NCBI RefSeq assembly: GCF_947568905.1
Contig: NC_079169.1
Span: forward strand, 72,540,001-72,604,000
From: Ostrea edulis
Lineage: Eukaryota
Direction of reading: 5' to 3'
Length of the DNA stretch: 64,000 nt
Shown here: piece by piece, positions 1-64,000 of the stretch
Numbering within the stretch: position 1 is the stretch's first letter
Layout of the letters: every line of letters starts with the position of its first letter
The notes under the pieces: model-generated
The model's input: only the letters and a program-made list of their open reading frames with translations
Told to the model about the DNA's origin: nothing
Database searches by the model: none
Made by a program: the position numbers and the translations under genes

Positions 1-122
1 TCACATCTTAAGAATCATATAAGTTATACCGATAGGTATTAATCGGTGCGTAATTGGATAGCTGAAAAATACCGTCAGTTCCAGCTTACATTGCTATAAC
101 GTTATAACTCCAGGAAATCGGT

Positions 123-123
123 C

Positions 124-151
<28 letters not shown>
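123..151. repeat. (AG)n microsatellite
   Basis: Perfect AG run. Other simple repeats: (TA)n ~459-518, (CT)n ~1097-1150, (TA)n ~22721-22770 and ~40332-40367, poly-C ~44361-44388, poly-A ~49089-49118. Confidence 0.95.
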
Positions 152-154
<3 letters not shown>

Positions 155-456
155 GGAATTGATGGTTTCTCATTTCAGAACAACAGCCACAGTCATGAGC
201 TATATTGAGATGGTTCCTTTGTTGAAATGAAGGGTAGTGTACTTTGTGACAATGCTTCAAGCGATCCAGCTTCCCTCAGTCCAGTGCTATCCAAATTATC
301 AATGATGAGTTACCATGATTGTAAAATTCAAATTAATGCCATTTACTAGAAAGACATTTTATTGTTTAGCTTCATACATGTGTGTTGCACAAAAGTAAAA
401 TAGAGAATGGAAAATTAAATGGAATAGTAAGATGATTGGTTCAATAATTGCTTTAG

Positions 457-518
<62 letters not shown>

Positions 519-684
519 TATTGAATCATGTAGTTATTTATGAGCTGGAGAGCAGTAGACAGTCCGGGCAATGTACATGATTTCGAAGTGGACATTTCTT
601 TGACCAGATGGAGCTTAGTCCCAGACACCATGGCGTTCAGATGTACCAAATAACACCTTCACATCAACATCCTCAACCCTGATG

Positions 685-897
685 TATGAATAACTGAGGG
701 TCTGTCCTGTAATATACGAATAACTGAAGGTATGTCCTGTAACATATGAATAACTGAGGGTCTGTCCTGTAATATATGAATAACTGAGGGTCTGTCCTGT
801 AATATATGAATAACTGAGGGTCTGTCCTGTAATATAAGAATAACTGAGGGTCTGTCCTGTAACATATGAATAACTGAAGGAATGCCCTGTAACATAT
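685..897. repeat. 30-bp minisatellite, ~7 copies
   Basis: Unit TAACTGAGGGTCTGTCCTGTAATATATGAA; it explains the repetitive ORFs 615..974 and 659..895. Confidence 0.95.
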
Positions 898-1110
898 CTT
901 AGATTGAAGCCTCCTTCAAGGAAATTAAAATATTTAAAGTAATTAAAGTTAAATGTCACAAGATAAACTTTCAATTATTCTCTTTTGTCATAATCATGCC
1001 CCAGATTGGTGCAAATACAGGTACTACAGGACAGGTCTTCATCTGTGCTACAACCAATTGACCCCCTAACCCAAAAATAATTCAAGGAAAAGGTGCATTG
1101 TCATAACATA

Positions 1111-1152
<42 letters not shown>

Positions 1153-2199
1153 GTACATAATCCATATATAGGGCAGACCTAAATTAATTGTGCTTTAATT
1201 GTTTGTCCCATATAAAGATATTTAGAATGTTCTACATGTTTACAATTGTGTGCTGTTGCAATCCCCATGAATATAGGGGACACTTAGTATGACCTGAGGT
1301 TCTCGATTCATTACATCAAAACATCTGATTGCAATCAATTGTCATTTGAGGAATTTTCATCTAAATAATTTAGTGTATAGACTGAAATATACATGTAGTA
1401 CAATATTAAGCACTGCTGTCATTTATTTACGTAGAGAACAATGTAAATATGACCTTTACCTGTATTTACCTGCCCTCGCCTTCTACCGTCGTTATATCTG
1501 TGGGTCCCAAGCGTATCGGTGATTCTTTACAATTCATGTATTATTCAATATTTTCAACGATCAAATATTGTCAAGGGCAATAACTCCTATGCTGGTATCT
1601 CCTCTACTAGATGTCTCTTATACAATGATTTCCCTAATATGCACAATTCATTGATACACATTTATGAAGTAGCATTTCTCTAAAGTGTTGACATTAAATA
1701 TTTGTCATTTTAACAAGTTTTTATCTACGAGTACTTTTATTATTAATTTTTGCAAAAATGTGTGATTTTCTATTGTTGACCTACACTTCTGTTTTTTATT
1801 TGTCCGACATCTTAAGGCTACATATACATTTTCCTTGGTTATTAATCAAATTAAACAATACCGAATGGAAATTAATAGAGTTTTTCCACTTTCAACCATA
1901 AATATTAATAAGTCACATGAGGGTGGAGCTACCTTAAACCTACAAATTCACGTGTTCATTGGATTCAAAGACGATGATTGAGTTGATCATCGGTCATTGG
2001 AGAATTTGTTCCGGCATTAATGCGAAATGTACGTAAGATTTCTGAGCTGTTTATTCTATATCAAGTAGTAAAGGTTTAAAACAGTGTGCAGGAATTTAGA
2101 TATGCAACTTGAGTCTGTAAATAAAAAAAACCCAGTATGTATTAGTTATTTTCTAGATTTACTCGGTAATGAGTTAAGTACTTTGAAATGCACTTTACC

Positions 2200-2925
2200 C
2201 ATAGATGGAGATAGAGAATGTGGCAGAAAGAGGGACGGAATGAGAGATAGGTGATAGAGATAGAGAATGGAGGCAGAGGGAGGAATGGAATGAGAGATAG
2301 GTGACGGGGGTAGAGAATGGGGCAGAAGGAAGGACGGAATGAGAGATAGGTGACGGGGGTAGAGAATGGGGGCAGAAGGAGGGACGGAATGAGAGATAGG
2401 TGATGGAGATAGAGAATGGGGCGCAGAAGGAGGGACGGGATGAGAGATAAGTGATGGAGATAGAGAATGGGGCAGAAGGAGGGACGGAATGAGATATAAC
2501 TGACGGGGGTAGAGAATGGGGCAGAAGGAAGGACGGAATGAGAGATAACTGACGGGGGTAGAGAATGGGGCAGAAGGAAGGACGGAATGAGAGATAAGTG
2601 ATAGAGATAGATAATGGAGGCAGAGGGAGGAATGGAATGAGAGATAGGTGACGGGGGTAGAGAATGGGGGCAGAAGGAGGGACGGAATGAGAGATAAGTG
2701 ATGGAGATATAGAATGGGGGCAGAAGGAGGGACGGAATGAGAGATACGTGATGGAGATAGAGAATGGGGGCAGAAGGAGGGACGGAATGAGAGATAGGTG
2801 ACGGGGGTAGAGAATGGGGCAGAAGGAGGGACGGAATGAGGGATAGGTTATGGAGATAGAGAATGGGACAGAAGGAGGGACGGAATGAGAGATAGGTGAT
2901 GGAGATAGAGAATGGGGGCAGGAGA
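2200..2925. repeat. Purine-rich ~49-50-bp minisatellite, ~14-15 copies
   Basis: Unit approx. GATAGAGAATGGGGCAGAAGGAGGGACGGAATGAGAGATAGGTGATGGA; source of ORFs 2142..2954 and 2195..3052. Confidence 0.9.
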
Positions 2926-3939
2926 TGAAGGTAATGTAAAGAGAAAATGGACAAGAGCTGAACACTCCACTCCCAATAGTTGTGCTGTTTTTATGAAGGA
3001 GGTCATCGTCTACACGTACGTTGTTGGTCAAATGGTCAGTTGCATGATGCATGGAATGCAGAAAACTGAAGTAGGATTTGGGCCAACGTAACTTTTTTCG
3101 TTTAGAAAAATCGGTTCTTGTAATTAACCTGTTTTGCTTTATTAGGCTTGGCTACTAAATAAATCTTTAAAACATTTTGGTATCAATGCCTTAAGCACAC
3201 GCATTTTGAATTTTAAAACTGAGCTAAGATTTAAATTTTCCAGACAATTTATATTTATGTACGAGCTATTCCCTGTCCTTAAAAATTCATCTACAAATAC
3301 AACTTAATTTTATCTTTTTATTTGTCATAATTTGGACCTAAATCACGTACGATATTATAGAAGAGTTACAATAACGGCAAGCTTATACAATGTATAAATG
3401 TCACGTTTCTATACAGTCCCATTTTAAACAGATAATGTCGTGTGTGGCGTACAGTTTTAATCACGTTGTACTCATTTTCCGATTTAGACAGATAATGTCG
3501 TGTGTGACCTACATGTATAGTGCGTGATTTCTGTTTCTGTCTCAGTCGTTAAATGTTTGAAGGTTCAAGTAATCTATTTAATATCCACGGACAGTGCACT
3601 CCAAAATTGTCCATTAACAAACTTTCACAGACCGCAAACCTCTCCAAGTAACACGCCAAACCAATTTTTTGATGTTCGCAAAGATAACTAGTCTCAAAAC
3701 TTCAACACCTTGAATTCACGCTTAGACCAGTTTAAAACATTGTTGTGACGTCAGTTCTTTGTTTTGACAGTACTTCATTTTTCATACTGTACTGAACATA
3801 GTCCAGTATTATCAAGAGCAGGCCAATATTATGAGAAATACTGTTTTAGATAGAACAATGTTTTAAGTAAGATACAAGACTGCGATGGTCTATTATGTCA
3901 GATACGGGACTGACCACTGAATATGAGACACCGTACCAA

Positions 3940-5058
3940 ACTACATGTGCTGGGTTCCTAAACTTTATAAAAACCCTTACAAAGATACATTGCTGGATCT
4001 AGTGACTGTAAGTCCATATCTTTGATTCCCACGAAACTATTAAGAGCTGTAAAGGAGAAACTTCGAAAATACTGTGTGCCACAACCTATGCCAGAAATGG
4101 TATCAATCAAATGTGGATTCTAAAATCAACAGCATCAAAACGTATACCTTTCCAACACTTTACATGACCATTCCTCACGATAAATTAAAGACTAGACTTT
4201 TTGACATCATAGACAGTTGCTACTACAACAAACATGGGGAAAAGGTATTCATATCTACGTATCAGTCATCCAAAAAATTACTTTGTTAAACACCACTTTG
4301 ATTCCACGCACAAGTACTCTGAAGTTGAAATAAAAATTATGATGGAGTTCCTCATTGACAGTGTCTTCGTAGTCTTTGGTGACCAGGTCTTCCAACAGTC
4401 TGTTGGAATTCCCATGTGTATAACTTTGTTAGCTATATCCCAGTGAACTCGAATTGAAAGACATCACAGAGTCCTTCATACATGCTGCATACTTAGATAT
4501 TTTACTGAACATAGATGTTGATGGCAAACTAACAACTCAGCTTTTTGACAAACGGGATGATTTCAGCTTCTCCATCGTCAACTTCCCATATTTATGTAGC
4601 AATATTCCATTATCACCTGCATATGGTGTTTATATATCTCAACTGATTCGATACGCAAGAGCTTGTTCTGCGTATGATCAGTTTTTAAATCTAGGCAGGC
4701 TACTGACAAAGTGATGTTACAGGGGTTTCAACAGTATCGTTTAAAGTCAGCCTTTCGAAATATTTATGGTCGTTATAATGATCTAGTTTGTCATTACAAC
4801 CTATCAATGTGTCAAATGCTGCCTGAGGTGTTTCATACCGATTGTTAGGCCGTTCTTGATACACTGATTTTAACTACGGACTGCTTCGTGTACCTGATCA
4901 AGATATAGGACACCTGGCGGGTATGACCGTTCGACACTCCTCCTAGGCACCTGATTCCACCTCTGTTATATCCAGGGGTCCGTGTTTGCCCAACTTTCTA
5001 TTCTATATTCCTTATAGGAGTTATGAGATTGATCACTGTTCTTTATCTTCACCTTTCA
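3940..5058 (+). mobile_element. Degenerate Penelope-like retroelement fragment (RT and C-terminal region, internally deleted)
   Basis: Broken ORFs with TLYMTIPHDKLK, QQSVGIPM and KRDDFSFSIVNFPYLCSNIPLSPAYGVYISQLIRYARAC; the 3' tail GATCACTGTTC..TTATCTTCACCTT is shared with other copies in the window. Confidence 0.75.
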
Positions 5059-5177
5059 AACAAGTGAGGATGCGTGAATGACAATTGCACACGTGTCAAT
5101 AGAATTATGAATACGCCAAAAAATAAATAATGTGATGTAAAACATATAATTAATAATAGTTTATGTTATGTCATAGA

Positions 5178-6000
5178 ATGTGTTCAGGAGTCAAAATTAC
5201 TTGGTATCATTATTGATGAAACTTTGTCCTGGAAAAGTCATATAGAATCACTTATGAACAAGATTTCCAAGAGAATTGGCATTTTAAGAAGAATAAGATA
5301 TTTTATGTCAAACGATGCGCTGCTGAAGATTTTTAATACTATGATTTTTCCACATTTTACATATTGTTGTACTATATGGAGCAATCCAAGAAATGATGAA
5401 AATGTGAATAAGCTTTTTATATTGCAAAAACGAGCTGCAAGGGTAATTCTTAACATCAGAAATTTTGAAACACCATCTAATGTCATGTTTACAGAACTTA
5501 ACTGGTTGCCTCTATCAGATTACTTTGTCTATAGAAAAGTCATTTTAGTGTATAAAGTTTTACATGGTTTAATGCCAGATTATTTAAATGTTTTTAAATA
5601 TGTATCAGAAGTCAGTCAGAGGCAAACTAGAAATTCTTATTCAAATATATTGTATATACCCAGGGCAAAAACAGAATATTATAGAAGATCTTTCAGCATT
5701 TCAGGGAGCACAGTGTGGAATGCCTTGAGTCAAAATATAAGAAACTCAACGAGTGTTGCGTGTTTTAAGAGAAATTATCTTAGAGATTATCACCATACTT
5801 TTTAAGCTTCATTTTGTATTCTATTTATCTTACATTAATAATTATTTCTTAAGTTTATATGTATTCTACTTCTTTTAATCTGTGTTTATTTTACTAATAT
5901 CTGTCTGTATGTATGTTATATGCAGGACCATATTGAAAACTAGAGTTATCGTTGAATATGTAATCCTGGATAAATAAAGGCCTTATTATTATTATTATAT
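5178..6000 (+). mobile_element. 5'-truncated non-LTR retrotransposon (CR1/L2-group ORF2 C-terminus)
   Basis: ORF 5224..5805 with LSWKSHI, LQKRAARVIL, LNWLPL and RRSFSISGSTVWNAL motifs, followed by AATAAA and an (ATT)n tail. Confidence 0.85.
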
Positions 6001-6470
6001 TGTTGCTTTCTATTTTTAGCAATATGTTTTAATATTTTGCATTGAATTTCATAATTTATAATCGTTTAGAACGTGAAAAAGATATACTAGTACAATGCAA
6101 AGTCATAACTATAATTGCAATTTGTAAGCTGTACTTCGTAAAATTTGCAAGACGTAGTTTTACACTTAATAAACTAGATTTGTCCAAACGGAAGTTATAT
6201 TCTGTACCTAATGTAAACCTTTACTAAAGACACGTCTAAACCATATACTTATCATTGATAATTATGTTTTAAAAAGCAAACTTTCTATTATTTCTGAAAA
6301 CATGTAAAGTTTCTATCATAGTACAGTTTACGGTTTGATGCACGCATCGATACAAATATCGCGCGCAGTAATTAATTTGATGAGCACATCAAATCAATCA
6401 TTGTCTCATCAATTGAATTGGTGTGCGCATCAACGTGGTGAAATTGATTTTAAGCAGACTGGTGGAATTA

Positions 6471-6953
6471 CATCTTCACAAGTCAAGGGTTATTGATTCG
6501 TTACCTCGCACTAACCCTTGACATCAGTGGCTATATAAAAGGTGCGCACATTAGACCATTACGCAATTTACTATAAATAAAACATCCAATGAAATCACTG
6601 CATCTTGTTATGGTGTACATGGATACAAATGACGCGATCTCATACTGCTGTATTGATAAATACACGCAATTGTAATATTCACACTACTAATTACGTTTAT
6701 TGATAGTAGATCAAGTTTGGAAACCTTTTTGCTTAATTCAATATTGCTTAAACGATTGAAATAGCCATAACTGTAGGTATCAATACACGTGTTTTTATTT
6801 GAATCTGTCGTTTCGTGTTATAAATAGAACCGCATTCTCACTGGTTCCCACTCTTTTGTGGAAACAATCAGAATGAGCCCACCTTTTATATAGTCACTGA
6901 TGTCAAGGGTTAGTGCGAGATAACGAATCAATAACCCTTGACTTGTGAAGATG
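6471..6953. mobile_element. Non-autonomous DNA transposon (MITE), ~74-bp TIRs, 9-bp TSD (Mutator-like)
   Basis: TIRs 6471-6544 and 6880-6953 (CATCTTCACAAGTCAAGGG...); GTGGAATTA duplicated at 6462-6470 and 6954-6962. Confidence 0.9.
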
Positions 6954-8451
6954 GTGGAATTATTGCTTGCCAGCTTTGATTTTGAGCTCGATATAAATGA
7001 TTTTATGATAATTTGAACTCAGTTGAAGTAGCAACAACCACGCTCGCTAGGTGGCGCGTCATGTTCTATTTTTATTTCTACAGGAAAAGTGGGACGAGGT
7101 TCCACCCTATTTTTTACGGGCTAGTATGGATAAACCTAGAGCCTACGAATGATGCGAAGTTGATCGTTCGGATCTAAAATAGCTATATTTAACGTATCTC
7201 ACGTGATTAGGTATATTCCAGAAAATCCCTTTGAGATTGAAGCGATTAAGCAGAGCGAGTATATGTAAACATTTACTTAACGGTGAAATACGCAACAAAG
7301 AGTGACATATTAATACATTTTATGCACGAATAAATTATACTGAGGTCAAACATGGACGATAATTGCCAATGTTCATATAGTATTTGATTGATTTAGATAT
7401 CCAAGGAAAGATAACTCCCATTATTAACCTACTCACAACGTACCGGTGGTATACAATAATACAATGTTTATACATTTCTGAATGATGAGTGAATCTTTAT
7501 TTTCATCAGAATCGTTTCCATCACACTCGCAGACCAGGTCCCCATACCCCTACCATTGTCAATCTGTGACTGATTGCAGTGCGGTATTTAATTTAATATA
7601 GTCTAGAGGAAATTCGAAATATGGTAGTGACATTTCTTCCTCACTGAATTAGCTGGATTTTTAACGTTTAAAGAAAAGTGGGGTATGGACTGGGGGGGTT
7701 AAAAATGCTATTTGCCAAATTTTGAACAATATTAATTACAAGGCAAGGTAAAAGGGGTCATAAGCTACAGATGATGCAATTTTCACTTGCAAGTTGCACT
7801 GCCACTAGTTACACTTAATTAGTGACTTACTTACAGTTAAATAAAGTAACTTACAAATATTTTATTTATTTATTTATCTATCATTTCATTTCATTTATTT
7901 TTTTTTAAATATCATGGTTTGTACTTGAAGAGTCATCGCAATAAAGGGACAGTAATTAATAGTGTTACAAAAAAATCTGATCATGCACTTTTTAAATTTC
8001 TGAATTTTGAAAAAATAAAAATAAATAAATAATAGATTCTGATACCACTCAGCCCCCCGACTGGCCAGAGAGTTCTGTTTCTGTCAGTTCTAATGCAACT
8101 AGCTCAGCCCCCAGACTGGCCAGAGAGTCCACTGTTTCGGTAAATTCTGATAATGATGCAACTCAACCCCCCCCCCCCGACAGCTCTACGAGAAGTTCTC
8201 GGAAAAGACTTGCTGTGCTGATGTTTAATAAATCAGTTTTTCTATTAATTTTACTTTTGCTCCTGTTCATCAGTTCATTAGGCTATGGCCCAATCTGATT
8301 TAATTTAAGATCGTTGATCCGCTCCGTATTCCTCTTCCTTTCCTGTATCTGTGAAGTCCAGAGGTGAGATATATTCTTTATATAAAAAAAAAAAATAATG
8401 TTCAGGGAACAATTTAGTATTAATTGTTGTCCTTTTCTGCTGTATGCCTTA

Positions 8452-8838
8452 TTTCAAGAAATAACTTTCAGGTCACTTTTTAATGTGAAATGGAACATTT
8501 TCAATTTTTGACAACCTGACGGTAGGGGTGTTTAAGGCACTATACCTCATTTTCTGTTAGGAAGTGGAGTAAAAGGAATTCAGAATTAGATTCAGCATAC
8601 TCAAAATTGGTAATTACACCTGCTTTTTATTGTTTTGGGTAATGGTGTTTCAAGAAATAAAGTTGGGTCACTTTTGATGCGAAATGAAACATTTTCCGTT
8701 TTTGGCAACCTGATGGTAGGAGTGTTTGAGACACTATACCTCATTTTCTATAAGAAATTGGAGTAAAAGGAATCCAGATTTGAAATCAGCATACTCAAAA
8801 TTGGTAATTACACCTGATTTTTATTCTTTTGGGTAATT
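8452..8838. repeat. Diverged tandem duplication of ~190 bp
   Basis: Two copies of TTTCAAGAAATAA...ATTCAGCATACTCAAAATTGGTAATTACACCTG. Confidence 0.8.
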
Positions 8839-8863
8839 TTTAAAAAAGAGTGGTGGTTGCTAG

Positions 8864-9335
8864 TTGAAGATATCTTTCATGCGCGCATCAATTCCTTTAA
8901 AGAGAGCAACAATTCAATTTAAGAGATCATTAATTTAGTTGTGGATATGTTGAATTGACGATATCTCTTATCAAATAATTGTTCTCCCTCTAAATTGAAT
9001 TGATATTATTTATACAATTGAAGAGAACAATGATTTAATTTAATCGATGTACACATCAATTAAATTCCTGCTCTATTCCATTGAATTATAGCGCACATTA
9101 TTTCAATTGTTATATAATCAATTCGTTTGAAGAGAGCAAGAATTCAATTATAGTGCACATCACATTCAGCATTAATCATTCAATTAATGTGTACAACAAT
9201 TTGTAAAGAAGATATCATTAATCATGTGAAGAGATCTTTAAACGAATTGTCGCGCGCATCAAAGGATTTGATGATATCTTCAAAAATTAAAACTATCTTT
9301 AATTATTTGAGTTTATGTTAATTTGGCGCTCAATA
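8864..9335. repeat. Interspersed repeat rich in (AAT)TGATGCGCGCATCAAT-like motifs
   Basis: Degenerate internal motifs; related sequence at ~6330-6460, next to the MITE. Confidence 0.55.
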
Positions 9336-9514
9336 CGTAACATATTTGATATCAGAAATTATAATTTGCATTTGCAAAGCATATTCTAAAGTATAGTTTG
9401 AACTTGTCAAACATTAATCAAATCAAATCCCCCAACGGTTTTGTTTACTTCTCTTTACACGATTGTTCCAGTTGTTGACAAATAAAATGACAGATGAAGC
9501 TTTCGTATCTTTAT

Positions 9515-12500
9515 TTATATTCGTGCACATCTGCAGATGTTGTCAATACAATGTCGTCGGTTACTGGGACAATCCCAACTCTGTAAATCCAGACAGTTTT
9601 GAAGGGTCTTGCATTCTGTCAAATGAAAGACGATTTAGTTAGTCCAACCTTTAATTAATATTCAGTGTAGGCTTTCTAGCATCCGTTAATTATATAAAAT
9701 CTACTAATAATAAATGTTGCACTAATGCTTACCATCAGAGGATTCTATATCATTAGTGGTTGCTACATGGCTTATAAAAACAGTTTTATAATTGTAGATT
9801 ATTGGATAATGTCAAAAATAAAAGAACTTCAAATATAATCAAATATGAAGTAAATGATGAATAACACGGTGTGTGACATTTTAAGACAGGTACGTGGGAG
9901 ACTGTTACATGCAACGTATTATAGATCCGTGTTTCAACAATTCCGAACACCAGTCGCAGTAGCCTCGCATCCGGGAGGTCCCGCGTTCAATTTCCAACCA
10001 TGGCGCCGAGTCATACTTAAGGCGTTTAACATAATTATTGTTCCTTAGTCCAACGCCCGACATCAGAAGTTAAAGGGGTACATGTATGACCATACAAACA
10101 AAGGTCTCTTGTCACAATAAACATTGTCATGATAGAGAACCATTGCTGACCGCCTTCATGATCATACACAAGTCAAGATCTGTGGTACTACCCATCTCCC
10201 ATTGAGGGAAATATAACCGGAACGTTAAACAAACATCTATACAAACAAATCAATTCCAAAAAGTGATTGTTCATTTACAATTTACTTACAATTTAAAAGG
10301 ACTAGACGTGATAATAGTCATTTCTGACCCTGATATTTAAGCATTCTTCTAGTTCTAATAAAAGTCGTAAAAAAATAACCATGAAAAAATCAAGTTTTTC
10401 TCTGAAAATAATTCCTACTTTGAAATATGACATCAGAATGTTTAAGATTAAAAAGATCAATTTTTGTCTTAGATAATCTAAGACAAATATTGATAACCAT
10501 CGTTTTCACAGTTTCGCCACGTGGCACTTAGCGTGGTCGTGGTCTGGGGAAATGTACATGTTCAATAATATGAAACCGGTCGCGGTAGCTCAATGGTAAA
10601 GCGTTCGTTTCATAACCGGGAGGTCCTGAGTTCGAGCCCTGCTCGCGTCAAACCTAAGACTTTGAAATAGGTAGTGATTGCTCCTTCGCCAAATGCTCGG
10701 CATTTAAAAGCGAAAATCACAGGTCTTTCGGATATGACCTTAAAAAGGAGGCCCCGTGTCACGGCAGGCGTTGGCACATCTTTAAAAATGTTTTTAAAAA
10801 CCACTGAGTAAGAAAGGTGGAAATTTACATGAAAAGTTCCTGACATAGAGTAGATATAAGTTTATGCAAATCATGGTCTGCGGGGTACTAGGGTGAGGCC
10901 ACAATTGGAGAGCAAAGAGTTATATACTGATTTATAAGAAAAAGCTTTAAAAATATCTCTTAAACAATTTAAGCTAGGGCTTTCATATTTTGATATACAC
11001 ATGTACATTTTTTACGGATATACCTTTCATGTAATGCAATGGTGTTTGATCTTGTTACCTTGACCTGGATGTTTGACCTTTTGATAAAAATCTGACCTAT
11101 TCAATATGTTCTGAACTGTTAAGGTAGATCTTTCATTTATTTTTATTTATTTTTCTTATGGCAAGACCTTTTATTTCATATTGTGACCTTGAACTTGAAT
11201 TAGGAGTTTGTCCTACTTTTAAGAAAACACATCCTTTTAATATATCTGGACCTATTTTAGGTGAGGCTTTCATTATTTGTGTATAGATTCTTTATGGCAA
11301 GACTTTGTACACAGTGGTGTTTGATCTTTTGACCTTGGAGTTTGATCTACTTTTAAAAAAAAAAATGAACTATTCAATACATCTCCTAAACTATTTAAGG
11401 TAGGATTTTCATATTTTGCATATTAGTTCTTTATGACAAGGCCTTATCATGTCGTAAAGATTTACCTTGACTTTGGAGTTAGATCTACTTTTTAAATCTT
11501 TGACCTATTCAATATCTTCTGAACTAGGTAGATCTTTCATATTTTGTGTATAGATTTTTTATGGCAAGATATTTCATTTCATACTATGTTTCTTGACCTT
11601 GGAATTTTACCTTCTTTTAAAGACCCATCTCATGACCGTACGGTCAGTGAAAATGTAGGCGGAGCCTAATCTAAACAGATGTTATTTACCTGGAGTGGCC
11701 AGGGTCTACGAAGGTGTTAATTGCTATATCCCATGGCACTCAAAGAAATACACAGAGGCAGAACATGGTAGAAATCTACCTGTCCATGCTTTTTTATAGT
11801 TTTGATATACACAGAACCTGTCTCAGTGACCTCTGCAGAGTTTCTGTGGTCATAGTGTTTGAATAATGGTTGTATTCCTAAGGGTAGCTGACACACATTT
11901 TACACCCACCCCTCTTTCTCTCTCTCTGTCATTGACTCAATGAACAATTTCTGTTATAAATATAGAGGTATCATAAATTGATGACATAAATTATTTCAAT
12001 AGGTCACAAGTTTTAAAACTTATTGTGCAAATTATTGTTTAATTTCTGATTGTGTAATTTATAATACATGTACAGGTATATAATTACAATTATATTGAAA
12101 TTGCATTGTTCAGGGGCCTTTTTAAAAACAATTGAATTACAAGAAAACAGCAGTTGTGGACAGGTCATTTGCTATCAAAACTCAGGTATACTGGGCTTCC
12201 TCAAGATCTAAAGAATGCCTGTAGATACTGGCTGTTACTGTTATCAAAACACCTCTCTGGGGTAGCCCCAGACCACAGTGTCTGCAGATGTCACTCCACC
12301 TGAGATCTATTGTTAAATGTTTGATTGGCAGGCAGCTTACAATTTGGGGGTGTCAACTTAAAATTGGGTCTTTAAGAAAACATAACCTTTTAAATACCTT
12401 CAGAACTATTCAAGTTAGGGCTTTTGATAATTTGTATATAGATCCTTTATGACAAGATTTTATGATACAATCGTATTTGATCTTGTGATCTTGACCCACT

Positions 12501-15500
12501 TTCTTAAAAACCTGACCCAATCAATATCTCTTGAACTATTCAAGATAAAACTGTCATATTTTGTGTATAGATTTTTTATGGCAAGATATTTCATTTCATA
12601 CTATGTTTCTTGACCTTGGAATTTTACCTTCTTTTAAGAAAACATAACCTTTTAAATACCTTCAGAACTATTCAAGTTAGGGCTTTTGATAATTTGTATA
12701 TAGATCCTTTATGACAAGATTTTATGATACAATCGTATTTGATCTTGTGATCTTGACCCACTTTCTTAAAAACCTGACCCAATCAATATCTCTTGAACTA
12801 TTCAAGATAAAACTGTCATATTTTGTGTATAGATTCTTTATGGCAAGACCTTGTTTTACTTTGGTATTTTAACTTGTGACCGTAACCTTGAAGTGCAGCC
12901 TAATTTTAATCAAAATCTGACGTATTCAATATCTTCTGAACTATTCAAGATAGAGATTTCATATTTGTATATAGAATTCTTATGGCCAAATATCGTGCTA
13001 TGATCGACCTGTATGACCTTGGTCTTATCCAGAACAGCAAGATCATGTTAGTCTTATTGGTGTTAAGGTATATCTGTCTTATGTGAATTCATTTTCAGTT
13101 ATGTTGTGATTCTTTCAGGCTAGGTTGAGGCTACAAAATGGGGTCAAAATTGTAATGGGAATAAATATTGATAAGAATATCTTTTAAAAACAACAACAGC
13201 TGAACAACGGCAGGTGCCTCAAGTGAGCGATGTGGCCCATGGGCCTCTTTTTTCCTCTTTTTTTATTTATTCATTTTTGCTTTTGAATCAAGAAGCATTG
13301 TTCAATCGAGTATATCGTGGTCATCTGAAATACCGTTAGGAAATTCTTTTAAATTCTAGTGAATTCATATAATTAAGTTAGTGCTACATGTCAAAAGTAC
13401 AATATTCAAATATTACGAGAGAAGAGCGAGATTTAAAGGAGTCGGGATGTGGAATTAAGCGAACAAAGTGCATTCATATCTAACATAAAAACGTGCAACG
13501 AAGCGCAAAATGTTTTAATCTGGTCTCCTTCTCATGGAATACATGTTTTGTTGAATTCATCACAGAAAGTGATTATTCAGAGTTTTCGTAATCTGGTAAT
13601 ATTTTACATGTGGTCATGGTAAATAGAAAAATACATTTTGGACTTACTGAAGATCAAAAACTAAAACAAATGTGGGCAATTATACAAAATCCTACTCACG
13701 CATGTTATTGGCGACTGTACAGGTGCAGACTCCGTCTACACAGTGTAGTTCTGAGGAATTGTCACAGGCTGTATGAATACAGTCCTTTGGGCTGTTGGTA
13801 ACCGTGCACTTCTCGCACCAAACGTAGACTACCATAAAAAAAAATATTGCAATCAAACGTAGACTACCAAAATTCATTGTAATCAGACGCAGAATATCAA
13901 AAATCATTGTAATCAAACGTAGACTACCAAACAAATCATTTTAATGAGATGTAGACTATCAAAAATCATTGTAATCAAGTAATCAAACGTAAACTACAAA
14001 AAAATCATTGTAATCAGATGCAGACTACAAAAATCATTGTAATCAAACCCAGACTACAAAAAAGCATTGTAATCAGACGCAGACTACAAAAAAGCATTGT
14101 AATCAGACGCAGACTACAAAAAAGCATTGTAATCAAACGCAGACTACAAAAAAGCATTGTAATCAGACGCAGACTACAAAAAAGTATTGTAATCAAACGC
14201 AGACTACAAAAAAGCATTGTAATCAAACGCAGACTATCGAAAATCGTTATATTCACATTTCAAACTGTATTATCTGTGAAAAGCCTTTGAAGCTTAGAGA
14301 ACTTACAGATGCATGTAAATTTCTCAGTTCATGCTAAATGAATGGTTCAGTGGGCAAATTAAGAAATCTGGTGTCTGAGTATCTTTCAATCAAAACAGAC
14401 TTACTGTTTATTTTTTGGTACTTCCTTGGCCTAAAATGTGTCAGCAAACACATATGTACGAGTGAAAATTATATTTTTGTTCTGAAATATTCGTATAGAA
14501 CCAACCAAAAAGGACAAATTATATGATAAACACAGACCTGTATACGCATTCTTGAAATTCTTTAAAAATTGTGAGCTACGTTTAGAGAGTGTTTGGACAA
14601 TCCTCGTTCCAGGTGAAATTTACGGCGTTATATACGGGGGCTGTTCGATATGTAATGTGTATTGTTTTGATTGTCTGATGCTTTCCGCCAGACTCAAAAA
14701 TTTTTCAGTTATATGGTGGCGCCCAGTTTTTATAGGTGGAAGAGAGAACCCAGATACAATGTACCTGGGAAGAGACCACTGACCTTCCGAAAGTAAACTG
14801 GGAAACTTTCTCACTTATCGGCGCGAGCGGGATTCGAGCCCGCGCCGACCAGAGGAGAGAGGCCGTGTGATTTTGAGCGCGATGCTCTAACCACTCGGCC
14901 ACTGAGGCCCCATATCTCAAAAGCATTCGATTCAAATAGTGAAATGAACATTACTCCCTTCAAAGTATTATCCGCGGTTTGAAATTCTCTGAATCCATTT
15001 CTAAAATGCGTCTAAAATTTAGGTAGACTTTGAGGCACTGACTGATGACTGAGCCAAGAGCTTGTCGGGACTTGTAACGACGACCAGATAAGAACTTTTT
15101 TAAGTTTTGGAAAAAGGAAAAAGTCTCATGGGGCTAGATCTGGAGTGTATGGTGGGTGTGGCAAGACGGTAACCTTCTCCGACATCAAAAATTGATTCAC
15201 AAGCTCAGATGTATGTGATGGAGCATTATCATGAAGTAGACGAACATGCCTAAATCCTGACACAGGGCGTCGTTTATGATAATATTTCTTGAGCTTTTTG
15301 GTATAACATCTCGATAATACCGACCTGCAACACTTTTGCCCTTCGGCACCGGAATTTGTACGCATTCGATTCATCATACCATCACATGAGAAGGATATGC
15401 AATAAAGAACCTTCTTTGTGCTTATGGTTATTTTGTCAACTACAGGCCTTCTACCGTGTTAGTTAGTAAATGTTTCCAATTTTTCTTACTGGTTCGAAAT

Positions 15501-16789
15501 AGTGAACCCATGTTTCATCACAAGTAACAATGTTTGCAAATTGTCTTTGATTGTATTTTGAGCGATTGCTTAGTGGTTTGTACTCGTACCCGTTTTCGGT
15601 CATCTGTCAATATTTACGGTATCCATCTGGCAGAAATCTTTCGTACTTTCAAAATACACTTCAAAATGAAATGCACCCGCGATAGCGATATGCCAACGGC
15701 TTTGGCAATATCACGAATCGTGTATCTGCCATCACTTTCAATTATTTCCCTGACTTTTGAGACATTTGCCTTGCCTGTTACAGTCACAGGTCGGCCAGAT
15801 TTTGCTGCATCTTTGACGGACTCTGTGCCAGTAAGAAATTTCTTTCTCCACCTACCGGTACGAATGTAAAACCTATACGGTACCAATTCTGATGCAGCAG
15901 ACGCGCATTTCGACAAATAATGTCTCTTCAGTGATGCTCAAGCCGAACTTTTGGAAATTCGAAATAACAATAAACTTGTAAGAGCTAAAAGGAAAATTAG
16001 AGTGCCAAAAACTGTCTCATAAGATACCTTATCAGACCCATAAACTTCCCCCAATTCAGTAAAAATCTGCATTACCGAATGACCGAGTTTTGTGCGAACT
16101 TTTATATAAGCTCTAATTTCTTCAATATTCTCAACCCGTTTCCCAACCATTTTTACAACAGTGGTCAACGACTGGCTCTATTGAAATGACTATAAGTTTA
16201 AAATTATGTGAAGCTGAAGGCTTGTGTTTATACCGTTGGAAAGATATTGAATAGAGCTATTCAAGAGGATCATCATCCACGAAATCGTGCAAAGCGTTGT
16301 CGCGCTGTGGTACAATACACATTACATATCGAACAACCCTCGTACATGCATATGGTTTGACACGCGTCCTTTATTAACAACATATCATACAATATTAAAA
16401 TTTCAATATACTTCAATATACTTTAAACGTTCTAAAATTTCATGAATAACAATACAACTTCCGAACAAAGCACAAAAAACGACTATTACAACTAATAAGA
16501 AATGTTGCACTAATACTTATCATTAGTGGGTTTTATATCATTAGTTGTTGCTACACGGTTAAGAAAAACAGCTTTATAATTGGATAATGAACGTCATCAA
16601 TGTCAAAAATAAAAGAATTTCAAATATAATCAAATATAAAGTTAACATGTATATGATTTGACACGCGTCCTTTGACAACATATCATACAATTTTGAAAAT
16701 GCAATATACTTTAAAGGTTCTAAAAGATTTCATGAATAACAATACAACTCACGAACAAAGCAAGAGAGAAAAACGACTATCCACTTCAT
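9515..16789 (-). CDS. Secreted 12-Cys serine protease inhibitor, cvSI/MEROPS I84-like (gene A, 88 aa, 3 exons)
   Basis: Exons 16789-16753, 13828-13700 and 9615-9515, with GT-AG phase-1 introns. Protein: MKWIVVFLSCFVLYVWC-EKCTVTNSPKDCIHTACDNSSELHCVDGVCTCTVANNMQCKTLQNCLDLQSWDCPSNRRHCIDNICRCARI*. Signal peptide plus two 6-Cys repeats. Family assignment is by recalled Cys pattern, not a search. Confidence 0.88.
9950..10255 (+). mobile_element. Degenerate tRNA-derived SINE
   Basis: Decayed tRNA-like head, central body and A-rich tail resembling the other SINEs in the window. Confidence 0.45.
10576..10780 (+). mobile_element. tRNA-derived SINE
   Basis: A-box TAGCTCAATGG and B-box GTTCGAGCC, then a body (TCGGATATGACCTTAAAA...GGCCCCGTGTCACGGCAGG) shared with copies at 24.5, 46.4, 48.1 and 63.2 kb. 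Confidence 0.85.
10790..13250 (+). mobile_element. Non-autonomous Helitron/Helentron-like element(s) with internal tandem array
   Basis: Repeated TGACCTTGA / AACTATTCAAG / TTTATGGCAAGA units; 3' end GTGAGCGATGTGGCCCATGGGCCTCTT with palindrome GGCCCATGGGCC, as recalled for oyster Helitron-N elements. Confidence 0.65.
13819..14240. repeat. ~30-bp minisatellite overlapping the intron-1 acceptor of gene A
   Basis: Unit AAAAAGCATTGTAATCAAACGCAGACTACA, ~13 copies; the first partial copy is the exon-2 junction itself. Confidence 0.92.
14635..16342 (-). mobile_element. Mariner transposon (defective transposase) in intron 1 of gene A
   Basis: ~31-bp TIRs CGRGGGYTGTTCGATATGTAATGTGTATTGT with TA TSDs at 14633-14634 and 16343-16344. 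Fragmented ORFs with SGRP, ISARWIP, HDNAPSH and HPPYTPDLAP. Interrupted by a SINE and a ~130-bp insert near 15875-16010. Confidence 0.9.
14695..14911 (-). mobile_element. tRNA-derived SINE (CORE-type) nested in the Mariner
   Basis: Minus-strand head GGGGCCTCAGTGGCCGAGTGGTTAGAGC...CTCGAATCCC followed by GGTCAGTGGTCTCTTCCCAGGTAC...CCACCTATAAAAACTGG. Confidence 0.8.
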
Positions 16790-16807
16790 TCTTAGTTCAG
16801 GTCAAAT

Positions 16808-16848
16808 GACTGATAGGGGACAGTGGCCAGAATGACCTTTTATATATA
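16808..16848 (-). promoter_or_regulatory. Core promoter of gene A (TATA + Inr)
   Basis: TATAAAA at 16844-16838 and TCAGTC Inr at 16813-16808, ~20 nt upstream of the ATG. Confidence 0.7.
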
Positions 16849-16914
16849 ACCAGGACTTCTGTTATCTCCTTGGACAATGACCATTCCAGAGCTATTGTTT
16901 CGTGATATATATAT

Positions 16915-17190
16915 ATATAAAGTACTAAAAATGACCAACGACACGAACAACAGTGAATTGACAAATTTTCAGGACAACCTGTCCCTTCCTCAGGACGATA
17001 GAATATTTACATAGAAAAGAAACTAAATAGAAAAGGAAACTAAAACTACAACTAAACTACAAAAGCTGATAACAAACAAAACGTCTACATATTAAAATTA
17101 TTGAGTGCAATGTGTGGCAATAGAAAAGTTTGTTCCCATCGAGCGTCAAGACAGATCTGAACTGACTAGTCCTACGCTGGATCAAGTCAA
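16915..17190 (-). mobile_element. Young dispersed repeat carrying a hammerhead-like motif (Penelope pLTR/retrozyme-like)
   Basis: Near-identical to 56440-56707 and 56870-57030; minus strand reads GTC-CTGAGGA-A-GGGAC-AGGTT-GTCCT-GAAAATTT. Confidence 0.55.
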
Positions 17191-17969
17191 AAACAAAGAA
17201 CGAGTTAACTAATCAGTATCCTTAAGCGGTACGTTAACTCGTTCTAATGACGGCTTATAATGAGTATTTTGTACCTGGAGGTGTAAAGCTGTATAACTAG
17301 TGTTGAACTGTGATGGAAAATAAAATATCTTACAAAAATTATAAAGTAATATGAAAGTATTAAATCGAAAAATAAATATCCAATTTGATAATGGAGTATG
17401 GAAAAACTGGGGGAAAATAATTAGGGGGACTAAGTAAGGATATCATAAGTAATGAATGAATAAATAAATAAATTGAAAAATGTTTTTCTCAAGGAAAGGC
17501 TTTCATTCACACAGCAGTAATCCATTGTTTGTATGTAATTTGCGTATTCTTCCACCAATGTGTGTTCTCCGAGTCTTTTGATCTCCTCCAGAATTTTCTT
17601 CGTCCTATTGTTTAGTCCGTCATATGAATTTAATTCGCTGACTCTCCAAAATGGGTTAGACATGGGTATTCTGCGGGCGGACACAGTAGAGCTAAATTAC
17701 TTTGCGGTGTTTTTAAACTAGACTCATTAGAAAAATTGGCATTGGAGTGTGAAAGCTTTGGTTCCGTCATGATTGACCTACCATCGCTGCACGAGGGTAG
17801 CACACCCTCAAGATAAGCATTAAAAATGGACTGTTCTAGAGGACCAGCTTCACACAGACTATCTGTAACTGTTTCCTAGGCGTGGTCAACTTCCTTGTCG
17901 CTTAAACCGACATAAGCTTCCCCTCTTGGCTGCTGATCTAGTTGGAGATCGACCTTCTGTAGAGTATCC

Positions 17970-18180
17970 TATAGTATATCATTCTGACACGAACCTGGAT
18001 TATTCTGAAATACATCAATCTGGGACAAGATTTTCAAGGAGTATATGATCACTTTGAGATGGGCCTAGGTTATCCCGGAGTTCAACATTCTGACACGGGC
18101 TTAGATTATCCTTAAGTACATCATTCTGCCATGAGCCTAGATTGTCTTGGAGTACACCATTCTGCCATGGGCCTAGGTTT
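17970..18180. repeat. Degenerate ~36-bp minisatellite
   Basis: Recurring CATTCTG(A/C)CA(C/T)G..CCTAG(A/G)TT units. Confidence 0.6.
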
Positions 18181-18229
18181 TATAAACTGTAGGCCTATAT
18201 AATATATTATACATGCAGGCCTACTTGAT

Positions 18230-19236
18230 AGGGGGAGTAGACAACAAAATAGTGTGACATTTTCCCGTCGTGACGTAATGTTTCATTGTGACGTCAAATA
18301 GTACCTCCTAGGCACCTCTGGTTAAGCTGGTACCCCCCCCCCTCCCCTGATTGTAGTCTCGTTCAACCAGACACTCGGCTCTCTCCGCAAATCTCCGACG
18401 AGCAGAAATAGCGCAGACATTAGGTATTTCACATGGTAGCGTTTCAACAATCTTACATAATCGTTTAGGTATGCGCAAGCTAACAGCCTGTTGGGTCCCC
18501 AAATCCCTTAGCGATGAGCAAATGGCAACCAGAGCATCAGTATGCAGCGCCTTGTTGAAGCATTTTAGGTCAAAAGATGATTTTCTGTTGCGTCTGGTGA
18601 CTGTAGATGAGACTTGGGTTCATTATTATGAGCAAGAGAATAAAGCTCAGAGTCGTCAGTGGCTAGGGCCTAGGTCACTGAGGCCAAAGAAGTTCACGAC
18701 GCAACCATCTGCTGGCAAGCTGATGGCCACAGTATTTTGGGACGCAAAAGGCTTTATTATGTTGGACCTGTTACCCAAGAGAAGTACAATAATTGGAGTG
18801 TACTATTGAAACTTGCTAGACCAGCTGAGAACCGCCATCCATGAAAAACGCCGAGGTAAACTCTCTAAATGTGTTTTGCAGTAACAGGACAACGCGTCCA
18901 CATTTGGAAAGTTGTAATGGATACTGTAGAGCGAAACGGGTATGAATTAATACCACATCCTGCCTATTCGCCTGACCTAGCTTCTAGCGACTTCTTCCTA
19001 TTCCCAAACTTCAAAAAGGATATCCATGGACGCCATGTCTGGTCTGACAAAGAAGTCGTGACGGCAGTTGAGGAGTGGGTCAATGGAAAGGATCCTGAAT
19101 TTTTCAGTTCTGGGCTGTGGCACTTGAACACCGTTGGTTTAAGTGCATCACACTAGTGGTCAATTACATCGAAAAAGAAAAGGTGTATCTCAACTGGGAA
19201 TAAGTTTGGCTGGTTACCTATTGATTCGCCCTCGTA
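18230..19236 (+). mobile_element. Mariner transposon remnant (D,D34D-type, pseudogenised)
   Basis: ORFs with WVPK, VTVDETWVHYY, SAGKLMATVFWD and HPAYSPDLASSDFFLF, broken by stops and frameshifts; right end ATTGATTCGCCCTCG-TA. Confidence 0.88.
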
Positions 19237-19344
19237 CCATGAAATGAAAGAAACTTAAGAGTTTACTCTACCTGATACAGCCCTTACTCTGCATGCACAT
19301 ACTGCAATCATCGATCATTTTCCATTTTTATTTACACAAGTATA

Positions 19345-20785
19345 GGTTTTTAGGTCACCTGAGTTTACTCAGCAATTGGTTGTCATCTGGCGTTGTTCGT
19401 TGAGCGTTAACAATTGAACATACGATGATAAATTGCACTGTATAGGGGACGTTAGAAATTAAAATATTCTAGGTGCGAGTCAATGCTATCAAAACTCAGG
19501 TATACTGGGGCTTTCCTCAAGATCTGAAGACTGCCGGTCATCATTAGCCATGATTGTTATCAAAACATCTTTCTCAGGTAGCTGTAGACCATGGTCTCTG
19601 CAAACGTCAATCACCCTAAGCTCTATTGTTAAAAGTTTGATTGACCAGCGGCTTATCATTGATCATGACACAGGTAAAATTTGGGGGCGTTAACTTAAAG
19701 TTGGGTCTTTAATAACTGCCATTCCAATTCTTTTCAAATTTGGTATGAAGCATCATTGGGACAAAGGGGACATAAATTATAAATTTCAGTACTCCTACAC
19801 TTCTAAGGCCTGAGGGGCGGAGCAAAAACTGCCCAAAATTTACCAATTTTTCAAAAATCTTCTTCCCTAGAACTGCATATGTGTAAGAAAAACTAAATGC
19901 ATAGTGATGTAGAGCAGGAAGGTCTCTACCAAAATTGTAAATTTCATGATCTCCAGGGTAGAGGTTCTGACCCCAGGGTGGGACCAAACTTGGTACAAAG
20001 CGTTTATGTGTAAAACATTTGAATAACATCTTCTTTAGTGCTATTGATACTACATTAAAATTAAATGGATATTTAGAAACAACAGGTTCGCCCCAGTAGT
20101 CTTTTACCAAAATTGTAAATTTGATGATCCCAGGTGTAGGTGTTTTTGGTATCAGGGTGGGGCCAAAATGGCCAGTTATTGAATGTGTGAAGAATAGAAC
20201 ATTTTATGCCCCCTTCAAAGAAGAGGGTCATATTGCTTTGCACCTATCGGCCGGTCGGTAGACCACATGTTGTCCGCTCAATATCTTGAGAACCATTAAC
20301 TTGATCGTAATGATATTTCATATGTGGGTTGGATATGAGTACAAGAGTATCCCTATTGTTTTTCAGGTCAAAAGGTCAAGGGTCAATCTACTCTAGACAT
20401 AAAAATATACTGTTCGCTCAATGTCTTGAGAACCCTTTGCTTGACAGATATCAAAACTTAATACACTGGTACAACTTCAGTAGAAGATGACCCTTACTGA
20501 TTTTGAGACCACCTGGTTAAAGGTCAAGGTTCAAACTGGACATAGCAATATACTGTCTGCTCAATATCTTGAGAACGCTTTGCTTGACAGACATCAAACT
20601 TGGTACACTGGTATATATTCACAAGAAGATGTCCCCTACTGATTTTGAGGCCACGTGGTCAAAGGTCAAAGGTCAAACTGGACATAGGAATACTAGTATA
20701 CTGTGTGCTCAATGTCTTGAGAACCCTTTGCTTGACAAACATCAAACTTGTTAGACTAATACATCCTTAGGAGAAGATGATTTCA
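19345..20785. mobile_element. Adjacent non-autonomous Helitron-like fragments with an inserted ~220-bp repeat
   Basis: 5'-type ends TTTTAGGTCACCTGAG and TTTTATGCCCCCTTC; ~170-bp internal units; 19487-19710 matches 12175-12372. Confidence 0.55.
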
Positions 20786-21212
20786 GTCCCATCGTCAACT
20801 TCCCATATTTCTGTAGCAATATTCCGTTATCACCTGTATATGGTGTTTATATCTCTCAACTGATTCGATACCCAAAATTTTCTTTTGTGTATGATCAGTT
20901 TTTGAATCGAGGCAGTCGTTATAATGATCTAGATTGCCAATGCAACCTATCATTGGGACAAATGCTGTCTGGCGTGTTTTATACCGATTGTTAGACCGTT
21001 CGTGGCAACTGATTTTGACTACGGATTACTCCATTATCCCATCAAGACGTAGGACTCACGGTGGGTGTGACCGGTTGAAAGGGGACATTTGCTCCTAGGC
21101 ACATGATCTCACCTCTGGTATGTCTAGGAGTTCGTGTTTAATTGTCCAACTCTTTATTTTGTATTCCTTACAGGAGTTATAAGATTGATCACTGCTCGTT
21201 ATCTTCATTTTT
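20783..21212 (+). mobile_element. Penelope-like element 3' fragment
   Basis: Homologous to 4550-5058 (CCATCGTCAACTTCCCATATTT ... GATCACTG..CGTTATCTTCA). Confidence 0.75.
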
Positions 21213-21904
21213 CGGAGTTGACAATGACACCAGTACTTATTTTTCCACTTTCTATTGGGAATTTAGATATGGATGTGCATAACCTAACTACATAATTTCT
21301 CATGCTTGAAAACTTTTAACATTGATGAAAATCTATGAAGTATCTGCCGCCATTTTATGCAGGAAATTATTTCCGCGCATGTGTCGATTTAACAAACCGG
21401 CGCAAAGTGTGTAACATGCCAACATGGACTCCAAAATGAGTGTGACAAAATTCATGTACACACCGGAAACTCAAACAATTAGCAATTTTACATTTTTTGA
21501 ATCGAGGGTGATGAAAATAATAATTTCATATCCCACTATACGGGTGTATGTAGGGGGGGGGGGGGTAGAAAAATGTAGCGGAATAAACGAGTGTGTTCAT
21601 ATTCGTGTAGTAGGTTTCAGCTTACAAACCCCAATATACAAGCAAATGGGACTCACGTGAAATTCACATGAATTTCGGGTGAAAAAGGCATCAAATATGA
21701 ATTCACACGAGAAAATTTTCATGTGAGCTTCACGCGAAATCCATGTCAATTTCACGTGAAAATTTTAACATGAATTTCATTTCAAGTTAATCTTTTAATG
21801 ATAAACTGACGTAAAAGTATTAACAGATTTCATGGAGACTTTGTACTCTGAATCTTATGTAAACTTTATCAATCTGATTTTTTCCCAATGTTTGGTGACA
21901 AGTA

Positions 21905-22228
21905 TACCAAAAGTGTCTGATCCACAAAGTAGATATTAGGTCAAATAGAAAAATTATATAAAGCACAAAGTAGATACTAGGTCAAATAGAAAAATTATTT
22001 AAAGCACAAAGTAGATACTAGGTCAAATAGAAAAATTATATAAAGAACAAAGTATATACTAGGTCAAATAGAAAAATTATTTAAAGCACAAAGTAGATAC
22101 TAGGTCAAATAGAAAAATTATTTAAAGCACAAAGTAGATACTAGGTCAAATAGAAAAATTATATAAAGCACAAAGTAGATACTAGGTCAAATAGAAAAAT
22201 TGCATAAAGCACAAAATGACCAACGACA
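21905..22228. repeat. 41-bp minisatellite (~7 copies) within a truncated copy of the 16.9/56.4-kb repeat
   Basis: Unit AAGTAGATACTAGGTCAAATAGAAAAATTATATAAAGCACA, flanked by CCAAAAGTGTCTGATC and AAAATGACCAACGACAC as in 56385-56460. Confidence 0.85.
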
Positions 22229-22717
22229 CTATAGATAGTCAAAGATGTACCAAAAAGTTGTTGGGGGTGTACATCGTTTACTATCTGTGTCCATCTTCTT
22301 TTAAAAACATTTTCGTTTGTAATATATACACATGTATATAACTAATTTATGACAATAAATTGTTTATGTGGTTGCTTTGTGTTGGGGCTAATTTTAGCCT
22401 TCACGTACATGTCATGACTGCGCATGCTCATTTTATTCTTTGTTACATTGTGTACATTGTATTTCAAGTCAGTAAGAAAAGAGTCGATCGACCAAAAACA
22501 CCACTTATTGTAAAAAAAAAAAAAAAAAAAAAAACAACGGGAGACTGTATATATCAATATTGGAGTTTGGGTTACCTATTTCACCAGGTAAATATTTGAC
22601 TTTTGGACTGATTACTTCGTAATTGCCAAAGCGTCCCTTCCTTGGCGAGAAAATATTTTGCACCAATAGTAACGTTGATAAGTAAACGTTCATTGTGACG
22701 TCATAACGTCGGGTAGC

Positions 22718-22772
<55 letters not shown>

Positions 22773-23447
22773 AAATTCATATATATATCACAGTATCCGG
22801 CAATAAATAGAAAGTTTTTGAATAATTGACAACACTAGTAAAACGTAAGCGCGTATCCAATACGCCAGTTTCGAGATTAGAGCTCTCCTGTGTAGAAGGT
22901 GCATTTAGTGGAACTTTGAATTCTTAGGTGGGACAGAGTGGTACCACAGTCAGTGAGAAAGACTATAAAATGTATAAAAACCGACTTCTTATTAAATACT
23001 TGATGTAGGAAATGTAAAATACTGTCAAAAGAAATGTTTTACTAAAGTGGAAACATAAATACAATGTTATATTTTCAAGCAATGTCCTGGATATTATAGC
23101 TAGGAGCAACACAATAACGTGATATAATAAGAATTCTAAGTATTTAATTACTTCTTGAATACTTATCATTTACTTAGTTTGTGTATCAGTCGAAATTGGG
23201 TGATGAAACTGCGTATGATAAACTTACTGAGCAGATTCATTTATGCAGTGATGCATATCTGTCCCACTCCCGCGTGTAAACAAGTTTTTCTGCAACTTAC
23301 TAAGTACGAGAGTTTTCCAAAGGGAAATAACTCGGACGTATCTCGAAACCGGCGTAAACCAAAAATTCCTTCGACCAGCTTTTTGACAGAGCATTGCTTG
23401 ATAGTTTAAAAAAGGTATCGTAGTATCATACATTTCAATTTATTGAT

Positions 23448-25620
23448 TTAAAATCGTGTACATCTGCAAACATTGTCAATACAATGCCTCCTGTTTTGTG
23501 GACAATTCCAGTCGGTTAAGGCTTGACATTCCTTGACTGTCGTGCATGCTGGAAAAGAATAATTAAAGAATTAACGAATCATAAAAATTTAGAATCAATA
23601 TATACTAGTGAAATTTATCTTCTTGTATCAACATTGAATAGTCATGCAAAGGAATACTAGTTTATCGCTGTTCCAGTTGACGATCTCTCACTCTTATCTG
23701 TCAAACTGTCCTCAAAATCTAGACTTGATAAAATTAACATGTACAATGAGATTAAACAGGAACATCAGTACATGGATATAATATTTTGATGCAATATTTG
23801 ACAGCGTAATGTGTATTTCTGACTGTGTAATGTGTATTTCTGACAGCGTAATGTGTATTTCTGACGGCGTAATGTGTATTTCTGACAGCGTAATGTGTAT
23901 TTCTGACGGCGTAATGTGTATTTCTGACAGCGTAATGTGTATTTCTGACTGTGTAATGTGTATTTCTGACGGCGTAATGTGTATTTCTGACAGCGTAATG
24001 TGTATTTCTGACAGTGTAATGTGTATTTCTGACAGCGTAATGTGTATTTCTGACTGCGTAATGTGTATTTCTGACAGCGTAATGTGTATTTCTGACTGCG
24101 TAATGTATATTTCTGACTGTGTAATGTGTATTTCTGACTGTGTAATGTGTATTTCTGACTGTGTAATGTGTATTTCTGACTGCGTAATGTGTATTTCTGA
24201 CAGCGTAATGTGTATTTCTGACAGCGTAATGTGTATTTCTGACAGTGTAATGTGTATTTCTGACTGCGTAATGTGTATTTCTGACAGCGTAATGTGTATT
24301 TCTGACGGCGTAATGTGTATTTCTGACTGTGTAATGTGTATTTCTGACGGCGTAATGTGTATTTCTGACAGCGTAATGTGTATTTCTGACTACGTAATGT
24401 GTATTTCTGACTGTGTAATGTGTATTTCTGACTGCGTAATGTGTATTTCTGACTGCGTAACAGGTAATTTCGACTGCTACCGCCGCGGTGGTCTAGAGGT
24501 AGAGCATTCGCCCCGCATGCGGAAGGTCAGGGTTTGAATTCCGGCCGCGACAGACCTAAGTCATTACAATAGGTTGTGACAGTTCCCATCGCCAAACGCT
24601 CGTCATCAGTTGTGAATGTTATGGGTCCTCTGAGATGACCTTAAAAACGGATGTCCCGTGCCCGTAACACCCATTAGGTGTGGACCGCTAAAGAATTCCC
24701 ACTACTCAGTGGTCGTAAGCGCCGAGCATAGGCCTAAATTTGAAGCCTTTCACCGGTATTGGTGACGTCTCTATATGAGTGAAAAATTCTCGAGAGGGAC
24801 ATTTATCAATACACAATCAATCGACTGCGTAACAGTTTGACACTCTATAGTATACGATTCTGAATGACATTCGTGTATGTATCATCGTCTTTGAAGAAAT
24901 CAAGTTACACCTTTCATATATTTTTGATGAATATGGAAACAATATTTACTCCACTTATATAAACAATATGAGTTCTATATTCGAAACAATAAAGCTGGGC
25001 AACTTTTAAAGCACAACACCATACCCATGTTCGTGGCAACTGTGCACGTGCAGAATCCGTCCACACAGTGGAGCTCGGAGGTAGAATCACATGATGTGTG
25101 TTGACACTCAGTATGTGAGCTGGTACAGGTCTCAGATAGGACGTAGCCTGTCAATTAAAACAAAAAAGCATGTTCTGATAAGTGCAACAGTGTCTCGTTT
25201 CCACACACCGTGTCATCACGAAAATGAGAATTCCATACACCCCGCCGTCATGTTATAATCAGTGGAGATTGATGGTGGCATGTACGGGTGAATGAATAGT
25301 GATCTGATTGATTCATGAGAAAGAAATTGTTCAAACCGATTTTAATAACTATAGTATTTTCTACGGAACATACCCAAATAATTTTTAGGAAGCTTGAATA
25401 TGTTTTTTTTATATATACTAACTATTTAGGAAAAAAGGAGGAAGGGGTTAAATTATTAAGGAGACGTAATGATATATGTATTATGACCAAACATTAAAAA
25501 ATGAAAAAATGAAGGTAGCAGCTTCAGGGGATTTTTGGCAAAAAACAAAACAACATGCATCCTGATTCATTGTTATAGTTACTTACCGATAAGGCAAGCA
25601 AGCAAAACTACTGTTTTCAT
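23448..25620 (-). CDS. Secreted 12-Cys serine protease inhibitor, cvSI/I84-like (gene B, 85 aa, 3 exons)
   Basis: Exons 25620-25587, 25147-25025 and 23548-23448, phase-1 GT-AG introns. Protein: MKTVVLLACLIGYVLS-ETCTSSHTECQHTSCDSTSELHCVDGFCTCTVATNMACTTVKECQALTDWNCPQNRRHCIDNVCRCTRF*. AATAAA at 23444-23439; TATTTAA at 25671-25665. Confidence 0.9.
23806..24461. repeat. 21-bp minisatellite, ~31 copies, in intron 2 of gene B
   Basis: Unit GTAATGTGTATTTCTGAC(AGC/TGT/GGC/TGC); explains ORF 23809..24537. Confidence 0.97.
24478..24815 (+). mobile_element. tRNA-derived SINE
   Basis: Head CCGCCGCGGTGGTCTAGAGGTAGAGC...GGGTTTGAATTCC, shared body and CAATCAATC tail. Confidence 0.85.
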
Positions 25621-25994
25621 TTTAGTTTGCTTATTCCAACTGGGAGGTTTACCTATATGATCCCTTAAATACTGTTCCATTTATACGCGTTATCTTCTTT
25701 GAGGACACGAGCGTGTTGTCTAACCTTGCGAACTGTTACAAAACGGCCGTCTGTTTTTATCTATGTGTGCATGCACGCATCTATGAGGCATCTGTTGCTT
25801 CCAAACTGCAAGGCGATGTATCATACTTTGGTTGCCCTAAGTTTATATTTACAATACTCATTATATTACTTTCAGCTCATGTGAGTTTTTCTGATCGAAG
25901 TTTGTTTTGTCGTCAATCTGTGAACTTTTTTTACACTTTCGACTTCAAGGGACCAATTTCAATCAAACTGGTGCAAAGTGTCCTTGGCTAAAGA

Positions 25995-26305
25995 GTTTAT
26001 TTAGATAAAAGACCATGTTTCCGTCTTTTCTACCAGATGTAGGATCAGGTGCCCAGGAGGAATAAGCATTCCTTGTCGACCGGCCATACCCGCCGTGAGC
26101 CCTGTATTTTGATCAGGTAAACGGAGTAATCCGTAGTCAAATTCAGTGTGTAAAGAACAGCCGAACAATTGGTATGAAACATGCCAAAGAGCATTTGACC
26201 CCATGACAGGTTGTATTTGTAAATTAGATCATTATATCGACCATAGCATTTGCGAAATACTGTCTTTGAACGAGACTGTTGAATCCTCTGTAACATCACT
26301 TGTTT
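25995..26305 (-). mobile_element. Penelope-like element 3' fragment
   Basis: Reverse complement of the same tail (FRKCYGRYNDL; CCTGATCAAAATACAGGGCTCACGGCGGG). Confidence 0.75.
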
Positions 26306-26651
26306 GTCAGTGGCCTGCCCTGATTTAAAAACTGATTTATCTCAAGAGCCACAACTGTGACCCCCATACCTGGGACGGGCTACAAAGTTTAACGTAAAAT
26401 TGTGCAGGAGATTCTTTCAAAATCATATTCTCAAGAACTAAGGAATACAGTTTGTCAAGTTAAAATGCAAGCATCCTATTGTAATGTAATTCCAATGTTA
26501 TTTATTACAATTGTTTTGATTGGACAAAAATAAAGCTGAACAAGAGTTTATACATCAATAAACCCGAAAACGCGATGTATTCATACACGCCTGAAAACAA
26601 ATAACATAGTGCGGGGAAACTATTCAAATTTTTGCAATTGTTAAAAGAATC

Positions 26652-26798
26652 AAACATTCTTTTTGAAGAATTTATCGATGTGTAAACTCCGGACATTTTA
26701 CTCAGAAACTTAAAATAAAAATGCTTCGCACTTTTATTCAGTTTGTGAGTAAAATGTCCGGAGTTTACACATCGATAAATTCTTCAAAAAGAATGTTT
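26652..26798. repeat. Near-perfect inverted repeat, 59-bp arms, 29-bp spacer
   Basis: Arms 26652-26710 and 26740-26798 with one mismatch. Confidence 0.92.
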
Positions 26799-27004
26799 AA
26801 TCCTATAGTAAATTCAAGTTTATTGACGACATTTCCCCTGGAACATAAGCTTAGCCACATTTTGCATACGAATAGATAATGACATTCTGTAAAAAATATT
26901 TTACTCAACAAGGATGCAGTTCAGACAATATTAAGTTCCAAATTAAGTTTATAAATACTTGTATATTAGAAATGACAGTTATGACATATACTACATTTAA
27001 TCCC

Positions 27005-27117
27005 AGATAGATATCACAGTACACATAGAAGAAATAGCAAAAGATAGATACCACAGTACACATAGAAGAAATAGCAAAAGATAGATATCACATTACACAT
27101 AGAAGAAATAGTAAAAG
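27005..27117. repeat. 37-bp tandem repeat x3
   Basis: Unit AGATAGATATCACAGTACACATAGAAGAAATAGCAAA. Confidence 0.85.
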
Positions 27118-28069
27118 TACAAGCACAATTTTTATAATAATCGTAAACACAACGAGACGTTAGGGTGGGGTTTTTTTGGGGGGTGGGGGGTGGAGTTCAG
27201 TTATTGTTATGAATATACAGAGAAAGCAGTGTATAGTGTAAAGAAAATAAACCCTAGAAAAAATGAAAAAGATCTGTAAACATAGAACACATAAGGGAAT
27301 ATCCAAACATAGAACAGGAAAAGAAATGTGAAAGTAAAGGGCATAAAAAAAAATCTGTAAACGAAAGGGAATGGACACAACATGTGTAAAATGTGGAATA
27401 ACGTGTAGAGATTGATTTAGACACAAGATAACACAGCGTGGTGTGAGTTATGGTAGCCTATTTCATTACTACACAAAATGGACGTGCTAGTCTTTTTTAT
27501 TAATTAAATATGTTCAAGTTAGAGTGACGGTAAATATTCAGTTTTGTCTTGCTATTGTGTTCATCATCAATAAAAGAGAGTGTCCATTCTCAAATTTCTC
27601 TATTTTTCATGTTTTGTTCATTGTAAAAGTGCTTAGTAGCTGTGAAGTAGCAAATGTTTTATACAATAAGTCTGTTGAAGTACATCTTCTTGCTTTGTAT
27701 ATTTTACAAATATTTGAAATATTCCCAATTCTTTGATTTATCTAAAACATCAAAACTTCTTTATATACGCATCCATAGGACTCTAACAATGTCATCTGCC
27801 TAGATTCACAGACTGCATTTTTTCAATCAATCTAAAGAAGCGGGGATCCAGTTTACATCCTTGAAGACCATCTTTAAAACACATATAATTTTACTCTGAA
27901 GTGTCGACCAGCCAGAAGTGCTAGGTTAATATGTATGTCATAATCTTCGAAGTTTCCTTAATTTGTTGTGTAAATCGTGTTTTATCTTACACTCACCTTG
28001 ACAAAACTCGCCACGATCGGGAACCAGTGTATTTATAACCATACGTGACGGGGCAGCTCGGCATACAAC

Positions 28070-29680
28070 ATGAGAAAAGCACTCGTTCTTGCTCTTGTTT
28101 CGGCGTACATTGGTAATATATCCGTTACTGTTTTGAGAGGTTTTATCTATGTAGAGCCTAATTTTGTTTGAAAAATCAGTTAACTTTTATTCACTGTTTA
28201 TCAATATCATAGTCAATCAATTGATAATGTTCAGAGGCTTGATGTTAGACAAGGAATGGAATACTAATCTAGTGTTAAACTTCAAATTACTTAAAGAGAC
28301 ACATTCTAATGACACGAAGGAAGTTTTGAGTTTGAAGCGGAGTTGTGTTTTTGGTTTTTTATGTTACCGATGGGTTTTTTTGTGTGTATTTATTTTGTTG
28401 TTGCTGTTGTAGTTTTATGAGGGTGGGGGTGGAGAGTTTATCCCACTTTGTTGTATTCAGATGAAAATTGTCAAACTATTACTGATTTGTCCATGAGATA
28501 ATCCTTCAAGATATGTTTTGAGTGAAGTAAAACGATGGGTTATCGTTATTGATACTGATTTTGGGTTTTAATTTGTCGTTGCGTCTGTGTTAAGGTATTG
28601 CGGTCTTTGAGACCTGTACTAATAACAATGACTGCAGCAACACCACTCAGTGTGACAGCGTAACCGAAGTACAGTGCACCAACGGAACATGTACCTGTGA
28701 ACTCAGAGAAGGGTGTAAGTATCCTTTACTTTCTCTAAATCTGTCTATCCTTTTACCGGTATGTGATGCTTTTGTTAGACCTAATTGTACATGACAACTT
28801 TTGGTGTATTCTGAAATGAATATGATAAATATTTGCAGCGATTGTCGTTTTCCTTTCTTTACTGCACAAGAGACCCTTGATTCCCTTATTACTTCCGTAT
28901 TAATATGACAAAATATTATTCCTTTCCAAATGACCACAGGGATACAAATTGTGAAAATAATCCTCATATGGCAATAGACTTACGTGTGTTTAAATTATGT
29001 CCGCCAAGGATCAGAAAGCCATAATAGAAAGCGTGAAGCTTTACAAAATTCAAAGCACGTTTGGACTGCAGTTTGTCTACCAATATCCAAGCATCTTCTT
29101 GTAGGATTCACTTTAGATGAAAAAAAATCATCTATTGAAATTTCAGTAAACTATTACATGTAAAAGTTTTCTCGTTTCTTAAACCTTGTTTTACCTTCAT
29201 TTGTATTCCTTGTGTTTATCATTAAGAACTGCTGCTGTTATTCTTTGCCCCTTTCCTTGGTTGTGGAATATTCTTCTTCTTTTTTTTTACCTTGGTTGTG
29301 GAGTAATTCGATTTTGATCTTGGTTGCGGAGTAATTCGTTTTTGACCTTGGTTGTGGAGTAATTCGTTTTTTGACCTTGGTTGAGTAATTTTTTTTTTAC
29401 CTTGTTTGTGAAGTAATCCGTTTTTTTACCTTAGTTGAGTAGTAATTCGTTTTTTACCTTCGTTGAGGAGTAATTCGTTTTTGACCTTGGTTGTGGAGTA
29501 ATTCGTTTTTGACCTTGGTTGTGCAGTAATTCGTTTTTGACCTTGGTTGCGAAGTAATTCGTTTTTGTCTTTGTTGTAGTTTGTGACTCGAGAGGTGACT
29601 GCTTGAACATGCAAAACTGGTTTTGTCCCGCCGAGCTCAGACACTGTATTGATCAGCACTGCCGATGTCGCTTTATGTGA
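28070..29680 (+). CDS. Secreted 12-Cys serine protease inhibitor, cvSI/I84-like (gene C, 87 aa, 3 exons)
   Basis: Exons 28070-28112, 28595-28714 and 29580-29680, phase-1 GT-AG introns. Protein: MRKALVLALVSAYIGIAVF-ETCTNNNDCSNTTQCDSVTEVQCTNGTCTCELREGFCDSRGDCLNMQNWFCPAELRHCIDQHCRCRFM*. AATAAA at 29681-29686. Confidence 0.88.
29255..29579. repeat. ~28-bp minisatellite ending at the intron-2 acceptor of gene C
   Basis: Unit CCTTGGTTGTGGAGTAATTCGTTTTTGA, ~11 copies; the last variant unit ends TTGTTGTAG, the true acceptor. Confidence 0.9.
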
Positions 29681-29759
29681 AATAAATGCTTATAAAGATT
29701 GCTTTTATCTTAATTTTCATTTCTTGTGTGTATACAGCTCACTTCGTAGAGCATAGATT

Positions 29760-30405
29760 TGAAATAACGCTGTATGTGAGCTCGAAATAAAGGACACCAC
29801 AGAGTCGTCCACTTCTGCTTCATACTTAGATATTTTATTGAAAGTAGACATTAACGGCAAACGGACAACTCAACTGTATGACAAACGGGATGATTTCAGC
29901 TTCTCCATCGTCAACTTCCCATATTTGTGTAGCAATATTCCATTATCACCTGCATATGGTGTTTATATATCTCAACTGATTCGATATGCAAGAGCTTGTT
30001 CTGGGTATAGTCAGTTTTTAAATCGAGGTAAGCTACTGACAAACAAGTTGATGGTACAGGGATTTCAACAGTCTCGATTGAAGTCAGCATTTCGCAAATT
30101 CTATGGTCGTTATAACGATCTAGTTCGTCAATACAACCTCGCATTGGGTCAAATGCTGTCTGACGTGTTTCATACCGATTGTTAAGCCGTTCTTGGCACA
30201 CTGATTTTGACTGCGGATAACTCCGTTTACCTGATCAGGATATAGGGCTCACGGCGGGTGTGATCGGTCAACAGGGGATGCTTACTCCTCCTAGGCACCT
30301 GATCCCACCTCTGGTGTGTCCAGGGGTCCGTGTTTGCCCAACTATCTATTTTGTATTGCTTGTAGGAGTTATGAAATTGATCACTGTTCGTTATCTTCAC
30401 CTTGC
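29760..30405 (+). mobile_element. Penelope-like element 3' fragment (well preserved)
   Basis: ORF 29838..30185 (YDKRDDFSFSIVNFPYLCSNIP...FRKFYGRYNDL) plus the family tail. Confidence 0.8.
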
Positions 30406-30698
30406 ATGTGTCATGTTAAAAATTCTAAAAATAGCTCTTCACGCTGGGATTTCATGAACATTTACTTCCGTCCGGTTCACTCATTTTGAATTTTATGCCA
30501 AGCTGTTTTACATGTACATGTACCATTTTCTAAAAAATTGCGATATCTCAATATAATCCAAAGAGATGACTCTTCTTTTAAAGATATCTCTAAAAAGAGT
30601 AATGGATAAATTACTAATATACGCTTCAAGGGAAAGAACGAAAGTTTTTCTTATCTTGTATGTTGAACTGTGCCGTCACGTTTGGTTATAAATACATA

Positions 30699-30868
30699 TA
30701 CTGTATAATGATTCCCGAGAGTACCGAGTATCAGACATATACTGTGTAATGATTCCCGAGAGTACCGAGTATCAGACATATACTGTATAATAATTCCCGA
30801 GAGTACCGAGTATCAGACATATACTGTATAATAATTCCCGAGAGTACCGAGTATCAGACATATACTGT
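30699..30868. repeat. 41-bp minisatellite x4 (resumes at 34072-34130)
   Basis: Unit TACTGTATAATGATTCCCGAGAGTACCGAGTATCAGACATA. Confidence 0.9.
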
Positions 30869-30982
30869 AATATGTTGTACGGTGTGACCGTTGAGACGAG
30901 CGAAGCCCATTAACATCTTGCAACACGACTTTTATCCGCCTCTTCATTTAAGGCGGGAAATATAACGCGCTTGGTGTAAACA

Positions 30983-33748
30983 CATTCTCTACCCAGAGTT
31001 CCGTGCGCTCCTCGCACTACACCTCTGTCAACGGCTTTTTACAGAAATCTTGTAAAAGTTTCTTTGATCCAACATTTATGTTTTGGACTAAATATTTAGT
31101 CATATTATGATATGTTTTGGTGCAATCAAATTGATGCTTACTGTAAATTGTTTAAAATCGCCGTTTTCTGATCATAAATTTGGAACTACTTCGTAATGTG
31201 CGTATGGATGTAGGATATACACGTGGTGGAGATTTAAATGTAAACATGGAATCAAAAGTAAGAAAGGCTGTAAAAATACGATAAAACTTGTAAAATAAGA
31301 GACAAACAGCTAAACGGTAAATATGCACTTATTAAAGTGTCAGTTGGCTTGAAAAGAGCCTGATATATCACCTGTTGCCTGAACCTTTAAAGGGAAAGGA
31401 AACCTAGAATGATTGTTTATATCATGTGATTATATTTAAAAGGAAAAAGGGACAGCTCAAAAATGTTAACCCTGGTGTCTTCTATGAACACTTTAAGGAA
31501 CTAACAAGTAATTCGAACACGACTGCGACTACCAACCCTGAGCGTGCGAACGACAATCTCTGTGTTTTTGAAGAACTTGACTGTGAAATAACAGAAACTG
31601 AAATCACCGATGCTATCAAACGATTAAAGAGAGAAAAATCGCATGGAACGGACTTGTTGATTAATGAATATTTTATTGAATTTAAAAATGTTCTTGTACC
31701 TATTATTCACAAATTGTTTAATCGCATTTTTTCATCAGGTTTCTTCCCTCAAATGTGGTCAAAGTCGGTCATTGTTCCAATACTAAAGAAAGGGGATGTA
31801 TTAGACCCAAATAATTATAGAGGTATTAGCTTAGTTAGTTGTTTCTGTAAATTATTTACTTCTATTTTGAACCAGAGATTATTGTTATGGTCAAATTCCA
31901 ATGATGTTATTACCGATGCGCAGTTTGGTTTTCAGCCAAAGCGGGGTACAGCTGAGGCTATATTTATATTTAGCCTGAGTTCAATTATTGATATGACATT
32001 ATGTAAGAAAAAAAAGTTGTACTGCTGTTTTATAGATTTTAAAAAGGCGTTCGATTCAATTGAAAGAATAAAATTATGGAAAAAACTTAGCACTGTTGGC
32101 ATAAAGGGGAAACTACTTGGTATTATTCGTGTGATGTATGAAAATATGAAGTCTTGTGTCAGATCAGCAGGAATGTTGTCTGAGGTTTTCAAAAATGATA
32201 TCGGTTTATTACAGGGGGAAGTATTGTCACCCATACTTTTTTCATTATATGTTAATGATTTTGAGATCGAATTCTTAACAAAAGGGATGATCCCTGTACA
32301 AATACAAGAATTAAATCTGTTTGTCTTGATGTATGCAGACGACATGGTTATTTTTTCCGAAAGTGTTAATGATTTGCAGAGCATGCTGGATACACTTTTT
32401 ACCTATACCACAAAGTGGGATCTTTCAGTGAATGTAGAAAAAACAAAAATAGTTATTTTCAGAAATGGGAGTAAAATTAGCAGTAATGAAAGGTGGCATC
32501 TGAATGGGGAGCCTATAGAAATTGTTGATAAATTCACATACCTGGGTGTTTTAATGAATTACAATGGAAAGTTTAGCACCACACAAAAGCAATTGGCCAG
32601 CCAGGGCAGAAAAGCAATGTTTTCCTTGAAATCTAAAGTCAGCCAAATGTATTTAAACACAGAAACAATGTTATCCTTATTTGATACATATGTTGCAAGT
32701 ATACTTAATTACAGTTGTGAAGTTTGGGGTAGCCATAGTGCAAAAGATGTTGAAAAAGTGCACTTGGAATATTTGAAGTCTGTACTGGGTGTCAGGAAAA
32801 ATACAAATAATGGTATGGTGTATATAGAAACAGGCAGACTGCCCATGAACATTGTTCGCTGGTTTAGAATTTTTAAATTTTGGTTTAAATTATTACAAAG
32901 TGAAAATTGTATTTTGAAAACATGTTACAAAAGTTTACGTGAAGAAGCAGACAAGGGTGGAAATCGTGTGATTAATTGGGCTATCCATATAAAAAACAAA
33001 CTATTTGATATAGGTTTGGGTCATATTTGGTGTAATCAAGAATATAATGGCGTATATTGTAATACTTATTTCCCAATAATTAAGCAAAGAATTTCTGATA
33101 TTTTGTGCAGAGTATTGTTGAACAAATCAACTCCTCACCAAGATGTAAAATTTATATGTACATTTATGACTATTTTTCATTGCAATTTTACTTGATGAAG
33201 GCTATACCACATGTTTATAAAAAACATATTAGTAGAATTAGAATGTCTTCGCATAATCTTGCCATTGAGAGTGGACGTCATTTTAATGTAGCAAGAAATA
33301 ACCGCTATTGTAAACTTTGTAATTTAGATATTGAGGATGAATTTCATTTCATTTTAAAATGCCCTTACTTTATTGAATTACGCAGGAAATATATCAAGAA
33401 GTATTATTGGAAAAACCCATCTGTTTTTAAACTTATACAATTATTAAGTGTAAAAAATTTCAAAGAGTTGTGTAATTTGGGGAAATATCTTTACTGTGCC
33501 TTTAATTTACGTAATGATTTACTTATGTAGCATTCTCTGTCTATAAATTCACATCAGTATTGTGTAACATACCATATAATGTCATGCCATGCCATACTAT
33601 ACAATTGTTAACTTGTTTATTATTTTTGTAAACATGTATGCCATAAGACGTATGTCTTCAGCAATAAAGAATAATATTGTCACGTGATTCCAAGCGTTGA
33701 CAGAGGTGTGTGTGAAGCTTGCGTAACGCGCCCTCTGGTGAGAGAATG
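30983..33748. mobile_element. Mutator-like MITE with 10-bp TSD, hosting a LINE
   Basis: Ends CATTCTCTACCCAGAG / CTCTGGTGAGAGAATG; GGTGTAAACA duplicated at 30973-30982 and 33749-33758. Confidence 0.85.
31426..33675 (+). mobile_element. 5'-truncated non-LTR retrotransposon (RT + C-terminal CCHC knuckle, RTE-X-like), one frameshift
   Basis: ORF 31426..33195 with NYRGISL, QFGF, FIDFKKAFD, LLQGEVLSP and MYADD; ORF 33105..33530 with CKLC..EDEFHFILKC; AATAAA at the 3' end; no endonuclease domain. Confidence 0.9.
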
Positions 33749-34522
33749 GGTGTAAACAGTTACAAATTGTGACGTCACATTAGCTGCAATGTTTTTTCTT
33801 TTTCTCTCAAACCAAGCAAAAACAAAATTTTTGAAGCTATGAGAAAGCTTGTCTGGAATTTAAAAACGTTTATGGTACTTTCTAAACAATCTAATTATTT
33901 TAATTACGGGTTTGTCAATGAAGTATACCGCAGTGATGGCGACATTTTTGCAGAAGCATTATGGATAATACTCATCTTTTTTCAGCTGAAGAAGAGCAAA
34001 TCACGTGACTCATATGTGTAATCATTGGAGCGAGCTCGTTGCGTCGTTTCGCGACACGAGCTTCGCTCGGTATAATGATTCCCGAGAGTACCGAGTATCA
34101 GACATGTACTGTATAATGAGTATCAGACACGTGTTAGATAAAACACAATTTACCTAACAAATCAAGGAAACTTAGAAAATTATGACTAGCATTTCTAGCT
34201 GGTCACCACTTCAGTAAAATGTTATGTGCTTTAAAGGTGTTCTTCAAGGATATAAACTGGATCCCCACTTATCTAGATTGATTGAAATAAATATAATTTG
34301 TACAACTATGCAGATGACACTGTCAAAATCCTATGAATGCTTATATAAAGAAGTTATTAATTAGATGCTTTAGTCAAACCATTAAAAATATTGCAACTAT
34401 TTATTAAAATTCATAAAGCAATAAAATGTACTTTAAAACGTATTTTAAAGAGATATTGTGTCATGGTGCAGTACTTCTTCCTTTGATCTTAGTTATTCTT
34501 TAAATCAGACAGAAATCCAGCG

Positions 34523-34790
34523 TACAATAACTTCCAGGGGGCAGAGCTTAGCTGTACATTAACTTCCAGGGGGCAGAGCTTAGCTGTACAATAATATCCA
34601 GGGGGCAGAGCTTAGCTGTACAATAACTTCCAGGGGGCAGAGCTTAGCTGTACAATAACTTCCAGGGGGCAGAGCTTAGCTGTACAATAACTTCCAGGGG
34701 CAGAGCTTAGCTGTACAATAACTTCCAGGGGGCAGAGCTTAGCTGTACAATAACTTCCAGGGGCAGAGCTTAGCTGTACAATAACTTCCA
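34523..34790. repeat. 32-bp minisatellite x~8
   Basis: Unit TACAATAACTTCCAGGGGGCAGAGCTTAGCTG. Confidence 0.95.
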
Positions 34791-34924
34791 CGGAACCGTA
34801 CTATAACTTCCAAACTATGAACATAGCTAGAAAACAACAATTTTGTAACATCAATCAATGATGAAATAATAACAAAAGCAACATAGAAATGAATTAAGCA
34901 TAATTGATGTGTTCAGTTAACACA

Positions 34925-35138
34925 TGCAGTGGCAGATCCAGGATTTCCAAAGAAAAGGAGACGTATTAGCAAAAATACTTAACATTTGGGTGCCAAATCT
35001 GAAGTTTTACTCGCATTATTTCTTATTTCAATATGTTCTGTGCAGGGTTTGGATGTTTTCAACCTTATTATATACATGTATGCATGCCATGCAATAATAC
35101 CTTGTAAATGTGGCGAGGGGTCGCTAAATCCGCCACTC
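34925..35138. mobile_element. Short MITE
   Basis: Ends CAGTGGCAGATCC / AATCCGCCACTC form degenerate TIRs. Confidence 0.5.
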
Positions 35139-35364
35139 ACACATCAGTAGATTCTGTACTACAAAGGTAATGATTCTCGACTGCAAAAAGCACGTGTTAT
35201 ACGTAGCTAAAGTCTGCGACATACATGTACTTAAATGCCCGATCCCTCACCTGCGCCTTATATATATATATATATATGTATAATCCATTACTAATATGTG
35301 CATGTTCAAGATAACGTCATCCAAATCATTATGAAACTCTAAAAAGTCAGTGTCACCGATCTCC

Positions 35365-35422
35365 CAATCTCTACCCAGAGTTATCATTCCTTACACTCAC
35401 TCACAATTCTGGGTAGAGATTG
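35365..35422. mobile_element. 58-bp minimal MITE with 14-bp TIRs and perfect 9-bp TSD
   Basis: CAATCTCTACCCAG...CTGGGTAGAGATTG; CCGATCTCC at 35356-35364 and 35423-35431. Confidence 0.88.
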
Positions 35423-36604
35423 CCGATCTCCACGTCGCATCTTTTATCAACCCCAGACTTATGACGTCACGTCGCTGCAATTTCTGCAATGATGTTATGA
35501 ATATATAATCATGACACAAGACATTTACAGTACTTTCTTTTGTTTGTATGAAATTATTGTACAGAGGGGCGTTACTTTAAATATAGAATAGTTCTTATAG
35601 ACTATACATGTATATACTTTTTTTCTAAACAACTAGTGCAAGGGGTCGTTTTCAGATCAAAGGATCCCTGACTCAAGATATTTTGATAATGATAATAGTC
35701 TGTATTAATCAACTGTATCAAGATTTTTGAAATAATAATAACACTTCATTTAATGAAGGAAGCTTGATAAGTTCAATACACTTATCCTCCTTGAGGTTTT
35801 TTATGGTAATATACACTTCATGGAAACTTATAATTACAATGAAAAGTGGGACAAACTGACTGACAGATAAGGGAGATAGGTAGACAAACGATGAGATAAC
35901 CAATATTGTCCCTTTCGATTCCATCGAAAGAGGATTAATATAGATATATTAGTAAACCACATACCAAATTTCAGCATCAAAGCATGCATGGTGAAACAAG
36001 TCTGGAAAACAAGAAATTGTAGAAGTTCATTCAACCATGAAACTAAGTCTTACAATGTTTGTTAGAATAGGTCAACGAGAACAAAACGAGACTTGATCTG
36101 TGTCTACTCATTAGGTAATCACGTGTCTTCCAGATTTATAATGGAAAAATATCCAGAAAACTATATTCGACACGAAGTCCCAAATATCTCGTAGAGATCA
36201 CGTTTAAGTTTCATCACAGTGGACTGATTTTTACGAAATCAATGGAACTTTGTGTCGAGTGTAGTTTTCCAGACTTTTTTCTACAATGCTAACTTTGGAA
36301 CGTGGTTATCGGATGAGTAGATACAAATTGTGTTTCACTTTTGCTACAGCTAATTTACTCTAACAAAATTGTAAAATTTAGTCACATGGTTGTCTGAATT
36401 AATTCTTGCATTCTGTCTAGTTCTCTAAAAAAAATTATTGTGCGAGATGTACATAATTTAAGGCATACCAAATTGCAATAGAGTTCGTCTGATTCGCCGC
36501 CTCTAAATTATAATACTTCCTAGTATTGAAAAATGATTTCTGCCTGCTCGTCCAAATATACATGTAAATGGTCATACTGATATCCATCAAATAAATAGGG
36601 GGGA

Positions 36605-36836
36605 CCCGTAGGGGACGTGTAATAGGGGGCGCCAGTAGGAGATGTGTAATAGGGGCGCCAGTAGGGGACGTGTAATAGGGGCGCCAGTAGGGGGCGTGTA
36701 ATAGGGGGCGCCAGTGGGGGACGTGTATTAGGGGGCGCCAGTGGGGAACGTGTAATAGGGAGCGCCAGTAGGGGACGTGTAATAGGGAGCGCCAGTAGGG
36801 GACGTGTAATAGGGGCGCCAGTCGGGGGCGTGTATT
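36605..36836. repeat. G-rich 26-27-bp minisatellite x~9
   Basis: Unit GTAGGGGACGTGTAATAGGGG(G)CGCCA; explains ORF 36520..36921. Confidence 0.92.
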
Positions 36837-37386
36837 GCTTTTGAAATACTCTCAGTATGTTTGTTTTTAGTAACAGTTTTCGAAACCTTTGGCGTTGTGG
36901 AAATGTTTTGTATTCATACATGCATCAACTTTTGTCGATTAGTTAGACTTTCAGAGATGTTATAGGAATAAGATTTACATGAAAAGTGAGTCCTGCATTG
37001 TCCTCAGACGACATACTAGTCTACACATTTCAGATGGACAAATAGACAATATAAGTTTTATACATTTTATTCAACAATCAAAATACAGCACATCCCTACT
37101 GATCTGGTCGTCTTACCCCTGTCAAAAGGAAAGAAGAAAAATCATAAGTATTTGTTCCTCTCTTTCTACACAAACCAAATCTCGAATTGGGTATCTTTAC
37201 ACGGGTATGCTTGGATACAAAAGATATAGTCTTCATGTAATGTTTTGATAAATTTGTCAAGTATTCGAACTCTTAATGATATTTTTAGGTTGATTACCGG
37301 GGATTATATTGCTGAGATCATAGAATAACAAAAACACGCACCTGTTAGTTGCTTACGCTTCCCCCACTCAGCAGTTTATATGGAGT

Positions 37387-37975
37387 CTAACCAATAATGG
37401 GGAGAGCCGTGTTGTTGGTCAAGGCGGTCAACAGAAGGACCAGAGGAACTAAAACAGAAACATTTCTATCTTACAACTGGTCAAATGATTTAAAGGGAAA
37501 ACAAGAAATTTTTCTCTATCGAATTGAAGACATATAGCTTGTAACAAACTTTAGCAAAAACGATTCTTGAATTAATAACAGGTATCAATATTATCAAAAA
37601 TATTATATTAATTTCAAACATTTTATAAGAACTGTTTTCAACTAAAACGATGGCTGAATAAAAAGACTCACTGTAGTTAACAAAGGATGAGAAGGCGGAT
37701 TGTTTGGCGAGTTTGTTCAGCTGGTTTCTCTGTTGGCGGGTCTGGTACCACTCTTGGAGGTATCTTTGTTGGTAGGCCTGTCTACTAGCATAGTTCCCTT
37801 GTCCTCCATACCCGCCACCAAGTCCTCCATACCCGCCGCCAAGTCCTCCATACCCGCCGCCAAGTCCTCCAAGGGCTGAAGTCTGTGATCCTGGATAATA
37901 ATACAGTCCTTCAACCACGACAACGGCCAGTGCGATCACGCAGGGTAAAACCATCAAGATGACGGACTTATTCAT
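37387..37975 (-). CDS. Uncharacterised secreted Gly/Tyr-rich protein P1 (121 aa, 2 coding exons)
   Basis: Exons 37975-37672 and 37448-37387 (phase 1, GTGAGT...TTTTAG). Protein: MNKSVILMVLPCVIALAVVVVEG-LYYYPGSQTSALGG(LGGGYGG)x3-QGNYASRQAYQQRYLQEWYQTRQQRNQLNKLAKQSAFSSFVNY-IPLVLLLTALTNNTALPIIG*. TATA at 38074-38067; 3'-UTR exon from 37118; AATAAA at 37071-37066. Confidence 0.85.
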
Positions 37976-39289
37976 GCTGCTGGTTAGTGTGAGCTGAAAG
38001 CGAATCCCCGACTTGTGGAATACTCAGGTGATGAGAGGAGATTGGTGATGTGCTGGTTCGTCGAGATATATATACCGATTTTTTTGTCGGTTACGTGAAT
38101 TGCGATTCCGGGTGTTACGTCACGGCTTCACAGGTACGTTAAAGTAGTCTGCGTGAAGTAACGATTGTCGAAATGGGGTAACACTTTTTAGGGAAGAGTT
38201 TCTCTGTAATAGGAGCAACCTGTGTAACTTGTGATACTGACTATTTCTATAGGGTATTTCTATAAACGTGGATACGCTGTATTAGTATAGAAAACGACAC
38301 TTCCTTATCAGTTAAATTACTATTGATTTTTGCTACATAAAAATTCTAATAAAATATATTAAGGTCATCCAAAGTATATAGAGTTTAAATTTTTCGCACA
38401 TTCAGAAATACTGATATGTAATTATATGGACGAATTGGTAAATTAATGTCTCTTCCTCAGAAATTTGAAGTTGACAGTTTGCCCTGGGGAGTGGTTCTAC
38501 AACATTGCAATTTACAATCCCGAGAACATATTTCTGTTGTTCATGAATAATGATAATAATAAAATTTATATAGCGCCTTAAATAAAACAAATTACTCTAA
38601 GACGCTTTACAGGGGTAAGAGGAGGAATGCGACGATCAAACAGAATTAAATGAAATTAAATGACAGTATGACATAAGATCAAATTATCAAAATAAAACAC
38701 TATAATTAAGCTAAAAGGTGTTGGGTATTTTTTAGTGTACGTACTCTGTTGTTTTCCCTGTTCTTCGCTAGAATTAATTTTTTTTTAAAATTCCATCGTG
38801 TCTTTCAAATTAATTTTACAAGCATTTTTGTTGAAAATATTAATCCGTTCTTTGTTTGTTTTTAATTTTTTTTTTTAAAATACGTTAAGAAATTCGTTAT
38901 TCCCAAGTGATTCAGAGTTATGAGATCTTTTTTGTTTACAGTTAAACAATTTTTTTAAAATTAATTTGTTGTATTGAGATATTGTGGACTTCGATACTCA
39001 TTGAGTAATGTATTCATTTAATGTCGACTGATACAAATATATATCCATACATATGTATTACATTACAAATGGCAGACATGTACATGTATAAGCAAAATGA
39101 TCCAGTGATTTAAGATTAAAGCTAGGAAATTGTACGTAGTAAAGAAATATCACTAGGCAGGCTCAGGCAACCTCGTGGTCCAGAGCACAGACCCCTAGGC
39201 TATCCCACATAAGTTGTTTTCCAGCAATATTCTAACTGAATTTAACTTGGTGTACAAAGTATTCAAATCCATACAAAACACAAACGACC

Positions 39290-39535
39290 GGTGGCGGTGG
39301 CCCAGTGGTTGTGGCATTCACCTCGCCACGTGGAGACCCGAGGCTGGCGCCACGTCAAACCTTGGAAATTTAACAGGTTGTTCTTTTGGATATCATCTTA
39401 AACACTGAGATAGACGTTGGCACGATAAAGAATCATCACTGCAACGAACGTAAGCGCAGTGCATGTGTCCGAATTCGTGACACTTTACCTAAAGCTTTTT
39501 GACGTCTGGAACGTAAAACAAAATACTAAGAATAC
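39290..39535 (+). mobile_element. Degenerate tRNA-derived SINE
   Basis: GGTGGCCCAGTGG...CATTCACCTCG head and GTTGGCACGATAAAGA..CAC..C body motif. Confidence 0.55.
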
Positions 39536-39929
39536 AAATTTCGTTGAAAGGATTTTAAAAGGGTTTGGAAAGGTTTATATTTTGTGGCGGAAAGATTGCT
39601 TAATCAAAAAGCTATAACAAATGCTCGATTTTACCGTTTCTTTTTCATCTAATGTATTGTCAATATCTATACTCCTACATGTAGATGTACCCGCGTGTAA
39701 AGATGTTGTTTGTGATTGTCAATTTTCTATACATGTTTACCAATTATCAAAACGTATGGGGTTTTTTTATTTATCGATTTACTCATTTAAAATGGGTTTC
39801 CTTCAGTAATATAATTAAGTGTGCAGTGTGTTATACGTGTATATTGTTTGTTGGTTTTTTGTTTTGTTTGTTTTTGTTTTTGTTTTTTTTACGAAGTTGC
39901 GGCTTGAGTAATAAAGATATCCAATAACA

Positions 39930-40329
39930 ATATTTTCCAGGTGATATGAAGAAAATTTACACAATATAATCTGGTGTGGAGAATTTGATTTAGTTTTGAA
40001 CCCAGCTCTAGATTCTTATAATTATAAACATATAAATAATTCAATGGCTAGAAACAAAATATTAGAAATTATAGAGTCGCATGGTTATGTAGACCCCTTT
40101 AGAGAGATCAATGAAAATCTTCGTAGATAATCATGGCGGAAAAGATCCCCACTTAAACAAAGTAGACTAGATTTTTTTTACTATCTGCATCTTTACTGTC
40201 AAGCTTAAGTACTTGTAATATTGAATCTAGTTACAGATCAGACCACTCTGCAATATCTTTGTCATTAACTTTCAATGAATTAAAAAAAGGAAGGGAGCTA
40301 TGGAAATTCAACAACTCCCTACTTTACGA

Positions 40330-40371
<42 letters not shown>

Positions 40372-43300
40372 TTAGAAATTAAATTACACATGTTAAAAAA
40401 CAATATGCAGTCCCGGTTTACAACATGGATAATTTACACAGACTTCCAGATGATTTTTTTCACTATCAATGATCAGTTATTCCTTGAAACCTTGCTATTT
40501 GAAATAAGAGGTAAAAGTATTTCTTATTCTTCTTAAAGACAAAGAGGAGCAGGGTTTAATGGGGAAAAATAAAAAGTATTGAGGAAAATATTTCTAAAGG
40601 CAATGAAAATGAGTTACATGATAAACAACAAAACTAGAAAAAATTAGAAAGCATAAATTACAAGGAAATTATATAAGAAGCTGAGCTAAATGGGTAGAAG
40701 AAGAGGAGAAATCATCAAGGTATTTTTGTCAACTCGAATCAAGAAATTTTACAAGTAAGATCATTTCAAAGTTGAAAATGGATAGTGGTGATATGATACA
40801 TGATCAGTCACAAATTTTGATTGAAACGAAATCATTTTATGAAAATTTATATAAAAACAATCTAGATAATGCAGATTTAGATATAAATATTGAGCTAGTA
40901 TATGATGATATTCCTAAACTTTCAGAAGGGGAGTCTAAAAGCCTGGAGGGGGAAATTACTTTACCTGAGGCATCAAGGACACTCCTCAATATGAAATCAA
41001 TTAAATCACCAGGATCTGATGGTTTTTCTACTGAGTTTTTCAAAGTCTTTAGGAAACATATTGGTGTGTATGTTCTTAGATCTATTAATTATGGATATAT
41101 AATTAATATGCTGTCCTTCACATAAAGACATGGTGTAATTACACTGTTACCAAAGGGAGATAAACCAAAACACTATTTAAACAACTGGCGACCAATTACA
41201 TTGCTAAATACAGTCTATAAAATTGCATCCGGATCTATTGAAGTTAGATTTATAAAATATTTAGATAAATAATGGACCCAGATCAAACAGGATTCATATC
41301 CAACAGGTATATAGGCGAAAACACTAGATATATGATATAATGCATTATACTGAAGAAGAAGATATTCCCGGTCTTTCATTACGTATTGATGTCGGGATAG
41401 CCTTTGATACTTTATCATGGGATTTTATACAAAAATTTTAAACTTCTTAAAACATTGGTCCTTCCATTAGAACATGGGTTAAACTCGTCTACACAAATAT
41501 AACATCAACAATTGACCAAGGTGTCAACCTATCTGAAGTCTTTGATATTCATAGAGTTTGTAGACAAGGGGATACTTTATCTCCGTATGTTTTTTTATAT
41601 GTACAGAGATTTTGGCAATTAAAATAAGAAATTTAAAAAAATAATAAAGGCATAACTGTTGGTAATGTGGGGAAAAAAATCTCAACTTGCTGATGACACA
41701 TCAATTATTCTTGATGGTAATGAAAAGTCTTTCAGAAACTCTTAAAACTCTACATGCTTTCTCAGAAATGTCTGGACTATGTATGAATTACACAAAAACT
41801 CAAACAGTATGGATTGGCTCAAAAAATACAGTAACGATGTTCTTATTCCCAACAGTAAACCTAATTGGAGTACCATTAAATTCACTTTACTAGGAATACA
41901 TCTTGATGTCGATTTGCAAAATATGCCCAAATTAAATTATGATCCAAAATTAGTAAAAATCAAATATATTCTAAATAATGAGGGAAGAGGTACATGTATT
42001 TAACTCCCATTGGCAAGATAACAGTTATTATAATTCTTTATTGCGAAAGACATACATCTTATAGCATTATAACAAACTTGAACATGGATAATAATTACAA
42101 AGCTGAAAATAAACGGCCAATTCTTACAAAGACATCTAGCATACAATAGTATATAGTAAATACAATTATAGTATAATGATAGTAAAAAAGGAGAATGGCA
42201 TTAAAACATTAGGTCACCATTGTTGAATCATATCCTGATGTCCATTCCTAACCCATCTAATGCCTCTTGTAAAGAATTAGACAAACTATTTTTCTCTTTT
42301 GTGTGGGGTTGTTCAACCCTCAGGGTAAAGAAGGATGTAATTGTCAAGAAATATGAAAATGGCGGTCTAAAAATGATAGATTAAAAATAATTTATAGTTT
42401 CAATGAAATTGTTGTGGGTAAGACATCTTATCTCTACAAATAGGGGGTTGAGTAATTTCAAATCAAAATTTAACGTAAGTAAATTCACATCCTGTGGGAT
42501 TGAATACGCTAATCTATTTTTAAAATAATTAAAAACAAATTTTTGATAAATGTATTCAAGGCTTGGATTGAATTACAGAACACTTGTACAGAGTCTGATG
42601 TTACTGCAGATTCACCTTTGTTTTACAACCCTATGATCCATATTAGTAAGAAAATGTATTTTAATAAACATTTATTCGACAATAATATCAGACACATTAA
42701 TGATATTATTGAGGAAGATGGTACTTTTTCAGTCACGGGACTCTTAGTGCTACTTATCCAAAAGTGAAAATTAACTACTTAGAATATACAAGTATTATTC
42801 ATGCTATAAAAACTTGGATTAAGCAGTCAGGTACAGACACTAACTTTAAAAGGTTACCAAATCTTTTTATCAGAAGAAACATTTAATACAATGTATTGAA
42901 AAGAAAAAAATCAAAGTTCTTTTATGAATTTTTAAAAAGAGATGGATTCAGATTTTAGATATGGATAACAGAGAATGGAAAATTTTCAACATACTACCTT
43001 TCAAAATAACTTAAAACTGCAAACTCCAATGATTTCAATACAAAATAATTAACCGAATTTTAGCAACAAATTCATTTTTATTCAAAATTAAGGTAATTCC
43101 ACCCCTCTAGAATTATAGGTTCAATCTTATATTTGATTGTTGATTCTTCAAATAATATATCTTATTAACAAATAAAAATGATAAAATAAATATGTTTCGG
43201 TATTAATATTTCACAAAAACTGGTTGAAACGATATACAATATGTAATAGTATTCATAACAATTTCATGAAACAGTTTCTTTGAAAAATATACAAAATGTT

Positions 43301-43500
43301 TGTGAGAAATCTATCGCATAATGGATTTGATAAATAATTTAATGAAAACAGAGTCATTGCCCTTAAATTCAATATTTTGTTACATATAATTGATTATTCA
43401 TATATAACTTAGACTTTTGAAATATATGGTTAACAAGATTTTTTACAATAACAATTGAAAAAGACTCCAACAAATGTTATGTTCCTGTCATGCATAAATC
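39930..43500 (+). mobile_element. Decayed L1/Tx1-clade LINE (endonuclease + RT + C-terminus)
   Basis: Broken frames with G(D/E)F.LVLNP.LD, RLDFF, SDHS, WKFNNSLL, KSPGSDGFSTEFFK, NWRPITLLN, RQGD.LSP and LADDT. Confidence 0.85.
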
Positions 43501-45261
43501 TTATTAAATCATTGACTTTGCGAAATCTTGCATAATATCTCAATTTATGAATAAATTTCGCAGGAAAGCATATGCTTACGGAAGAAAGCATTAATTCAGG
43601 AATATATGGAAACAAATATATCTACTGTACACTTTCTAGTTTTATTAAACACCTCAACACAAGTCCGACGATCGGGGCAAGTTTGACACTACCGCGTATT
43701 TATGATCAATTATCAGGGCAACGCTTTGTTTTATTGTCACCTTTATATGACCAATAATTACGTGTTATCTGTGTAAGTTTATGCACATGCTGTCAGTAAA
43801 TAAAACCAATCGTATTCAAAATTAATGTTGTGCACGGGATGTATGTTATATGTATTCCGTAACCATATGCTTTCCTGCGAAATATATTAATGAATTAAGA
43901 TAATATGCAAAAACAAACCTCGACCATCTATATTGCCGCTTCGGTACCCTACACCCCGGTCACAACATACATGTAGCCTATACCCCGCATGTTGGGGTAT
44001 ACTCGGTGGAGTGTTGTTGTTTTTTTCCATAGGTTCAGTAATTCTAATTCTATTTATGAACAATTTCGAGAGCGGGATCTGTCTAATGATTATCTTACAT
44101 ATAGCAACTTAGGGATCACTAAAGCGTTTATTTCTTTGCTTTTTCCTGCTTCTCTGTTGTTGTTTTTGTTGTTGTTGTTTTTTTGGTGGTGGTTTTTTTG
44201 TTTGTTTTTTGGGGTGTTTTATTTTTCAATAGTGAGTACATGTACATAACTATTTTATTTCATATTGTATCATATCTTTTACAATTCTAATATCACTTAT
44301 CATTATAAGGGATAACAGACACTTGGTTTGGTTTGGGATTTGGACCGATGCTGTATGTAGCCCCCCCCCCCCCCCCCCCCCCCCCCCAATAAAATATAGC
44401 TTTCCATCGAAAAACTGGCTGTGTAGTAGTTTACCTCACACGGAAAGCTGGCTATGTAGGTGGGACACCCCCTCCTTATTATAGAAAGATTACTCCCGAT
44501 TAAAACCTGCTATGTAGTTGACTTCCGTTTCTTTCCATTCCAGTTATGTTAATAGCGGGTTGCTCTTTTCAATGATATGCAATGTTTGACAATCTTCATG
44601 CAATGTAATTTTACCATACAATCGGACACATTTAGCATCTAAAATAAAATAATAATTAAGTTTAAATTCAACGTTATTCAGATGAAAATAAGTAAAGCCT
44701 TGTCATTTACAAATTAGCCAATCAGATTCCAACTAAATTCAGAGCGCGTGCGTGTCTCTGTTGGTATCATATGTTGTAGATTTATCATATGATTAACGAA
44801 GTAATCCGATGAAACCAATTAAAACATTTTATGAATTAATATGACGGACAAAACACACTACTTCATGCATAAAATGGTGAAGATAACGACCAGTGACTAA
44901 AGAATACAAAATTAAGAGCAGGACAAGTTTATGTAACATACAGCATCTGTTTTACAAACATCGAAAGCCCAATTCACTTTCCATAAATTTAATGAAAACC
45001 CCATTACGTGTGAAATTCTACAATATAGTAAATCTTCTCCCAGGGAATGGATTTCTTTCTACGTTTTTCTTTTCAATCAGCACCACGGAGCTATGTTGGG
45101 AACGCTACGACGGTTGAAGACAGTACCTATATACCCTTTAACCCTATTCAAGAAGGATGAAATCAAAAGTCGGGCTAGATATTTAGCTATGCCGTTTAAG
45201 GGCATTGCTCCTATAGGTTATTGGTTTTATGTTTGCTAATGTCTTGTATCATTAGGAAAAC

Positions 45262-45746
45262 CATCTTCCCAAGTCAAGGGTTTCTGATCTGCTCCGCTTC
45301 ATATAAACCCTTGACCAAATGGGCAGAGTAAGACGGGTTTGCTAGTGCGCCATCTAGTGACATTACATATTCATGAACTTTAGAGACCTATGCTATTGAC
45401 TGATCAGAAAGCGCGTATCAAACAAGGATAGCGAGACCAAATGGCTACCTAGGAAGTACATGTACATTAGTTTAAGTAATTAAAAAAATTCTTTATTGTC
45501 AACATGACTTGCTATAAGTTCGCAATTAAACAAGTATCAACACTCTGTTTCATATACTTAGTTTCAGCTAAAAATATTCAAATACGAAGTATACACTTAA
45601 CCCCTGACAGCAAAGGGGAGTCACAAAGTTGACAAACTCCATGGTTTTCTGTTTAAGACTAAGTTTCCGGTATAATAAAACAATGTTTCTGATTGGCTCA
45701 TGTGTCTTCTAATGAGGCCAATCAGAGAACTGGATTTCTAACCCGT
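45262..45746. mobile_element. Degenerate MITE related to 6471-6953
   Basis: Begins CATCTTCCCAAGTCAAGGGTT...AACCCTTGAC; inner inverted repeat GCAGAGTAAGACGGGTT / AACCCGTCTTACTCTGC. Confidence 0.5.
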
Positions 45747-46089
45747 CTTACTCTGCTTCTTTACTTCTGTTTTCAGGGGAGAACACTGATATTCTTAGGC
45801 TGTACTTGGCGAAACTTGCGTGTAAAATTAATACCATGGATGCAGTACAAAATGTTTTCGGTTTGTATTAAGTGGGTCATGAAATGGAAACTTAATCAAA
45901 TGTAATTAGTAATGAAGTTATTAGATTTAATCTATTAGACATCCATTATTAATTATTCTGTGTCTGATTTTATAAAGTAAAAATCTCTGCAATATAAAAT
46001 GTCCTTGTCCAAAACTTAACATACAAGATACTTGGGGCCACTGGAGACAAAACAAGTTACATTTAATTCCACGTTTATTATCACATTTC

Positions 46090-46368
46090 TATGTTACGAT
46101 ATACGGTATGAGATTTGTATGGCTTTAGGAATGCTATGTTACGATATACGGTATGAGATTTGTATGGCTTTAGAATGCTGTGTTACGATATACGGTATGA
46201 GATTTGTATTTGTATGGCTTTAGGAATGCTATGTTACGATATACGTATGAGATTTGTATGGCTTTAGGAATGCTATGTTACGATATACGGTATGAGATTT
46301 GTATGGCTTTAGGAATGCTATGTTACGATACACGTATGAGATTTGTATGGCTTTAGGAATGCTATGGT
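46090..46368. repeat. 45-bp minisatellite x~6
   Basis: Unit AATGCTATGTTACGATATACGGTATGAGATTTGTATGGCTTTAGG. Confidence 0.92.
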
Positions 46369-46384
46369 ACTAATACGCATATGC

Positions 46385-46695
46385 TATATTTGTTTGTTTG
46401 TTTGTTTGTTTTACATCACTTCCAGAACACCGGCTGTAAGTGAAGAACCACACATTTAGACCTCTGCTTAGCGTCCAGGGTCGTAGCAGTGAGGGTACTT
46501 TAACGTACGTACACCTGCCGCGACACGAGACCTCCGTTTTAAGGTCATATCCGAAAGACCCGTATCTCTCACCTCTAAATGCCGAGTGTTTGGCGAAGAA
46601 GCAGTCATTACCCATGTTTATATCTTGGGTTTATATCTTGGCACGAGGAGGGTTCGAACTCACAATCTCGAACGCTCTATCACTGTACTACTGCT
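46385..46695 (-). mobile_element. tRNA-derived SINE
   Basis: (GTTT)n tail; body TTTTAAGGTCATATCCGAA; B-box region GGGTTCGAACTC. A Penelope-like tail follows at 46725-46872. Confidence 0.8.
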
Positions 46696-47170
46696 ACCTC
46701 GCTATAACATATCTATGCAATGCTATTACAGCCGGTGTGGGCGGTCGACAGGGAATGCTTACTCCTCCTTGGCACCTGGTATATCCAGTGGTTGGAGATT
46801 GCCCAACTCTCTATTTTGTATTACTTATAGGGAATTATGAGATTTATCCCTGTTTGTTATCTTCACCTTTCACTGAATGATATGGCATGGCACATATATG
46901 TATATCCGTATGACATAGCTTCTAGTTGCAGCTTAAATACTACAAAATAAATAACTATTACAATTATTTGAATGAAAACTGATAATCCCCACAAAGGATA
47001 CAGAATCAATTTATTGTGTGTACATGTACTACTCGAACAATTTTAAACGAAAATGTTTAATGTGGTATAAATTAATCAAGAGTTTACTTAGGTATGAAAT
47101 TTTCCCCGACTGGGTTTTTTAAGCCCGTGAAACATGTTTACGTACATCAACAATTCCCTCTTAGAGGATG

Positions 47171-47386
47171 TTCCCATCAGTAAATGTTTTCATTGTTCCC
47201 ATCAGTAAATGTTTTCATTGGTCCCATCAGTAAATGTTTTCATTGGTCCCATCAGTAAATGTTTTCATTGTTCCCATCAGTAAATGTTTTCATTGTTCCC
47301 ATCAGTAAATGTTTTCATTGGTCCCATCAGTAAATGTTTTCATTGGTCCCATCAGTAAATGTTTTCATTGGTCCCATCAGTAAATG
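47171..47386. repeat. 25-bp minisatellite x8-9
   Basis: Unit (T/G)TCCCATCAGTAAATGTTTTCATTG. Confidence 0.95.
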
Positions 47387-48710
47387 CGGCCATAGTGGCG
47401 CGCTGCCGTGCAGTTCTCATGATTTAATTTTATCATGTACTAAAAATTGTTACAGCGAAAGCGAAAGAATAAAGAATTTTTTTGAAAGCCTAGATAGGTC
47501 AAATTAGAAACACGAAAAAAACAAGTTTTACAAGTCGTAAGTATTACGAGATTAAAAATTGTGATGACGAGATAAAAAGTTGTAAGAACGAAATAAAAAG
47601 TCGTAACTGAGGGTTTCTGTTTATAAAATGAGAAAATGAGATGTCATTAATCGGTATCAAGGGGTGAGAATGGAGGAGCTGTTAAAACTGTATTTTAGAA
47701 GAACCACACTTGACTTGCTGCATATACCAAATCTAAATTCATTTCATAAATAAATCAAGTCCGTTGATTAATTCCATTCTTTTGTTACATATTTTTATAT
47801 TAATTCCCTACATATTCTATAGAGAGTATTCCCGGGCTTATTGCCAGCACTGTAAATGCCCGGGGACTACTTTAATTATCTTTATATATAACTACAGTAT
47901 TTGATAACGTAGCATGTTTTTAAATAATGATAGACGTAAATACTTTGTCTGTGATCGAAAACCTACACGATTGTGTGCTTCTAGAATTAGAAGTGCGTAG
48001 AAAAAGATTGTGGGAAATATGCTTGCTCTCGTTTGTTGCGCGGAAGAATATTCATGGGCTCGCTTTAGTCTATTGCAATATCCTGTGGGGATCAAGGTTA
48101 GAATAGGCCCTCAGTACTCCTTGCTTGTCGTAAGATTCGACAAAATGGGGGTGGTCCTTCGGATGAGACCGCGAAAACTGAGGCCCCGTGTCACAGCAGG
48201 TATGGCACGATAAAGATCTCTCCCTGTTCAATTGCCGTTAGTCCGAAATATCTGACGTTTTCTTGGCTTTCTTATGATTTTGATATTTGCCGTACCAGAC
48301 GTTTTCCTGGCACGGTAAATATCAAAATAAAAAAGCCAGGAAAACGTCAGATATTTCGGACTGAAAAGCCGTAAGCGCAGAGTATATGTCTAAATTTTGC
48401 AGTCCTTCGCCGGCAATGGCGACGTCTCCATATGAGTGAAATATTCTCGAGAGGGACGTTAAACAACATAAAATCAATCAATCAATCTATAGTCGTAATT
48501 ATGACTTTCCATCTCGTTATTACGAATTTTTATCTTGTAGTTATGACTTTTTGTCTCCTTATTTTTGTAAAACTTTTTGTTTTCGTGTTCCTAATTTGAC
48601 CGATCTAGACTTTCATAAAAATTCTTTATTATTTCGCTGTAACAATTTTAGTACATGATAAAAATAACCATTAGAACTATAAAGCAGCGCGCCACTATGG
48701 CCACATTTAC
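47380..48710. mobile_element. Element with ~230-bp imperfect terminal inverted repeats containing a nested SINE
   Basis: GTAAATGCGGCCATAGTGGCGCGCTGC... at the left versus ...GCAGCGCGCCACTATGGCCACATTTAC at the right; arms ~47380-47610 and ~48490-48710. Confidence 0.75.
48065..48490 (+). mobile_element. SINE interrupted by a ~125-bp foldback insertion (48239-48363)
   Basis: The SINE body is split by the palindrome AGTCCGAAATATCTGACGTTTTC...GAAAACGTCAGATATTTCGGACT, with an imperfect 9-bp duplication AATTGCCGT/AAAAGCCGT. Confidence 0.8.
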
Positions 48711-49085
48711 CAGCAAGATATTTCATCTCGTTATTACGATTTACTATCTCGTAATTACGACCTTTTAATTCGTTATTACGATTTTCTTAAGTTTAATAAC
48801 GACTTTTTATCTCGTTATTACGACTTACTAACTCGTAAAATTTTACGAGTTCTATATTTTTTCATGCTCCTAACTTGACCAAACCAGGCTTATGTAGATC
48901 TTCGATTTCTCAAAACAAAACATTATTTTAATGAAAAAAATCCGTACTTTTCTTTCGTTGTCAAAAGAAAAAACCTACCCCTGAAAAGATAGATATGAAT
49001 ACATATGTACTGTCACCATGCAAGGTAAAGAAAATTTGATGCAAAATATTTTCTTGTCACAGACGCAAAAAGGGCCGCAGTGAGA

Positions 49086-49120
<35 letters not shown>

Positions 49121-49826
49121 ACACACAAAAAAACCCTGTTCAGTCAGCTTAAAATAATTCAAAATGATGGAGCCTTCGGTCATGGTAAAAAGAAAAAAGA
49201 TAACGTATTTTCAATATCTTTTTATAAATTAAGATTGTTGTGAAGCATATTACCGTATATAACAATTTTAACTCGCACTCCCAATATTTCAAATTTGATA
49301 AAACTTCACGAAGGATACAAAATAAGAAGGATGTTTATTCAAATAAAATGACATAGAAATGATATTTCTGCCTATCACGCATCGCAATGTCACCGCCCCT
49401 GAAAATTAGAATAGGAAAAGAAAGTTATAATTACATAAATAATGAAAATTAGAATAGGAAAAAAAAGTTATAGGTACATAAATATTAGTTTTTTTATATA
49501 TACAATAGCTAAAGTACCTTTTATCTGAAAACAGAATGTTTAAAAAATTCGCATTTTTCTTTTTAATTTTCGAGCATTTAAACTGTCCCTTTCTCGTGAT
49601 TACAACATAAGAGCATATCTCTATTAAAACATTACTTGGATTATGGATATTAGCGTAAATTCTTGTTGATAGCATTTTAAATCGTATTTCTGTTTGTTTC
49701 CATTTTTAACTTCCATTTCTAATATCTTTAATATTTTAAAGTAATAAATCATGAATACATTTGTATTTCTAACGTACAAAGTTTGTTTACCAATTGTTAA
49801 CAGAATCGTGGTATTCGATAAAGAGT

Positions 49827-50550
49827 TTATCCAACGAGAGGAATTGACGTGGAGTTGGAGAACGCCAGCAAGGTAAGGATCCCCGGCACTGAAAGGCAAA
49901 TAAATTGTTATGTGTTAAGTATTATGAAAATGAAGAGTCATCCCAATTAATATATTTCTGAAAAGAAATGACCATATAACAAAACACTATACCCTAATGC
50001 ATTATAAGTACTGCTTTTATTTTAAGTTTGATTATAAACATCAAACAACAAAAAATTAAGTCTAACATTTTGATGGAAATGGAATAAGTCTAGCACTTGT
50101 AGTAATATTTTGAATTTTAATTATTATAGTGAATGCTTATGGATAATAATACCTGTAATACATAATCATATTTTGTTCTGCAGTTGCATTCTAGATTAAT
50201 ATAATTCATTGAACGTGTTGAAGGGAGGGGCACATAAAGAGGAAAAAATAATTCATACCCAAGGCACTCCATTTGGTGAAAGTTGATGCCCGGGCCAGAT
50301 CATTGAGGGCGTTTCTAATGACAATGGTCCTGGACGCTTTTCGCTGCCAATCTCTCAATGCCATTCTGTAAGCTATAACATTCCGCTGATATTTCTGTCT
50401 CTCTGCGGAGTTAGCCCCGTATACACCTCCCGCCATACCCGGGTAAGCCCCGTGCATTCTATACCCTCCCATATTATACTGGGCGCTCACTTCCACTGCC
50501 ACGTAAGCCAGCAGGCAGACTCCGGCTATGAAGAAAAATTGTTTATTCAT
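49827..50550 (-). CDS. Uncharacterised secreted Gly/Tyr/Met-rich protein P2 (117 aa, 2 coding exons)
   Basis: Exons 50550-50259 and 49888-49827 (phase 1). Protein: MNKQFFFIAGVCLLAYVAVEVSA-QYNMGGYRMHGAYPGMAGGVYGANSAERQKYQRNVIAYRMALRDWQRKASRTIVIRNALNDLARASTFTKWSAL-VPGILTLLAFSNSTSIPLVG*. TATATAAA at 50633-50626; UTR exon from 49398; AATAAA at 49339-49334. Confidence 0.85.
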
Positions 50551-51493
50551 CTTCAAAGCTCTCTGATCGAACGAATCTCCTACTTTTCCCGTCTTATGGA
50601 GATCTCAGAACATGGATGCCTTCTGTTTATATATGAGCGGGTTTGTTGCGCAGTAGGAAAGCATGGCCCTACAGCGATTCGTGATGGGTTTTGTAACTGC
50701 CGCTGATGTATGCTGCGTCCATTCCGTCTTCGCTGTAATAGCGTTTCCGCGAATCAATCTACTCTGTCAATTTGCACAAGAGGCTCATAAGAATAGCAAA
50801 AGACAGTGTGATAAGAATAAAGCCTAGTACTAGTGATTGTAAAGGGTTAACCCCATTTCGAGTAGTAATTAATGGTTTTGTAAAATTATTCGACCAAATA
50901 ATTGTTGGTGAATTTTATAACATAACAAAAAGTCTGTTTTAGAATACCAGATTTAACATTGATTTTATTTCAGAACGAGAAATTATCATATATTATGCAT
51001 TTTACAACCGTGTGCGAAAAACGAAAGGGAATAATTCTCATGTAACTTTGACGATATTCAAAGATTTTATATAATTTTATTATAGGCTTTCTGTGATAAT
51101 CTGTGATAATTGTTTCTTGAATCTTGTTTTCTTTTTGGGTCTAAAGACTACGTTTGTTCATCAGAACCGAATGACAGGTATACACAACATAACCTTCGTA
51201 ATACCTCGTCTCACTCCATCTTCCCGCTACACCACAGTGCGGAATACAGGTACGAAACGGCGTGAGAGACCCTATATTGCTTACTCAGTGTTACCTAACA
51301 ATACAGCTGAATATACACACAACCGATCTATCTTTCGTGTCCCTATTATCCTATTATTACAAAAAGGCTTCTGAAACGTTCATTAACCAATGGCAACGGA
51401 AGTCACGTGATATTTGGCGGTATTTAAACTGCTCTAGCAATAGTTCACCAATCTCCATTTTTACAGTACCAACCCAAAGGGGGATTCGCCACC
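50551..51493. promoter_or_regulatory. Divergent promoter region of P2 and P3
   Basis: Outward-facing TATA boxes at 50633-50626 (-) and 51421-51428 (+); CCAAT at 51387-51391 and GGAAGTCACGTGA (ETS/E-box-like) at ~51398-51410. Confidence 0.65.
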
Positions 51494-52370
51494 ATGAATA
51501 AAGCTATTTTATTCATCGTCGGGACGCTGTTGGCAGTCGTTATAGTGGTCCATGTAAGCCATCTTCATACCATCCCGGATCATCTAATATATCTGTGATA
51601 TTTTATGGAAAATGAATATATGAAAAGTTTAATTTTCTAAATTTTAAGGTGACTAGATATTCTGCCAGAGGGTAAAACTCGACTATATTCTTAATTACTG
51701 TATATTCATTTTTATTTCTTTGGTATAAAAAAAGGAAGAAAAATATCCATTATTATTTATTGTTATATTAAAACAAAGTAATTTGAACGCAATTAATGAA
51801 AAACAACAATATTCTGATTTAGTGCCAGCGAGTGATGGTGATCAGACCTCAGGCCAGAAGATCAAACTTGGGTGCTTACAACATGTACAACCAAATGGCC
51901 AGCGCCCGTCAACCTTCGTTCTCCCAGCAAGATGGATATCTGTATGCCCTTGGCATCAACCAACAATACACGGAGGCCAATGAAGCACAGAATCTTCTAA
52001 GGACCGTACAAGCCATCAGGCAGGCAACCTATGACTCCAGAATGGGATCACTGCTTAACCTTTGTAAGTGACCTTCCTAAAAAAAAATGTTAAACGTTAT
52101 TTAAAGAAACTAAGAACTAAATATGAACTAAAAGTAGGTTTAACTTTTTTCTTACTGTCAGTTAACTATTGAAATAGGCCTATATGATTATTTATCTGAT
52201 TTCTTGGCAAAGTACGAAGTTTGAAATAGAAATAGTATTGGAAATAAGTTGATGAAAACTATTTTTGAAACGAATTTTACATCCATCAACAAATTTGGTT
52301 TTTCTTTGCAGTGTTTACTCTCGCCATCAGTTTATTGGCCACGAACTCCACTGGTGCTGTAGCCGGTTAA
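51494..52370 (+). CDS. Uncharacterised secreted Gln/Tyr-rich protein P3 (119 aa, 3 coding exons)
   Basis: Exons 51494-51553, 51823-52063 and 52312-52370. Protein: MNKAILFIVGTLLAVVIVVHC-QRVMVIRPQARRSNLGAYNMYNQMASARQPSFSQQDGYLYALGINQQYTEANEAQNLLRTVQAIRQATYDSRMGSLLNL-LFTLAISLLATNSTGAVAG*. UTR exon from 52528; AATAAA at 52578-52583. Confidence 0.85.
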
Positions 52371-52824
52371 ATCATATGAATGAGGCTTCAAGATCTATTC
52401 TCTTATTTGGTAATATACCTTTAAACATAGTATATAGAGCCTATTCCATCCTTGTGTTTTAAGAACTTGTGGACTTTTTAGACTTTAGACTTCTACATAA
52501 GATTCTTTAATACATTTTCTATTTTAGGGATGGGCGACCACAGACATTGCGTGATGTTAACTATATGCGTTTCCTTCAATAAAATCATGTACACTTTTTG
52601 TTTACTTTCTATTCTGTATATATTAATGGAATGGCATACATGTATAATGTGATATGCGTCGAATAAAAGAATTGCGACCTTTTGTTCATAGTTGAATTTG
52701 TTAATGTAATGGCCAGGTATCATCTTATATAGAACAACTACCAGAGCTACTATGAATATCAGTTATGAAACGTTTACTATGTTTGAGAAGAAACTTTGTC
52801 GATTCAATGAAGAAATGAGTTTCA

Positions 52825-52935
52825 TTTTTTAAAAACACATGAGGGTATGACCTGCGACGCCTCACGCTGACACACTATACGAAAAGTCCGCCGACGTGAA
52901 GACTTGCAGTTCATACCCTCATGTATTTTTAAAAC
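52825..52935. mobile_element. Short palindromic MITE-like element
   Basis: Arms TTTTAAAAACACATGAGGGTATGA / TCATACCCTCATGTATTTTTAAAA. Confidence 0.65.
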
Positions 52936-53221
52936 TGAAGTTTATCTCTTTTATTTACATTTCTGTCGGAACTCTCAGCCGTTAAAATAGGCGTACTATA
53001 TTTATTAAAATCCATGCGCGCATTGTTCACAACGTCAACACATTCATGAAGAAATGGCTATCTTCACAATTCATAGACGGAAACATTGGAAATGTGCACA
53101 TAGTTCTATGTAAAACTTTTGACGAGAAAACGTTTCAATTGATAAAATAGATAAGAAATAAATAGAGGGAAATTACAAGGTTTCGATGCTGAAACATGTC
53201 CTTTCGAGGTGTATTGCAGGC

Positions 53222-53336
53222 TAGCTGCAGAACTGTAGCTCTCAGAAAAAATATTGTGACGGACTGAGAAAAGGGGTGGATCTGTAGCTCTCTGTCCGTC
53301 ACAATATTTTTTCAGAGAGCTACAGTTCTGCAGCTA
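53222..53336. mobile_element. 115-bp foldback MITE with perfect 9-bp TSD
   Basis: ~43-bp arms TAGCTGCAGAACTGTAGCTCTC...; ATTGCAGGC at 53213-53221 and 53337-53345. Confidence 0.9.
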
Positions 53337-54546
53337 ATTGCAGGCATGCTTCTCAATGATGGATTGTCCTAAAGAAGACAAATAAAGAATAGAATTTTAA
53401 GGTCAGGCTGGGATTTCTCGAAAAAATCTCAAACTTAAGTTTTGGTTTTCATTTATTTGAGCAATCAAAATTTTAGTATAATCTCAGACTTAAATCCAAG
53501 TTTCGACTTCAGTTTCTTTCGAGAAATCCAGGCCAAAAATGATATAGAAAAATAAATCAATACTTAGGTATGCAGAATTTAGAAAATGTTCTTCAGGTGG
53601 ATGTTTGATAGAGCGCGACCAAATCGAGCCCCGGTTCTTATGGCCGTATACTTACACGAACTCTTCCAGGACTACCAAACTATGCCCATCCGTCATCCTC
53701 GGGCAAGGTCACGTAACGACCATCTGAACCATTGAAATGACTAGTAAATCAACCAATGAGATTCGCGGGTTTGGCTATATAAAGTTACGTCAGTTTCCTT
53801 GTGACTGCTGGAACGTCATCGGTTTACTAATACACATCACATGGTTACAGAATATTTCATTGCGGGGTCATTAAGATCAGTGGACGTCTTTTCTCCATTA
53901 ATTACTCAACTCAATAGGTTATAAAGGCTTTTTAAGGCATGCCCCCTAACGGATTAATGATCAAACTACTGATGTTTTCAAATTTCTACATTAGTACATA
54001 CATGTACATGTATATCCTTTGATCTTATGATATTTTATCAACTGTCAAGTAAGGAGTGAAAATCTTTTAATTCTGATCTATGGATAAAAATGTTGGAATA
54101 TGTTTAAAATGAAGAAAACGAAATGTTAAAGCCGAATTTTCAATGTGAACTTTAATATAATTTTGCGAAATCATGTACAATTTCTCAGTAATGAAATATT
54201 TAATTTAATTTTCTAATGTACCGGTCATCAATTTACACGGAGAAAATAATCTGCATGTCAAAATTAGAGCATGTTTCAGGGTACTTAGAGTTATTTCGTT
54301 GTGTAAAGCTGTTTTAGCCATTTTGAAAATATATAGCAATACAGAGTACAGAGAAATATAAACTGGTTAACATTTGTACACATAGATCATGCCTGTACAG
54401 AGTACTACATGTGTACAGCTTCTCAACCTAACATACATGTAACTTTATATATAAATGCTTACATCGTACATAATGAAAACACACCGTCATTGATCAACAG
54501 GTCATTTGACATGAAATTTACAATGTGATTGTACACATGTCCTTAA

Positions 54547-56093
54547 AGGACACATCGCATGTTTTTAAACTTTTTAATTTTTTCAGCAAAATTAATTCAT
54601 TTCATGCCTAAAACTACTTTACATGTGTTTTAAAAGAAACAGTTTGCGTAGTTTTCGAGTTTGAAAGCGATGAAATTCAAATCTTGCGATATGCATATTT
54701 TCTTCGATATTTTACGCGCCATAATCTGTGACGTCATATGCGACCTCGAGCGAGAAGATTTGAAAACAGTTGTTAGCCATTTCATTAACAGATTAGATTT
54801 AATTGACAAACAAACAATTATCACATTAACGGCTTGTAAATAACACTGCATTAGGGTGTTTTGTGCCGTTTAAGGGTGTACATGCTGTCAGTAGAGAGGC
54901 TTTGGACTGTGTTTTTTTTCAATTTTCGAAGGAAGGTACGAGGGACAAGACGTGAATATTTTTTGTCGGCACAACGACTTTGCCATAAAAAACCCAGTAG
55001 AATTTGTCCCTGTACTTTTTTAAACAAGCACTTGGACAAAGACGTAGATAAACTGCGAGAAAATGGTTCTATCAAAGCTACCCACTGTTACATATAGGCC
55101 TACGGCTTATGCTTTCCGTTCTGCTCTCAAATTCAATACACACACGCACCAACTGACCTTCACCTTGTAACACCATAGAGGCAGAACTTCGCTAGCAGTG
55201 TCTACCAACTGGTAGTTTTAAAAAAGAAATTTGAAGATAAAAGATAATTGAACTTTCAATTATAAATAATAAAATATGATATTTCCCAACTTTGAATTGA
55301 ATTATAATGCTTTCATTTTTTTTTTTTTTAAGGAACACGTACGTGTTTACAACAACGTACAGCACGCCGCGCCCCCACTTCCTAAGTAACAACGTGTAGA
55401 TAACAAAAAAATAATGATTAATAAAATTGCTTGAATAAAATAATCTAAAAGTATTGGGATTTTCACCATAAATTTGATAATTTTTATTATTATTTTTTCT
55501 CTCGAAATGCACCCGTGATAGTAGGCCTAGTTGTCAATGATACATAATCGTATCATAATTTAGATCTAACTTCTCCAAAATAAATTTAATAATAATTGCA
55601 CTGTTTATTTTCAAAAAGCAACAACGCTAATTACAGTTCTTTACAGAAATGACATTACCATATTGTGTTTAGACAGTGATCCCATGTAAACATTATTTAC
55701 TCGCAGATTTCATACTCGCTTTCCTCGCTACATTTGGGTCGCTATTTGTATGCACTGGTGGCTAAAAGATATAAGACTCGGGAAATTTGTTAACATCGAA
55801 ATAAATGTTATCCATGGTAAATTTATTAGGCCCCTAAAACCCGAGTTTTTAAAAATATCTAACACTACTTTTACAACAAGTTGATCGACGAAGGTCGCAT
55901 ATGACGTCACTGTACCACGTGACTACCTATCTAATTAACTAGGCTTTTTGAAATCGGGGCTTAGATTTAAGTCCGTATTGTGGCTAATTATCGCAATACT
56001 TCAGCGAACGAACTATTACAATTAATTTCTATAAGCATAAGGAAGACAAAATGCATATAATTTTGTATACTTTGAAAACACGATATGTGTCCT
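54547..56093. mobile_element. Non-autonomous DNA transposon with TTAA TSD (Kolobok-like)
   Basis: TTAA-AGGACACATC... / ...ATATGTGTCCT-TTAA; subterminal inverted GACGTCATATGCGACCT / AGGTCGCATATGACGTC. Confidence 0.7.
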
Positions 56094-56196
56094 TTAATGC
56101 TGACAAGGTCCTCTCCCTACACTATATTGAACAAAAATATAAGTGTATATAAAAACACACAACGAGATCAATAGCGGACTTATATAATTATCAGAA

Positions 56197-56375
56197 NNNN
56201 NNNNNNNNNNNNNNNNNNNNNNNNNNNNNNNNNNNNNNNNNNNNNNNNNNNNNNNNNNNNNNNNNNNNNNNNNNNNNNNNNNNNNNNNNNNNNNNNNNNN
56301 NNNNNNNNNNNNNNNNNNNNNNNNNNNNNNNNNNNNNNNNNNNNNNNNNNNNNNNNNNNNNNNNNNNNNNNNNNN
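56197..56375. other. Assembly gap (179 N)
   Basis: Run of N. Confidence 1.
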
Positions 56376-57030
56376 ACTCAACATCCAAAGTGTCGGATCT
56401 AATAGTAGATACGAGGTCAAATAAAAAAGGATATAAAAAGCACTAAAAATGACCAACGACACGAACAACAGTGAATTGTTAAATTTTCAGGACAACCTGT
56501 CCCTCCCTCAGGACAATAGAATATTTACATAGAAAAGAAAACTAAATAGAAAAGGAAACTAAAACTACAACTAAACTACAAAAGCTGATAACAAACAAAA
56601 CGTCTACATATTAAAATTATTGAGTGCAATGTGTGGCAATAGAAAAGTTTGTTCCCATCGAGCGTCAAGACAGATCTGAACCGACTTGTCCTACGCTGGA
56701 TCAAGTTAAAAAAAACAGGAATTTTCAGAACAAACTGTCCCTTCTATCTATCTACACAAATGTATCTGCCTATCTATCTAGCTACTTAGCACTATAATCC
56801 AACAACACTCAACATCCAAAGTGTCGGATCTAATAGTAGATACGAGGCAAATAAAAAAGGATATAAAAAGCACTAAAAATGACCAACGGCACGAACAAGT
56901 GAATTGTCAAATTTTCAGGACAACCTGTCCCTTCCTCAGGACGATAGAATATTTACATAGAAAAGAAAACTAAAACTAAATAGAAAAGGAAACTAAAACT
57001 ACAACTAAACTACAAAAGCTGGTAACAAAC
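56376..57030 (-). mobile_element. Tandem 431-bp repeat (1.5 visible units) with hammerhead-like motif
   Basis: ACTCAACATCCAAAGTGTCGGATCT at 56376 and 56807; same family as 16915-17190. Confidence 0.65.
56903..56945 (-). ncRNA. Candidate minimal type I hammerhead ribozyme
   Basis: ATCGTC-CTGAGGA-A-GGGAC-AGGTT-GTCCT-GAA-AATT-T-GACAAT contains the full core CUGANGA/GAAA/UH, a 5-bp stem II, stem I GTC:GAC and a palindromic stem III. Confidence 0.5.
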
Positions 57031-58173
57031 AACCTTATATTACCTTTAACAGGTAACAGGCATCTATAATGTTGACTGGAATATTGGATTAGCAGCCACA
57101 TGAGCCAGACTTATCCTGAATCTGACTAGCACAGGGTCCAGAGGATTAAACTAAAGCAAAGGACACAAATACTATTACCGACGTTTTGTCAGTAGTAAAT
57201 CTTGGATGTTTTATTCTTCATAATTCTCCATGTATACTGCAACATGAAAATAACATTTTGATTTAACATAAAACCGTATTTTGAAAACTAAGAAAATAAA
57301 AGGAATGAAATGTCTGGATTTGGTTTGTTTTTTGGTTTTTTTTTTTTTGGTTGTTTTTTTGTTGATAATGTTGTTGGTTTTTTTTCGTGGAATGGCCCTC
57401 GTATTTCTTTCCGCATTTGATTAAGAAAGTGTAATGAGTTTCTGCAACCTTTCACCCAGAGATTTCTTTATAAGAACATGTAAATCATTTATTATAGTGA
57501 CAGGTGCATTTTACATACTACATAATTTGATACAATATACGGTAATTAAACTGTTGCACCCGGCCCATTTGACCCACAAGTCACTTTTATACATTATTTC
57601 AGTTTAAATACGTACACACGTCGTGCATATTAAATTAATTGTGCAAATGTCGTTTTCTTACTTGAGATGATACAGTAAGAAATTGTGCAGTTTGTCTTTT
57701 ATTATTTACCATTAAAATGTTTAGATTGATATTTACTTCTACATTTATAGTTCGAAAGAATGTTTCTCAATGGTTTTCGAAAATTTTGCAATATAACAGA
57801 AAATGTTTTTTATCCTCTGTGAATCCATCATGACATAAAGTAGAAAAACGTTCATGTGGAGGTTTATTTACGTAACGAACGAGGGCGAGGATTCCACGTC
57901 TGAACTGAACCATCCCGGACCTTTCTTGTTACGTATGGTTCGAGTTAGAAATTGTGTGAAGGTGTTCGCAATTTGGGTACAGGCGATATTTTTTGTCTCC
58001 AATGTTCTTCACAAAATCTTTTCACTTTCACTTGATTTATATCACAAAGACGTATATAGTTGTAATGAGAGCACATGTCTAATTTAATTAAATAGGATTT
58101 CTTTCATTTGTAAACACCATGTACCGTTGTTCCGATAGCTCCATGAAAAGACTTTTTGGTAAGAAGTTCGTTG

Positions 58174-58626
58174 CAATCTCTCACCAGAGGGCGTTACGCT
58201 ACGCTCCACAACACCTCTGTTATCGTCTAATTTACAAGAATTTTGTAAAACAGATCGTCTTTGAAAATAAAATAAATCTGCATCATTTTCATAAATAAAA
58301 CATACATTGATGAGTTAAAAACACATTGGTAGGTATCGAAACGCTGTATTACGTTAGTGCAACCTCCATATCTATGGAACTATTTTGTCTTGTCAAATGT
58401 ATTATTTCACTTTCACTTCGTAACTATGGACTCTACATTTAAAAAAAACTAGAGAGATTATAATGATGAAAACCTGACATTGCACAAAGAACAGAAACAT
58501 GCCTTTCTGTTGGAGTCAAAGACGTCATTTTGTCCGTGCGAGATCATGTGGTTAGCCGAACTATTTATCAGACGATAACAGAGGTGAAAGTGAAGCTTGC
58601 GTAGCGCGCCCTCTGGTGAAAGAATG
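58174..58626. mobile_element. Mutator-like MITE, same family as 30983-33748
   Basis: CAATCTCTCACCAGAGGGCG... / ...CGCCCTCTGGTGAAAGAATG; 10-bp TSD AAGTTCGTTG / AAGTTCGTCG. Confidence 0.8.
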
Positions 58627-59209
58627 AAGTTCGTCGTCCATTTGGATTCCATTTTCTCACCAGTCAGTTCCGCTGTGTCGGTGTTAACCGTCCTACTTCA
58701 CTGTTTGAGATGATAACTGGAGCATATATAGGTGTAATCAATCCAACGACACCATGTTGTACAGTTTCTAACGGTTGATATGTTTTAAATCTCCACACCC
58801 CTGTACAATAAAATAAAACATGAATACAAGATTGGACAAGTTTTTCAAAAGTTTGGAATCCGACATCTATATAACTATGAATTTTTTATCTCGAAGTTCT
58901 GTCAACATATTTACCGAGAGTTTCCGCTGCTATAATTGAATTCATCTTTCGTTAAATATAACACCGAGATAGCGACTTACATATTGTAGCTCTTCTTCTC
59001 CAATTTTGAATTTATAATAACTTAGAGGGATGTTGTGTTTCCTGAAATGCATTACGTTTGATTTAATATAATTCATACTTAATCCCCACCGTTTACACCA
59101 ATTAAAAAGGATCACTGTTCGTTATCTTCACCTTTCATACCAAGGGAATTTTATATATCAACCTCATTTTCACTGAGAATAGCAATATCGTTGGCATTTG
59201 ATAAAATGT

Positions 59210-59545
59210 TCATTTTTTCCATCTTCAATATTAACACCCGCATTTAGCTGTGAAATTTCTGTCGTGAAGTCGTTGATAAAGACAGAGAACAGTGTGGGTG
59301 ATAAGTTGTCACCTTAACGTACGCCATTTGAGCACTGAAACCAATTCGTACGAAGATCGTTGACTCAGACACAGAAAATTGTTTAAGAATATAAGCTAGA
59401 AATAGCGTTATATATATATATATATATATAGTACCATTGATTCCAATTAGTTGTAGTTTGTTTTGTAGTAAATCTCTATTGACGAAATCAAAAGCTTTTT
59501 GAAGGTCAATGAAAGTTACTAGACAACTAAACAAATGCAAAACTG
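59210..59545 (-). mobile_element. LINE reverse-transcriptase fragment
   Basis: Minus strand FIDLQKAFDFVNR and GVR*GDNLSPTLFSVFIND motifs, disrupted. Confidence 0.75.
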
Positions 59546-60150
59546 TAAAACATGCAAAATGCTTTAGATTAATTTTTAACTGCCAAGAGAGTTGTTTGTT
59601 TTTCTTTTCAATAAGAACTACAATGAAATACGATAGATATCTCATAGATAATATATAATATATAAATAATATCTTTGAATCATAATATTAAAACAATTTC
59701 AGATTTAATTAATTGGGCAATCAATAGAATTAAAAAAAAACAATTAGTTTTAAAATGAAAATGAGATAAACAAAAATGGTTCAAACATTATATTTCTTAA
59801 CTTTTACCTTTATAACGCGCTTTAATTATATAAGGTGTTATGTGAATTTTTTTTTTTTTTTACAATTATTTTTTGAAGCGCAGAGCTACCTACATGAAAT
59901 TGATTAACTAATCAAACTATCTTCCTTATACTTCCACAGATAATGTTTTAATTTACAAATTTATTCATCATATAACTATCAGGGAAGTATTAGGCTTCTT
60001 GTTTTCACATGCCTAGCGGCTTCCACACAAACACACCTGCATGCTCACTCTACGTAATTCCTTTTTGCAGCCGAGTATACGGGTAAGAAACCAATATATT
60101 ACGACACATGGAAGCAGACGCACTTTTCATACACCTTTCTATATTGCAGA

Positions 60151-60226
60151 TTACGTCAAACTGCCGTCTGCTGTAGGAGGGTGGGAGAGTATAAAAGCAG
60201 ACTAAACCATCGAAGATTCGTCACTT
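60151..60226 (+). promoter_or_regulatory. Core promoter of P4
   Basis: TTACGTCA (CRE/ATF-like) at 60151-60158, TATAAAAG at 60190-60197 and Inr-like TCACTT at 60221-60226. Confidence 0.7.
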
Positions 60227-60256
60227 GCTCGGTCCAGTCGCCAATCACACACAACC

Positions 60257-60791
60257 ATGAACAAGGCAGTCATTCTCCTCGGCACCTCTTGCCTTCTTGC
60301 CATCGCCATCATGCAGGTGTCCGCTTATTACTATGGCAACTCGATGATGTACGGTGGTGCGGGATATCCTTTATCCATGGCCGGTGGTGCTGGAGGTCTT
60401 GGTGGTGCAGGAGGTCTCGGTGCTCGTAGTAATTACTATGACAACTACTACAGACAGTACGATCGCTACAACCGTGCCCAGGCTACCAGAACTATTGCCA
60501 GATCCATCAATGGTCTCCAAACATCCGCCCTCCTCAGTCTGTGTAAGTTAACATTACTCCTGGACACTTCCAATCGTGTCTTCCCGATATGATGAAATAT
60601 TTAATTTTGAAAGAACATTGATTTAGAGTTTAGGTTATTAATCTTATGTTCTTGTTAATTGGTTTGTCAGATAAATAAGCCAAACATATGTACGATTTTT
60701 TGTTTTAAAGATAAGCTTTCTTTATTTTTCAGTTTCTCTGTTCGGTCTCGCCATGCTTGCCACCAACACCACTGGTACTCTTGCTGGTTAA
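60257..60791 (+). CDS. Uncharacterised secreted Gly/Tyr-rich protein P4 (114 aa, 2 coding exons)
   Basis: Exons 60257-60542 and 60733-60791 (phase 1). Protein: MNKAVILLGTSCLLAIAIMQVSA-YYYGNSMMYGGAGYPLSMAGGAGGLGGAGGLGARSNYYDNYYRQYDRYNRAQATRTIARSINGLQTSALLSL-FSLFGLAMLATNTTGTLAG*. UTR intron 60830-60943; AATAAA at 61007-61012. Confidence 0.88.
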
Positions 60792-62866
60792 GAGAGCTTT
60801 TAAGACATCTTAAAAAGTCCAACTGACAGGTATGTTTGTTTTTATTCTGTTAATAAATTTCTGACTTTCATTATAAAACAAGATGCACGAAAGACTTATT
60901 TTTCAAACTTTACCATTAACAAACAATTCTTCTCCCTTTTCAGGGGTTTGACGACCAGACCAGAGGGTGTTGCTTGATTGTACATTGTATGCTATCTTAT
61001 GTGTTGAATAAAACTCTAAATAAACAAATGATTCTTCTTTGTGCTGATATATGTAAAACCTAAATTCATATCACACAAGCTCTTTGCACTATATGAGTGT
61101 TTGATTATTAGAAGGTCATCAAAATGTTACAACAAATCGGGTTGTTGAATATTGTGAATTTGTAAGTATATATTAAACTCCCAAATCATAAAAAATCAGT
61201 GAAGCATAAGCTGTATTTCATGAGCCATGTTTAATTTCAAATTGTAAATTACGAAATAGTGAGAAAACCCCACGAGTTGGAGACATTTGTTTGTTGGAAA
61301 ATACTAGTTAGCGCTTCATAGAAGGTATGCTGGTGTGAAGCGATAGAAACTCAACAACGTCTACTTTCTTAAAATGTCAGATATAAAAAGATACAAGGCC
61401 AGAAAATAGATTTATAAAAGCATTGAAAAGGCCACGACACTGTTATATAAGCACAAGCCGCAAGGTAGTCATCTAAGAAGTAGAGCCAACTGGGTTGAAA
61501 AAGGCAAAAAACCATCGAAATATTTCTGTGCTTTAGAATCCAGAAATTTTGCTAGCAAAACAATCCCTAGATTAGAAAATAATGAAGGGGGGGGGGGGGG
61601 GGTAATATATGAACAATCTGAAATTTTGAGGGAAACAAAAACTTTTTATGAACTGTTATACAAGAAAACAATTTTCATTTTAACAATGAGTCAAGCTTTA
61701 AGATATTTCTAAACGTTCTAGTATCAATACAAGGGGAAATTACTCTTGAAGAAGCCACCAATACTCTTTATAAAATTAAATCTAAAAAAGTCCGGTATCT
61801 GGTGGGTTTTCTGCCAAATTCTTCAGGGAAACAAAAACTTTTTATGAACAATTATATAAGAAAACTGAAGTAAATAATAGTTTTGATTTTAACAATGAGC
61901 CAAGCTTTAACGATATTCCGAAACTTTCTAATAAAGAATCAGAATCAATAGAAGGGGAAATTACTATTGAAGAAGCCTCCAATACTCTTTACAATATGAA
62001 ATCTAATAAATCCCCAGGATCTGATGGTTTTTCTGCCGAATTCTTCAAAATGTTTTGGAAATATATTGGTATTTTTGTTGTAAGGTCTATCAATTATGGA
62101 GATAGAAATAAAATGTCAATTATACAAAGACATGGTATCACTATATCGCTACCGAAAGGTGACAAGCCAAGACAATATCTAAAGAACTTAAGACCTATCA
62201 ATCTGTTGAATAATGTTTATAAAATTACATCAGACTCAGTGGCTAGTAGAGTGAGACGGTATCTATATAAATTAATCAACCATGTTCAAACAGGTTTTAT
62301 TCCCAATAGATATAAAATGGGAGAAAATACAAGGCTTATTTATAATAGTATGCATTACACTGAGGAAGAAAATATACCTGGTTTATTATTACTTAACGGT
62401 TTTGAAAAAGATTTGATACAGTGTCTTGGGAATTTATTAAAAAAGCACTTACTGTCTTTAACTTTGGCACCGAAATTCAGAAACGAGTTTCATTATTTTG
62501 TAAAGATATTACATATGCAGTGAATGATGGTGGCAGTGGCGTAGCTTCCATTGAGGCAACCGAGGCAGCTGCCTCAGTAAAAAAAAAAAAAAACAACACC
62601 TTTTACGTTGTTAAAATGTCGATAGCTTCTGGGGGCTGTGCCCCCCCCCCCCCGACCCCCTGCCTCAGTAATATTCGAACCCAAGCTACGCCTATGGGTG
62701 GTCATCTGAAAGAATCGATGTTCAGAGAGGGTGCAGACAAGGTGACCTTTTGTCGCCATATCCTTTCTTAATTTGTGCAGAAATGTTAGCAGTTCAGATA
62801 AGATTAAACAAAAATATTAAAGGTATCACTGTAAACAATATAGAAAGGACGGTATCTCAGTGGGCT

Positions 62867-63112
62867 GACGACACTTTACTTATTCTTGGTGGCAGTAGAG
62901 AATCCCTGACGACACTTTACTTATTCTTGGTGGCAGTAGAGAATCCCTGACGACACTTTACTTACTCTTGGTGGCAGTAGAGAATCCCTGACGACACTTT
63001 ACTTATTCTTGGTGGCAGTAGAGAATCCCTGACGACACTTTACTTATTCTTGGTGGCAGTAGAGAATCCCTGACGACACTTTACTTACTCTTGGTGGCAG
63101 TAGAGAATCCCT
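62867..63112. repeat. 41-bp minisatellite x6 derived from the LINE RT ADDT motif
   Basis: Unit GACGACACTTTACTTATTCTTGGTGGCAGTAGAGAATCCCT. Confidence 0.95.
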
Positions 63113-63189
63113 GTTAGATTTGGAAACACTTAAAACAATTTTCGAAAATGTCTGGACTTCATATTAATTTTGACAAAATATATGCTATG

Positions 63190-63472
63190 GTTGATTGATT
63201 GATTAAATATTGTTTAACGTCCCTCTCGAGCATTTTTCACTCATATGGAGACATTACCATTGCCGGTGAAGGGCTACAAAATTTAGGCCTATGCTCGGCG
63301 CTTACGGCCTTTGAGCAGGGAGGGATCTTTATCGTGCCACACCTGCTGTGAAACGGGATTTCGGTTTTTGCGGTCTTATCCGAAGGACCGCCCCATTTAG
63401 TAGCCTCTTACGACAAGCAATGGGTACTAAGGACCTATTCTAATCCGGATCCCCACGGGAGCCATATAGATT
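63190..63472 (-). mobile_element. SINE
   Basis: (TTGA)n tail and a body matching the reverse complement of 48065-48490. Confidence 0.85.
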
Positions 63473-64000
63473 GGATCCAAAGGATTTAGTAATGAAATTT
63501 TACTCTACTAGGAATACATTTTGATGTGGAACTACATGTATAATAATAATTTTAAAAATGATACAGCTTAACTATGAACCAAAATGTGTACAGATTAAAT
63601 CCTTACTAAAACATTGGGAGAAACGGTTTTGGATTCCTTAAGGTAAAATACGGTTATTAAGACATTGGGTTTGCCCTTATGAAAACATATCTTGGTGTCA
63701 GTCCCAAACCCCTTTGAACTATACTGTAAAGATTTAGAAAAACTTTTTTTTTCATTTGGGACAATTCGATTCACGGGGCAAAAAAGAAGTAATTGTTAAA
63801 AAATATGAAGATGGGGGAATTGAAAATGGTAAATTCAATGTCTTTATTTATAACTTCCATGATAATATTTTGAAGACATCTCATTTTCTAAGTACAAGGA
63901 TGGGAATGTTTATTCCCAATTTTCAGTTGAAAAAATTCATTAAAGGGGCATAACTGTAATTTTGTCACCAAAAATTAAATTCAATGAAAATTGCTCTATA

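What the first reader, a model, noticed from the sequence alone, without database searches (positions are those of the whole stretch)
37066..61012. Unrecognised four-gene family of small secreted proteins: variable Tyr/Gly-rich body joined to a conserved tail exon
Hand splicing gives four paralogues (P1 37975-, P2 50550-, P3 51494+, P4 60257+; 114-121 aa). All begin MNK plus a signal peptide. Each has a variable low-complexity Tyr-rich body (Gly-rich in P1, P2 and P4; Gln-rich in P3), then an Arg/Gln-rich helix-like segment, a phase-1 intron and a 19-20 aa hydrophobic tail exon. The tail exon is invisible in the ORF track. The bodies are barely alignable while the architecture is fixed, as expected for a diversifying precursor family. 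Established background: Gly/Tyr-rich secreted proteins such as shematrins and prismalin-14 build bivalve shell and adhesives through tyrosinase/DOPA chemistry. As I recall them, those proteins do not have this tail. Function (structural/adhesive versus membrane-active defence peptide) is inference.
Basis: partly seen in the sequence, partly recalled or inferred. Interest (0 to 1): 0.9.

Follow-up and report, generated by a model that had tools for sequence, protein, structure and literature searches.

The report
Oyster small secreted tail-exon protein family
Four neighbouring flat-oyster genes encode a real, conserved family of small secreted Gly/Tyr-rich proteins that all end in the same short hydrophobic tail; gene databases already predict some of them, but no function has been described.

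Summary
Observation confirmed. The window is Ostrea edulis. Four small genes (P1 37387-37975 minus, P2 49827-50550 minus, P3 51494-52370 plus, P4 60257-60791 plus; 121/117/119/114 aa) share five features: an MNK signal-like start, a Gly/Tyr body (Gln/Asn/Tyr in P3), a polar Arg/Gln-rich segment, a GT-AG phase-1 intron, and a 19-20 aa tail exon with an invariant N-x-T and a terminal Gly.

The N gap lies between P3 and P4 and touches no exon.

My P1 and P2 splices equal RefSeq XP_048730235.1 (mis-named "ACP-20-like") and XP_048730264.1. Annotation therefore already sees the tail. Nearly all members are labelled "uncharacterized", none has a Pfam or PDB match, and I found no paper.

The same cluster, strands and intron positions occur in Crassostrea gigas and angulata and in two Saccostrea species. 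Pinctada has a P1-like gene, and there is an unlinked fifth paralogue. Crassostrea RNA-seq contigs splice the tail junction of the P3 orthologue.

Orthologues are under purifying selection (tail dN/dS 0.08-0.24). The bodies change by repeat slippage, not by diversifying selection.

Function is inferred. My preferred reading is low-complexity secretory proteins that keep a marginally hydrophobic, probably glycosylated tail. The rivals are a GPI anchor and an amidated-peptide precursor. The scan also noted three similar genes elsewhere in this genome (s1-279248).

The parts
37672..37975 (-). P1 exon 1 (coding part): MNK start, signal-like h-region, a GGLGGGY repeat body and a Gln/Arg/Tyr-rich segment. 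The donor GTGAGT follows at 37671.
   Evidence: ORF; splice model; identical to RefSeq XP_048730235.1. A 21-bp tandem repeat at 37801-37871 encodes the Gly/Tyr body.
37342..37448 (-). P1 tail exon: coding 37387-37448 (20 aa, ...NNT...IIG, stop), then 45 nt of 3'UTR up to a second donor.
   Evidence: The tail is 93% identical among orthologues, with dN/dS 0.11.
37060..37118 (-). P1 last exon (3'UTR only), with a GACGACCAGA motif and an AATAAA signal at 37066-37071. The 5' boundary comes from the AG acceptor; the 3' end is approximate.
   Evidence: Inferred from similarity to P4 and to the spliced 3'UTR of Crassostrea P3 transcripts.
50259..50550 (-). P2 exon 1 (coding): MNK start, VSA|Q cleavage-like site, a Gly/Met/Tyr body and an Arg-rich polar segment.
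   Evidence: With the tail exon it equals RefSeq XP_048730264.1.
49827..49888 (-). P2 tail exon, coding part (20 aa, ...NST...LVG, stop).
   Evidence: Orthologous RefSeq models carry the same tail.
51494..51553 (+). P3 exon 1 (coding): MNK plus a hydrophobic 20 aa, followed by a phase-0 intron.
   Evidence: This junction is spliced in the Crassostrea transcript contig L003.
51823..52063 (+). P3 exon 2: a Gln/Asn/Tyr-rich body and a conserved polar segment.
   Evidence: Orthologues are 91% identical in the last 45 aa.
52312..52410 (+). P3 tail exon: coding 52312-52370 (19 aa, ...ATNSTGAVAG, stop), then 40 nt of UTR up to a donor.
   Evidence: The orthologous junction is spliced in 11 Crassostrea RNA-seq contigs; nine were aligned to the genome.
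52515..52632 (+). P3 last exon (3'UTR), approximate.
   Evidence: Maps to the last exon of Crassostrea transcript contigs L003 and L013.
60257..60542 (+). P4 exon 1 (coding): MNK start, VSA|Y site, a Gly/Tyr/Met body and an NYYDNYYRQYDRYNR segment.
   Evidence: An 18-bp repeat lies at 60382-60422.
60733..60829 (+). P4 tail exon: coding 60733-60791 (19 aa, ...ATNTTGTLAG, stop), then 38 nt of UTR.
   Evidence: Saccostrea RefSeq orthologues carry the same tail.
60944..61030 (+). P4 last exon (3'UTR), with a GACGACCAGA motif and an AATAAA signal at 61007-61012. The 3' end is approximate.
56197..56375 (.). Assembly gap. It is intergenic (between P3 and P4) and not part of any gene model.
   Evidence: No family-like ORF lies on its flanks.

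Best explanation
SHOWN.
- P1-P4 are four ancient paralogues of a gene family found in oysters (Ostreidae) and a pearl oyster (Pteriidae).
- Each encodes a ~100-130 aa, Cys-free (after residue 23), cationic protein. It has an N-terminal signal-like peptide, an indel-prone Gly/Tyr(/Met) or Gln/Asn/Tyr low-complexity body, a conserved polar Arg/Gln/Asn/Tyr segment, and a conserved C-terminal module.
- That module is 11-15 hydrophobic residues, then an invariant N-x-T, then 4-6 residues ending in an invariant Gly.
- The proteins are under purifying selection. The helix and tail are the best-conserved parts.

INFERRED (my preferred mechanism).
- The signal peptide is cleaved (VSA|Q and VSA|Y type sites) and the whole chain enters the ER lumen.
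- The tail is too weakly hydrophobic to act as a stop-transfer anchor. It stays on the mature protein, and its N-x-T is glycosylated.
- The proteins are secreted as small, sticky, low-complexity matrix-type components (periostracum, ligament, cement or mucus-like secretions). The Tyr/Arg-rich disordered body would provide cohesion or cross-linking. The hydrophobic, glycosylated tail would provide self-association or attachment.
- The repeat body tolerates length change. The tail does not.
For: Gene models and RefSeq identity.

Spliced tail junction and 3'UTR intron in Crassostrea RNA-seq contigs compared with the genome.

Conserved four-gene cluster, order and strands in C. gigas, C. angulata, S. 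echinata and S. cucullata. The same phase-1 intron and the same 62/59-nt last coding exon occur in Pinctada and in the unlinked P5 gene.

Regional selection: tail dN/dS 0.08-0.24, helix 0.03-0.22, body 0.12-0.43 with 20-40% gaps.

The N, T and G of the tail are invariant across all 16 sequences tabulated, while their codons vary synonymously. extend this to the other members seen. This is selection on the amino acids.

The hydrophobic core of the tail is short. The best 19-residue window sums to +1.4 to +5.6 kcal/mol on the Hessa scale. It is less hydrophobic than the same protein's signal peptide in 14 of 16 sequences; the two Saccostrea P4 proteins are the exceptions.

A simple small-x-small omega-site rule finds no candidate in 5 of 22 sequences and no conserved candidate in the P1 and P3 groups.

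Composition is Gly/Tyr-rich with a net charge of +3 to +9. The body is encoded by 21-bp and 18-bp tandem repeats and varies in length within C. gigas.

The nearest language-model neighbours are small secreted structural or cuticle-like proteins, but the scores are weak.
Against: - There are no expression, proteomic or localisation data for any member, so the tissue and the material are guesses.
- Signal cleavage, glycosylation and tail retention come from rules of thumb. I could not run SignalP, NetGPI or DeepTMHMM.
- The Hessa sum is a crude calculation without position dependence, using scale values recalled from the 2005 paper.
- A marginally hydrophobic C-terminus with no cytoplasmic tail is also the hallmark of a GPI signal.
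- The invariant terminal Gly has no explanation in the matrix-protein reading.
- The AlphaFold model is poor (pLDDT 52).
- Fully spliced transcripts were assembled in very few public runs. Expression may be rare or restricted.
Confidence: 0.4

Rival explanations
1. The tail is a GPI-attachment signal. After signal-peptide cleavage the last ~25-30 residues are replaced by a GPI anchor. The product is a ~70 aa Gly/Tyr-rich cationic protein tethered to the outer face of epithelial or haemocyte membranes. This layout resembles small GPI proteins such as Shadoo or the N-terminal half of PrP.
For: It has an N-terminal signal plus a C-terminal, marginally hydrophobic, uncharged ~24-residue end with no cytoplasmic residues. 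Marginal hydrophobicity is what GPI signals are reported to need (recalled from Galian et al. 2012, not checked here). The P2, P4 and P5 groups have rule-compatible omega candidates 24-33 residues from the end. A separate terminal exon for the anchor signal is common in GPI proteins (general knowledge).
Against: No conserved omega-type small-x-small site exists in the P1 and P3 groups, and none at all in 5 of 22 sequences. The tail is among the best-conserved parts of the protein. Its invariant N-x-T and terminal Gly are kept through synonymous codon changes, which a discarded signal does not need. Polar residues fill the last 9-10 positions after the hydrophobic core.
Confidence: 0.25
2. The genes are precursors of C-terminally amidated peptides. 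The terminal Gly is the amide donor. A basic site in the Arg-rich segment releases a ~35-45 aa cationic-then-hydrophobic peptide, which acts on membranes (defence) or as a signal.
For: Gly directly precedes the stop codon in every member seen. Signal peptides are highly conserved (85-93% identity, dN/dS 0.07-0.19) next to a more variable body, as in toxin and antimicrobial-peptide precursor families (the comparison is general knowledge). RQQR is conserved in oyster P1 and RR occurs at the matching place in Pinctada. The proteins have a net positive charge. A weak Atlas neighbour is a nematode Gly/Tyr peptide family.
Against: No basic cleavage motif is conserved across all paralogue groups. The putative product is uncharged over its last ~24 residues and shows no amphipathic periodicity. 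The N-x-T would add a glycan, which is unusual for such peptides. The part upstream of the putative cleavage site is also under purifying selection.
Confidence: 0.12
3. They are small integral membrane proteins. Either a hairpin is formed with an uncleaved N-terminal anchor plus the C-terminal segment, or, for P3, a signal-less isoform starting at MVIRPQ behaves as a tail-anchored protein.
For: Both hydrophobic ends are unusually conserved. AlphaFold draws one long helix running into the tail (low confidence). Ten of the 11 Crassostrea P3 contigs are called as the 93-aa signal-less ORF that matches RefSeq isoform X2. Eight were aligned to the genome and all eight retain intron 1. The basic residues sit just before the tail, and none follow it.
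Against: The tail's best 19-mer is unfavourable for insertion in the crude Hessa sum, especially in P1 and P2 (+3.3 to +5.6). P2, P4 and P5 have textbook VSA|x cleavage sites. Intron retention may simply be unprocessed RNA.
Confidence: 0.08
4. The gene models are artefacts: chance ORFs in repeat-rich DNA or pseudogenes.
For: The bodies are low-complexity and partly encoded by tandem repeats. No O. edulis transcript was available here; the Logan contigs L018-L021 are colinear with the genome.
Against: Orthologues have intact ORFs, the same splice sites and dN/dS far below 1 in three other oyster species plus a near-identical locus in C. angulata. The same gene structure occurs in Pinctada. Spliced transcripts exist in Crassostrea. 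RefSeq models are identical.
Confidence: 0.01

Closest known systems
Shematrins, prismalin-14 and KRMP (Gly/Tyr-rich shell-matrix proteins of Pinctada; features recalled from memory)
   Same: All are small secreted molluscan proteins with a signal peptide and a Gly/Tyr-rich, repeat-encoded, length-variable body.
   Different: No sequence relationship was detected. A family profile searched against 1.84 billion proteins returned only 15 small oyster or pearl-oyster proteins, none of them a named matrix protein. Those families are not known to carry the polar helix plus hydrophobic N-x-T...Gly tail. Presence in shell was not tested.
Mussel foot protein 3 (mfp-3) type adhesive proteins (from memory)
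   Same: Both are small, cationic and rich in Gly, Asn, Tyr and Arg. The P4 stretch NYYDNYYRQYDRYNR looks like the Tyr/Arg/Asn runs of mfp-3. Oysters cement and pearl oysters make byssus.
   Different: The resemblance is compositional only. No homology was found. mfp-3 has no conserved hydrophobic C-terminal exon. DOPA modification was not tested.
Small GPI-anchored low-complexity proteins (Shadoo/PrP layout)
   Same: The order of parts matches: signal peptide, Gly-plus-aromatic or basic repeats, an N-glycosylation site and a hydrophobic C-terminal end.
   Different: Those are vertebrate families with no sequence similarity to this one. Here the omega-site rule is not met across the family. 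The sequon lies inside the putative signal rather than in front of it.
Insect adult-specific cuticular protein ACP-20 (the RefSeq name of P1)
   Same: The only shared feature is a Gly-rich low-complexity region.
   Different: There is no Rebers-Riddiford/Chitin_bind_4 domain even at E<=10. The name is an automatic low-complexity match and should not be carried over.
Nematode Gly/Tyr-rich peptides (NLP/CNC and the NSPB family)
   Same: Both have a signal peptide plus GGY-type repeats in a ~100 aa precursor. One such family is a weak Atlas neighbour (score 0.66).
   Different: A score below 0.9 is only a lead. The nematode proteins lack the helix and tail. No HMM hit was found.
Abductin (scallop hinge-ligament elastomer; from memory)
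   Same: Both are small secreted bivalve proteins with Gly/Met-rich repeats. P2 and P4 orthologues have runs such as MGGMGGLGG.
   Different: The Gly/Met stretch here is only 25-45 aa. No homology was detected. No tail is known in abductin. This was not tested directly.

Membership tests
This family (working definition) | MN[KR] start with a hydrophobic signal-like segment; a phase-1 GT-AG intron 59 or 62 nt before the end of the CDS; a tail with a hydrophobic core, N-x-T and a terminal Gly. | tested here: met
   All four window genes meet it. Orthologues in four other oyster species, Pinctada and P5 meet it too.
Insect cuticular proteins (ACP-20, Rebers-Riddiford) | Chitin_bind_4 (PF00379) consensus domain. 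| tested here: not met
   A Pfam scan of P0015 at E<=10 returned only DUF1127 at E=2.2.
Shematrin/prismalin-type shell matrix proteins | Signal peptide plus a Gly/Tyr-rich repeat body. | tested here: met
   Body composition: P1 has 20 Gly and 11 Tyr in 79 residues; P4 has 14 Gly and 11 Tyr in 72. Coding tandem repeats are shown.
Shematrin/prismalin-type shell matrix proteins | Detectable sequence homology to described members. | tested here: not met
   hmmsearch against 1.84e9 representatives gave 15 hits. All are small oyster or Pinctada proteins without a descriptive name where a name exists.
Shematrin/prismalin-type shell matrix proteins | Recovered from shell matrix by proteomics. | not testable with these tools
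   No proteome data can be searched here, and no paper mentions any accession.
GPI-anchored proteins | An N-terminal signal and a C-terminal uncharged, moderately hydrophobic end with no cytoplasmic tail. | tested here: met
GPI-anchored proteins | A small-x-small omega site about 17-31 residues before the C-terminus, present throughout the family. | tested here: not met
   A rule-based scan found no candidate in 5 of 22 sequences and none conserved in the P1 or P3 groups. Candidates are conserved in P2, at 29-33 residues from the end. No trained predictor was available.
GPI-anchored proteins | Release by PI-PLC, or a GPI moiety on the mature protein. | not testable with these tools
   This needs an experiment.
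Amidated peptide precursors | Gly as the last encoded residue (or Gly followed by basic residues) after the peptide. | tested here: met
   Gly-stop occurs in every member, with GGT or GGA codons.
Amidated peptide precursors | A conserved mono- or dibasic processing site upstream of the peptide. | tested here: inconclusive
   RQQR is conserved in oyster P1 and RR occurs in Pinctada. Only single Arg residues align in P2-P5.
Single-pass or tail-anchored membrane proteins | A ~19-residue or longer segment with favourable membrane-insertion energy. | tested here: not met
   The crude Hessa-scale sum for the best 19-mer is +1.4 to +5.6 kcal/mol. Only a 15-residue core in P3 and P4 is near or below zero. 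This was a crude calculation.
Extracellular coiled-coil structural proteins | Heptad or amphipathic periodicity in the helical segment. | tested here: not met
   Fourier power at periods 3.5 and 3.6 is no higher than in shuffled sequences for any paralogue (z from -1.7 to +0.5).

The most novel reading that the evidence does not exclude
The tail is a previously undescribed, deeply conserved C-terminal module: a short hydrophobic core, an obligatory N-x-T and a terminal Gly, always joined through a phase-1 intron. In this reading it gives bivalve low-complexity secretory proteins a specific post-translational fate. Candidates are glycan-dependent sorting into secretory granules, C-terminal amidation, or a non-GPI attachment to membrane or matrix. 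At least five ancient paralogue groups use it, and possibly the three further Gly/Tyr genes noted elsewhere in this genome.
Probability: 0.2. Interest if true: 0.6.

Novelty: new variant of a known kind. Interest (0 to 1): 0.4.

Why it matters
Molluscan shells, ligaments, cements and mucus are built from lineage-specific low-complexity secreted proteins. Most of these are defined only by composition. This family has a sharply defined and testable signature: a fixed gene structure and an invariant N-x-T...Gly tail, kept in both true oysters and a pearl oyster.

If the tail proves to be an anchoring, sorting or processing signal, it would give a handle on how such sticky proteins are handled by the cell and placed in a material. 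It would also provide a search key for further members.

Practically, the result corrects a misleading RefSeq name ("ACP-20-like"). It also gives exon coordinates for P3 and P4 of O. edulis. No O. edulis P4 protein model turned up in the P4 protein search. P3 was never searched on its own, and no stored protein equals my spliced P3 or P4.

If the family is only another matrix-protein family, it is of routine interest.

Tried and rejected
- Pfam at E<=10, a PDB sequence profile search and two ESM Atlas searches (best scores 0.71 and 0.81, below the useful range). All gave nothing usable. DUF1676/Osiris and nematode NSPB appeared only as weak leads.
- AlphaFold2 on a 7-sequence alignment gave pLDDT 52 and pTM 0.20. 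I did not run a fold search on such a model.
- Coiled-coil or amphipathic-helix idea: no periodicity above shuffles. Dropped.
- Canonical transmembrane anchor: disfavoured by the crude insertion energy.
- Extra copies or pseudogenes in the window, including next to the gap: none.
- Tektin linkage: contig L003 joins the P3-orthologue transcript to a tektin cDNA after the polyA signal. Tektin is absent from the window, and nothing in L014 (about 10 kb downstream of P3 in C. gigas) matches L003 beyond position 560, where the tektin ORF lies. I treat it as an assembly chimera.
- O. edulis transcript evidence: the Logan contigs carrying P1 and P4 (L018-L021) are colinear with the genome, so they say nothing about splicing.
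- Literature: eight searches on accession numbers, LOC ids, SRA runs, the RefSeq name, oyster adhesives and ligament proteins found no paper on these genes. Two papers were read in part, and I found nothing that could be tied to this family.
- I did not type the spliced P3 and P4 proteins into the exact-match tools, because they have no stored reference. Whether RefSeq has O. edulis models for them therefore stays open.

Full report
WHAT IS THERE.

The exon-1 reading frames of P1, P2 and P4 are plain ORFs. P3 starts with a 20-codon exon.

Splicing at canonical GT-AG sites gives four complete proteins of 121, 117, 119 and 114 aa:
- P1, minus strand: 37672-37975 plus 37387-37448.
- P2, minus strand: 50259-50550 plus 49827-49888.
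- P3, plus strand: 51494-51553, 51823-52063 and 52312-52370.
- P4, plus strand: 60257-60542 plus 60733-60791.

In all four a phase-1 intron precedes a last coding exon of 62 nt (P1, P2) or 59 nt (P3, P4). The tails come in two styles. P1 and P2 have the pattern x-P-x-x-L-x-L-L-x-A-x-x-N-x-T-x-x-P-x-x-G. P3 and P4 end in L-A-T-N-x-T-G-x-x-A-G. Asn, Thr and the terminal Gly are shared by all.

A six-frame motif scan and a tblastn search find exactly four copies in the 64 kb.

The assembly gap at 56197-56375 is intergenic. It lies about 3.8 kb beyond the P3 stop and about 3.9 kb before the P4 start, so no claim here depends on continuity across it.

Each gene also has three further shared features:
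- A TATA-like box.
- A G[GA]AGATTCG motif 6-37 nt before the ATG.
- For P1, P3 and P4, a second intron about 40 nt after the stop codon.

WHOSE GENOME, AND IS IT ANNOTATED.

The P1 exon-1 query returned RefSeq XP_048730235.1, [quoted passage not shown], on a 93.5-Mb chromosome. Its sequence equals my spliced P1. P2 equals XP_048730264.1, "uncharacterized protein LOC125647580 [Ostrea edulis]".

The tail exon is therefore already part of public gene models. It is also in the RefSeq orthologues of Saccostrea echinata, S. cucullata, Crassostrea virginica and C. gigas/angulata. Apart from the one mis-named O. edulis entry, all are labelled uncharacterized or hypothetical.

The "ACP-20-like" label is not justified. 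There is no Chitin_bind_4 domain even at E<=10.

FAMILY, AGE AND RANGE.

Profile-profile comparison links the paralogues: P1-P2 98.7%, P1-P4 96.9%, and P3-P4 95.9% over the helix plus tail.

The cluster has the same order and strands (P1 and P2 on one strand, P3 and P4 on the other, with P2 and P3 divergent) in four other genomes:
- C. gigas and C. angulata (L014, L015).
- S. echinata (L001). Only the P4-P3-P2 part falls inside the fetched locus.
- S. cucullata (L002), with a tandem duplicate of P1.

Unique two- or three-exon models with the same intron position reproduce the annotated protein lengths everywhere. The one exception is S. cucullata P3, where two candidate splices fit the annotated length and I kept the one matching the other orthologues.

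A profile of the family searched against 1.84 billion representative proteins found only 15 proteins. They are oyster sequences, one Pinctada imbricata protein (KAK3087980.1, P1-like) and a fifth paralogue group. An example of that group is S. cucullata LOC134282839, which sits unlinked between Frizzled and tetraspanin genes. Both the Pinctada gene and P5 have the same phase-1 intron and the same 62- or 59-nt last coding exon.

The family is therefore found in both Ostreida and Pterioida. Nothing detectable lies outside them at this sensitivity. A scan note (s1-279248) reports three more Gly/Tyr genes with a phase-1 hydrophobic tail exon elsewhere in this genome. I could not inspect them.

TRANSCRIPT EVIDENCE.

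Eleven Logan contigs from RNA-seq runs encode the C. gigas-type P3 orthologue with exon 2 and the tail exon joined. I aligned nine contigs to the C. gigas genome (L003 plus eight of the ten retrieved for the 93-aa ORF). In all nine the interval 10971/2 to 11214/5 is missing. That interval is the predicted phase-1 intron.

The 3'UTR intron (11317 to 11530/6) is missing in L003, L008 and L013. Intron 1 is removed only in L003. The other eight aligned contigs retain intron 1. That matches RefSeq isoform X2, which starts at MVIRPQ and lacks the signal peptide.

I found no spliced O. edulis contigs. The four contigs carrying P1 and P4 are colinear with the genome.

For P1, P2 and P4 the junctions rest on three things: identity to RefSeq models, conserved splice sites, and coding-type conservation of the tail.

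HOW IT EVOLVES.

Among orthologues, the regions behave as follows:
- Tail: 72-93% identical, dN/dS 0.08-0.24.
- The 45 residues before the tail: 78-91% identical, dN/dS 0.03-0.22.
- Signal peptide: 85-93% identical, dN/dS 0.07-0.19.
- Low-complexity body: 43-74% identical, 20-40% gapped columns, dN/dS 0.12-0.43.

The sequon Thr uses ACC, ACG, ACT and ACA, and the terminal Gly uses GGT and GGA, while the residues never change.

The P1 body in O. edulis is a 98%-perfect 21-bp repeat (37801-37871), and P4 has an 18-bp repeat. C. gigas P2 alleles differ by whole GGY units.

This is purifying selection plus repeat slippage. It is not a diversifying arms-race pattern.

WHAT IT PROBABLY DOES.

The shown properties are these:
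- An N-terminal segment with VSA|Q and VSA|Y type cleavage sites.
- No Cys after residue 23, and a net charge of +3 to +9.
- A Gly/Tyr(/Met) or Gln/Asn/Tyr disordered body.
- A polar Arg/Gln/Asn/Tyr segment that AlphaFold draws, with low confidence, as one helix continuing into the tail.
- A tail whose hydrophobic core is only 11-15 residues. Its best 19-mer sums to +1.4 to +5.6 kcal/mol on the Hessa scale (crude, scale values recalled from memory).

That is too weak for a normal membrane anchor, though it is in the range expected of GPI signals.

A small-x-small omega site is missing from 5 of 22 members and is not conserved in the P1 and P3 groups. The most constrained residues of the tail are the N-x-T and the last Gly, and a discarded GPI signal would not need them.

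I therefore prefer a retained tail that is translocated and N-glycosylated, on a small secreted matrix or adhesive-type protein (confidence about 0.4). A GPI anchor (0.25), an amidated-peptide precursor suggested by the invariant terminal Gly (0.12) and a small membrane protein (0.08) are live rivals.

Nothing here tells the tissue or the material.

COMPARISON WITH KNOWN FAMILIES.

In composition the proteins resemble shematrins, prismalin-14 and KRMP, mussel mfp-3, abductin, and nematode Gly/Tyr peptides. In layout they resemble small GPI proteins such as Shadoo. None of these is a relative by any test available. To my knowledge none has this tail; that point is from memory, not tested.

The family is best filed as a new variant of the well-known class of lineage-specific, low-complexity secreted molluscan proteins. 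What sets it apart is its conserved helix-plus-tail module and gene structure.

VERDICT.

The interpretation needs trimming on three points. The genes are partly annotated already. The family is old and conserved rather than diversifying. It is also larger than four genes.

Interest is moderate. This is a clean, testable orphan family with an unexplained invariant C-terminal signature, but there are no functional data and many similar orphan families exist in bivalves.

Noticed in passing
L004-L013 (Crassostrea RNA-seq contigs) compared with L014:10001-11273; window 51554-51822: Ten of the 11 assembled P3-orthologue contigs are called as the 93-aa signal-less ORF of RefSeq isoform X2. The eight I aligned to the genome all retain intron 1 while splicing the tail intron. 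L004-L007 also run upstream through the intergenic region; L004 and L005 reach the divergent P2 gene, antisense to its first exon. This could be a real signal-less isoform, a long upstream transcript, or unprocessed RNA.
   Followed up: partly
L003:560-2961: One contig (SRR8427110) joins the fully spliced P3-orthologue mRNA, just after its polyA signal, to a complete tektin cDNA (425 aa). Tektin is absent from the window, and nothing in L014 (about 10 kb downstream in C. gigas) matches that part of L003. It is probably an assembly chimera.
   Followed up: partly
window 37801-37871 and 60382-60422; C. gigas P2 variants P0004, P0098, P0099: The Gly/Tyr bodies are encoded by near-perfect 21-bp and 18-bp tandem repeats. 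Their unit number differs between individuals of one species, so they behave as coding minisatellites.
   Followed up: partly
window 38001-38009(-), 50572-50580(-), 51480-51488(+), 60212-60220(+): A G[GA]AGATTCG motif lies 6-37 nt before each ATG and about 20-50 nt after a TATA-like box in all four genes. It is probably a shared initiator or 5'UTR element. Across the whole window the motif count is not above chance, so only its placement is notable.
   Followed up: partly
window 37103-37112(-) and 60950-60959(+); also 15079-15088(+): An exact GACGACCAGA motif lies at the start of the 3'UTR-only last exon of P1 and P4, after a conserved intron about 40-45 nt downstream of the stop (close enough to escape nonsense-mediated decay). 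This may be a shared regulatory element. A third exact copy lies in an unrelated part of the window.
   Followed up: no
window 36594-36834, 46089-46377, 47172-47386: Three tandem arrays lie in the intergenic DNA of the cluster: a G-rich 27-bp unit x9 just beyond the P1 polyA site, a 44-bp unit x6.4 and a 25-bp unit x8.6. The O. edulis cluster is much more spread out (P2 to P1 about 12 kb) than the Saccostrea one (about 3.5 kb).
   Followed up: no
window 2001-4000: This interval stands out in composition (GC 0.41, GC skew +0.37, against about 0.34 and about 0 around it). Not examined.
   Followed up: no
L002:13990-14472 and 18951-19430; RefSeq LOC133190125 and LOC133190126 of S. echinata: P1 is tandemly duplicated in both Saccostrea species, and the two copies encode identical proteins. 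This indicates recent duplication or gene conversion.
   Followed up: no
P0057 (C. virginica XP_022297232.2) and P0013 (M. gigas A0A8W8NFD3): Two public models of the P4 orthologue are wrong. One has a 94-aa spurious N-terminal extension. The other has a mis-spliced C-terminus that lacks the tail.
   Followed up: partly

What the first reader, a model, noticed from the sequence alone, without database searches (positions are those of the whole stretch)
37066..61012. All four P genes keep a 3'-UTR intron just inside the NMD-safe distance and a related terminal exon
Predicted donors lie 30 (P1, 37356), 36 (P2, 49790), 39 (P3, 52410) and 38 nt (P4, 60830) after the stop codon. All are below the ~50-55 nt exon-junction NMD threshold (established rule). 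The last exons are short, start GG(G) and are related. P1 GGGTAAGACGACCAGATCAG matches P4 GGGTTTGACGACCAGACCAG, P2 and P3 share ACATTGCG, and P1 and P4 end GTTGAATAAAA. Retention of a non-coding exon while the coding bodies diverged suggests a post-transcriptional role (inference).
Basis: partly seen in the sequence, partly recalled or inferred. Interest (0 to 1): 0.7.

Follow-up and report, generated by a model that had tools for sequence, protein, structure and literature searches.

The report
Conserved 3'-UTR intron, oyster gene family
Four neighbouring flat-oyster genes for small secreted proteins each keep an intron 36-45 bases after the stop codon and a short non-coding last exon that selection has held nearly constant across three oyster genera; the structure is well supported, but its link to mRNA quality control is untested.

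Summary
The window is Ostrea edulis (chromosome piece C6). P1-P4 are a tandem family of about 115-aa secreted Gly/Tyr-rich proteins found so far only in oysters.

Each gene has a stop codon inside a roughly 100-nt exon, then a GT...AG interval, then a short last exon starting GGG/GGA and carrying AATAAA.

Orthologous loci from Saccostrea echinata, S. cucullata and two Crassostrea/Magallana-like contigs give 14 gene copies. All 14 keep the same donor and acceptor, 32-45 nt after the stop.
- The interval between them is unalignable and varies from 114 to 392 nt.
- The last exon is 85% identical between Ostrea and Saccostrea, against 58% at four-fold degenerate sites (p = 8e-16).

Within O. edulis only the P1-P4 last-exon match is significant (z = 6.7). 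The P2-P3 9-mer is marginal (p = 0.04).

A Magallana gigas gene model splices across exactly this junction. I found no direct transcript.

The "NMD-safe" reading is consistent but untested. [quoted passage not shown] The assembly gap is intergenic and irrelevant. Verdict: a real new member of a known kind, of moderate interest.

The parts
37672..37975 (-). P1 coding exon 1 (signal peptide, GGLGGGY repeats, Q/R-rich segment)
   Evidence: ORF. It is 100% identical to XP_048730235.1 (P0006, Ostrea edulis).
37342..37448 (-). P1 exon 2: the hydrophobic tail (I)PLVLLLTALTNNTALPIIG, whose first residue is a codon split across intron 1, stop TAG at 37389-37387, then 45 nt of 3' UTR.
   Evidence: P0006 confirms the exon 1 / exon 2 junction. 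The donor CAG|GTGCGT is invariant in four P1-type copies.
37119..37341 (-). P1 3'-UTR intron (223 nt, GT...AG)
   Evidence: Global-alignment identity to orthologues is 32-35%; orthologue lengths are 140-223 nt.
37046..37118 (-). P1 non-coding last exon (GGGTAAGACGACCAGATCAG...TTGAATAAA; AATAAA at 37071-37066). The 3' end is approximate.
   Evidence: It is 81% identical to S. cucullata copy A.
50259..50550 (-). P2 coding exon 1
   Evidence: single copy in the genome.
49791..49888 (-). P2 exon 2: the tail (V)PGILTLLAFSNSTSIPLVG, whose first residue is a codon split across intron 1, stop TAA at 49829-49827, then 36 nt of 3' UTR.
49399..49790 (-). P2 3'-UTR intron (392 nt; TTG|GTAAAC ... ttttcag|GGG)
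   Evidence: Identity to Saccostrea is 31-34%; orthologue lengths are 274-392 nt.
49314..49398 (-). P2 non-coding last exon (GGGCGGTGACATTGCGATGCG...TTTGAATAAA). The 3' end is approximate.
   Evidence: It is 86-89% identical to Saccostrea with no indels.
51494..51553 (+). P3 coding exon 1 (signal peptide MNKAILFIVGTLLAVVIVVH)
   Evidence: Found by homology to the S. echinata exon; 85% identity.
51823..52063 (+). P3 coding exon 2
52312..52409 (+). P3 tail exon: (L)FTLAISLLATNSTGAVAG, whose first residue is a codon split across the preceding intron, stop TAA at 52368-52370, then 39 nt of 3' UTR.
52410..52527 (+). P3 3'-UTR intron (118 nt)
   Evidence: Identity is 30-46%; orthologue lengths are 118-165 nt.
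52528..52603 (+). P3 non-coding last exon (GGATGGGCGACCACAGACATTGCGTGATG...CAATAAA). The 3' end is approximate.
   Evidence: It is 82-84% identical to Saccostrea.
60257..60542 (+). P4 coding exon 1
   Evidence: Orthologues are XP_061181581.1 and XP_062590113.1.
60733..60829 (+). P4 exon 2: the tail (F)SLFGLAMLATNTTGTLAG, whose first residue is a codon split across intron 1, stop TAA at 60789-60791, then 38 nt of 3' UTR ending CAACTGACAG.
   Evidence: The C-terminus matches the RefSeq models P0002 and P0003.
60830..60943 (+). P4 3'-UTR intron (114 nt)
   Evidence: Identity is 22-28%; orthologue lengths are 114-202 nt.
60944..61032 (+). P4 non-coding last exon (GGGTTTGACGACCAGACCAGAGGG...GTTGAATAAA). 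The 3' end is approximate.
   Evidence: It is 75-83% identical to Saccostrea. The same junction is used by the M. gigas model A0A8W8NFD3.
56197..56375 (.). Assembly gap. It is intergenic, lies between P3 and P4, and is not part of the feature.
   Evidence: N run; 431-bp tandem repeat on its right side.

Best explanation
P1-P4 are four ancient tandem paralogues of an oyster gene family. Each encodes a signal peptide, a Gly/Tyr-rich region, a Q/R-rich segment and a short hydrophobic N-x-T...Gly tail.

The family inherited a stop-codon-proximal 3'-UTR intron from its common ancestor. Splicing joins a 32-45 nt UTR stub to a 70-90 nt non-coding terminal exon.

That exon is under purifying selection along its whole length. 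Selection is strongest in two places:
- the first ~25 nt after the acceptor, which reads AG|GGR-N1-3-GRCGACCA(G/C/A)A in P1/P3/P4 and GGGCGGTGACRTTGCGATGCG in P2;
- the ~15 nt ending in the poly(A) signal.

Most likely mechanism (inferred). The last intron and exon act together as an RNA-processing and regulatory module. The terminal 3' splice site and the poly(A) signal define a very short last exon. Paralogue-specific sequences in that exon are read by trans-acting factors (protein or small RNA) that set mRNA stability, translation or localisation. An exon-junction complex placed about 24 nt upstream of the junction would sit about 8-21 nt past the stop. There the terminating ribosome can remove it, so the mRNA could gain the benefits of splicing without becoming an NMD substrate.

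Shown: the gene models, the conserved GT/AG boundaries, the divergence of the intron against the conservation of the exon, and the narrow range of spacing.
Inferred: that splicing occurs in vivo, what the conserved blocks bind, and any link to NMD.
For: - Species and CDS models. P1 equals XP_048730235.1 of Ostrea edulis at 100% identity. The P4 tail exon matches Saccostrea RefSeq proteins.
- Synteny. The order P4, P3, P2, P1 and the gene orientations are conserved in S. echinata and S. cucullata.
- Boundaries. All 14 copies from three genera have GT...AG, 32-45 nt after the stop, with intron lengths of 114-392 nt.
- Global-alignment identity, O. edulis versus Saccostrea: last exon 75-89% (62% for the diverged S. 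cucullata copy B), 3'-UTR intron 22-46%, exon 1 CDS 64-72%.
- Pooled optimal pairwise identity: last exon 85% (first 25 nt 87%, last 15 nt 95%); four-fold degenerate sites 58%; Fisher p = 8e-16. The introns score 54% under this method, which is its noise floor.
- The P1-P4 last-exon similarity within O. edulis has z = 6.7, while exon-1 proteins are 34-39% identical between P1 and P4 or P2.
- The last exon is not coding. Orthologue lengths differ by non-multiples of 3, and no frame stays open across the junction in every copy.
- An independent gene model, Magallana gigas A0A8W8NFD3, ends ...RTSAWSPTDR|GMSTRPGTAP. This is the translation of the UTR stub, the split codon AG|G and the last exon of the Crassostrea-like contig L004. 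That model therefore uses exactly this donor and acceptor.
- The motif model R1 finds only these four loci as top hits in the 895-Mb genome.
- Genes with Mago, Btz/CASC3 and UPF3 domains are present in the genome.
Against: - I could find no transcript or junction read. All Logan and ENA contigs recovered for the family are unspliced genomic sequence.
- The M. gigas model that crosses the junction also invents a 53-nt mini-intron to skip the stop codon. It is an imperfect witness.
- AATAAA occurs inside the O. edulis P4 intron (about 60852), so intronic polyadenylation is possible.
- The last exon has no stable or conserved secondary structure (z between -1.3 and +1.0) and no Rfam match. No concrete binding partner can be proposed.
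- Conservation of such a short last exon could stem largely from generic splicing and polyadenylation signals.
- The second P1 copy in S. cucullata keeps the intron, but its last exon has diverged (62% identity to O. edulis; 70% to its sister copy). The exon sequence is therefore not indispensable.
Confidence: 0.75

Rival explanations
1. The intron and last exon are real, but the 32-45 nt spacing is historical inheritance plus ordinary small-exon constraints and has nothing to do with NMD. The last exon is conserved only because a 70-90 nt terminal exon is almost entirely occupied by generic signals: the 3' splice-site context, exonic enhancers and poly(A) upstream elements.
For: - All copies descend from one ancestral gene, so the spacing is one inherited character.
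- The 50-nt rule is uncharacterised in many lineages (PMC6173133).
- Proximal 3'-UTR introns can still elicit NMD in vertebrates, so 'safe' is not absolute (10.1101/677666).
- The best-conserved parts are those next to the acceptor (87%) and the poly(A) signal (95%).
- There is also a lower bound of 32 nt or more, which NMD evasion does not explain.
Against: - The UTR stub is only 71% identical between Ostrea and Saccostrea, and 64% between Ostrea and the Crassostrea-like contigs. Its length nevertheless varies by at most 5 nt within each orthologue set, while the adjacent intron varies up to about 1.8-fold. This suggests a constraint on length.
- Generic signals are degenerate, yet each paralogue keeps its own specific 20-25 nt block at 87% identity, and the middle of the exon is still 76% identical against 58% at neutral sites.
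Confidence: 0.4
2. There is no splicing. The 3' UTR is continuous, and the conserved blocks are two separate UTR elements flanking a fast-evolving spacer. Alternatively, the mRNA ends before the distal block, which would then be a downstream DNA element.
For: No transcript evidence was obtainable. AT-rich spacers contain chance AATAAA hexamers.
Against: - In all 14 copies the upstream conserved block ends exactly at a consensus donor (CAG|GTGCGT, AAG|GTAAGT or TTG|GTAAAY).
- In all 14 the downstream block begins exactly after a pyrimidine tract plus AG (13 of 14 are YAG; one is AAG).
- An M. gigas gene model joins exactly these two points.
- The only conserved AATAAA lies at the end of the distal block.
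Confidence: 0.07
3. The last exon is coding in an alternative isoform, as in the Magallana gigas model A0A8W8NFD3. That model removes the stop with a mini-intron and reads through the junction, so the exon's conservation would be protein-level.
For: The C-terminal 20 residues of P0004 are the translation of the UTR stub plus the last exon. Some frames of some last exons are open.
Against: - In O. edulis P4 all three frames are closed 3-26 nt upstream of the junction.
- Last-exon lengths differ between orthologues by 7, 3 and 11 nt (P4), by 3, 1 and 7 nt (P1) and by 2 nt (P3).
- No frame is open across the junction in all orthologues of any paralogue.
Confidence: 0.04

Closest known systems
[quoted passage not shown]
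   Same: The intron lies in the 3' UTR less than 50 nt downstream of the stop codon. Its position is conserved over long evolutionary distances, and an RNA-level regulatory role is suspected.
   Different: Here it occurs in a lineage-restricted family of small secreted proteins of a mollusc, not in RNA-binding or neuronal regulators. All four paralogues carry it together with a very short conserved terminal exon. There are no expression or NMD data.
The 50-55 nt exon-junction rule of EJC-dependent NMD (reviewed in PMC6173133)
   Same: All 14 junctions lie 32-45 nt after the stop, inside the window in which the terminating ribosome is expected to clear the EJC.
   Different: The rule has not been tested in molluscs. 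Presence of Mago, Btz and UPF3 genes is necessary but not sufficient. There is also a lower bound to the spacing that the rule does not predict.
Insect 'adult-specific cuticular protein ACP-20' (the name NCBI gives to P1, XP_048730235.1)
   Same: A signal peptide and a Gly/Tyr-rich low-complexity region.
   Different: No Pfam family was detected at E <= 1 beyond noise, and no chitin-binding domain appeared among the hits. The name appears to be driven by composition. Sequence relatives were found only in oysters.

Membership tests
Stop-proximal 3'-UTR intron (proximal 3'UI) | A spliceosomal intron (GT...AG, pyrimidine tract) located wholly downstream of the stop codon | tested here: met
   All 14 copies have GT...AG. 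The stop is conserved at the same codon, immediately after the terminal Gly. The interval is unalignable and varies in length, while both flanks are conserved.
Stop-proximal 3'-UTR intron (proximal 3'UI) | Junction less than 50 nt from the stop codon | tested here: met
   45/45/40/43 (P1), 36/35/32 (P2), 39/39/38 (P3), 38/37/37/37 (P4).
Stop-proximal 3'-UTR intron (proximal 3'UI) | Splicing observed in transcripts | not testable with these tools
   No spliced transcript contig was recoverable. The only indirect support is an M. gigas gene model that uses the junction.
Stop-proximal 3'-UTR intron (proximal 3'UI) | Conservation of the intron position between species | tested here: met
   Ostrea, Saccostrea (two species) and Crassostrea/Magallana-like contigs.
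NMD-immune architecture under the EJC 50-55 nt rule | The organism uses EJC-dependent recognition of premature stops with a distance threshold | tested here: inconclusive
   Genes with Mago_nashi, Btz and Smg4_UPF3 domains are present. The function of the pathway in molluscs is not documented in the literature I searched.
NMD-immune architecture under the EJC 50-55 nt rule | Lengthening the stop-to-junction distance destabilises the mRNA in a UPF1-dependent way | not testable with these tools
   This requires reporter experiments.
Cuticular protein ACP-20 / chitin-binding cuticle proteins | A recognisable Pfam chitin-binding domain. I recall this as the Rebers-Riddiford type of insect cuticle proteins; that is from my own knowledge and was not looked up here. 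| tested here: not met
   The Pfam scan of the large coding exon of all four genes at E <= 1 gave only two sub-threshold chance hits (DUF1127, ARM_TT21_5th).

The most novel reading that the evidence does not exclude
The narrow and conserved 32-45 nt stop-to-junction spacing persists although the stub's sequence is only weakly conserved (71% against 58% at four-fold sites). It may reflect an exon-junction distance rule for NMD operating in a lophotrochozoan. The family-specific GRCGACCAGA-type block at the start of the last exon may be a previously undescribed cis-element. It would be read only after splicing, next to the junction, and would control mRNAs of secreted oyster proteins.
Probability: 0.2. 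Interest if true: 0.6.

Novelty: new member of a known kind. Interest (0 to 1): 0.38.

Why it matters
3'-UTR introns are rare and are usually discussed as NMD triggers. Conserved stop-proximal ones are a recently recognised regulatory class, so far described in vertebrates.

This locus offers a clean, compact natural example in a mollusc:
- four paralogues and 14 copies across three genera;
- tiny genes;
- a last exon of at most 90 nt that is clearly under selection.

It could be used to ask whether the exon-junction distance rule exists in Lophotrochozoa, and to find the factor that reads the conserved block.

For annotation, it shows that the M. gigas model A0A8W8NFD3 has mis-assigned UTR as coding sequence, and that the 'ACP-20-like' name is not supported by a domain.

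Tried and rejected
- Rfam scan of 36500-62000 at E <= 1: nothing on any last exon or UTR intron, only sub-threshold miRNA-like hits on transposon-type hairpins.
- Folding of each last exon: no stability beyond shuffles and no shared structure.
- A duplex search between exon 2 and the last exon timed out and was not repeated, so that idea is untested.
- Sequence-only covariance model of the acceptor plus the first 32 nt, searched on the whole genome. The four P genes are the top hits. The next hits are a repeat on C8 that does not resemble the family. Only 150 of about 192,000 candidates were scored, so absence elsewhere is not proven.
- Protein searches of the genome with each large coding exon: each gene is single-copy. 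One extra hit (L009) is a poly-G run and is spurious.
- Looked for spliced transcript contigs through cluster members of the Logan and ENA hits: all read through intron 1 and are therefore genomic.
- Pfam scan and ESM Atlas: no family and no lead; the Atlas model of the protein has low confidence.
- Literature: nothing on this family or on oyster 3'-UTR introns.
- Candidate microRNA seed matches were considered only from memory and rejected as unreliable. Not tested.
Exons were searched separately by reference, and the full-length proteins used were database entries.
- Nothing in the window looked human.

Full report
**What the locus is**

The window is AT-rich animal DNA. The large coding exon of P1 is 100% identical to XP_048730235.1, 'adult-specific cuticular protein ACP-20-like [Ostrea edulis]'. 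The assembly has 895 Mb in 52 pieces, and the window is C6:72540001-72604000. The window is therefore from the European flat oyster.

P1-P4 encode proteins of about 115 aa. Each has an MNK... signal peptide, a Gly/Tyr/Met-rich low-complexity stretch, a Q/R/N-rich segment and a separately encoded tail of about 19 residues: hydrophobic run, N-x-T, terminal Gly.

Pfam finds no family. Word-based protein searches return only oyster proteins, from Ostrea, Saccostrea, Magallana and unnamed Logan/ENA contigs. Each gene is single-copy in the genome.

**Gene models**

| Gene | Coding exons | Tail exon | Stop codon | Last exon |
|---|---|---|---|---|
| P1 (-) | 37975-37672 | 37448-37342 | TAG, 37389-37387 | from 37118 |
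| P2 (-) | 50550-50259 | 49888-49791 | TAA, 49829-49827 | from 49398 |
| P3 (+) | 51494-51553 and 51823-52063 | 52312-52409 | TAA, 52368-52370 | from 52528 |
| P4 (+) | 60257-60542 | 60733-60829 | TAA, 60789-60791 | from 60944 |

The exon 1 / tail-exon junctions are confirmed by RefSeq proteins of O. edulis (P0006) and Saccostrea (P0002, P0003, P0008).

**Assembly gap**

The N run at 56197-56375 lies in the 7.6-kb intergenic stretch between P3 and P4, beside a 431-bp tandem repeat. No gene model, alignment or measurement here spans it. I did not try to fill it.

**Checking the observation**

The GT dinucleotides, distances and quoted strings are all present. The last exons begin GGG (P1, P2, P4) or GGA (P3) after a pyrimidine tract plus AG. 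They run 53-69 nt to the end of AATAAA.

Local-alignment scores, with AATAAA removed, were compared with 2000 dinucleotide shuffles:
- P1-P4 is highly significant (z = 6.7).
- The P2-P3 9-mer GACATTGCG is marginal (p = 0.04).
- The other four pairs are not significant.

The claim 'related terminal exons' is therefore proven within this genome only for P1/P4.

**Orthologues**

The look-up of encoding contigs gave the S. echinata locus (L001: P2, P3, P4), S. cucullata loci (L002 and L003: P4, P3, P2 and two P1 copies) and two Crassostrea/Magallana-like Logan contigs (L004: P4; L005: P1). Gene order and orientation match the window, so all four paralogues predate the Ostrea/Saccostrea split.

Every one of the 14 copies has the same architecture:
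- The stop falls at the same codon.
- A GT donor lies 32-45 nt later: P1 45/45/40/43, P2 36/35/32, P3 39/39/38, P4 38/37/37/37.
- An interval of 114-392 nt follows that cannot be aligned between genera.
- The last exon starts after a pyrimidine tract plus AG.

CAG|GTGCGT, 15 nt further on, is invariant in all four P1-type copies and is shared with the P4 orthologues. The homologous P1 donor is therefore at 45 nt.

**Selection on the last exon**

| Segment, O. edulis versus Saccostrea | Identity | Method and call |
|---|---|---|
| Last exon | 75-89% (62% for the diverged S. cucullata copy B) | global alignment, |
| 3'-UTR intron | 22-46% | global alignment, |
| Downstream flank | 26-60% | global alignment, |
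| Exon 1 CDS | 64-72% | global alignment, |
| Last exon, pooled | 85% (369/436) | pairwise, |
| First 25 nt of last exon | 87% | pairwise, |
| Middle of last exon | 76% | pairwise, |
| Last 15 nt of last exon | 95% | pairwise, |
| Four-fold degenerate sites (copy B excluded) | 58% (168/292) |, as recomputed |
| Codon positions 1 and 2 (copy B included) | 88% | |

The Fisher test of last exon against four-fold sites gives p = 8e-16. The non-coding last exon thus evolves almost as slowly as non-synonymous sites.

The UTR stub in the tail exon is only weakly conserved in sequence (71%). Its length, however, changes by at most 5 nt within an orthologue set, while the adjacent intron changes up to about 1.8-fold.

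With the orthologues aligned, a family-wide pattern appears at the start of the last exon. It reads AG|GGR-N1-3-GRNGAC, with GRCGACCA shared by P1, P3 and P4.

**It is not coding, not a known RNA and not a structure**

- Last-exon lengths differ between orthologues by non-multiples of three, and no frame stays open across the junction in all orthologues. In O. edulis P4 all three frames close 3-26 nt before the junction.
- Rfam finds nothing there.
- Folding energies are no better than shuffles, and the predicted structures differ between copies.
- A sequence model of the acceptor plus the first 32 nt recovers the four P genes as the four best hits in the genome. Only a fraction of candidates was scored.

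**Evidence for actual splicing**

I found no transcript. All Logan and ENA contigs for the family read through intron 1 and are genomic.

The best indirect evidence is the Magallana gigas model A0A8W8NFD3 (P0004). Its C-terminus, RTSAWSPTDR-GMSTRPGTAP, equals the translation of the UTR stub of L004 (RTSAWSPTD), the split codon AG|G, and the last exon (GLSTRPGTAPL). That model therefore joins precisely the predicted donor and acceptor.

By my reading of L004, the model also removes a 53-nt GT...AG piece that contains the stop codon, which turns UTR into 'coding' sequence. The frames are closed in O. edulis. I regard that part of the model as an annotation artefact or a non-conserved isoform.

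**Interpretation**

The conserved boundaries, the diverged interior and the conserved flanks are the classic comparative signature of an intron. I give about 0.9 that these are true 3'-UTR introns.

The last exon is clearly constrained. Part of that must be generic, from terminal-exon definition and the poly(A) signal context. However, each paralogue keeps its own specific block, and even the middle of the exon is conserved above the neutral level. I therefore favour additional sequence-specific recognition by a protein or small RNA. This is inference.

The NMD idea is compatible with the data:
- All 14 junctions are under 50 nt from the stop.
- The stub shows a length constraint while its sequence is only weakly conserved.
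- The genome encodes Mago, Btz/CASC3 and UPF3 domains.

Several points weigh against it:
- The exon-junction mode is uncharacterised in many lineages, and evidence in invertebrates is mixed (PMC6173133).
- All copies share one origin.
- The spacing also has an unexplained lower bound.

I give the NMD-constraint reading about 0.35.

**Comparison with what is known, and novelty**

This is a new member of a known kind, a conserved stop-proximal 3'-UTR intron. It occurs in a phylum and a type of gene where none has been described in the literature I could search.

Another first-stage note in this genome (s1-302248, untested by me) reports a similar intron in two GADD45 paralogues. That hints that the architecture may not be rare in oysters.

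Exons were searched separately by reference, and full-length proteins came from the databases. No contig looked human.

Noticed in passing
L003:10001-10776 and L003:14962-15718 (S. cucullata P1 copies A and B): The two tandem P1 copies encode identical proteins. Exon 1 is 240/241 nt identical, but identity falls to 83% in intron 1, 73% in the UTR stub, 62% in the UTR intron and 70% in the last exon. This looks like gene conversion confined to the coding exon. Copy B keeps the intron and the CAG|GTGCGT donor but has a diverged last exon. S. echinata also has two loci with an identical protein (P0014).
   Followed up: partly
window:37387-37448, 49827-49888, 52312-52370, 60733-60791: The tail exon is strongly conserved in all 14 copies: a hydrophobic run, an N-x-T sequon and an invariant C-terminal Gly directly before the stop. 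Preceded by small residues, it resembles a GPI-attachment or other C-terminal processing signal. Not tested.
   Followed up: no
L004:1193-1285 compared with protein P0004 (Magallana gigas A0A8W8NFD3): The public M. gigas model appears to remove a 53-nt GT...AG piece that contains the stop codon, and it translates the 3' UTR and last exon. This is probably an annotation artefact. The equivalent frames are closed in O. edulis.
   Followed up: partly
window:36520-36921 (-): A 26-27-nt tandem repeat (at least 7 copies) lies directly downstream of P1. One frame reads as proline-rich PITRPLLALP-type peptide repeats; the reading frame is uncertain. It is a separate gene or exon and is not related to the P family.
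   Followed up: no
window:47119-47418 and 47380-48843: A 25-nt tandem repeat array (about 12 units) sits inside a unit of about 1.5 kb bounded by long inverted repeats (74 nt at 91%, 45 nt at 84%). It looks like a foldback or MITE-like transposon. Nearby, a hairpin at 48240-48362 scores below threshold for a miRNA family.
   Followed up: no
window:53222-53336 and 52827-52934: Two near-perfect hairpins (48-nt arms at 96% and 40-nt arms at 85%) lie downstream of P3. The first gives only sub-threshold Rfam miRNA hits (mir-8517, 41 bits against a cut-off of 70). They are probably MITE-type repeats.
   Followed up: no
window:56376-57030: A 431-bp tandem repeat abuts the assembly gap. It is the subject of another first-stage note (candidate hammerhead ribozyme). 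I confirmed only the repeat spacing.
   Followed up: no
window:40772-41125 and 61996-62523: Reverse-transcriptase-like ORF fragments sharing the motif KSPGSDGF(S)xEFFK. They are decayed retroelement copies between and after the P genes.
   Followed up: no
window:50551-51493: P2 and P3 are arranged head to head about 940 bp apart. The same arrangement is conserved in both Saccostrea species, and the 54-60 nt upstream of each ATG is 79-85% identical. This is a likely shared bidirectional promoter region.
   Followed up: partly

What the first reader, a model, noticed from the sequence alone, without database searches (positions are those of the whole stretch)
37387..60791. Invariant C-terminal signature: hydrophobic run, N-x-T sequon, then Gly-stop
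The tails are IPLVLLLTALT-NNT-ALPIIG*, VPGILTLLAFS-NST-SIPLVG*, LFTLAISLLAT-NST-GAVAG* and FSLFGLAMLAT-NTT-GTLAG*. All four keep N-x-T 4-5 residues before a terminal Gly. A C-terminal Gly is the substrate of peptidylglycine alpha-amidating monooxygenase, and N-x-T is an N-glycosylation sequon (established). Keeping both implies the tail enters the secretory lumen, so the hydrophobic run may be a re-entrant, lipid-binding or self-assembly segment rather than a simple anchor. The tail could also be a processing or recognition motif (inference).
Basis: partly seen in the sequence, partly recalled or inferred. Interest (0 to 1): 0.75.

Follow-up and report, generated by a model that had tools for sequence, protein, structure and literature searches.

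The report
Conserved tail of bivalve secreted proteins
Four neighbouring small genes of the flat oyster encode secreted Gly/Tyr-rich proteins, and apart from the Met-Asn-Lys start their only residues unchanged from oysters to mussels and scallops are an Asn-x-Thr site and the final Gly of a short hydrophobic tail, so the tail is a real and strongly selected signal whose chemistry (probably a sugar on the Asn, perhaps an amide at the end) still has to be shown at the bench.

Summary

**What is there**
- The window is Ostrea edulis.
- The four tails are the ends of four paralogous genes of about 115-121 aa.
- Each gene has an MNK start with a signal peptide, a Gly/Tyr-rich disordered stretch, a Q/R-rich helix, a phase-1 intron, and then a short exon coding the tail.
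- The assembly gap at 56197-56375 is intergenic and touches none of the genes.

**Conservation**
- A profile search of 1.84 billion protein representatives found only 18 relatives. Every relative whose source is on record is a pteriomorph bivalve: oysters, pearl oyster, mussels, scallop.
- Every member whose last coding exon could be read keeps [S/T]-N-x-T (never N-x-S, never Pro) and ends in Gly-stop.
- In the 13-sequence alignment the only invariant columns are M1, N2, K3 and these N, T and G.
- Codons differ freely (34 synonymous against 8 replacement differences in the tail), so selection acts on the protein.

**Interpretation**
- The hydrophobic run is short (mostly 12 residues), marginal for a membrane span, and is followed by no charge in most members. 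This fits a tail that reaches the lumen, where N-x-T could be glycosylated and the Gly amidated.
- Nothing here proves either modification.
- A membrane helix with an Asn/Thr/Gly packing motif remains a serious rival. A GPI signal is unlikely.
- No described family matches.

The parts
37672..37975 (-). gene 1, coding exon 1: MNK start, signal peptide, GGYGG repeats, Q/R-rich helix. The spliced protein is identical to Ostrea edulis XP_048730235.1.
37342..37448 (-). gene 1, tail exon: split codon I, then PLVLLLTALT-NNT-ALPIIG, stop at 37389..37387, 45 nt of 3'UTR, then a GTGCGT donor.
50259..50550 (-). gene 2, coding exon 1 (signal peptide, Gly/Tyr stretch, R-rich helix).
   Evidence: the splice to the tail exon is seen in the contig of run X1
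49791..49888 (-). gene 2, tail exon: VPGILTLLAFS-NST-SIPLVG, stop at 49829..49827, 36 nt of 3'UTR, then a donor. A 3'UTR intron runs to about 49398.
51494..51553 (+). gene 3, exon 1: MNK start and signal peptide.
   Evidence: same protein N-terminus in C. virginica and Saccostrea models
51823..52063 (+). gene 3, exon 2: body. The acceptor at 51823 was chosen by agreement with the orthologue models and was not seen in reads.
52312..52409 (+). gene 3, tail exon: split codon L, then FTLAISLLAT-NST-GAVAG, stop at 52368..52370, 39 nt of 3'UTR, then a GTAATA donor.
60257..60542 (+). gene 4, coding exon 1 (signal peptide, Gly/Tyr stretch, helix).
60733..60829 (+). gene 4, tail exon: split codon F, then SLFGLAMLAT-NTT-GTLAG, stop at 60789..60791, 38 nt of 3'UTR, then a GTATGT donor.
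56197..56375 (.). assembly gap. It is intergenic between genes 3 and 4 and is not part of the feature.

Best explanation
Shown: the four tails are the C-termini of a tandem cluster of four paralogous genes of an undescribed family of small Cys-free proteins, mostly cationic. As far as the searches reach, the family is restricted to pteriomorph bivalves. Each protein has a signal peptide with a typical small-residue cleavage site (VSA|, VEG|, VHC|Q, VMA|Q), a disordered Gly/Tyr-rich stretch, and one long predicted helix. The tail sits on its own short exon. It consists of a hydrophobic run of 12-20 residues (12 in most members), then [S/T]-N-x-T, then 4-9 small or hydrophobic residues, then Gly and stop. 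The N, T and terminal G are under strong purifying selection at the protein level. Inferred, as the most likely mechanism: after signal-peptide cleavage the whole chain, tail included, reaches the ER lumen, because the run is too short and too weakly hydrophobic, and lacks the usual positive charges on the far side, to stop transfer. The single conserved N-x-T is then glycosylated after translocation, which is the route known for sites in the last 50 residues and one that strongly prefers NXT. The glycan would keep the adjacent hydrophobic run soluble, and that run would serve self-association or peripheral membrane or matrix binding. The Gly that directly precedes the stop is then available to peptidylglycine alpha-amidating monooxygenase, which would remove the terminal negative charge. 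I hold that last step with less confidence than the glycosylation.
For: Gene models and the phase-1 intron shared by all four genes come. A spliced contig confirms gene 2. RefSeq models of O. edulis, Saccostrea and C. virginica give the same spliced ends. The only invariant columns are M1, N2, N, T and the terminal G in 10 oyster proteins, and M1, N2, K3, N, T, G in 13 proteins from oysters, Pinctada, Mytilus and Mizuhopecten. The tail shows 34 synonymous against 8 replacement codon differences, while the hydrophobic run shows 44 against 32. The sequon is always N-x-T with x = N, S, T, A or R, never Pro and never N-x-S, and it is the only sequon of the mature protein in nearly all members. The hydrophobic run is mostly 12 residues. 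Hessa 19-residue sums are +1.4 to +5.9 and the maximum Kyte-Doolittle 19-residue mean is 1.3-1.9. Most members have no K/R/D/E after the run, and K/R lie before it; the exceptions are one Arg in Pinctada (inside the sequon) and one in C. virginica g1 (just after it). Extreme C-terminal sites are glycosylated post-translocationally with a preference for NXT (PMC3613688). From established knowledge, a Gly directly before the stop in a signal-peptide protein is a classical amidation signal, and the penultimate residues here (I, V, A, T, L) are neutral.
Against: There is no direct evidence of a glycan or an amide. No expression or tissue data exist for O. edulis, and only one spliced contig was found. 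If the run does sit in the membrane, the Asn is 1-2 residues from it. That is far less than the 12-14 residues the oligosaccharyltransferase needs (Nilsson and von Heijne 1993, from memory), so anchoring and glycosylation cannot both hold at the same time. Gene groups 3 and 4 have more hydrophobic runs (15-residue sums down to -1.8) that might well integrate. Their tails read G-x-x-x-G, a helix-packing motif. AF2 confidence is low (pLDDT 53). Amidating enzymes normally act on peptides in dense-core granules, and nothing shows that these 80-100 residue proteins go there.
Confidence: 0.4

Rival explanations
1. Single-pass type I membrane protein, or a two-helix hairpin if the signal peptide is not cut. 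The membrane helix would run to the very C-terminus. The invariant Asn, Thr and Gly would be an in-membrane packing or oligomerisation motif (polar Asn plus small residues, G-x-x-x-G in groups 3 and 4 and in scallop). The sequon would then be unused because it faces the cytosolic leaflet.
For: From the conserved LN[YL] to the end there are 22-24 residues in oysters and scallop, enough for one span. AF2 draws one continuous helix from residue 61 to 114 that runs through the hydrophobic stretch. GAVAG, GTLAG, GTIAG and GSITG are G-x-x-x-G. The 15-residue Hessa sums of groups 3 and 4 are negative. The Atlas structure search and a UniRef label point to a SecG-like two-helix shape.
Against: Groups 1 and 2, Pinctada and Mytilus have 19-residue sums of +3.3 to +5.9. 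Mytilus has an Asp inside the run and a 13-residue polar tail. Pinctada has an Arg inside the sequon and C. virginica g1 has an Arg directly after it, while the other members have no positive residue after the run and K/R before it, which is against the positive-inside rule. G-x-x-x-G is absent from groups 1 and 2, Pinctada and Mytilus, yet N, T and the last G are still invariant. From memory, a cytosolic C-terminal Gly is a degron class in animals (Koren 2018; Lin 2018), so it would be odd to conserve one there.
Confidence: 0.3
2. The tail is a sequence-specific recognition or processing signal for an unknown partner, such as a sorting receptor, a protease or a transpeptidase. The match to the N-glycosylation sequon and to the amidation signal would then be incidental.
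For: The last 8-9 residues are more conserved than the hydrophobic run. The residue before Asn is always S or T, and the one after Thr is small in nearly all members (Arg in C. virginica g1). Neither is needed for glycosylation. The tail has its own exon in oysters, scallop and mussel.
Against: No known eukaryotic C-terminal signal has this form. N-x-T with a free x that is never Pro, and never N-x-S, is exactly what the glycosylation rule predicts. The spacing to the end changes from 4-5 to 8-9 residues in Mytilus, which a tight binding site would not tolerate easily.
Confidence: 0.17
3. The hydrophobic C-terminus is a GPI-attachment signal that is cut off and replaced by a lipid anchor.
For: The proteins have an N-terminal signal peptide plus a weakly hydrophobic, mostly uncharged C-terminus with no cytosolic domain, which is the general layout of GPI proproteins.
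Against: No conserved omega site exists. Groups 3 and 4 have no small/any/small triplet 8-12 residues before the run (by eye). GPI signals are conserved only in physico-chemical character, whereas here three residues inside the supposedly discarded peptide are invariant. In Mytilus 13 polar residues follow the run. I could not run a GPI predictor.
Confidence: 0.07
4. Chance resemblance, or an artefact of reading short ORFs in non-coding DNA.
For: The tails are only 19-20 codons long and lie in AT-rich DNA.
Against: Four hits against 0.09 expected. All four are linked to signal-peptide exons by consensus splice sites. A spliced contig confirms gene 2. Orthologues occur in eight genera.
Confidence: 0.01

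Closest known systems
Extreme C-terminal N-glycosylation sites handled by the STT3B oligosaccharyltransferase (e.g. the last N-G-T of human SHBG; PMC3613688)
   Same: The sequon lies within the last 8-13 residues of a signal-peptide protein and is always of the efficient N-x-T type.
   Different: Here the sequon directly follows a hydrophobic run and is the only invariant feature of a whole family. Occupancy is unproven.
Amidated secretory peptide precursors (substrates of peptidylglycine alpha-amidating monooxygenase), including Gly-rich antimicrobial peptides of arthropods and nematodes
   Same: A signal peptide, a Gly/Tyr-rich cationic Cys-free mature part, and a Gly as the last encoded residue after a neutral residue.
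   Different: The mature chains are 60-100 residues long with a hydrophobic end. There are no dibasic processing sites, and there is no sequence homology to any such family.
GPI-anchored proproteins
   Same: A signal peptide plus a weakly hydrophobic, mostly uncharged C-terminus.
   Different: No omega site, and invariant residues inside the segment that would be discarded.
Small single-span membrane proteins that associate through polar or G-x-x-x-G motifs (e.g. glycophorin A type packing)
   Same: Asn, Thr and Gly lie in or next to a hydrophobic helix. G-x-x-x-G occurs in two of the four oyster gene groups and in scallop.
   Different: The run is mostly 12 residues, there are no flanking cytosolic charges in most members, and the motif is absent in half of the family.
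Database labels: insect 'adult-specific cuticular protein ACP-20' (NCBI name of gene 1), SecG (UniRef name of a scallop member), mussel foot protein 3 (weak Pfam hit)
   Same: Gly/Tyr-rich composition, or two hydrophobic ends around a Gly-rich middle.
   Different: No chitin-binding domain. No SecG hit. Mfp-3 scores 15.8 bits, under its 22-bit cut-off, in 1 of 13 members. These labels reflect composition, not homology.

Membership tests
N-glycoprotein with an extreme C-terminal acceptor site | N-x-T/S with x not Pro, and no Pro after T | tested here: met
   Every member read has N-x-T. x is N, S, T, A or R, and the next residue is A, S, G or R.
N-glycoprotein with an extreme C-terminal acceptor site | The site is exposed in the ER lumen, at least 12-14 residues from any membrane-embedded segment | tested here: inconclusive
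   A signal peptide is present and the run is marginal for a membrane span. If the run is embedded, the Asn is only 1-2 residues away from it.
N-glycoprotein with an extreme C-terminal acceptor site | A glycan is actually attached | not testable with these tools
   Needs PNGase F or Endo H treatment, or glycoproteomics.
Amidated secretory peptide or protein (PAM substrate) | Signal peptide, and a Gly as the last residue exposed at the C-terminus | tested here: met
   Gly-stop is present in every member and the Gly codon varies (GGT, GGA, GGG).
Amidated secretory peptide or protein (PAM substrate) | Passage through PAM-containing secretory granules, and a C-terminal amide | not testable with these tools
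   Needs mass spectrometry (58 Da lighter than the Gly-extended form).
GPI-anchored protein | Omega site (small residues at omega and omega+2) followed by a spacer and a hydrophobic end | tested here: not met
   No conserved candidate exists, and groups 3 and 4 have none. This was inspection only; no predictor was run.
Type I single-span membrane protein | A hydrophobic segment of about 19-21 residues with a favourable insertion energy | tested here: inconclusive
   19-residue Hessa sums are +1.4 to +5.9. 15-residue sums fall as low as -1.8 in groups 3 and 4.
Type I single-span membrane protein | Positive residues on the cytosolic flank | tested here: not met
   There is no K/R after the run, except one Arg in Pinctada (inside the sequon) and one in C. 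virginica g1 (after it).
Insect cuticular protein ACP-20 (NCBI label) | Chitin-binding (Rebers-Riddiford) domain | tested here: not met
   No Pfam hit at E up to 1.
SecG (UniRef label for a scallop member) | Match to the SecG profile | tested here: not met
   No SecG hit in 13 members. The only pointer is a TM-score of 0.38 in the Atlas structure list.

The most novel reading that the evidence does not exclude
The tail exon is a bivalve-specific, exon-encoded C-terminal cassette that is doubly modified: an N-glycan on the Asn and an alpha-amide in place of the Gly. This would turn a short hydrophobic peptide into an uncharged, glycan-capped end that anchors or assembles Gly/Tyr-rich proteins on a membrane or extracellular matrix. 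No other animal lineage has been described with this kind of C-terminal attachment or assembly signal.
Probability: 0.2. Interest if true: 0.65.

Novelty: new variant of a known kind. Interest (0 to 1): 0.47.

Why it matters
Bivalve genomes hold many lineage-restricted secreted proteins of unknown role. Here the only residues kept between oysters, pearl oysters, mussels and scallops (a very old split) point at two specific, easily assayed modifications on a 20-residue tail. That gives a direct bench handle on an orphan family. If both modifications are real, it would add a new type of C-terminal signal next to GPI signals and tail anchors. The work also corrects several misleading database names and gene models.

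Tried and rejected
- **Family and structure searches.** Pfam on exon translations and on 13 members gave nothing above cut-off. A PDB profile search gave no hit. The ESM Atlas gave only sub-0.9 feature hits and TM-scores below 0.5.
- **Structure prediction.** AF2 with a 10-sequence alignment reached pLDDT 53, too poor for a fold search, so none was run.
- **Literature.** Searches by accession, by tail peptide strings and by topic found no described family. The only hit is a mention of the C. virginica gene 3 orthologue as differentially expressed in gonad.
- **Amphipathic helix.** The hydrophobic moment of the body is no higher than in shuffles.
- **Alternative donor.** I considered that the Gly-stop might really be a 5' splice site (GGT|TAAG). 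I rejected this because gene 2 reads GGA TAA and the real donor lies 36-45 nt further on.
- **Apparent loss of the tail.** M. gigas A0A8W8NFD3 seems to lack the tail. This is a gene-model artefact, because the Magallana-type contig has an intact tail exon.
- **RNA evidence.** No listed run is on record as RNA for either stretch; only the spliced contig of X1, laid, gave RNA-type evidence.
- **Earlier scan notes.** A word search of earlier findings returned nothing.
Full report
**1. The observation**

Each sits on a very short exon behind a pyrimidine-rich acceptor. Upstream of each lies an exon that starts with MNK and a hydrophobic signal sequence.

Enumerating GT..AG pairs that keep the frame gives one clearly best model per gene, with donors GTGAGT, GTATGA, GTAAGT and GTAAGT:
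- Genes 1, 2 and 4 have two coding exons. Gene 3 has three.
- In all four genes the intron before the tail is phase 1 and falls at the same place in the protein.

A spliced contig in public run X1 joins 49888 to 50259 with GT..AG on the minus strand. This is exactly the gene 2 model. The spliced gene 1 protein is letter for letter the RefSeq protein XP_048730235.1 of Ostrea edulis, so the window is from the European flat oyster.

A six-frame scan of the window for the motif finds only these four, against 0.09 expected from shuffles.

**2. The gap**

The N run at 56197-56375 lies between gene 3 (stop at 52370) and gene 4 (ATG at 60257). It sits in AT-rich DNA with short repeats and no coding signal. 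No exon or intron of the four genes spans it. I did not try to fill it. A fifth family member hidden in a gap of the estimated size (179 letters) is not possible for a gene of at least 530 bases, but the size is only an estimate.

**3. What the genes are**

The products are 114-121 aa long and have this layout:
- a signal peptide with a classical small-residue cleavage site;
- a Gly/Tyr-rich stretch that AF2 leaves disordered;
- one long predicted helix rich in Q, R, N and Y;
- the hydrophobic run and the tail.

The mature parts have no Cys and a net charge of +1 to +9.

Pfam, the PDB and the ESM Atlas give nothing. The NCBI name 'adult-specific cuticular protein ACP-20-like' and a UniRef 'SecG' label on a scallop member have no profile support and reflect composition only.

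**4. Relatives**

- Word-based searches found orthologues of all four genes in Saccostrea echinata, S. cucullata, Crassostrea virginica and Magallana.
- A profile search of 1.84 billion representatives returned only 18 proteins. Every one with a recorded source is from a bivalve of the Pteriomorphia. The new ones include Pinctada imbricata, Mytilus edulis and M. galloprovincialis, and Mizuhopecten yessoensis.
- A third search with a wider alignment added no new named taxon.
- The order and orientation g1(-) g2(-) g3(+) g4(+) is kept in C. virginica within about 10 kb. The order g2, g3, g4 is kept in S. echinata.
- In O. edulis the cluster is spread over 23 kb by retroelement debris.
- Scallop and mussel genes have the same phase-1 intron before the tail.

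**5. Conservation of the tail**

- In 10 oyster proteins the only invariant columns are M1, N2, the Asn and Thr of the sequon, and the last Gly.
- In 13 proteins spanning oysters, pearl oyster, mussel and scallop the invariant columns are M1, N2, K3, N, T and G.
- Every member whose last coding exon could be read keeps N-x-T and Gly-stop.
- Proteins that seem to lack the tail are ORF calls that read into the intron (for example P0001, P0006, P0013).
- In the case of M. gigas A0A8W8NFD3, the gene model jumps over the stop. The Magallana-type contig L006 has an intact tail exon ending NTTGNLAG.
- The middle residue of the sequon is N, S, T, A or R and never Pro. The third is always T and never S.
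- The residue before Asn is always S or T, and the one after Thr is small in nearly all members (Arg in C. virginica g1).
- Between T and the final G there are 4-5 residues in oysters, scallop and pearl oyster, and 8-9 in Mytilus.
- Among O. edulis, S. echinata and C. virginica the tail (from Asn on) has 34 synonymous and 8 replacement codon differences. The hydrophobic run has 44 and 32.
- The Thr codon is ACG, ACC, ACA or ACT, and the Gly codon is GGT, GGA or GGG. Selection therefore acts on the amino acids and not on a DNA or RNA signal.
- The tail sequon is the only sequon in the mature protein of nearly all members, although they hold 4-9 Asn each.

**6. Where does the tail sit?**

- The stretch without charged or amide residues before the sequon is 12 residues in most members, 15 in group 2 and 18-20 in group 4. 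In Mytilus an Asp interrupts the run.
- Summed Hessa insertion energies over 19 residues are +1.4 to +5.9 kcal/mol. The best Kyte-Doolittle 19-residue means are 1.3-1.9, around the usual 1.6 threshold.
- No K or R follows the run, apart from one Arg in Pinctada (inside the sequon) and one in C. virginica g1 (just after it). K and R precede the run.

A short, marginal segment with this charge pattern at the very end of a chain is a poor stop-transfer signal. I therefore infer that the tail most likely follows the rest of the protein into the lumen.

There the sequon would be modified after translocation. Published work shows that sites in the last 50-55 residues are handled this way, and that NXT is used much more efficiently than NXS there (PMC3613688). 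That fits the exclusive use of Thr.

From established knowledge, a Gly directly before the stop in a secretory protein is an amidation signal, and the penultimate residues here are all neutral. It rests on inference only.

**7. Rivals**

*Membrane helix with a packing motif.* A membrane helix reaching to the C-terminus, with Asn, Thr and Gly as a packing motif, explains the invariance equally well for groups 3 and 4 and for scallop. Their tails are G-x-x-x-G and their runs are more hydrophobic. It fits badly for groups 1 and 2, Pinctada and Mytilus.

*Anchoring and glycosylation together.* If the run is embedded, the Asn is only 1-2 residues from the membrane, too close for the oligosaccharyltransferase (the 12-14 residue rule, from memory). 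Anchoring and glycosylation therefore exclude each other at the moment of modification.

*GPI signal.* This is unlikely. There is no conserved omega site, and the invariant residues lie in the part that would be thrown away.

*Unknown partner.* A specific recognition motif for an unknown partner cannot be excluded.

*Amphipathic lipid-binding helix.* The body shows no sign of one beyond shuffles.

**8. Comparison with what is known, and novelty**

I found no paper that describes the family or the motif. The only mention is the C. virginica gene 3 orthologue LOC111118638 among genes differentially expressed in gonad (PMC12040131).

The parts of the proposed mechanism are all known kinds: C-terminal N-x-T glycosylation, Gly-directed amidation, and short hydrophobic ends. 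Their fixed combination on a separate exon, as the sole invariant feature of a lineage-restricted family, is new as far as I can tell. I class it as a new variant of known kinds and give it moderate interest.

**9. Verdict**

Noticed in passing
window 37340-37389, 49789-49829, 52368-52411, 60789-60831; also L001, L002, L003, L004, L005: In all four genes the stop codon lies in the penultimate exon. A consensus 5' splice site follows 36-45 nt after the stop. For gene 2 the spliced contig of run X1 leaves at 49790 and resumes near 49397. A matching consensus donor is found by pattern scan in Saccostrea and C. virginica (about +35 to +43), scallop (+47) and Mytilus (+5). The distance is under the roughly 50 nt that usually triggers nonsense-mediated decay.
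   Followed up: partly
window 37387-60791 compared with L005 5059-15143 and L004 8353-18057: The order and orientation of the four-gene cluster is conserved among oyster genera. The cluster occupies about 10 kb in C. virginica and 23 kb in O. edulis, where reverse-transcriptase-like ORFs (40772-41125 +, 59244-59645 -) lie between the genes.
   Followed up: partly
P0004 (M. gigas A0A8W8NFD3), L006 1180-1290: The UniProt model of the M. gigas gene 4 orthologue has a foreign C-terminus because it skips the stop and reads the 3'UTR in another frame. The genomic contig has an intact tail exon. Many Logan and ENA ORF calls of the family likewise read into the intron.
   Followed up: yes
P0007, P0041: The database names 'adult-specific cuticular protein ACP-20-like' (O. 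edulis gene 1) and 'Protein-export membrane protein SecG' (a scallop member in UniRef) have no profile support and appear to be artefacts of composition or shape.
   Followed up: yes
Tandem Repeats Finder on 54500-58500 reported only short 15-23 bp repeats there, which may be because fewer than two copies are present. I did not examine it further.
   Followed up: no
P0028, P0032, P0033 (Saccostrea; Magallana- or Crassostrea-type contigs): A fifth paralogue group, closest to gene 4, with the tail ...FSFIATNSTGTIAG, exists on another contig in S. cucullata. O. edulis may carry it outside this window.
   Followed up: no
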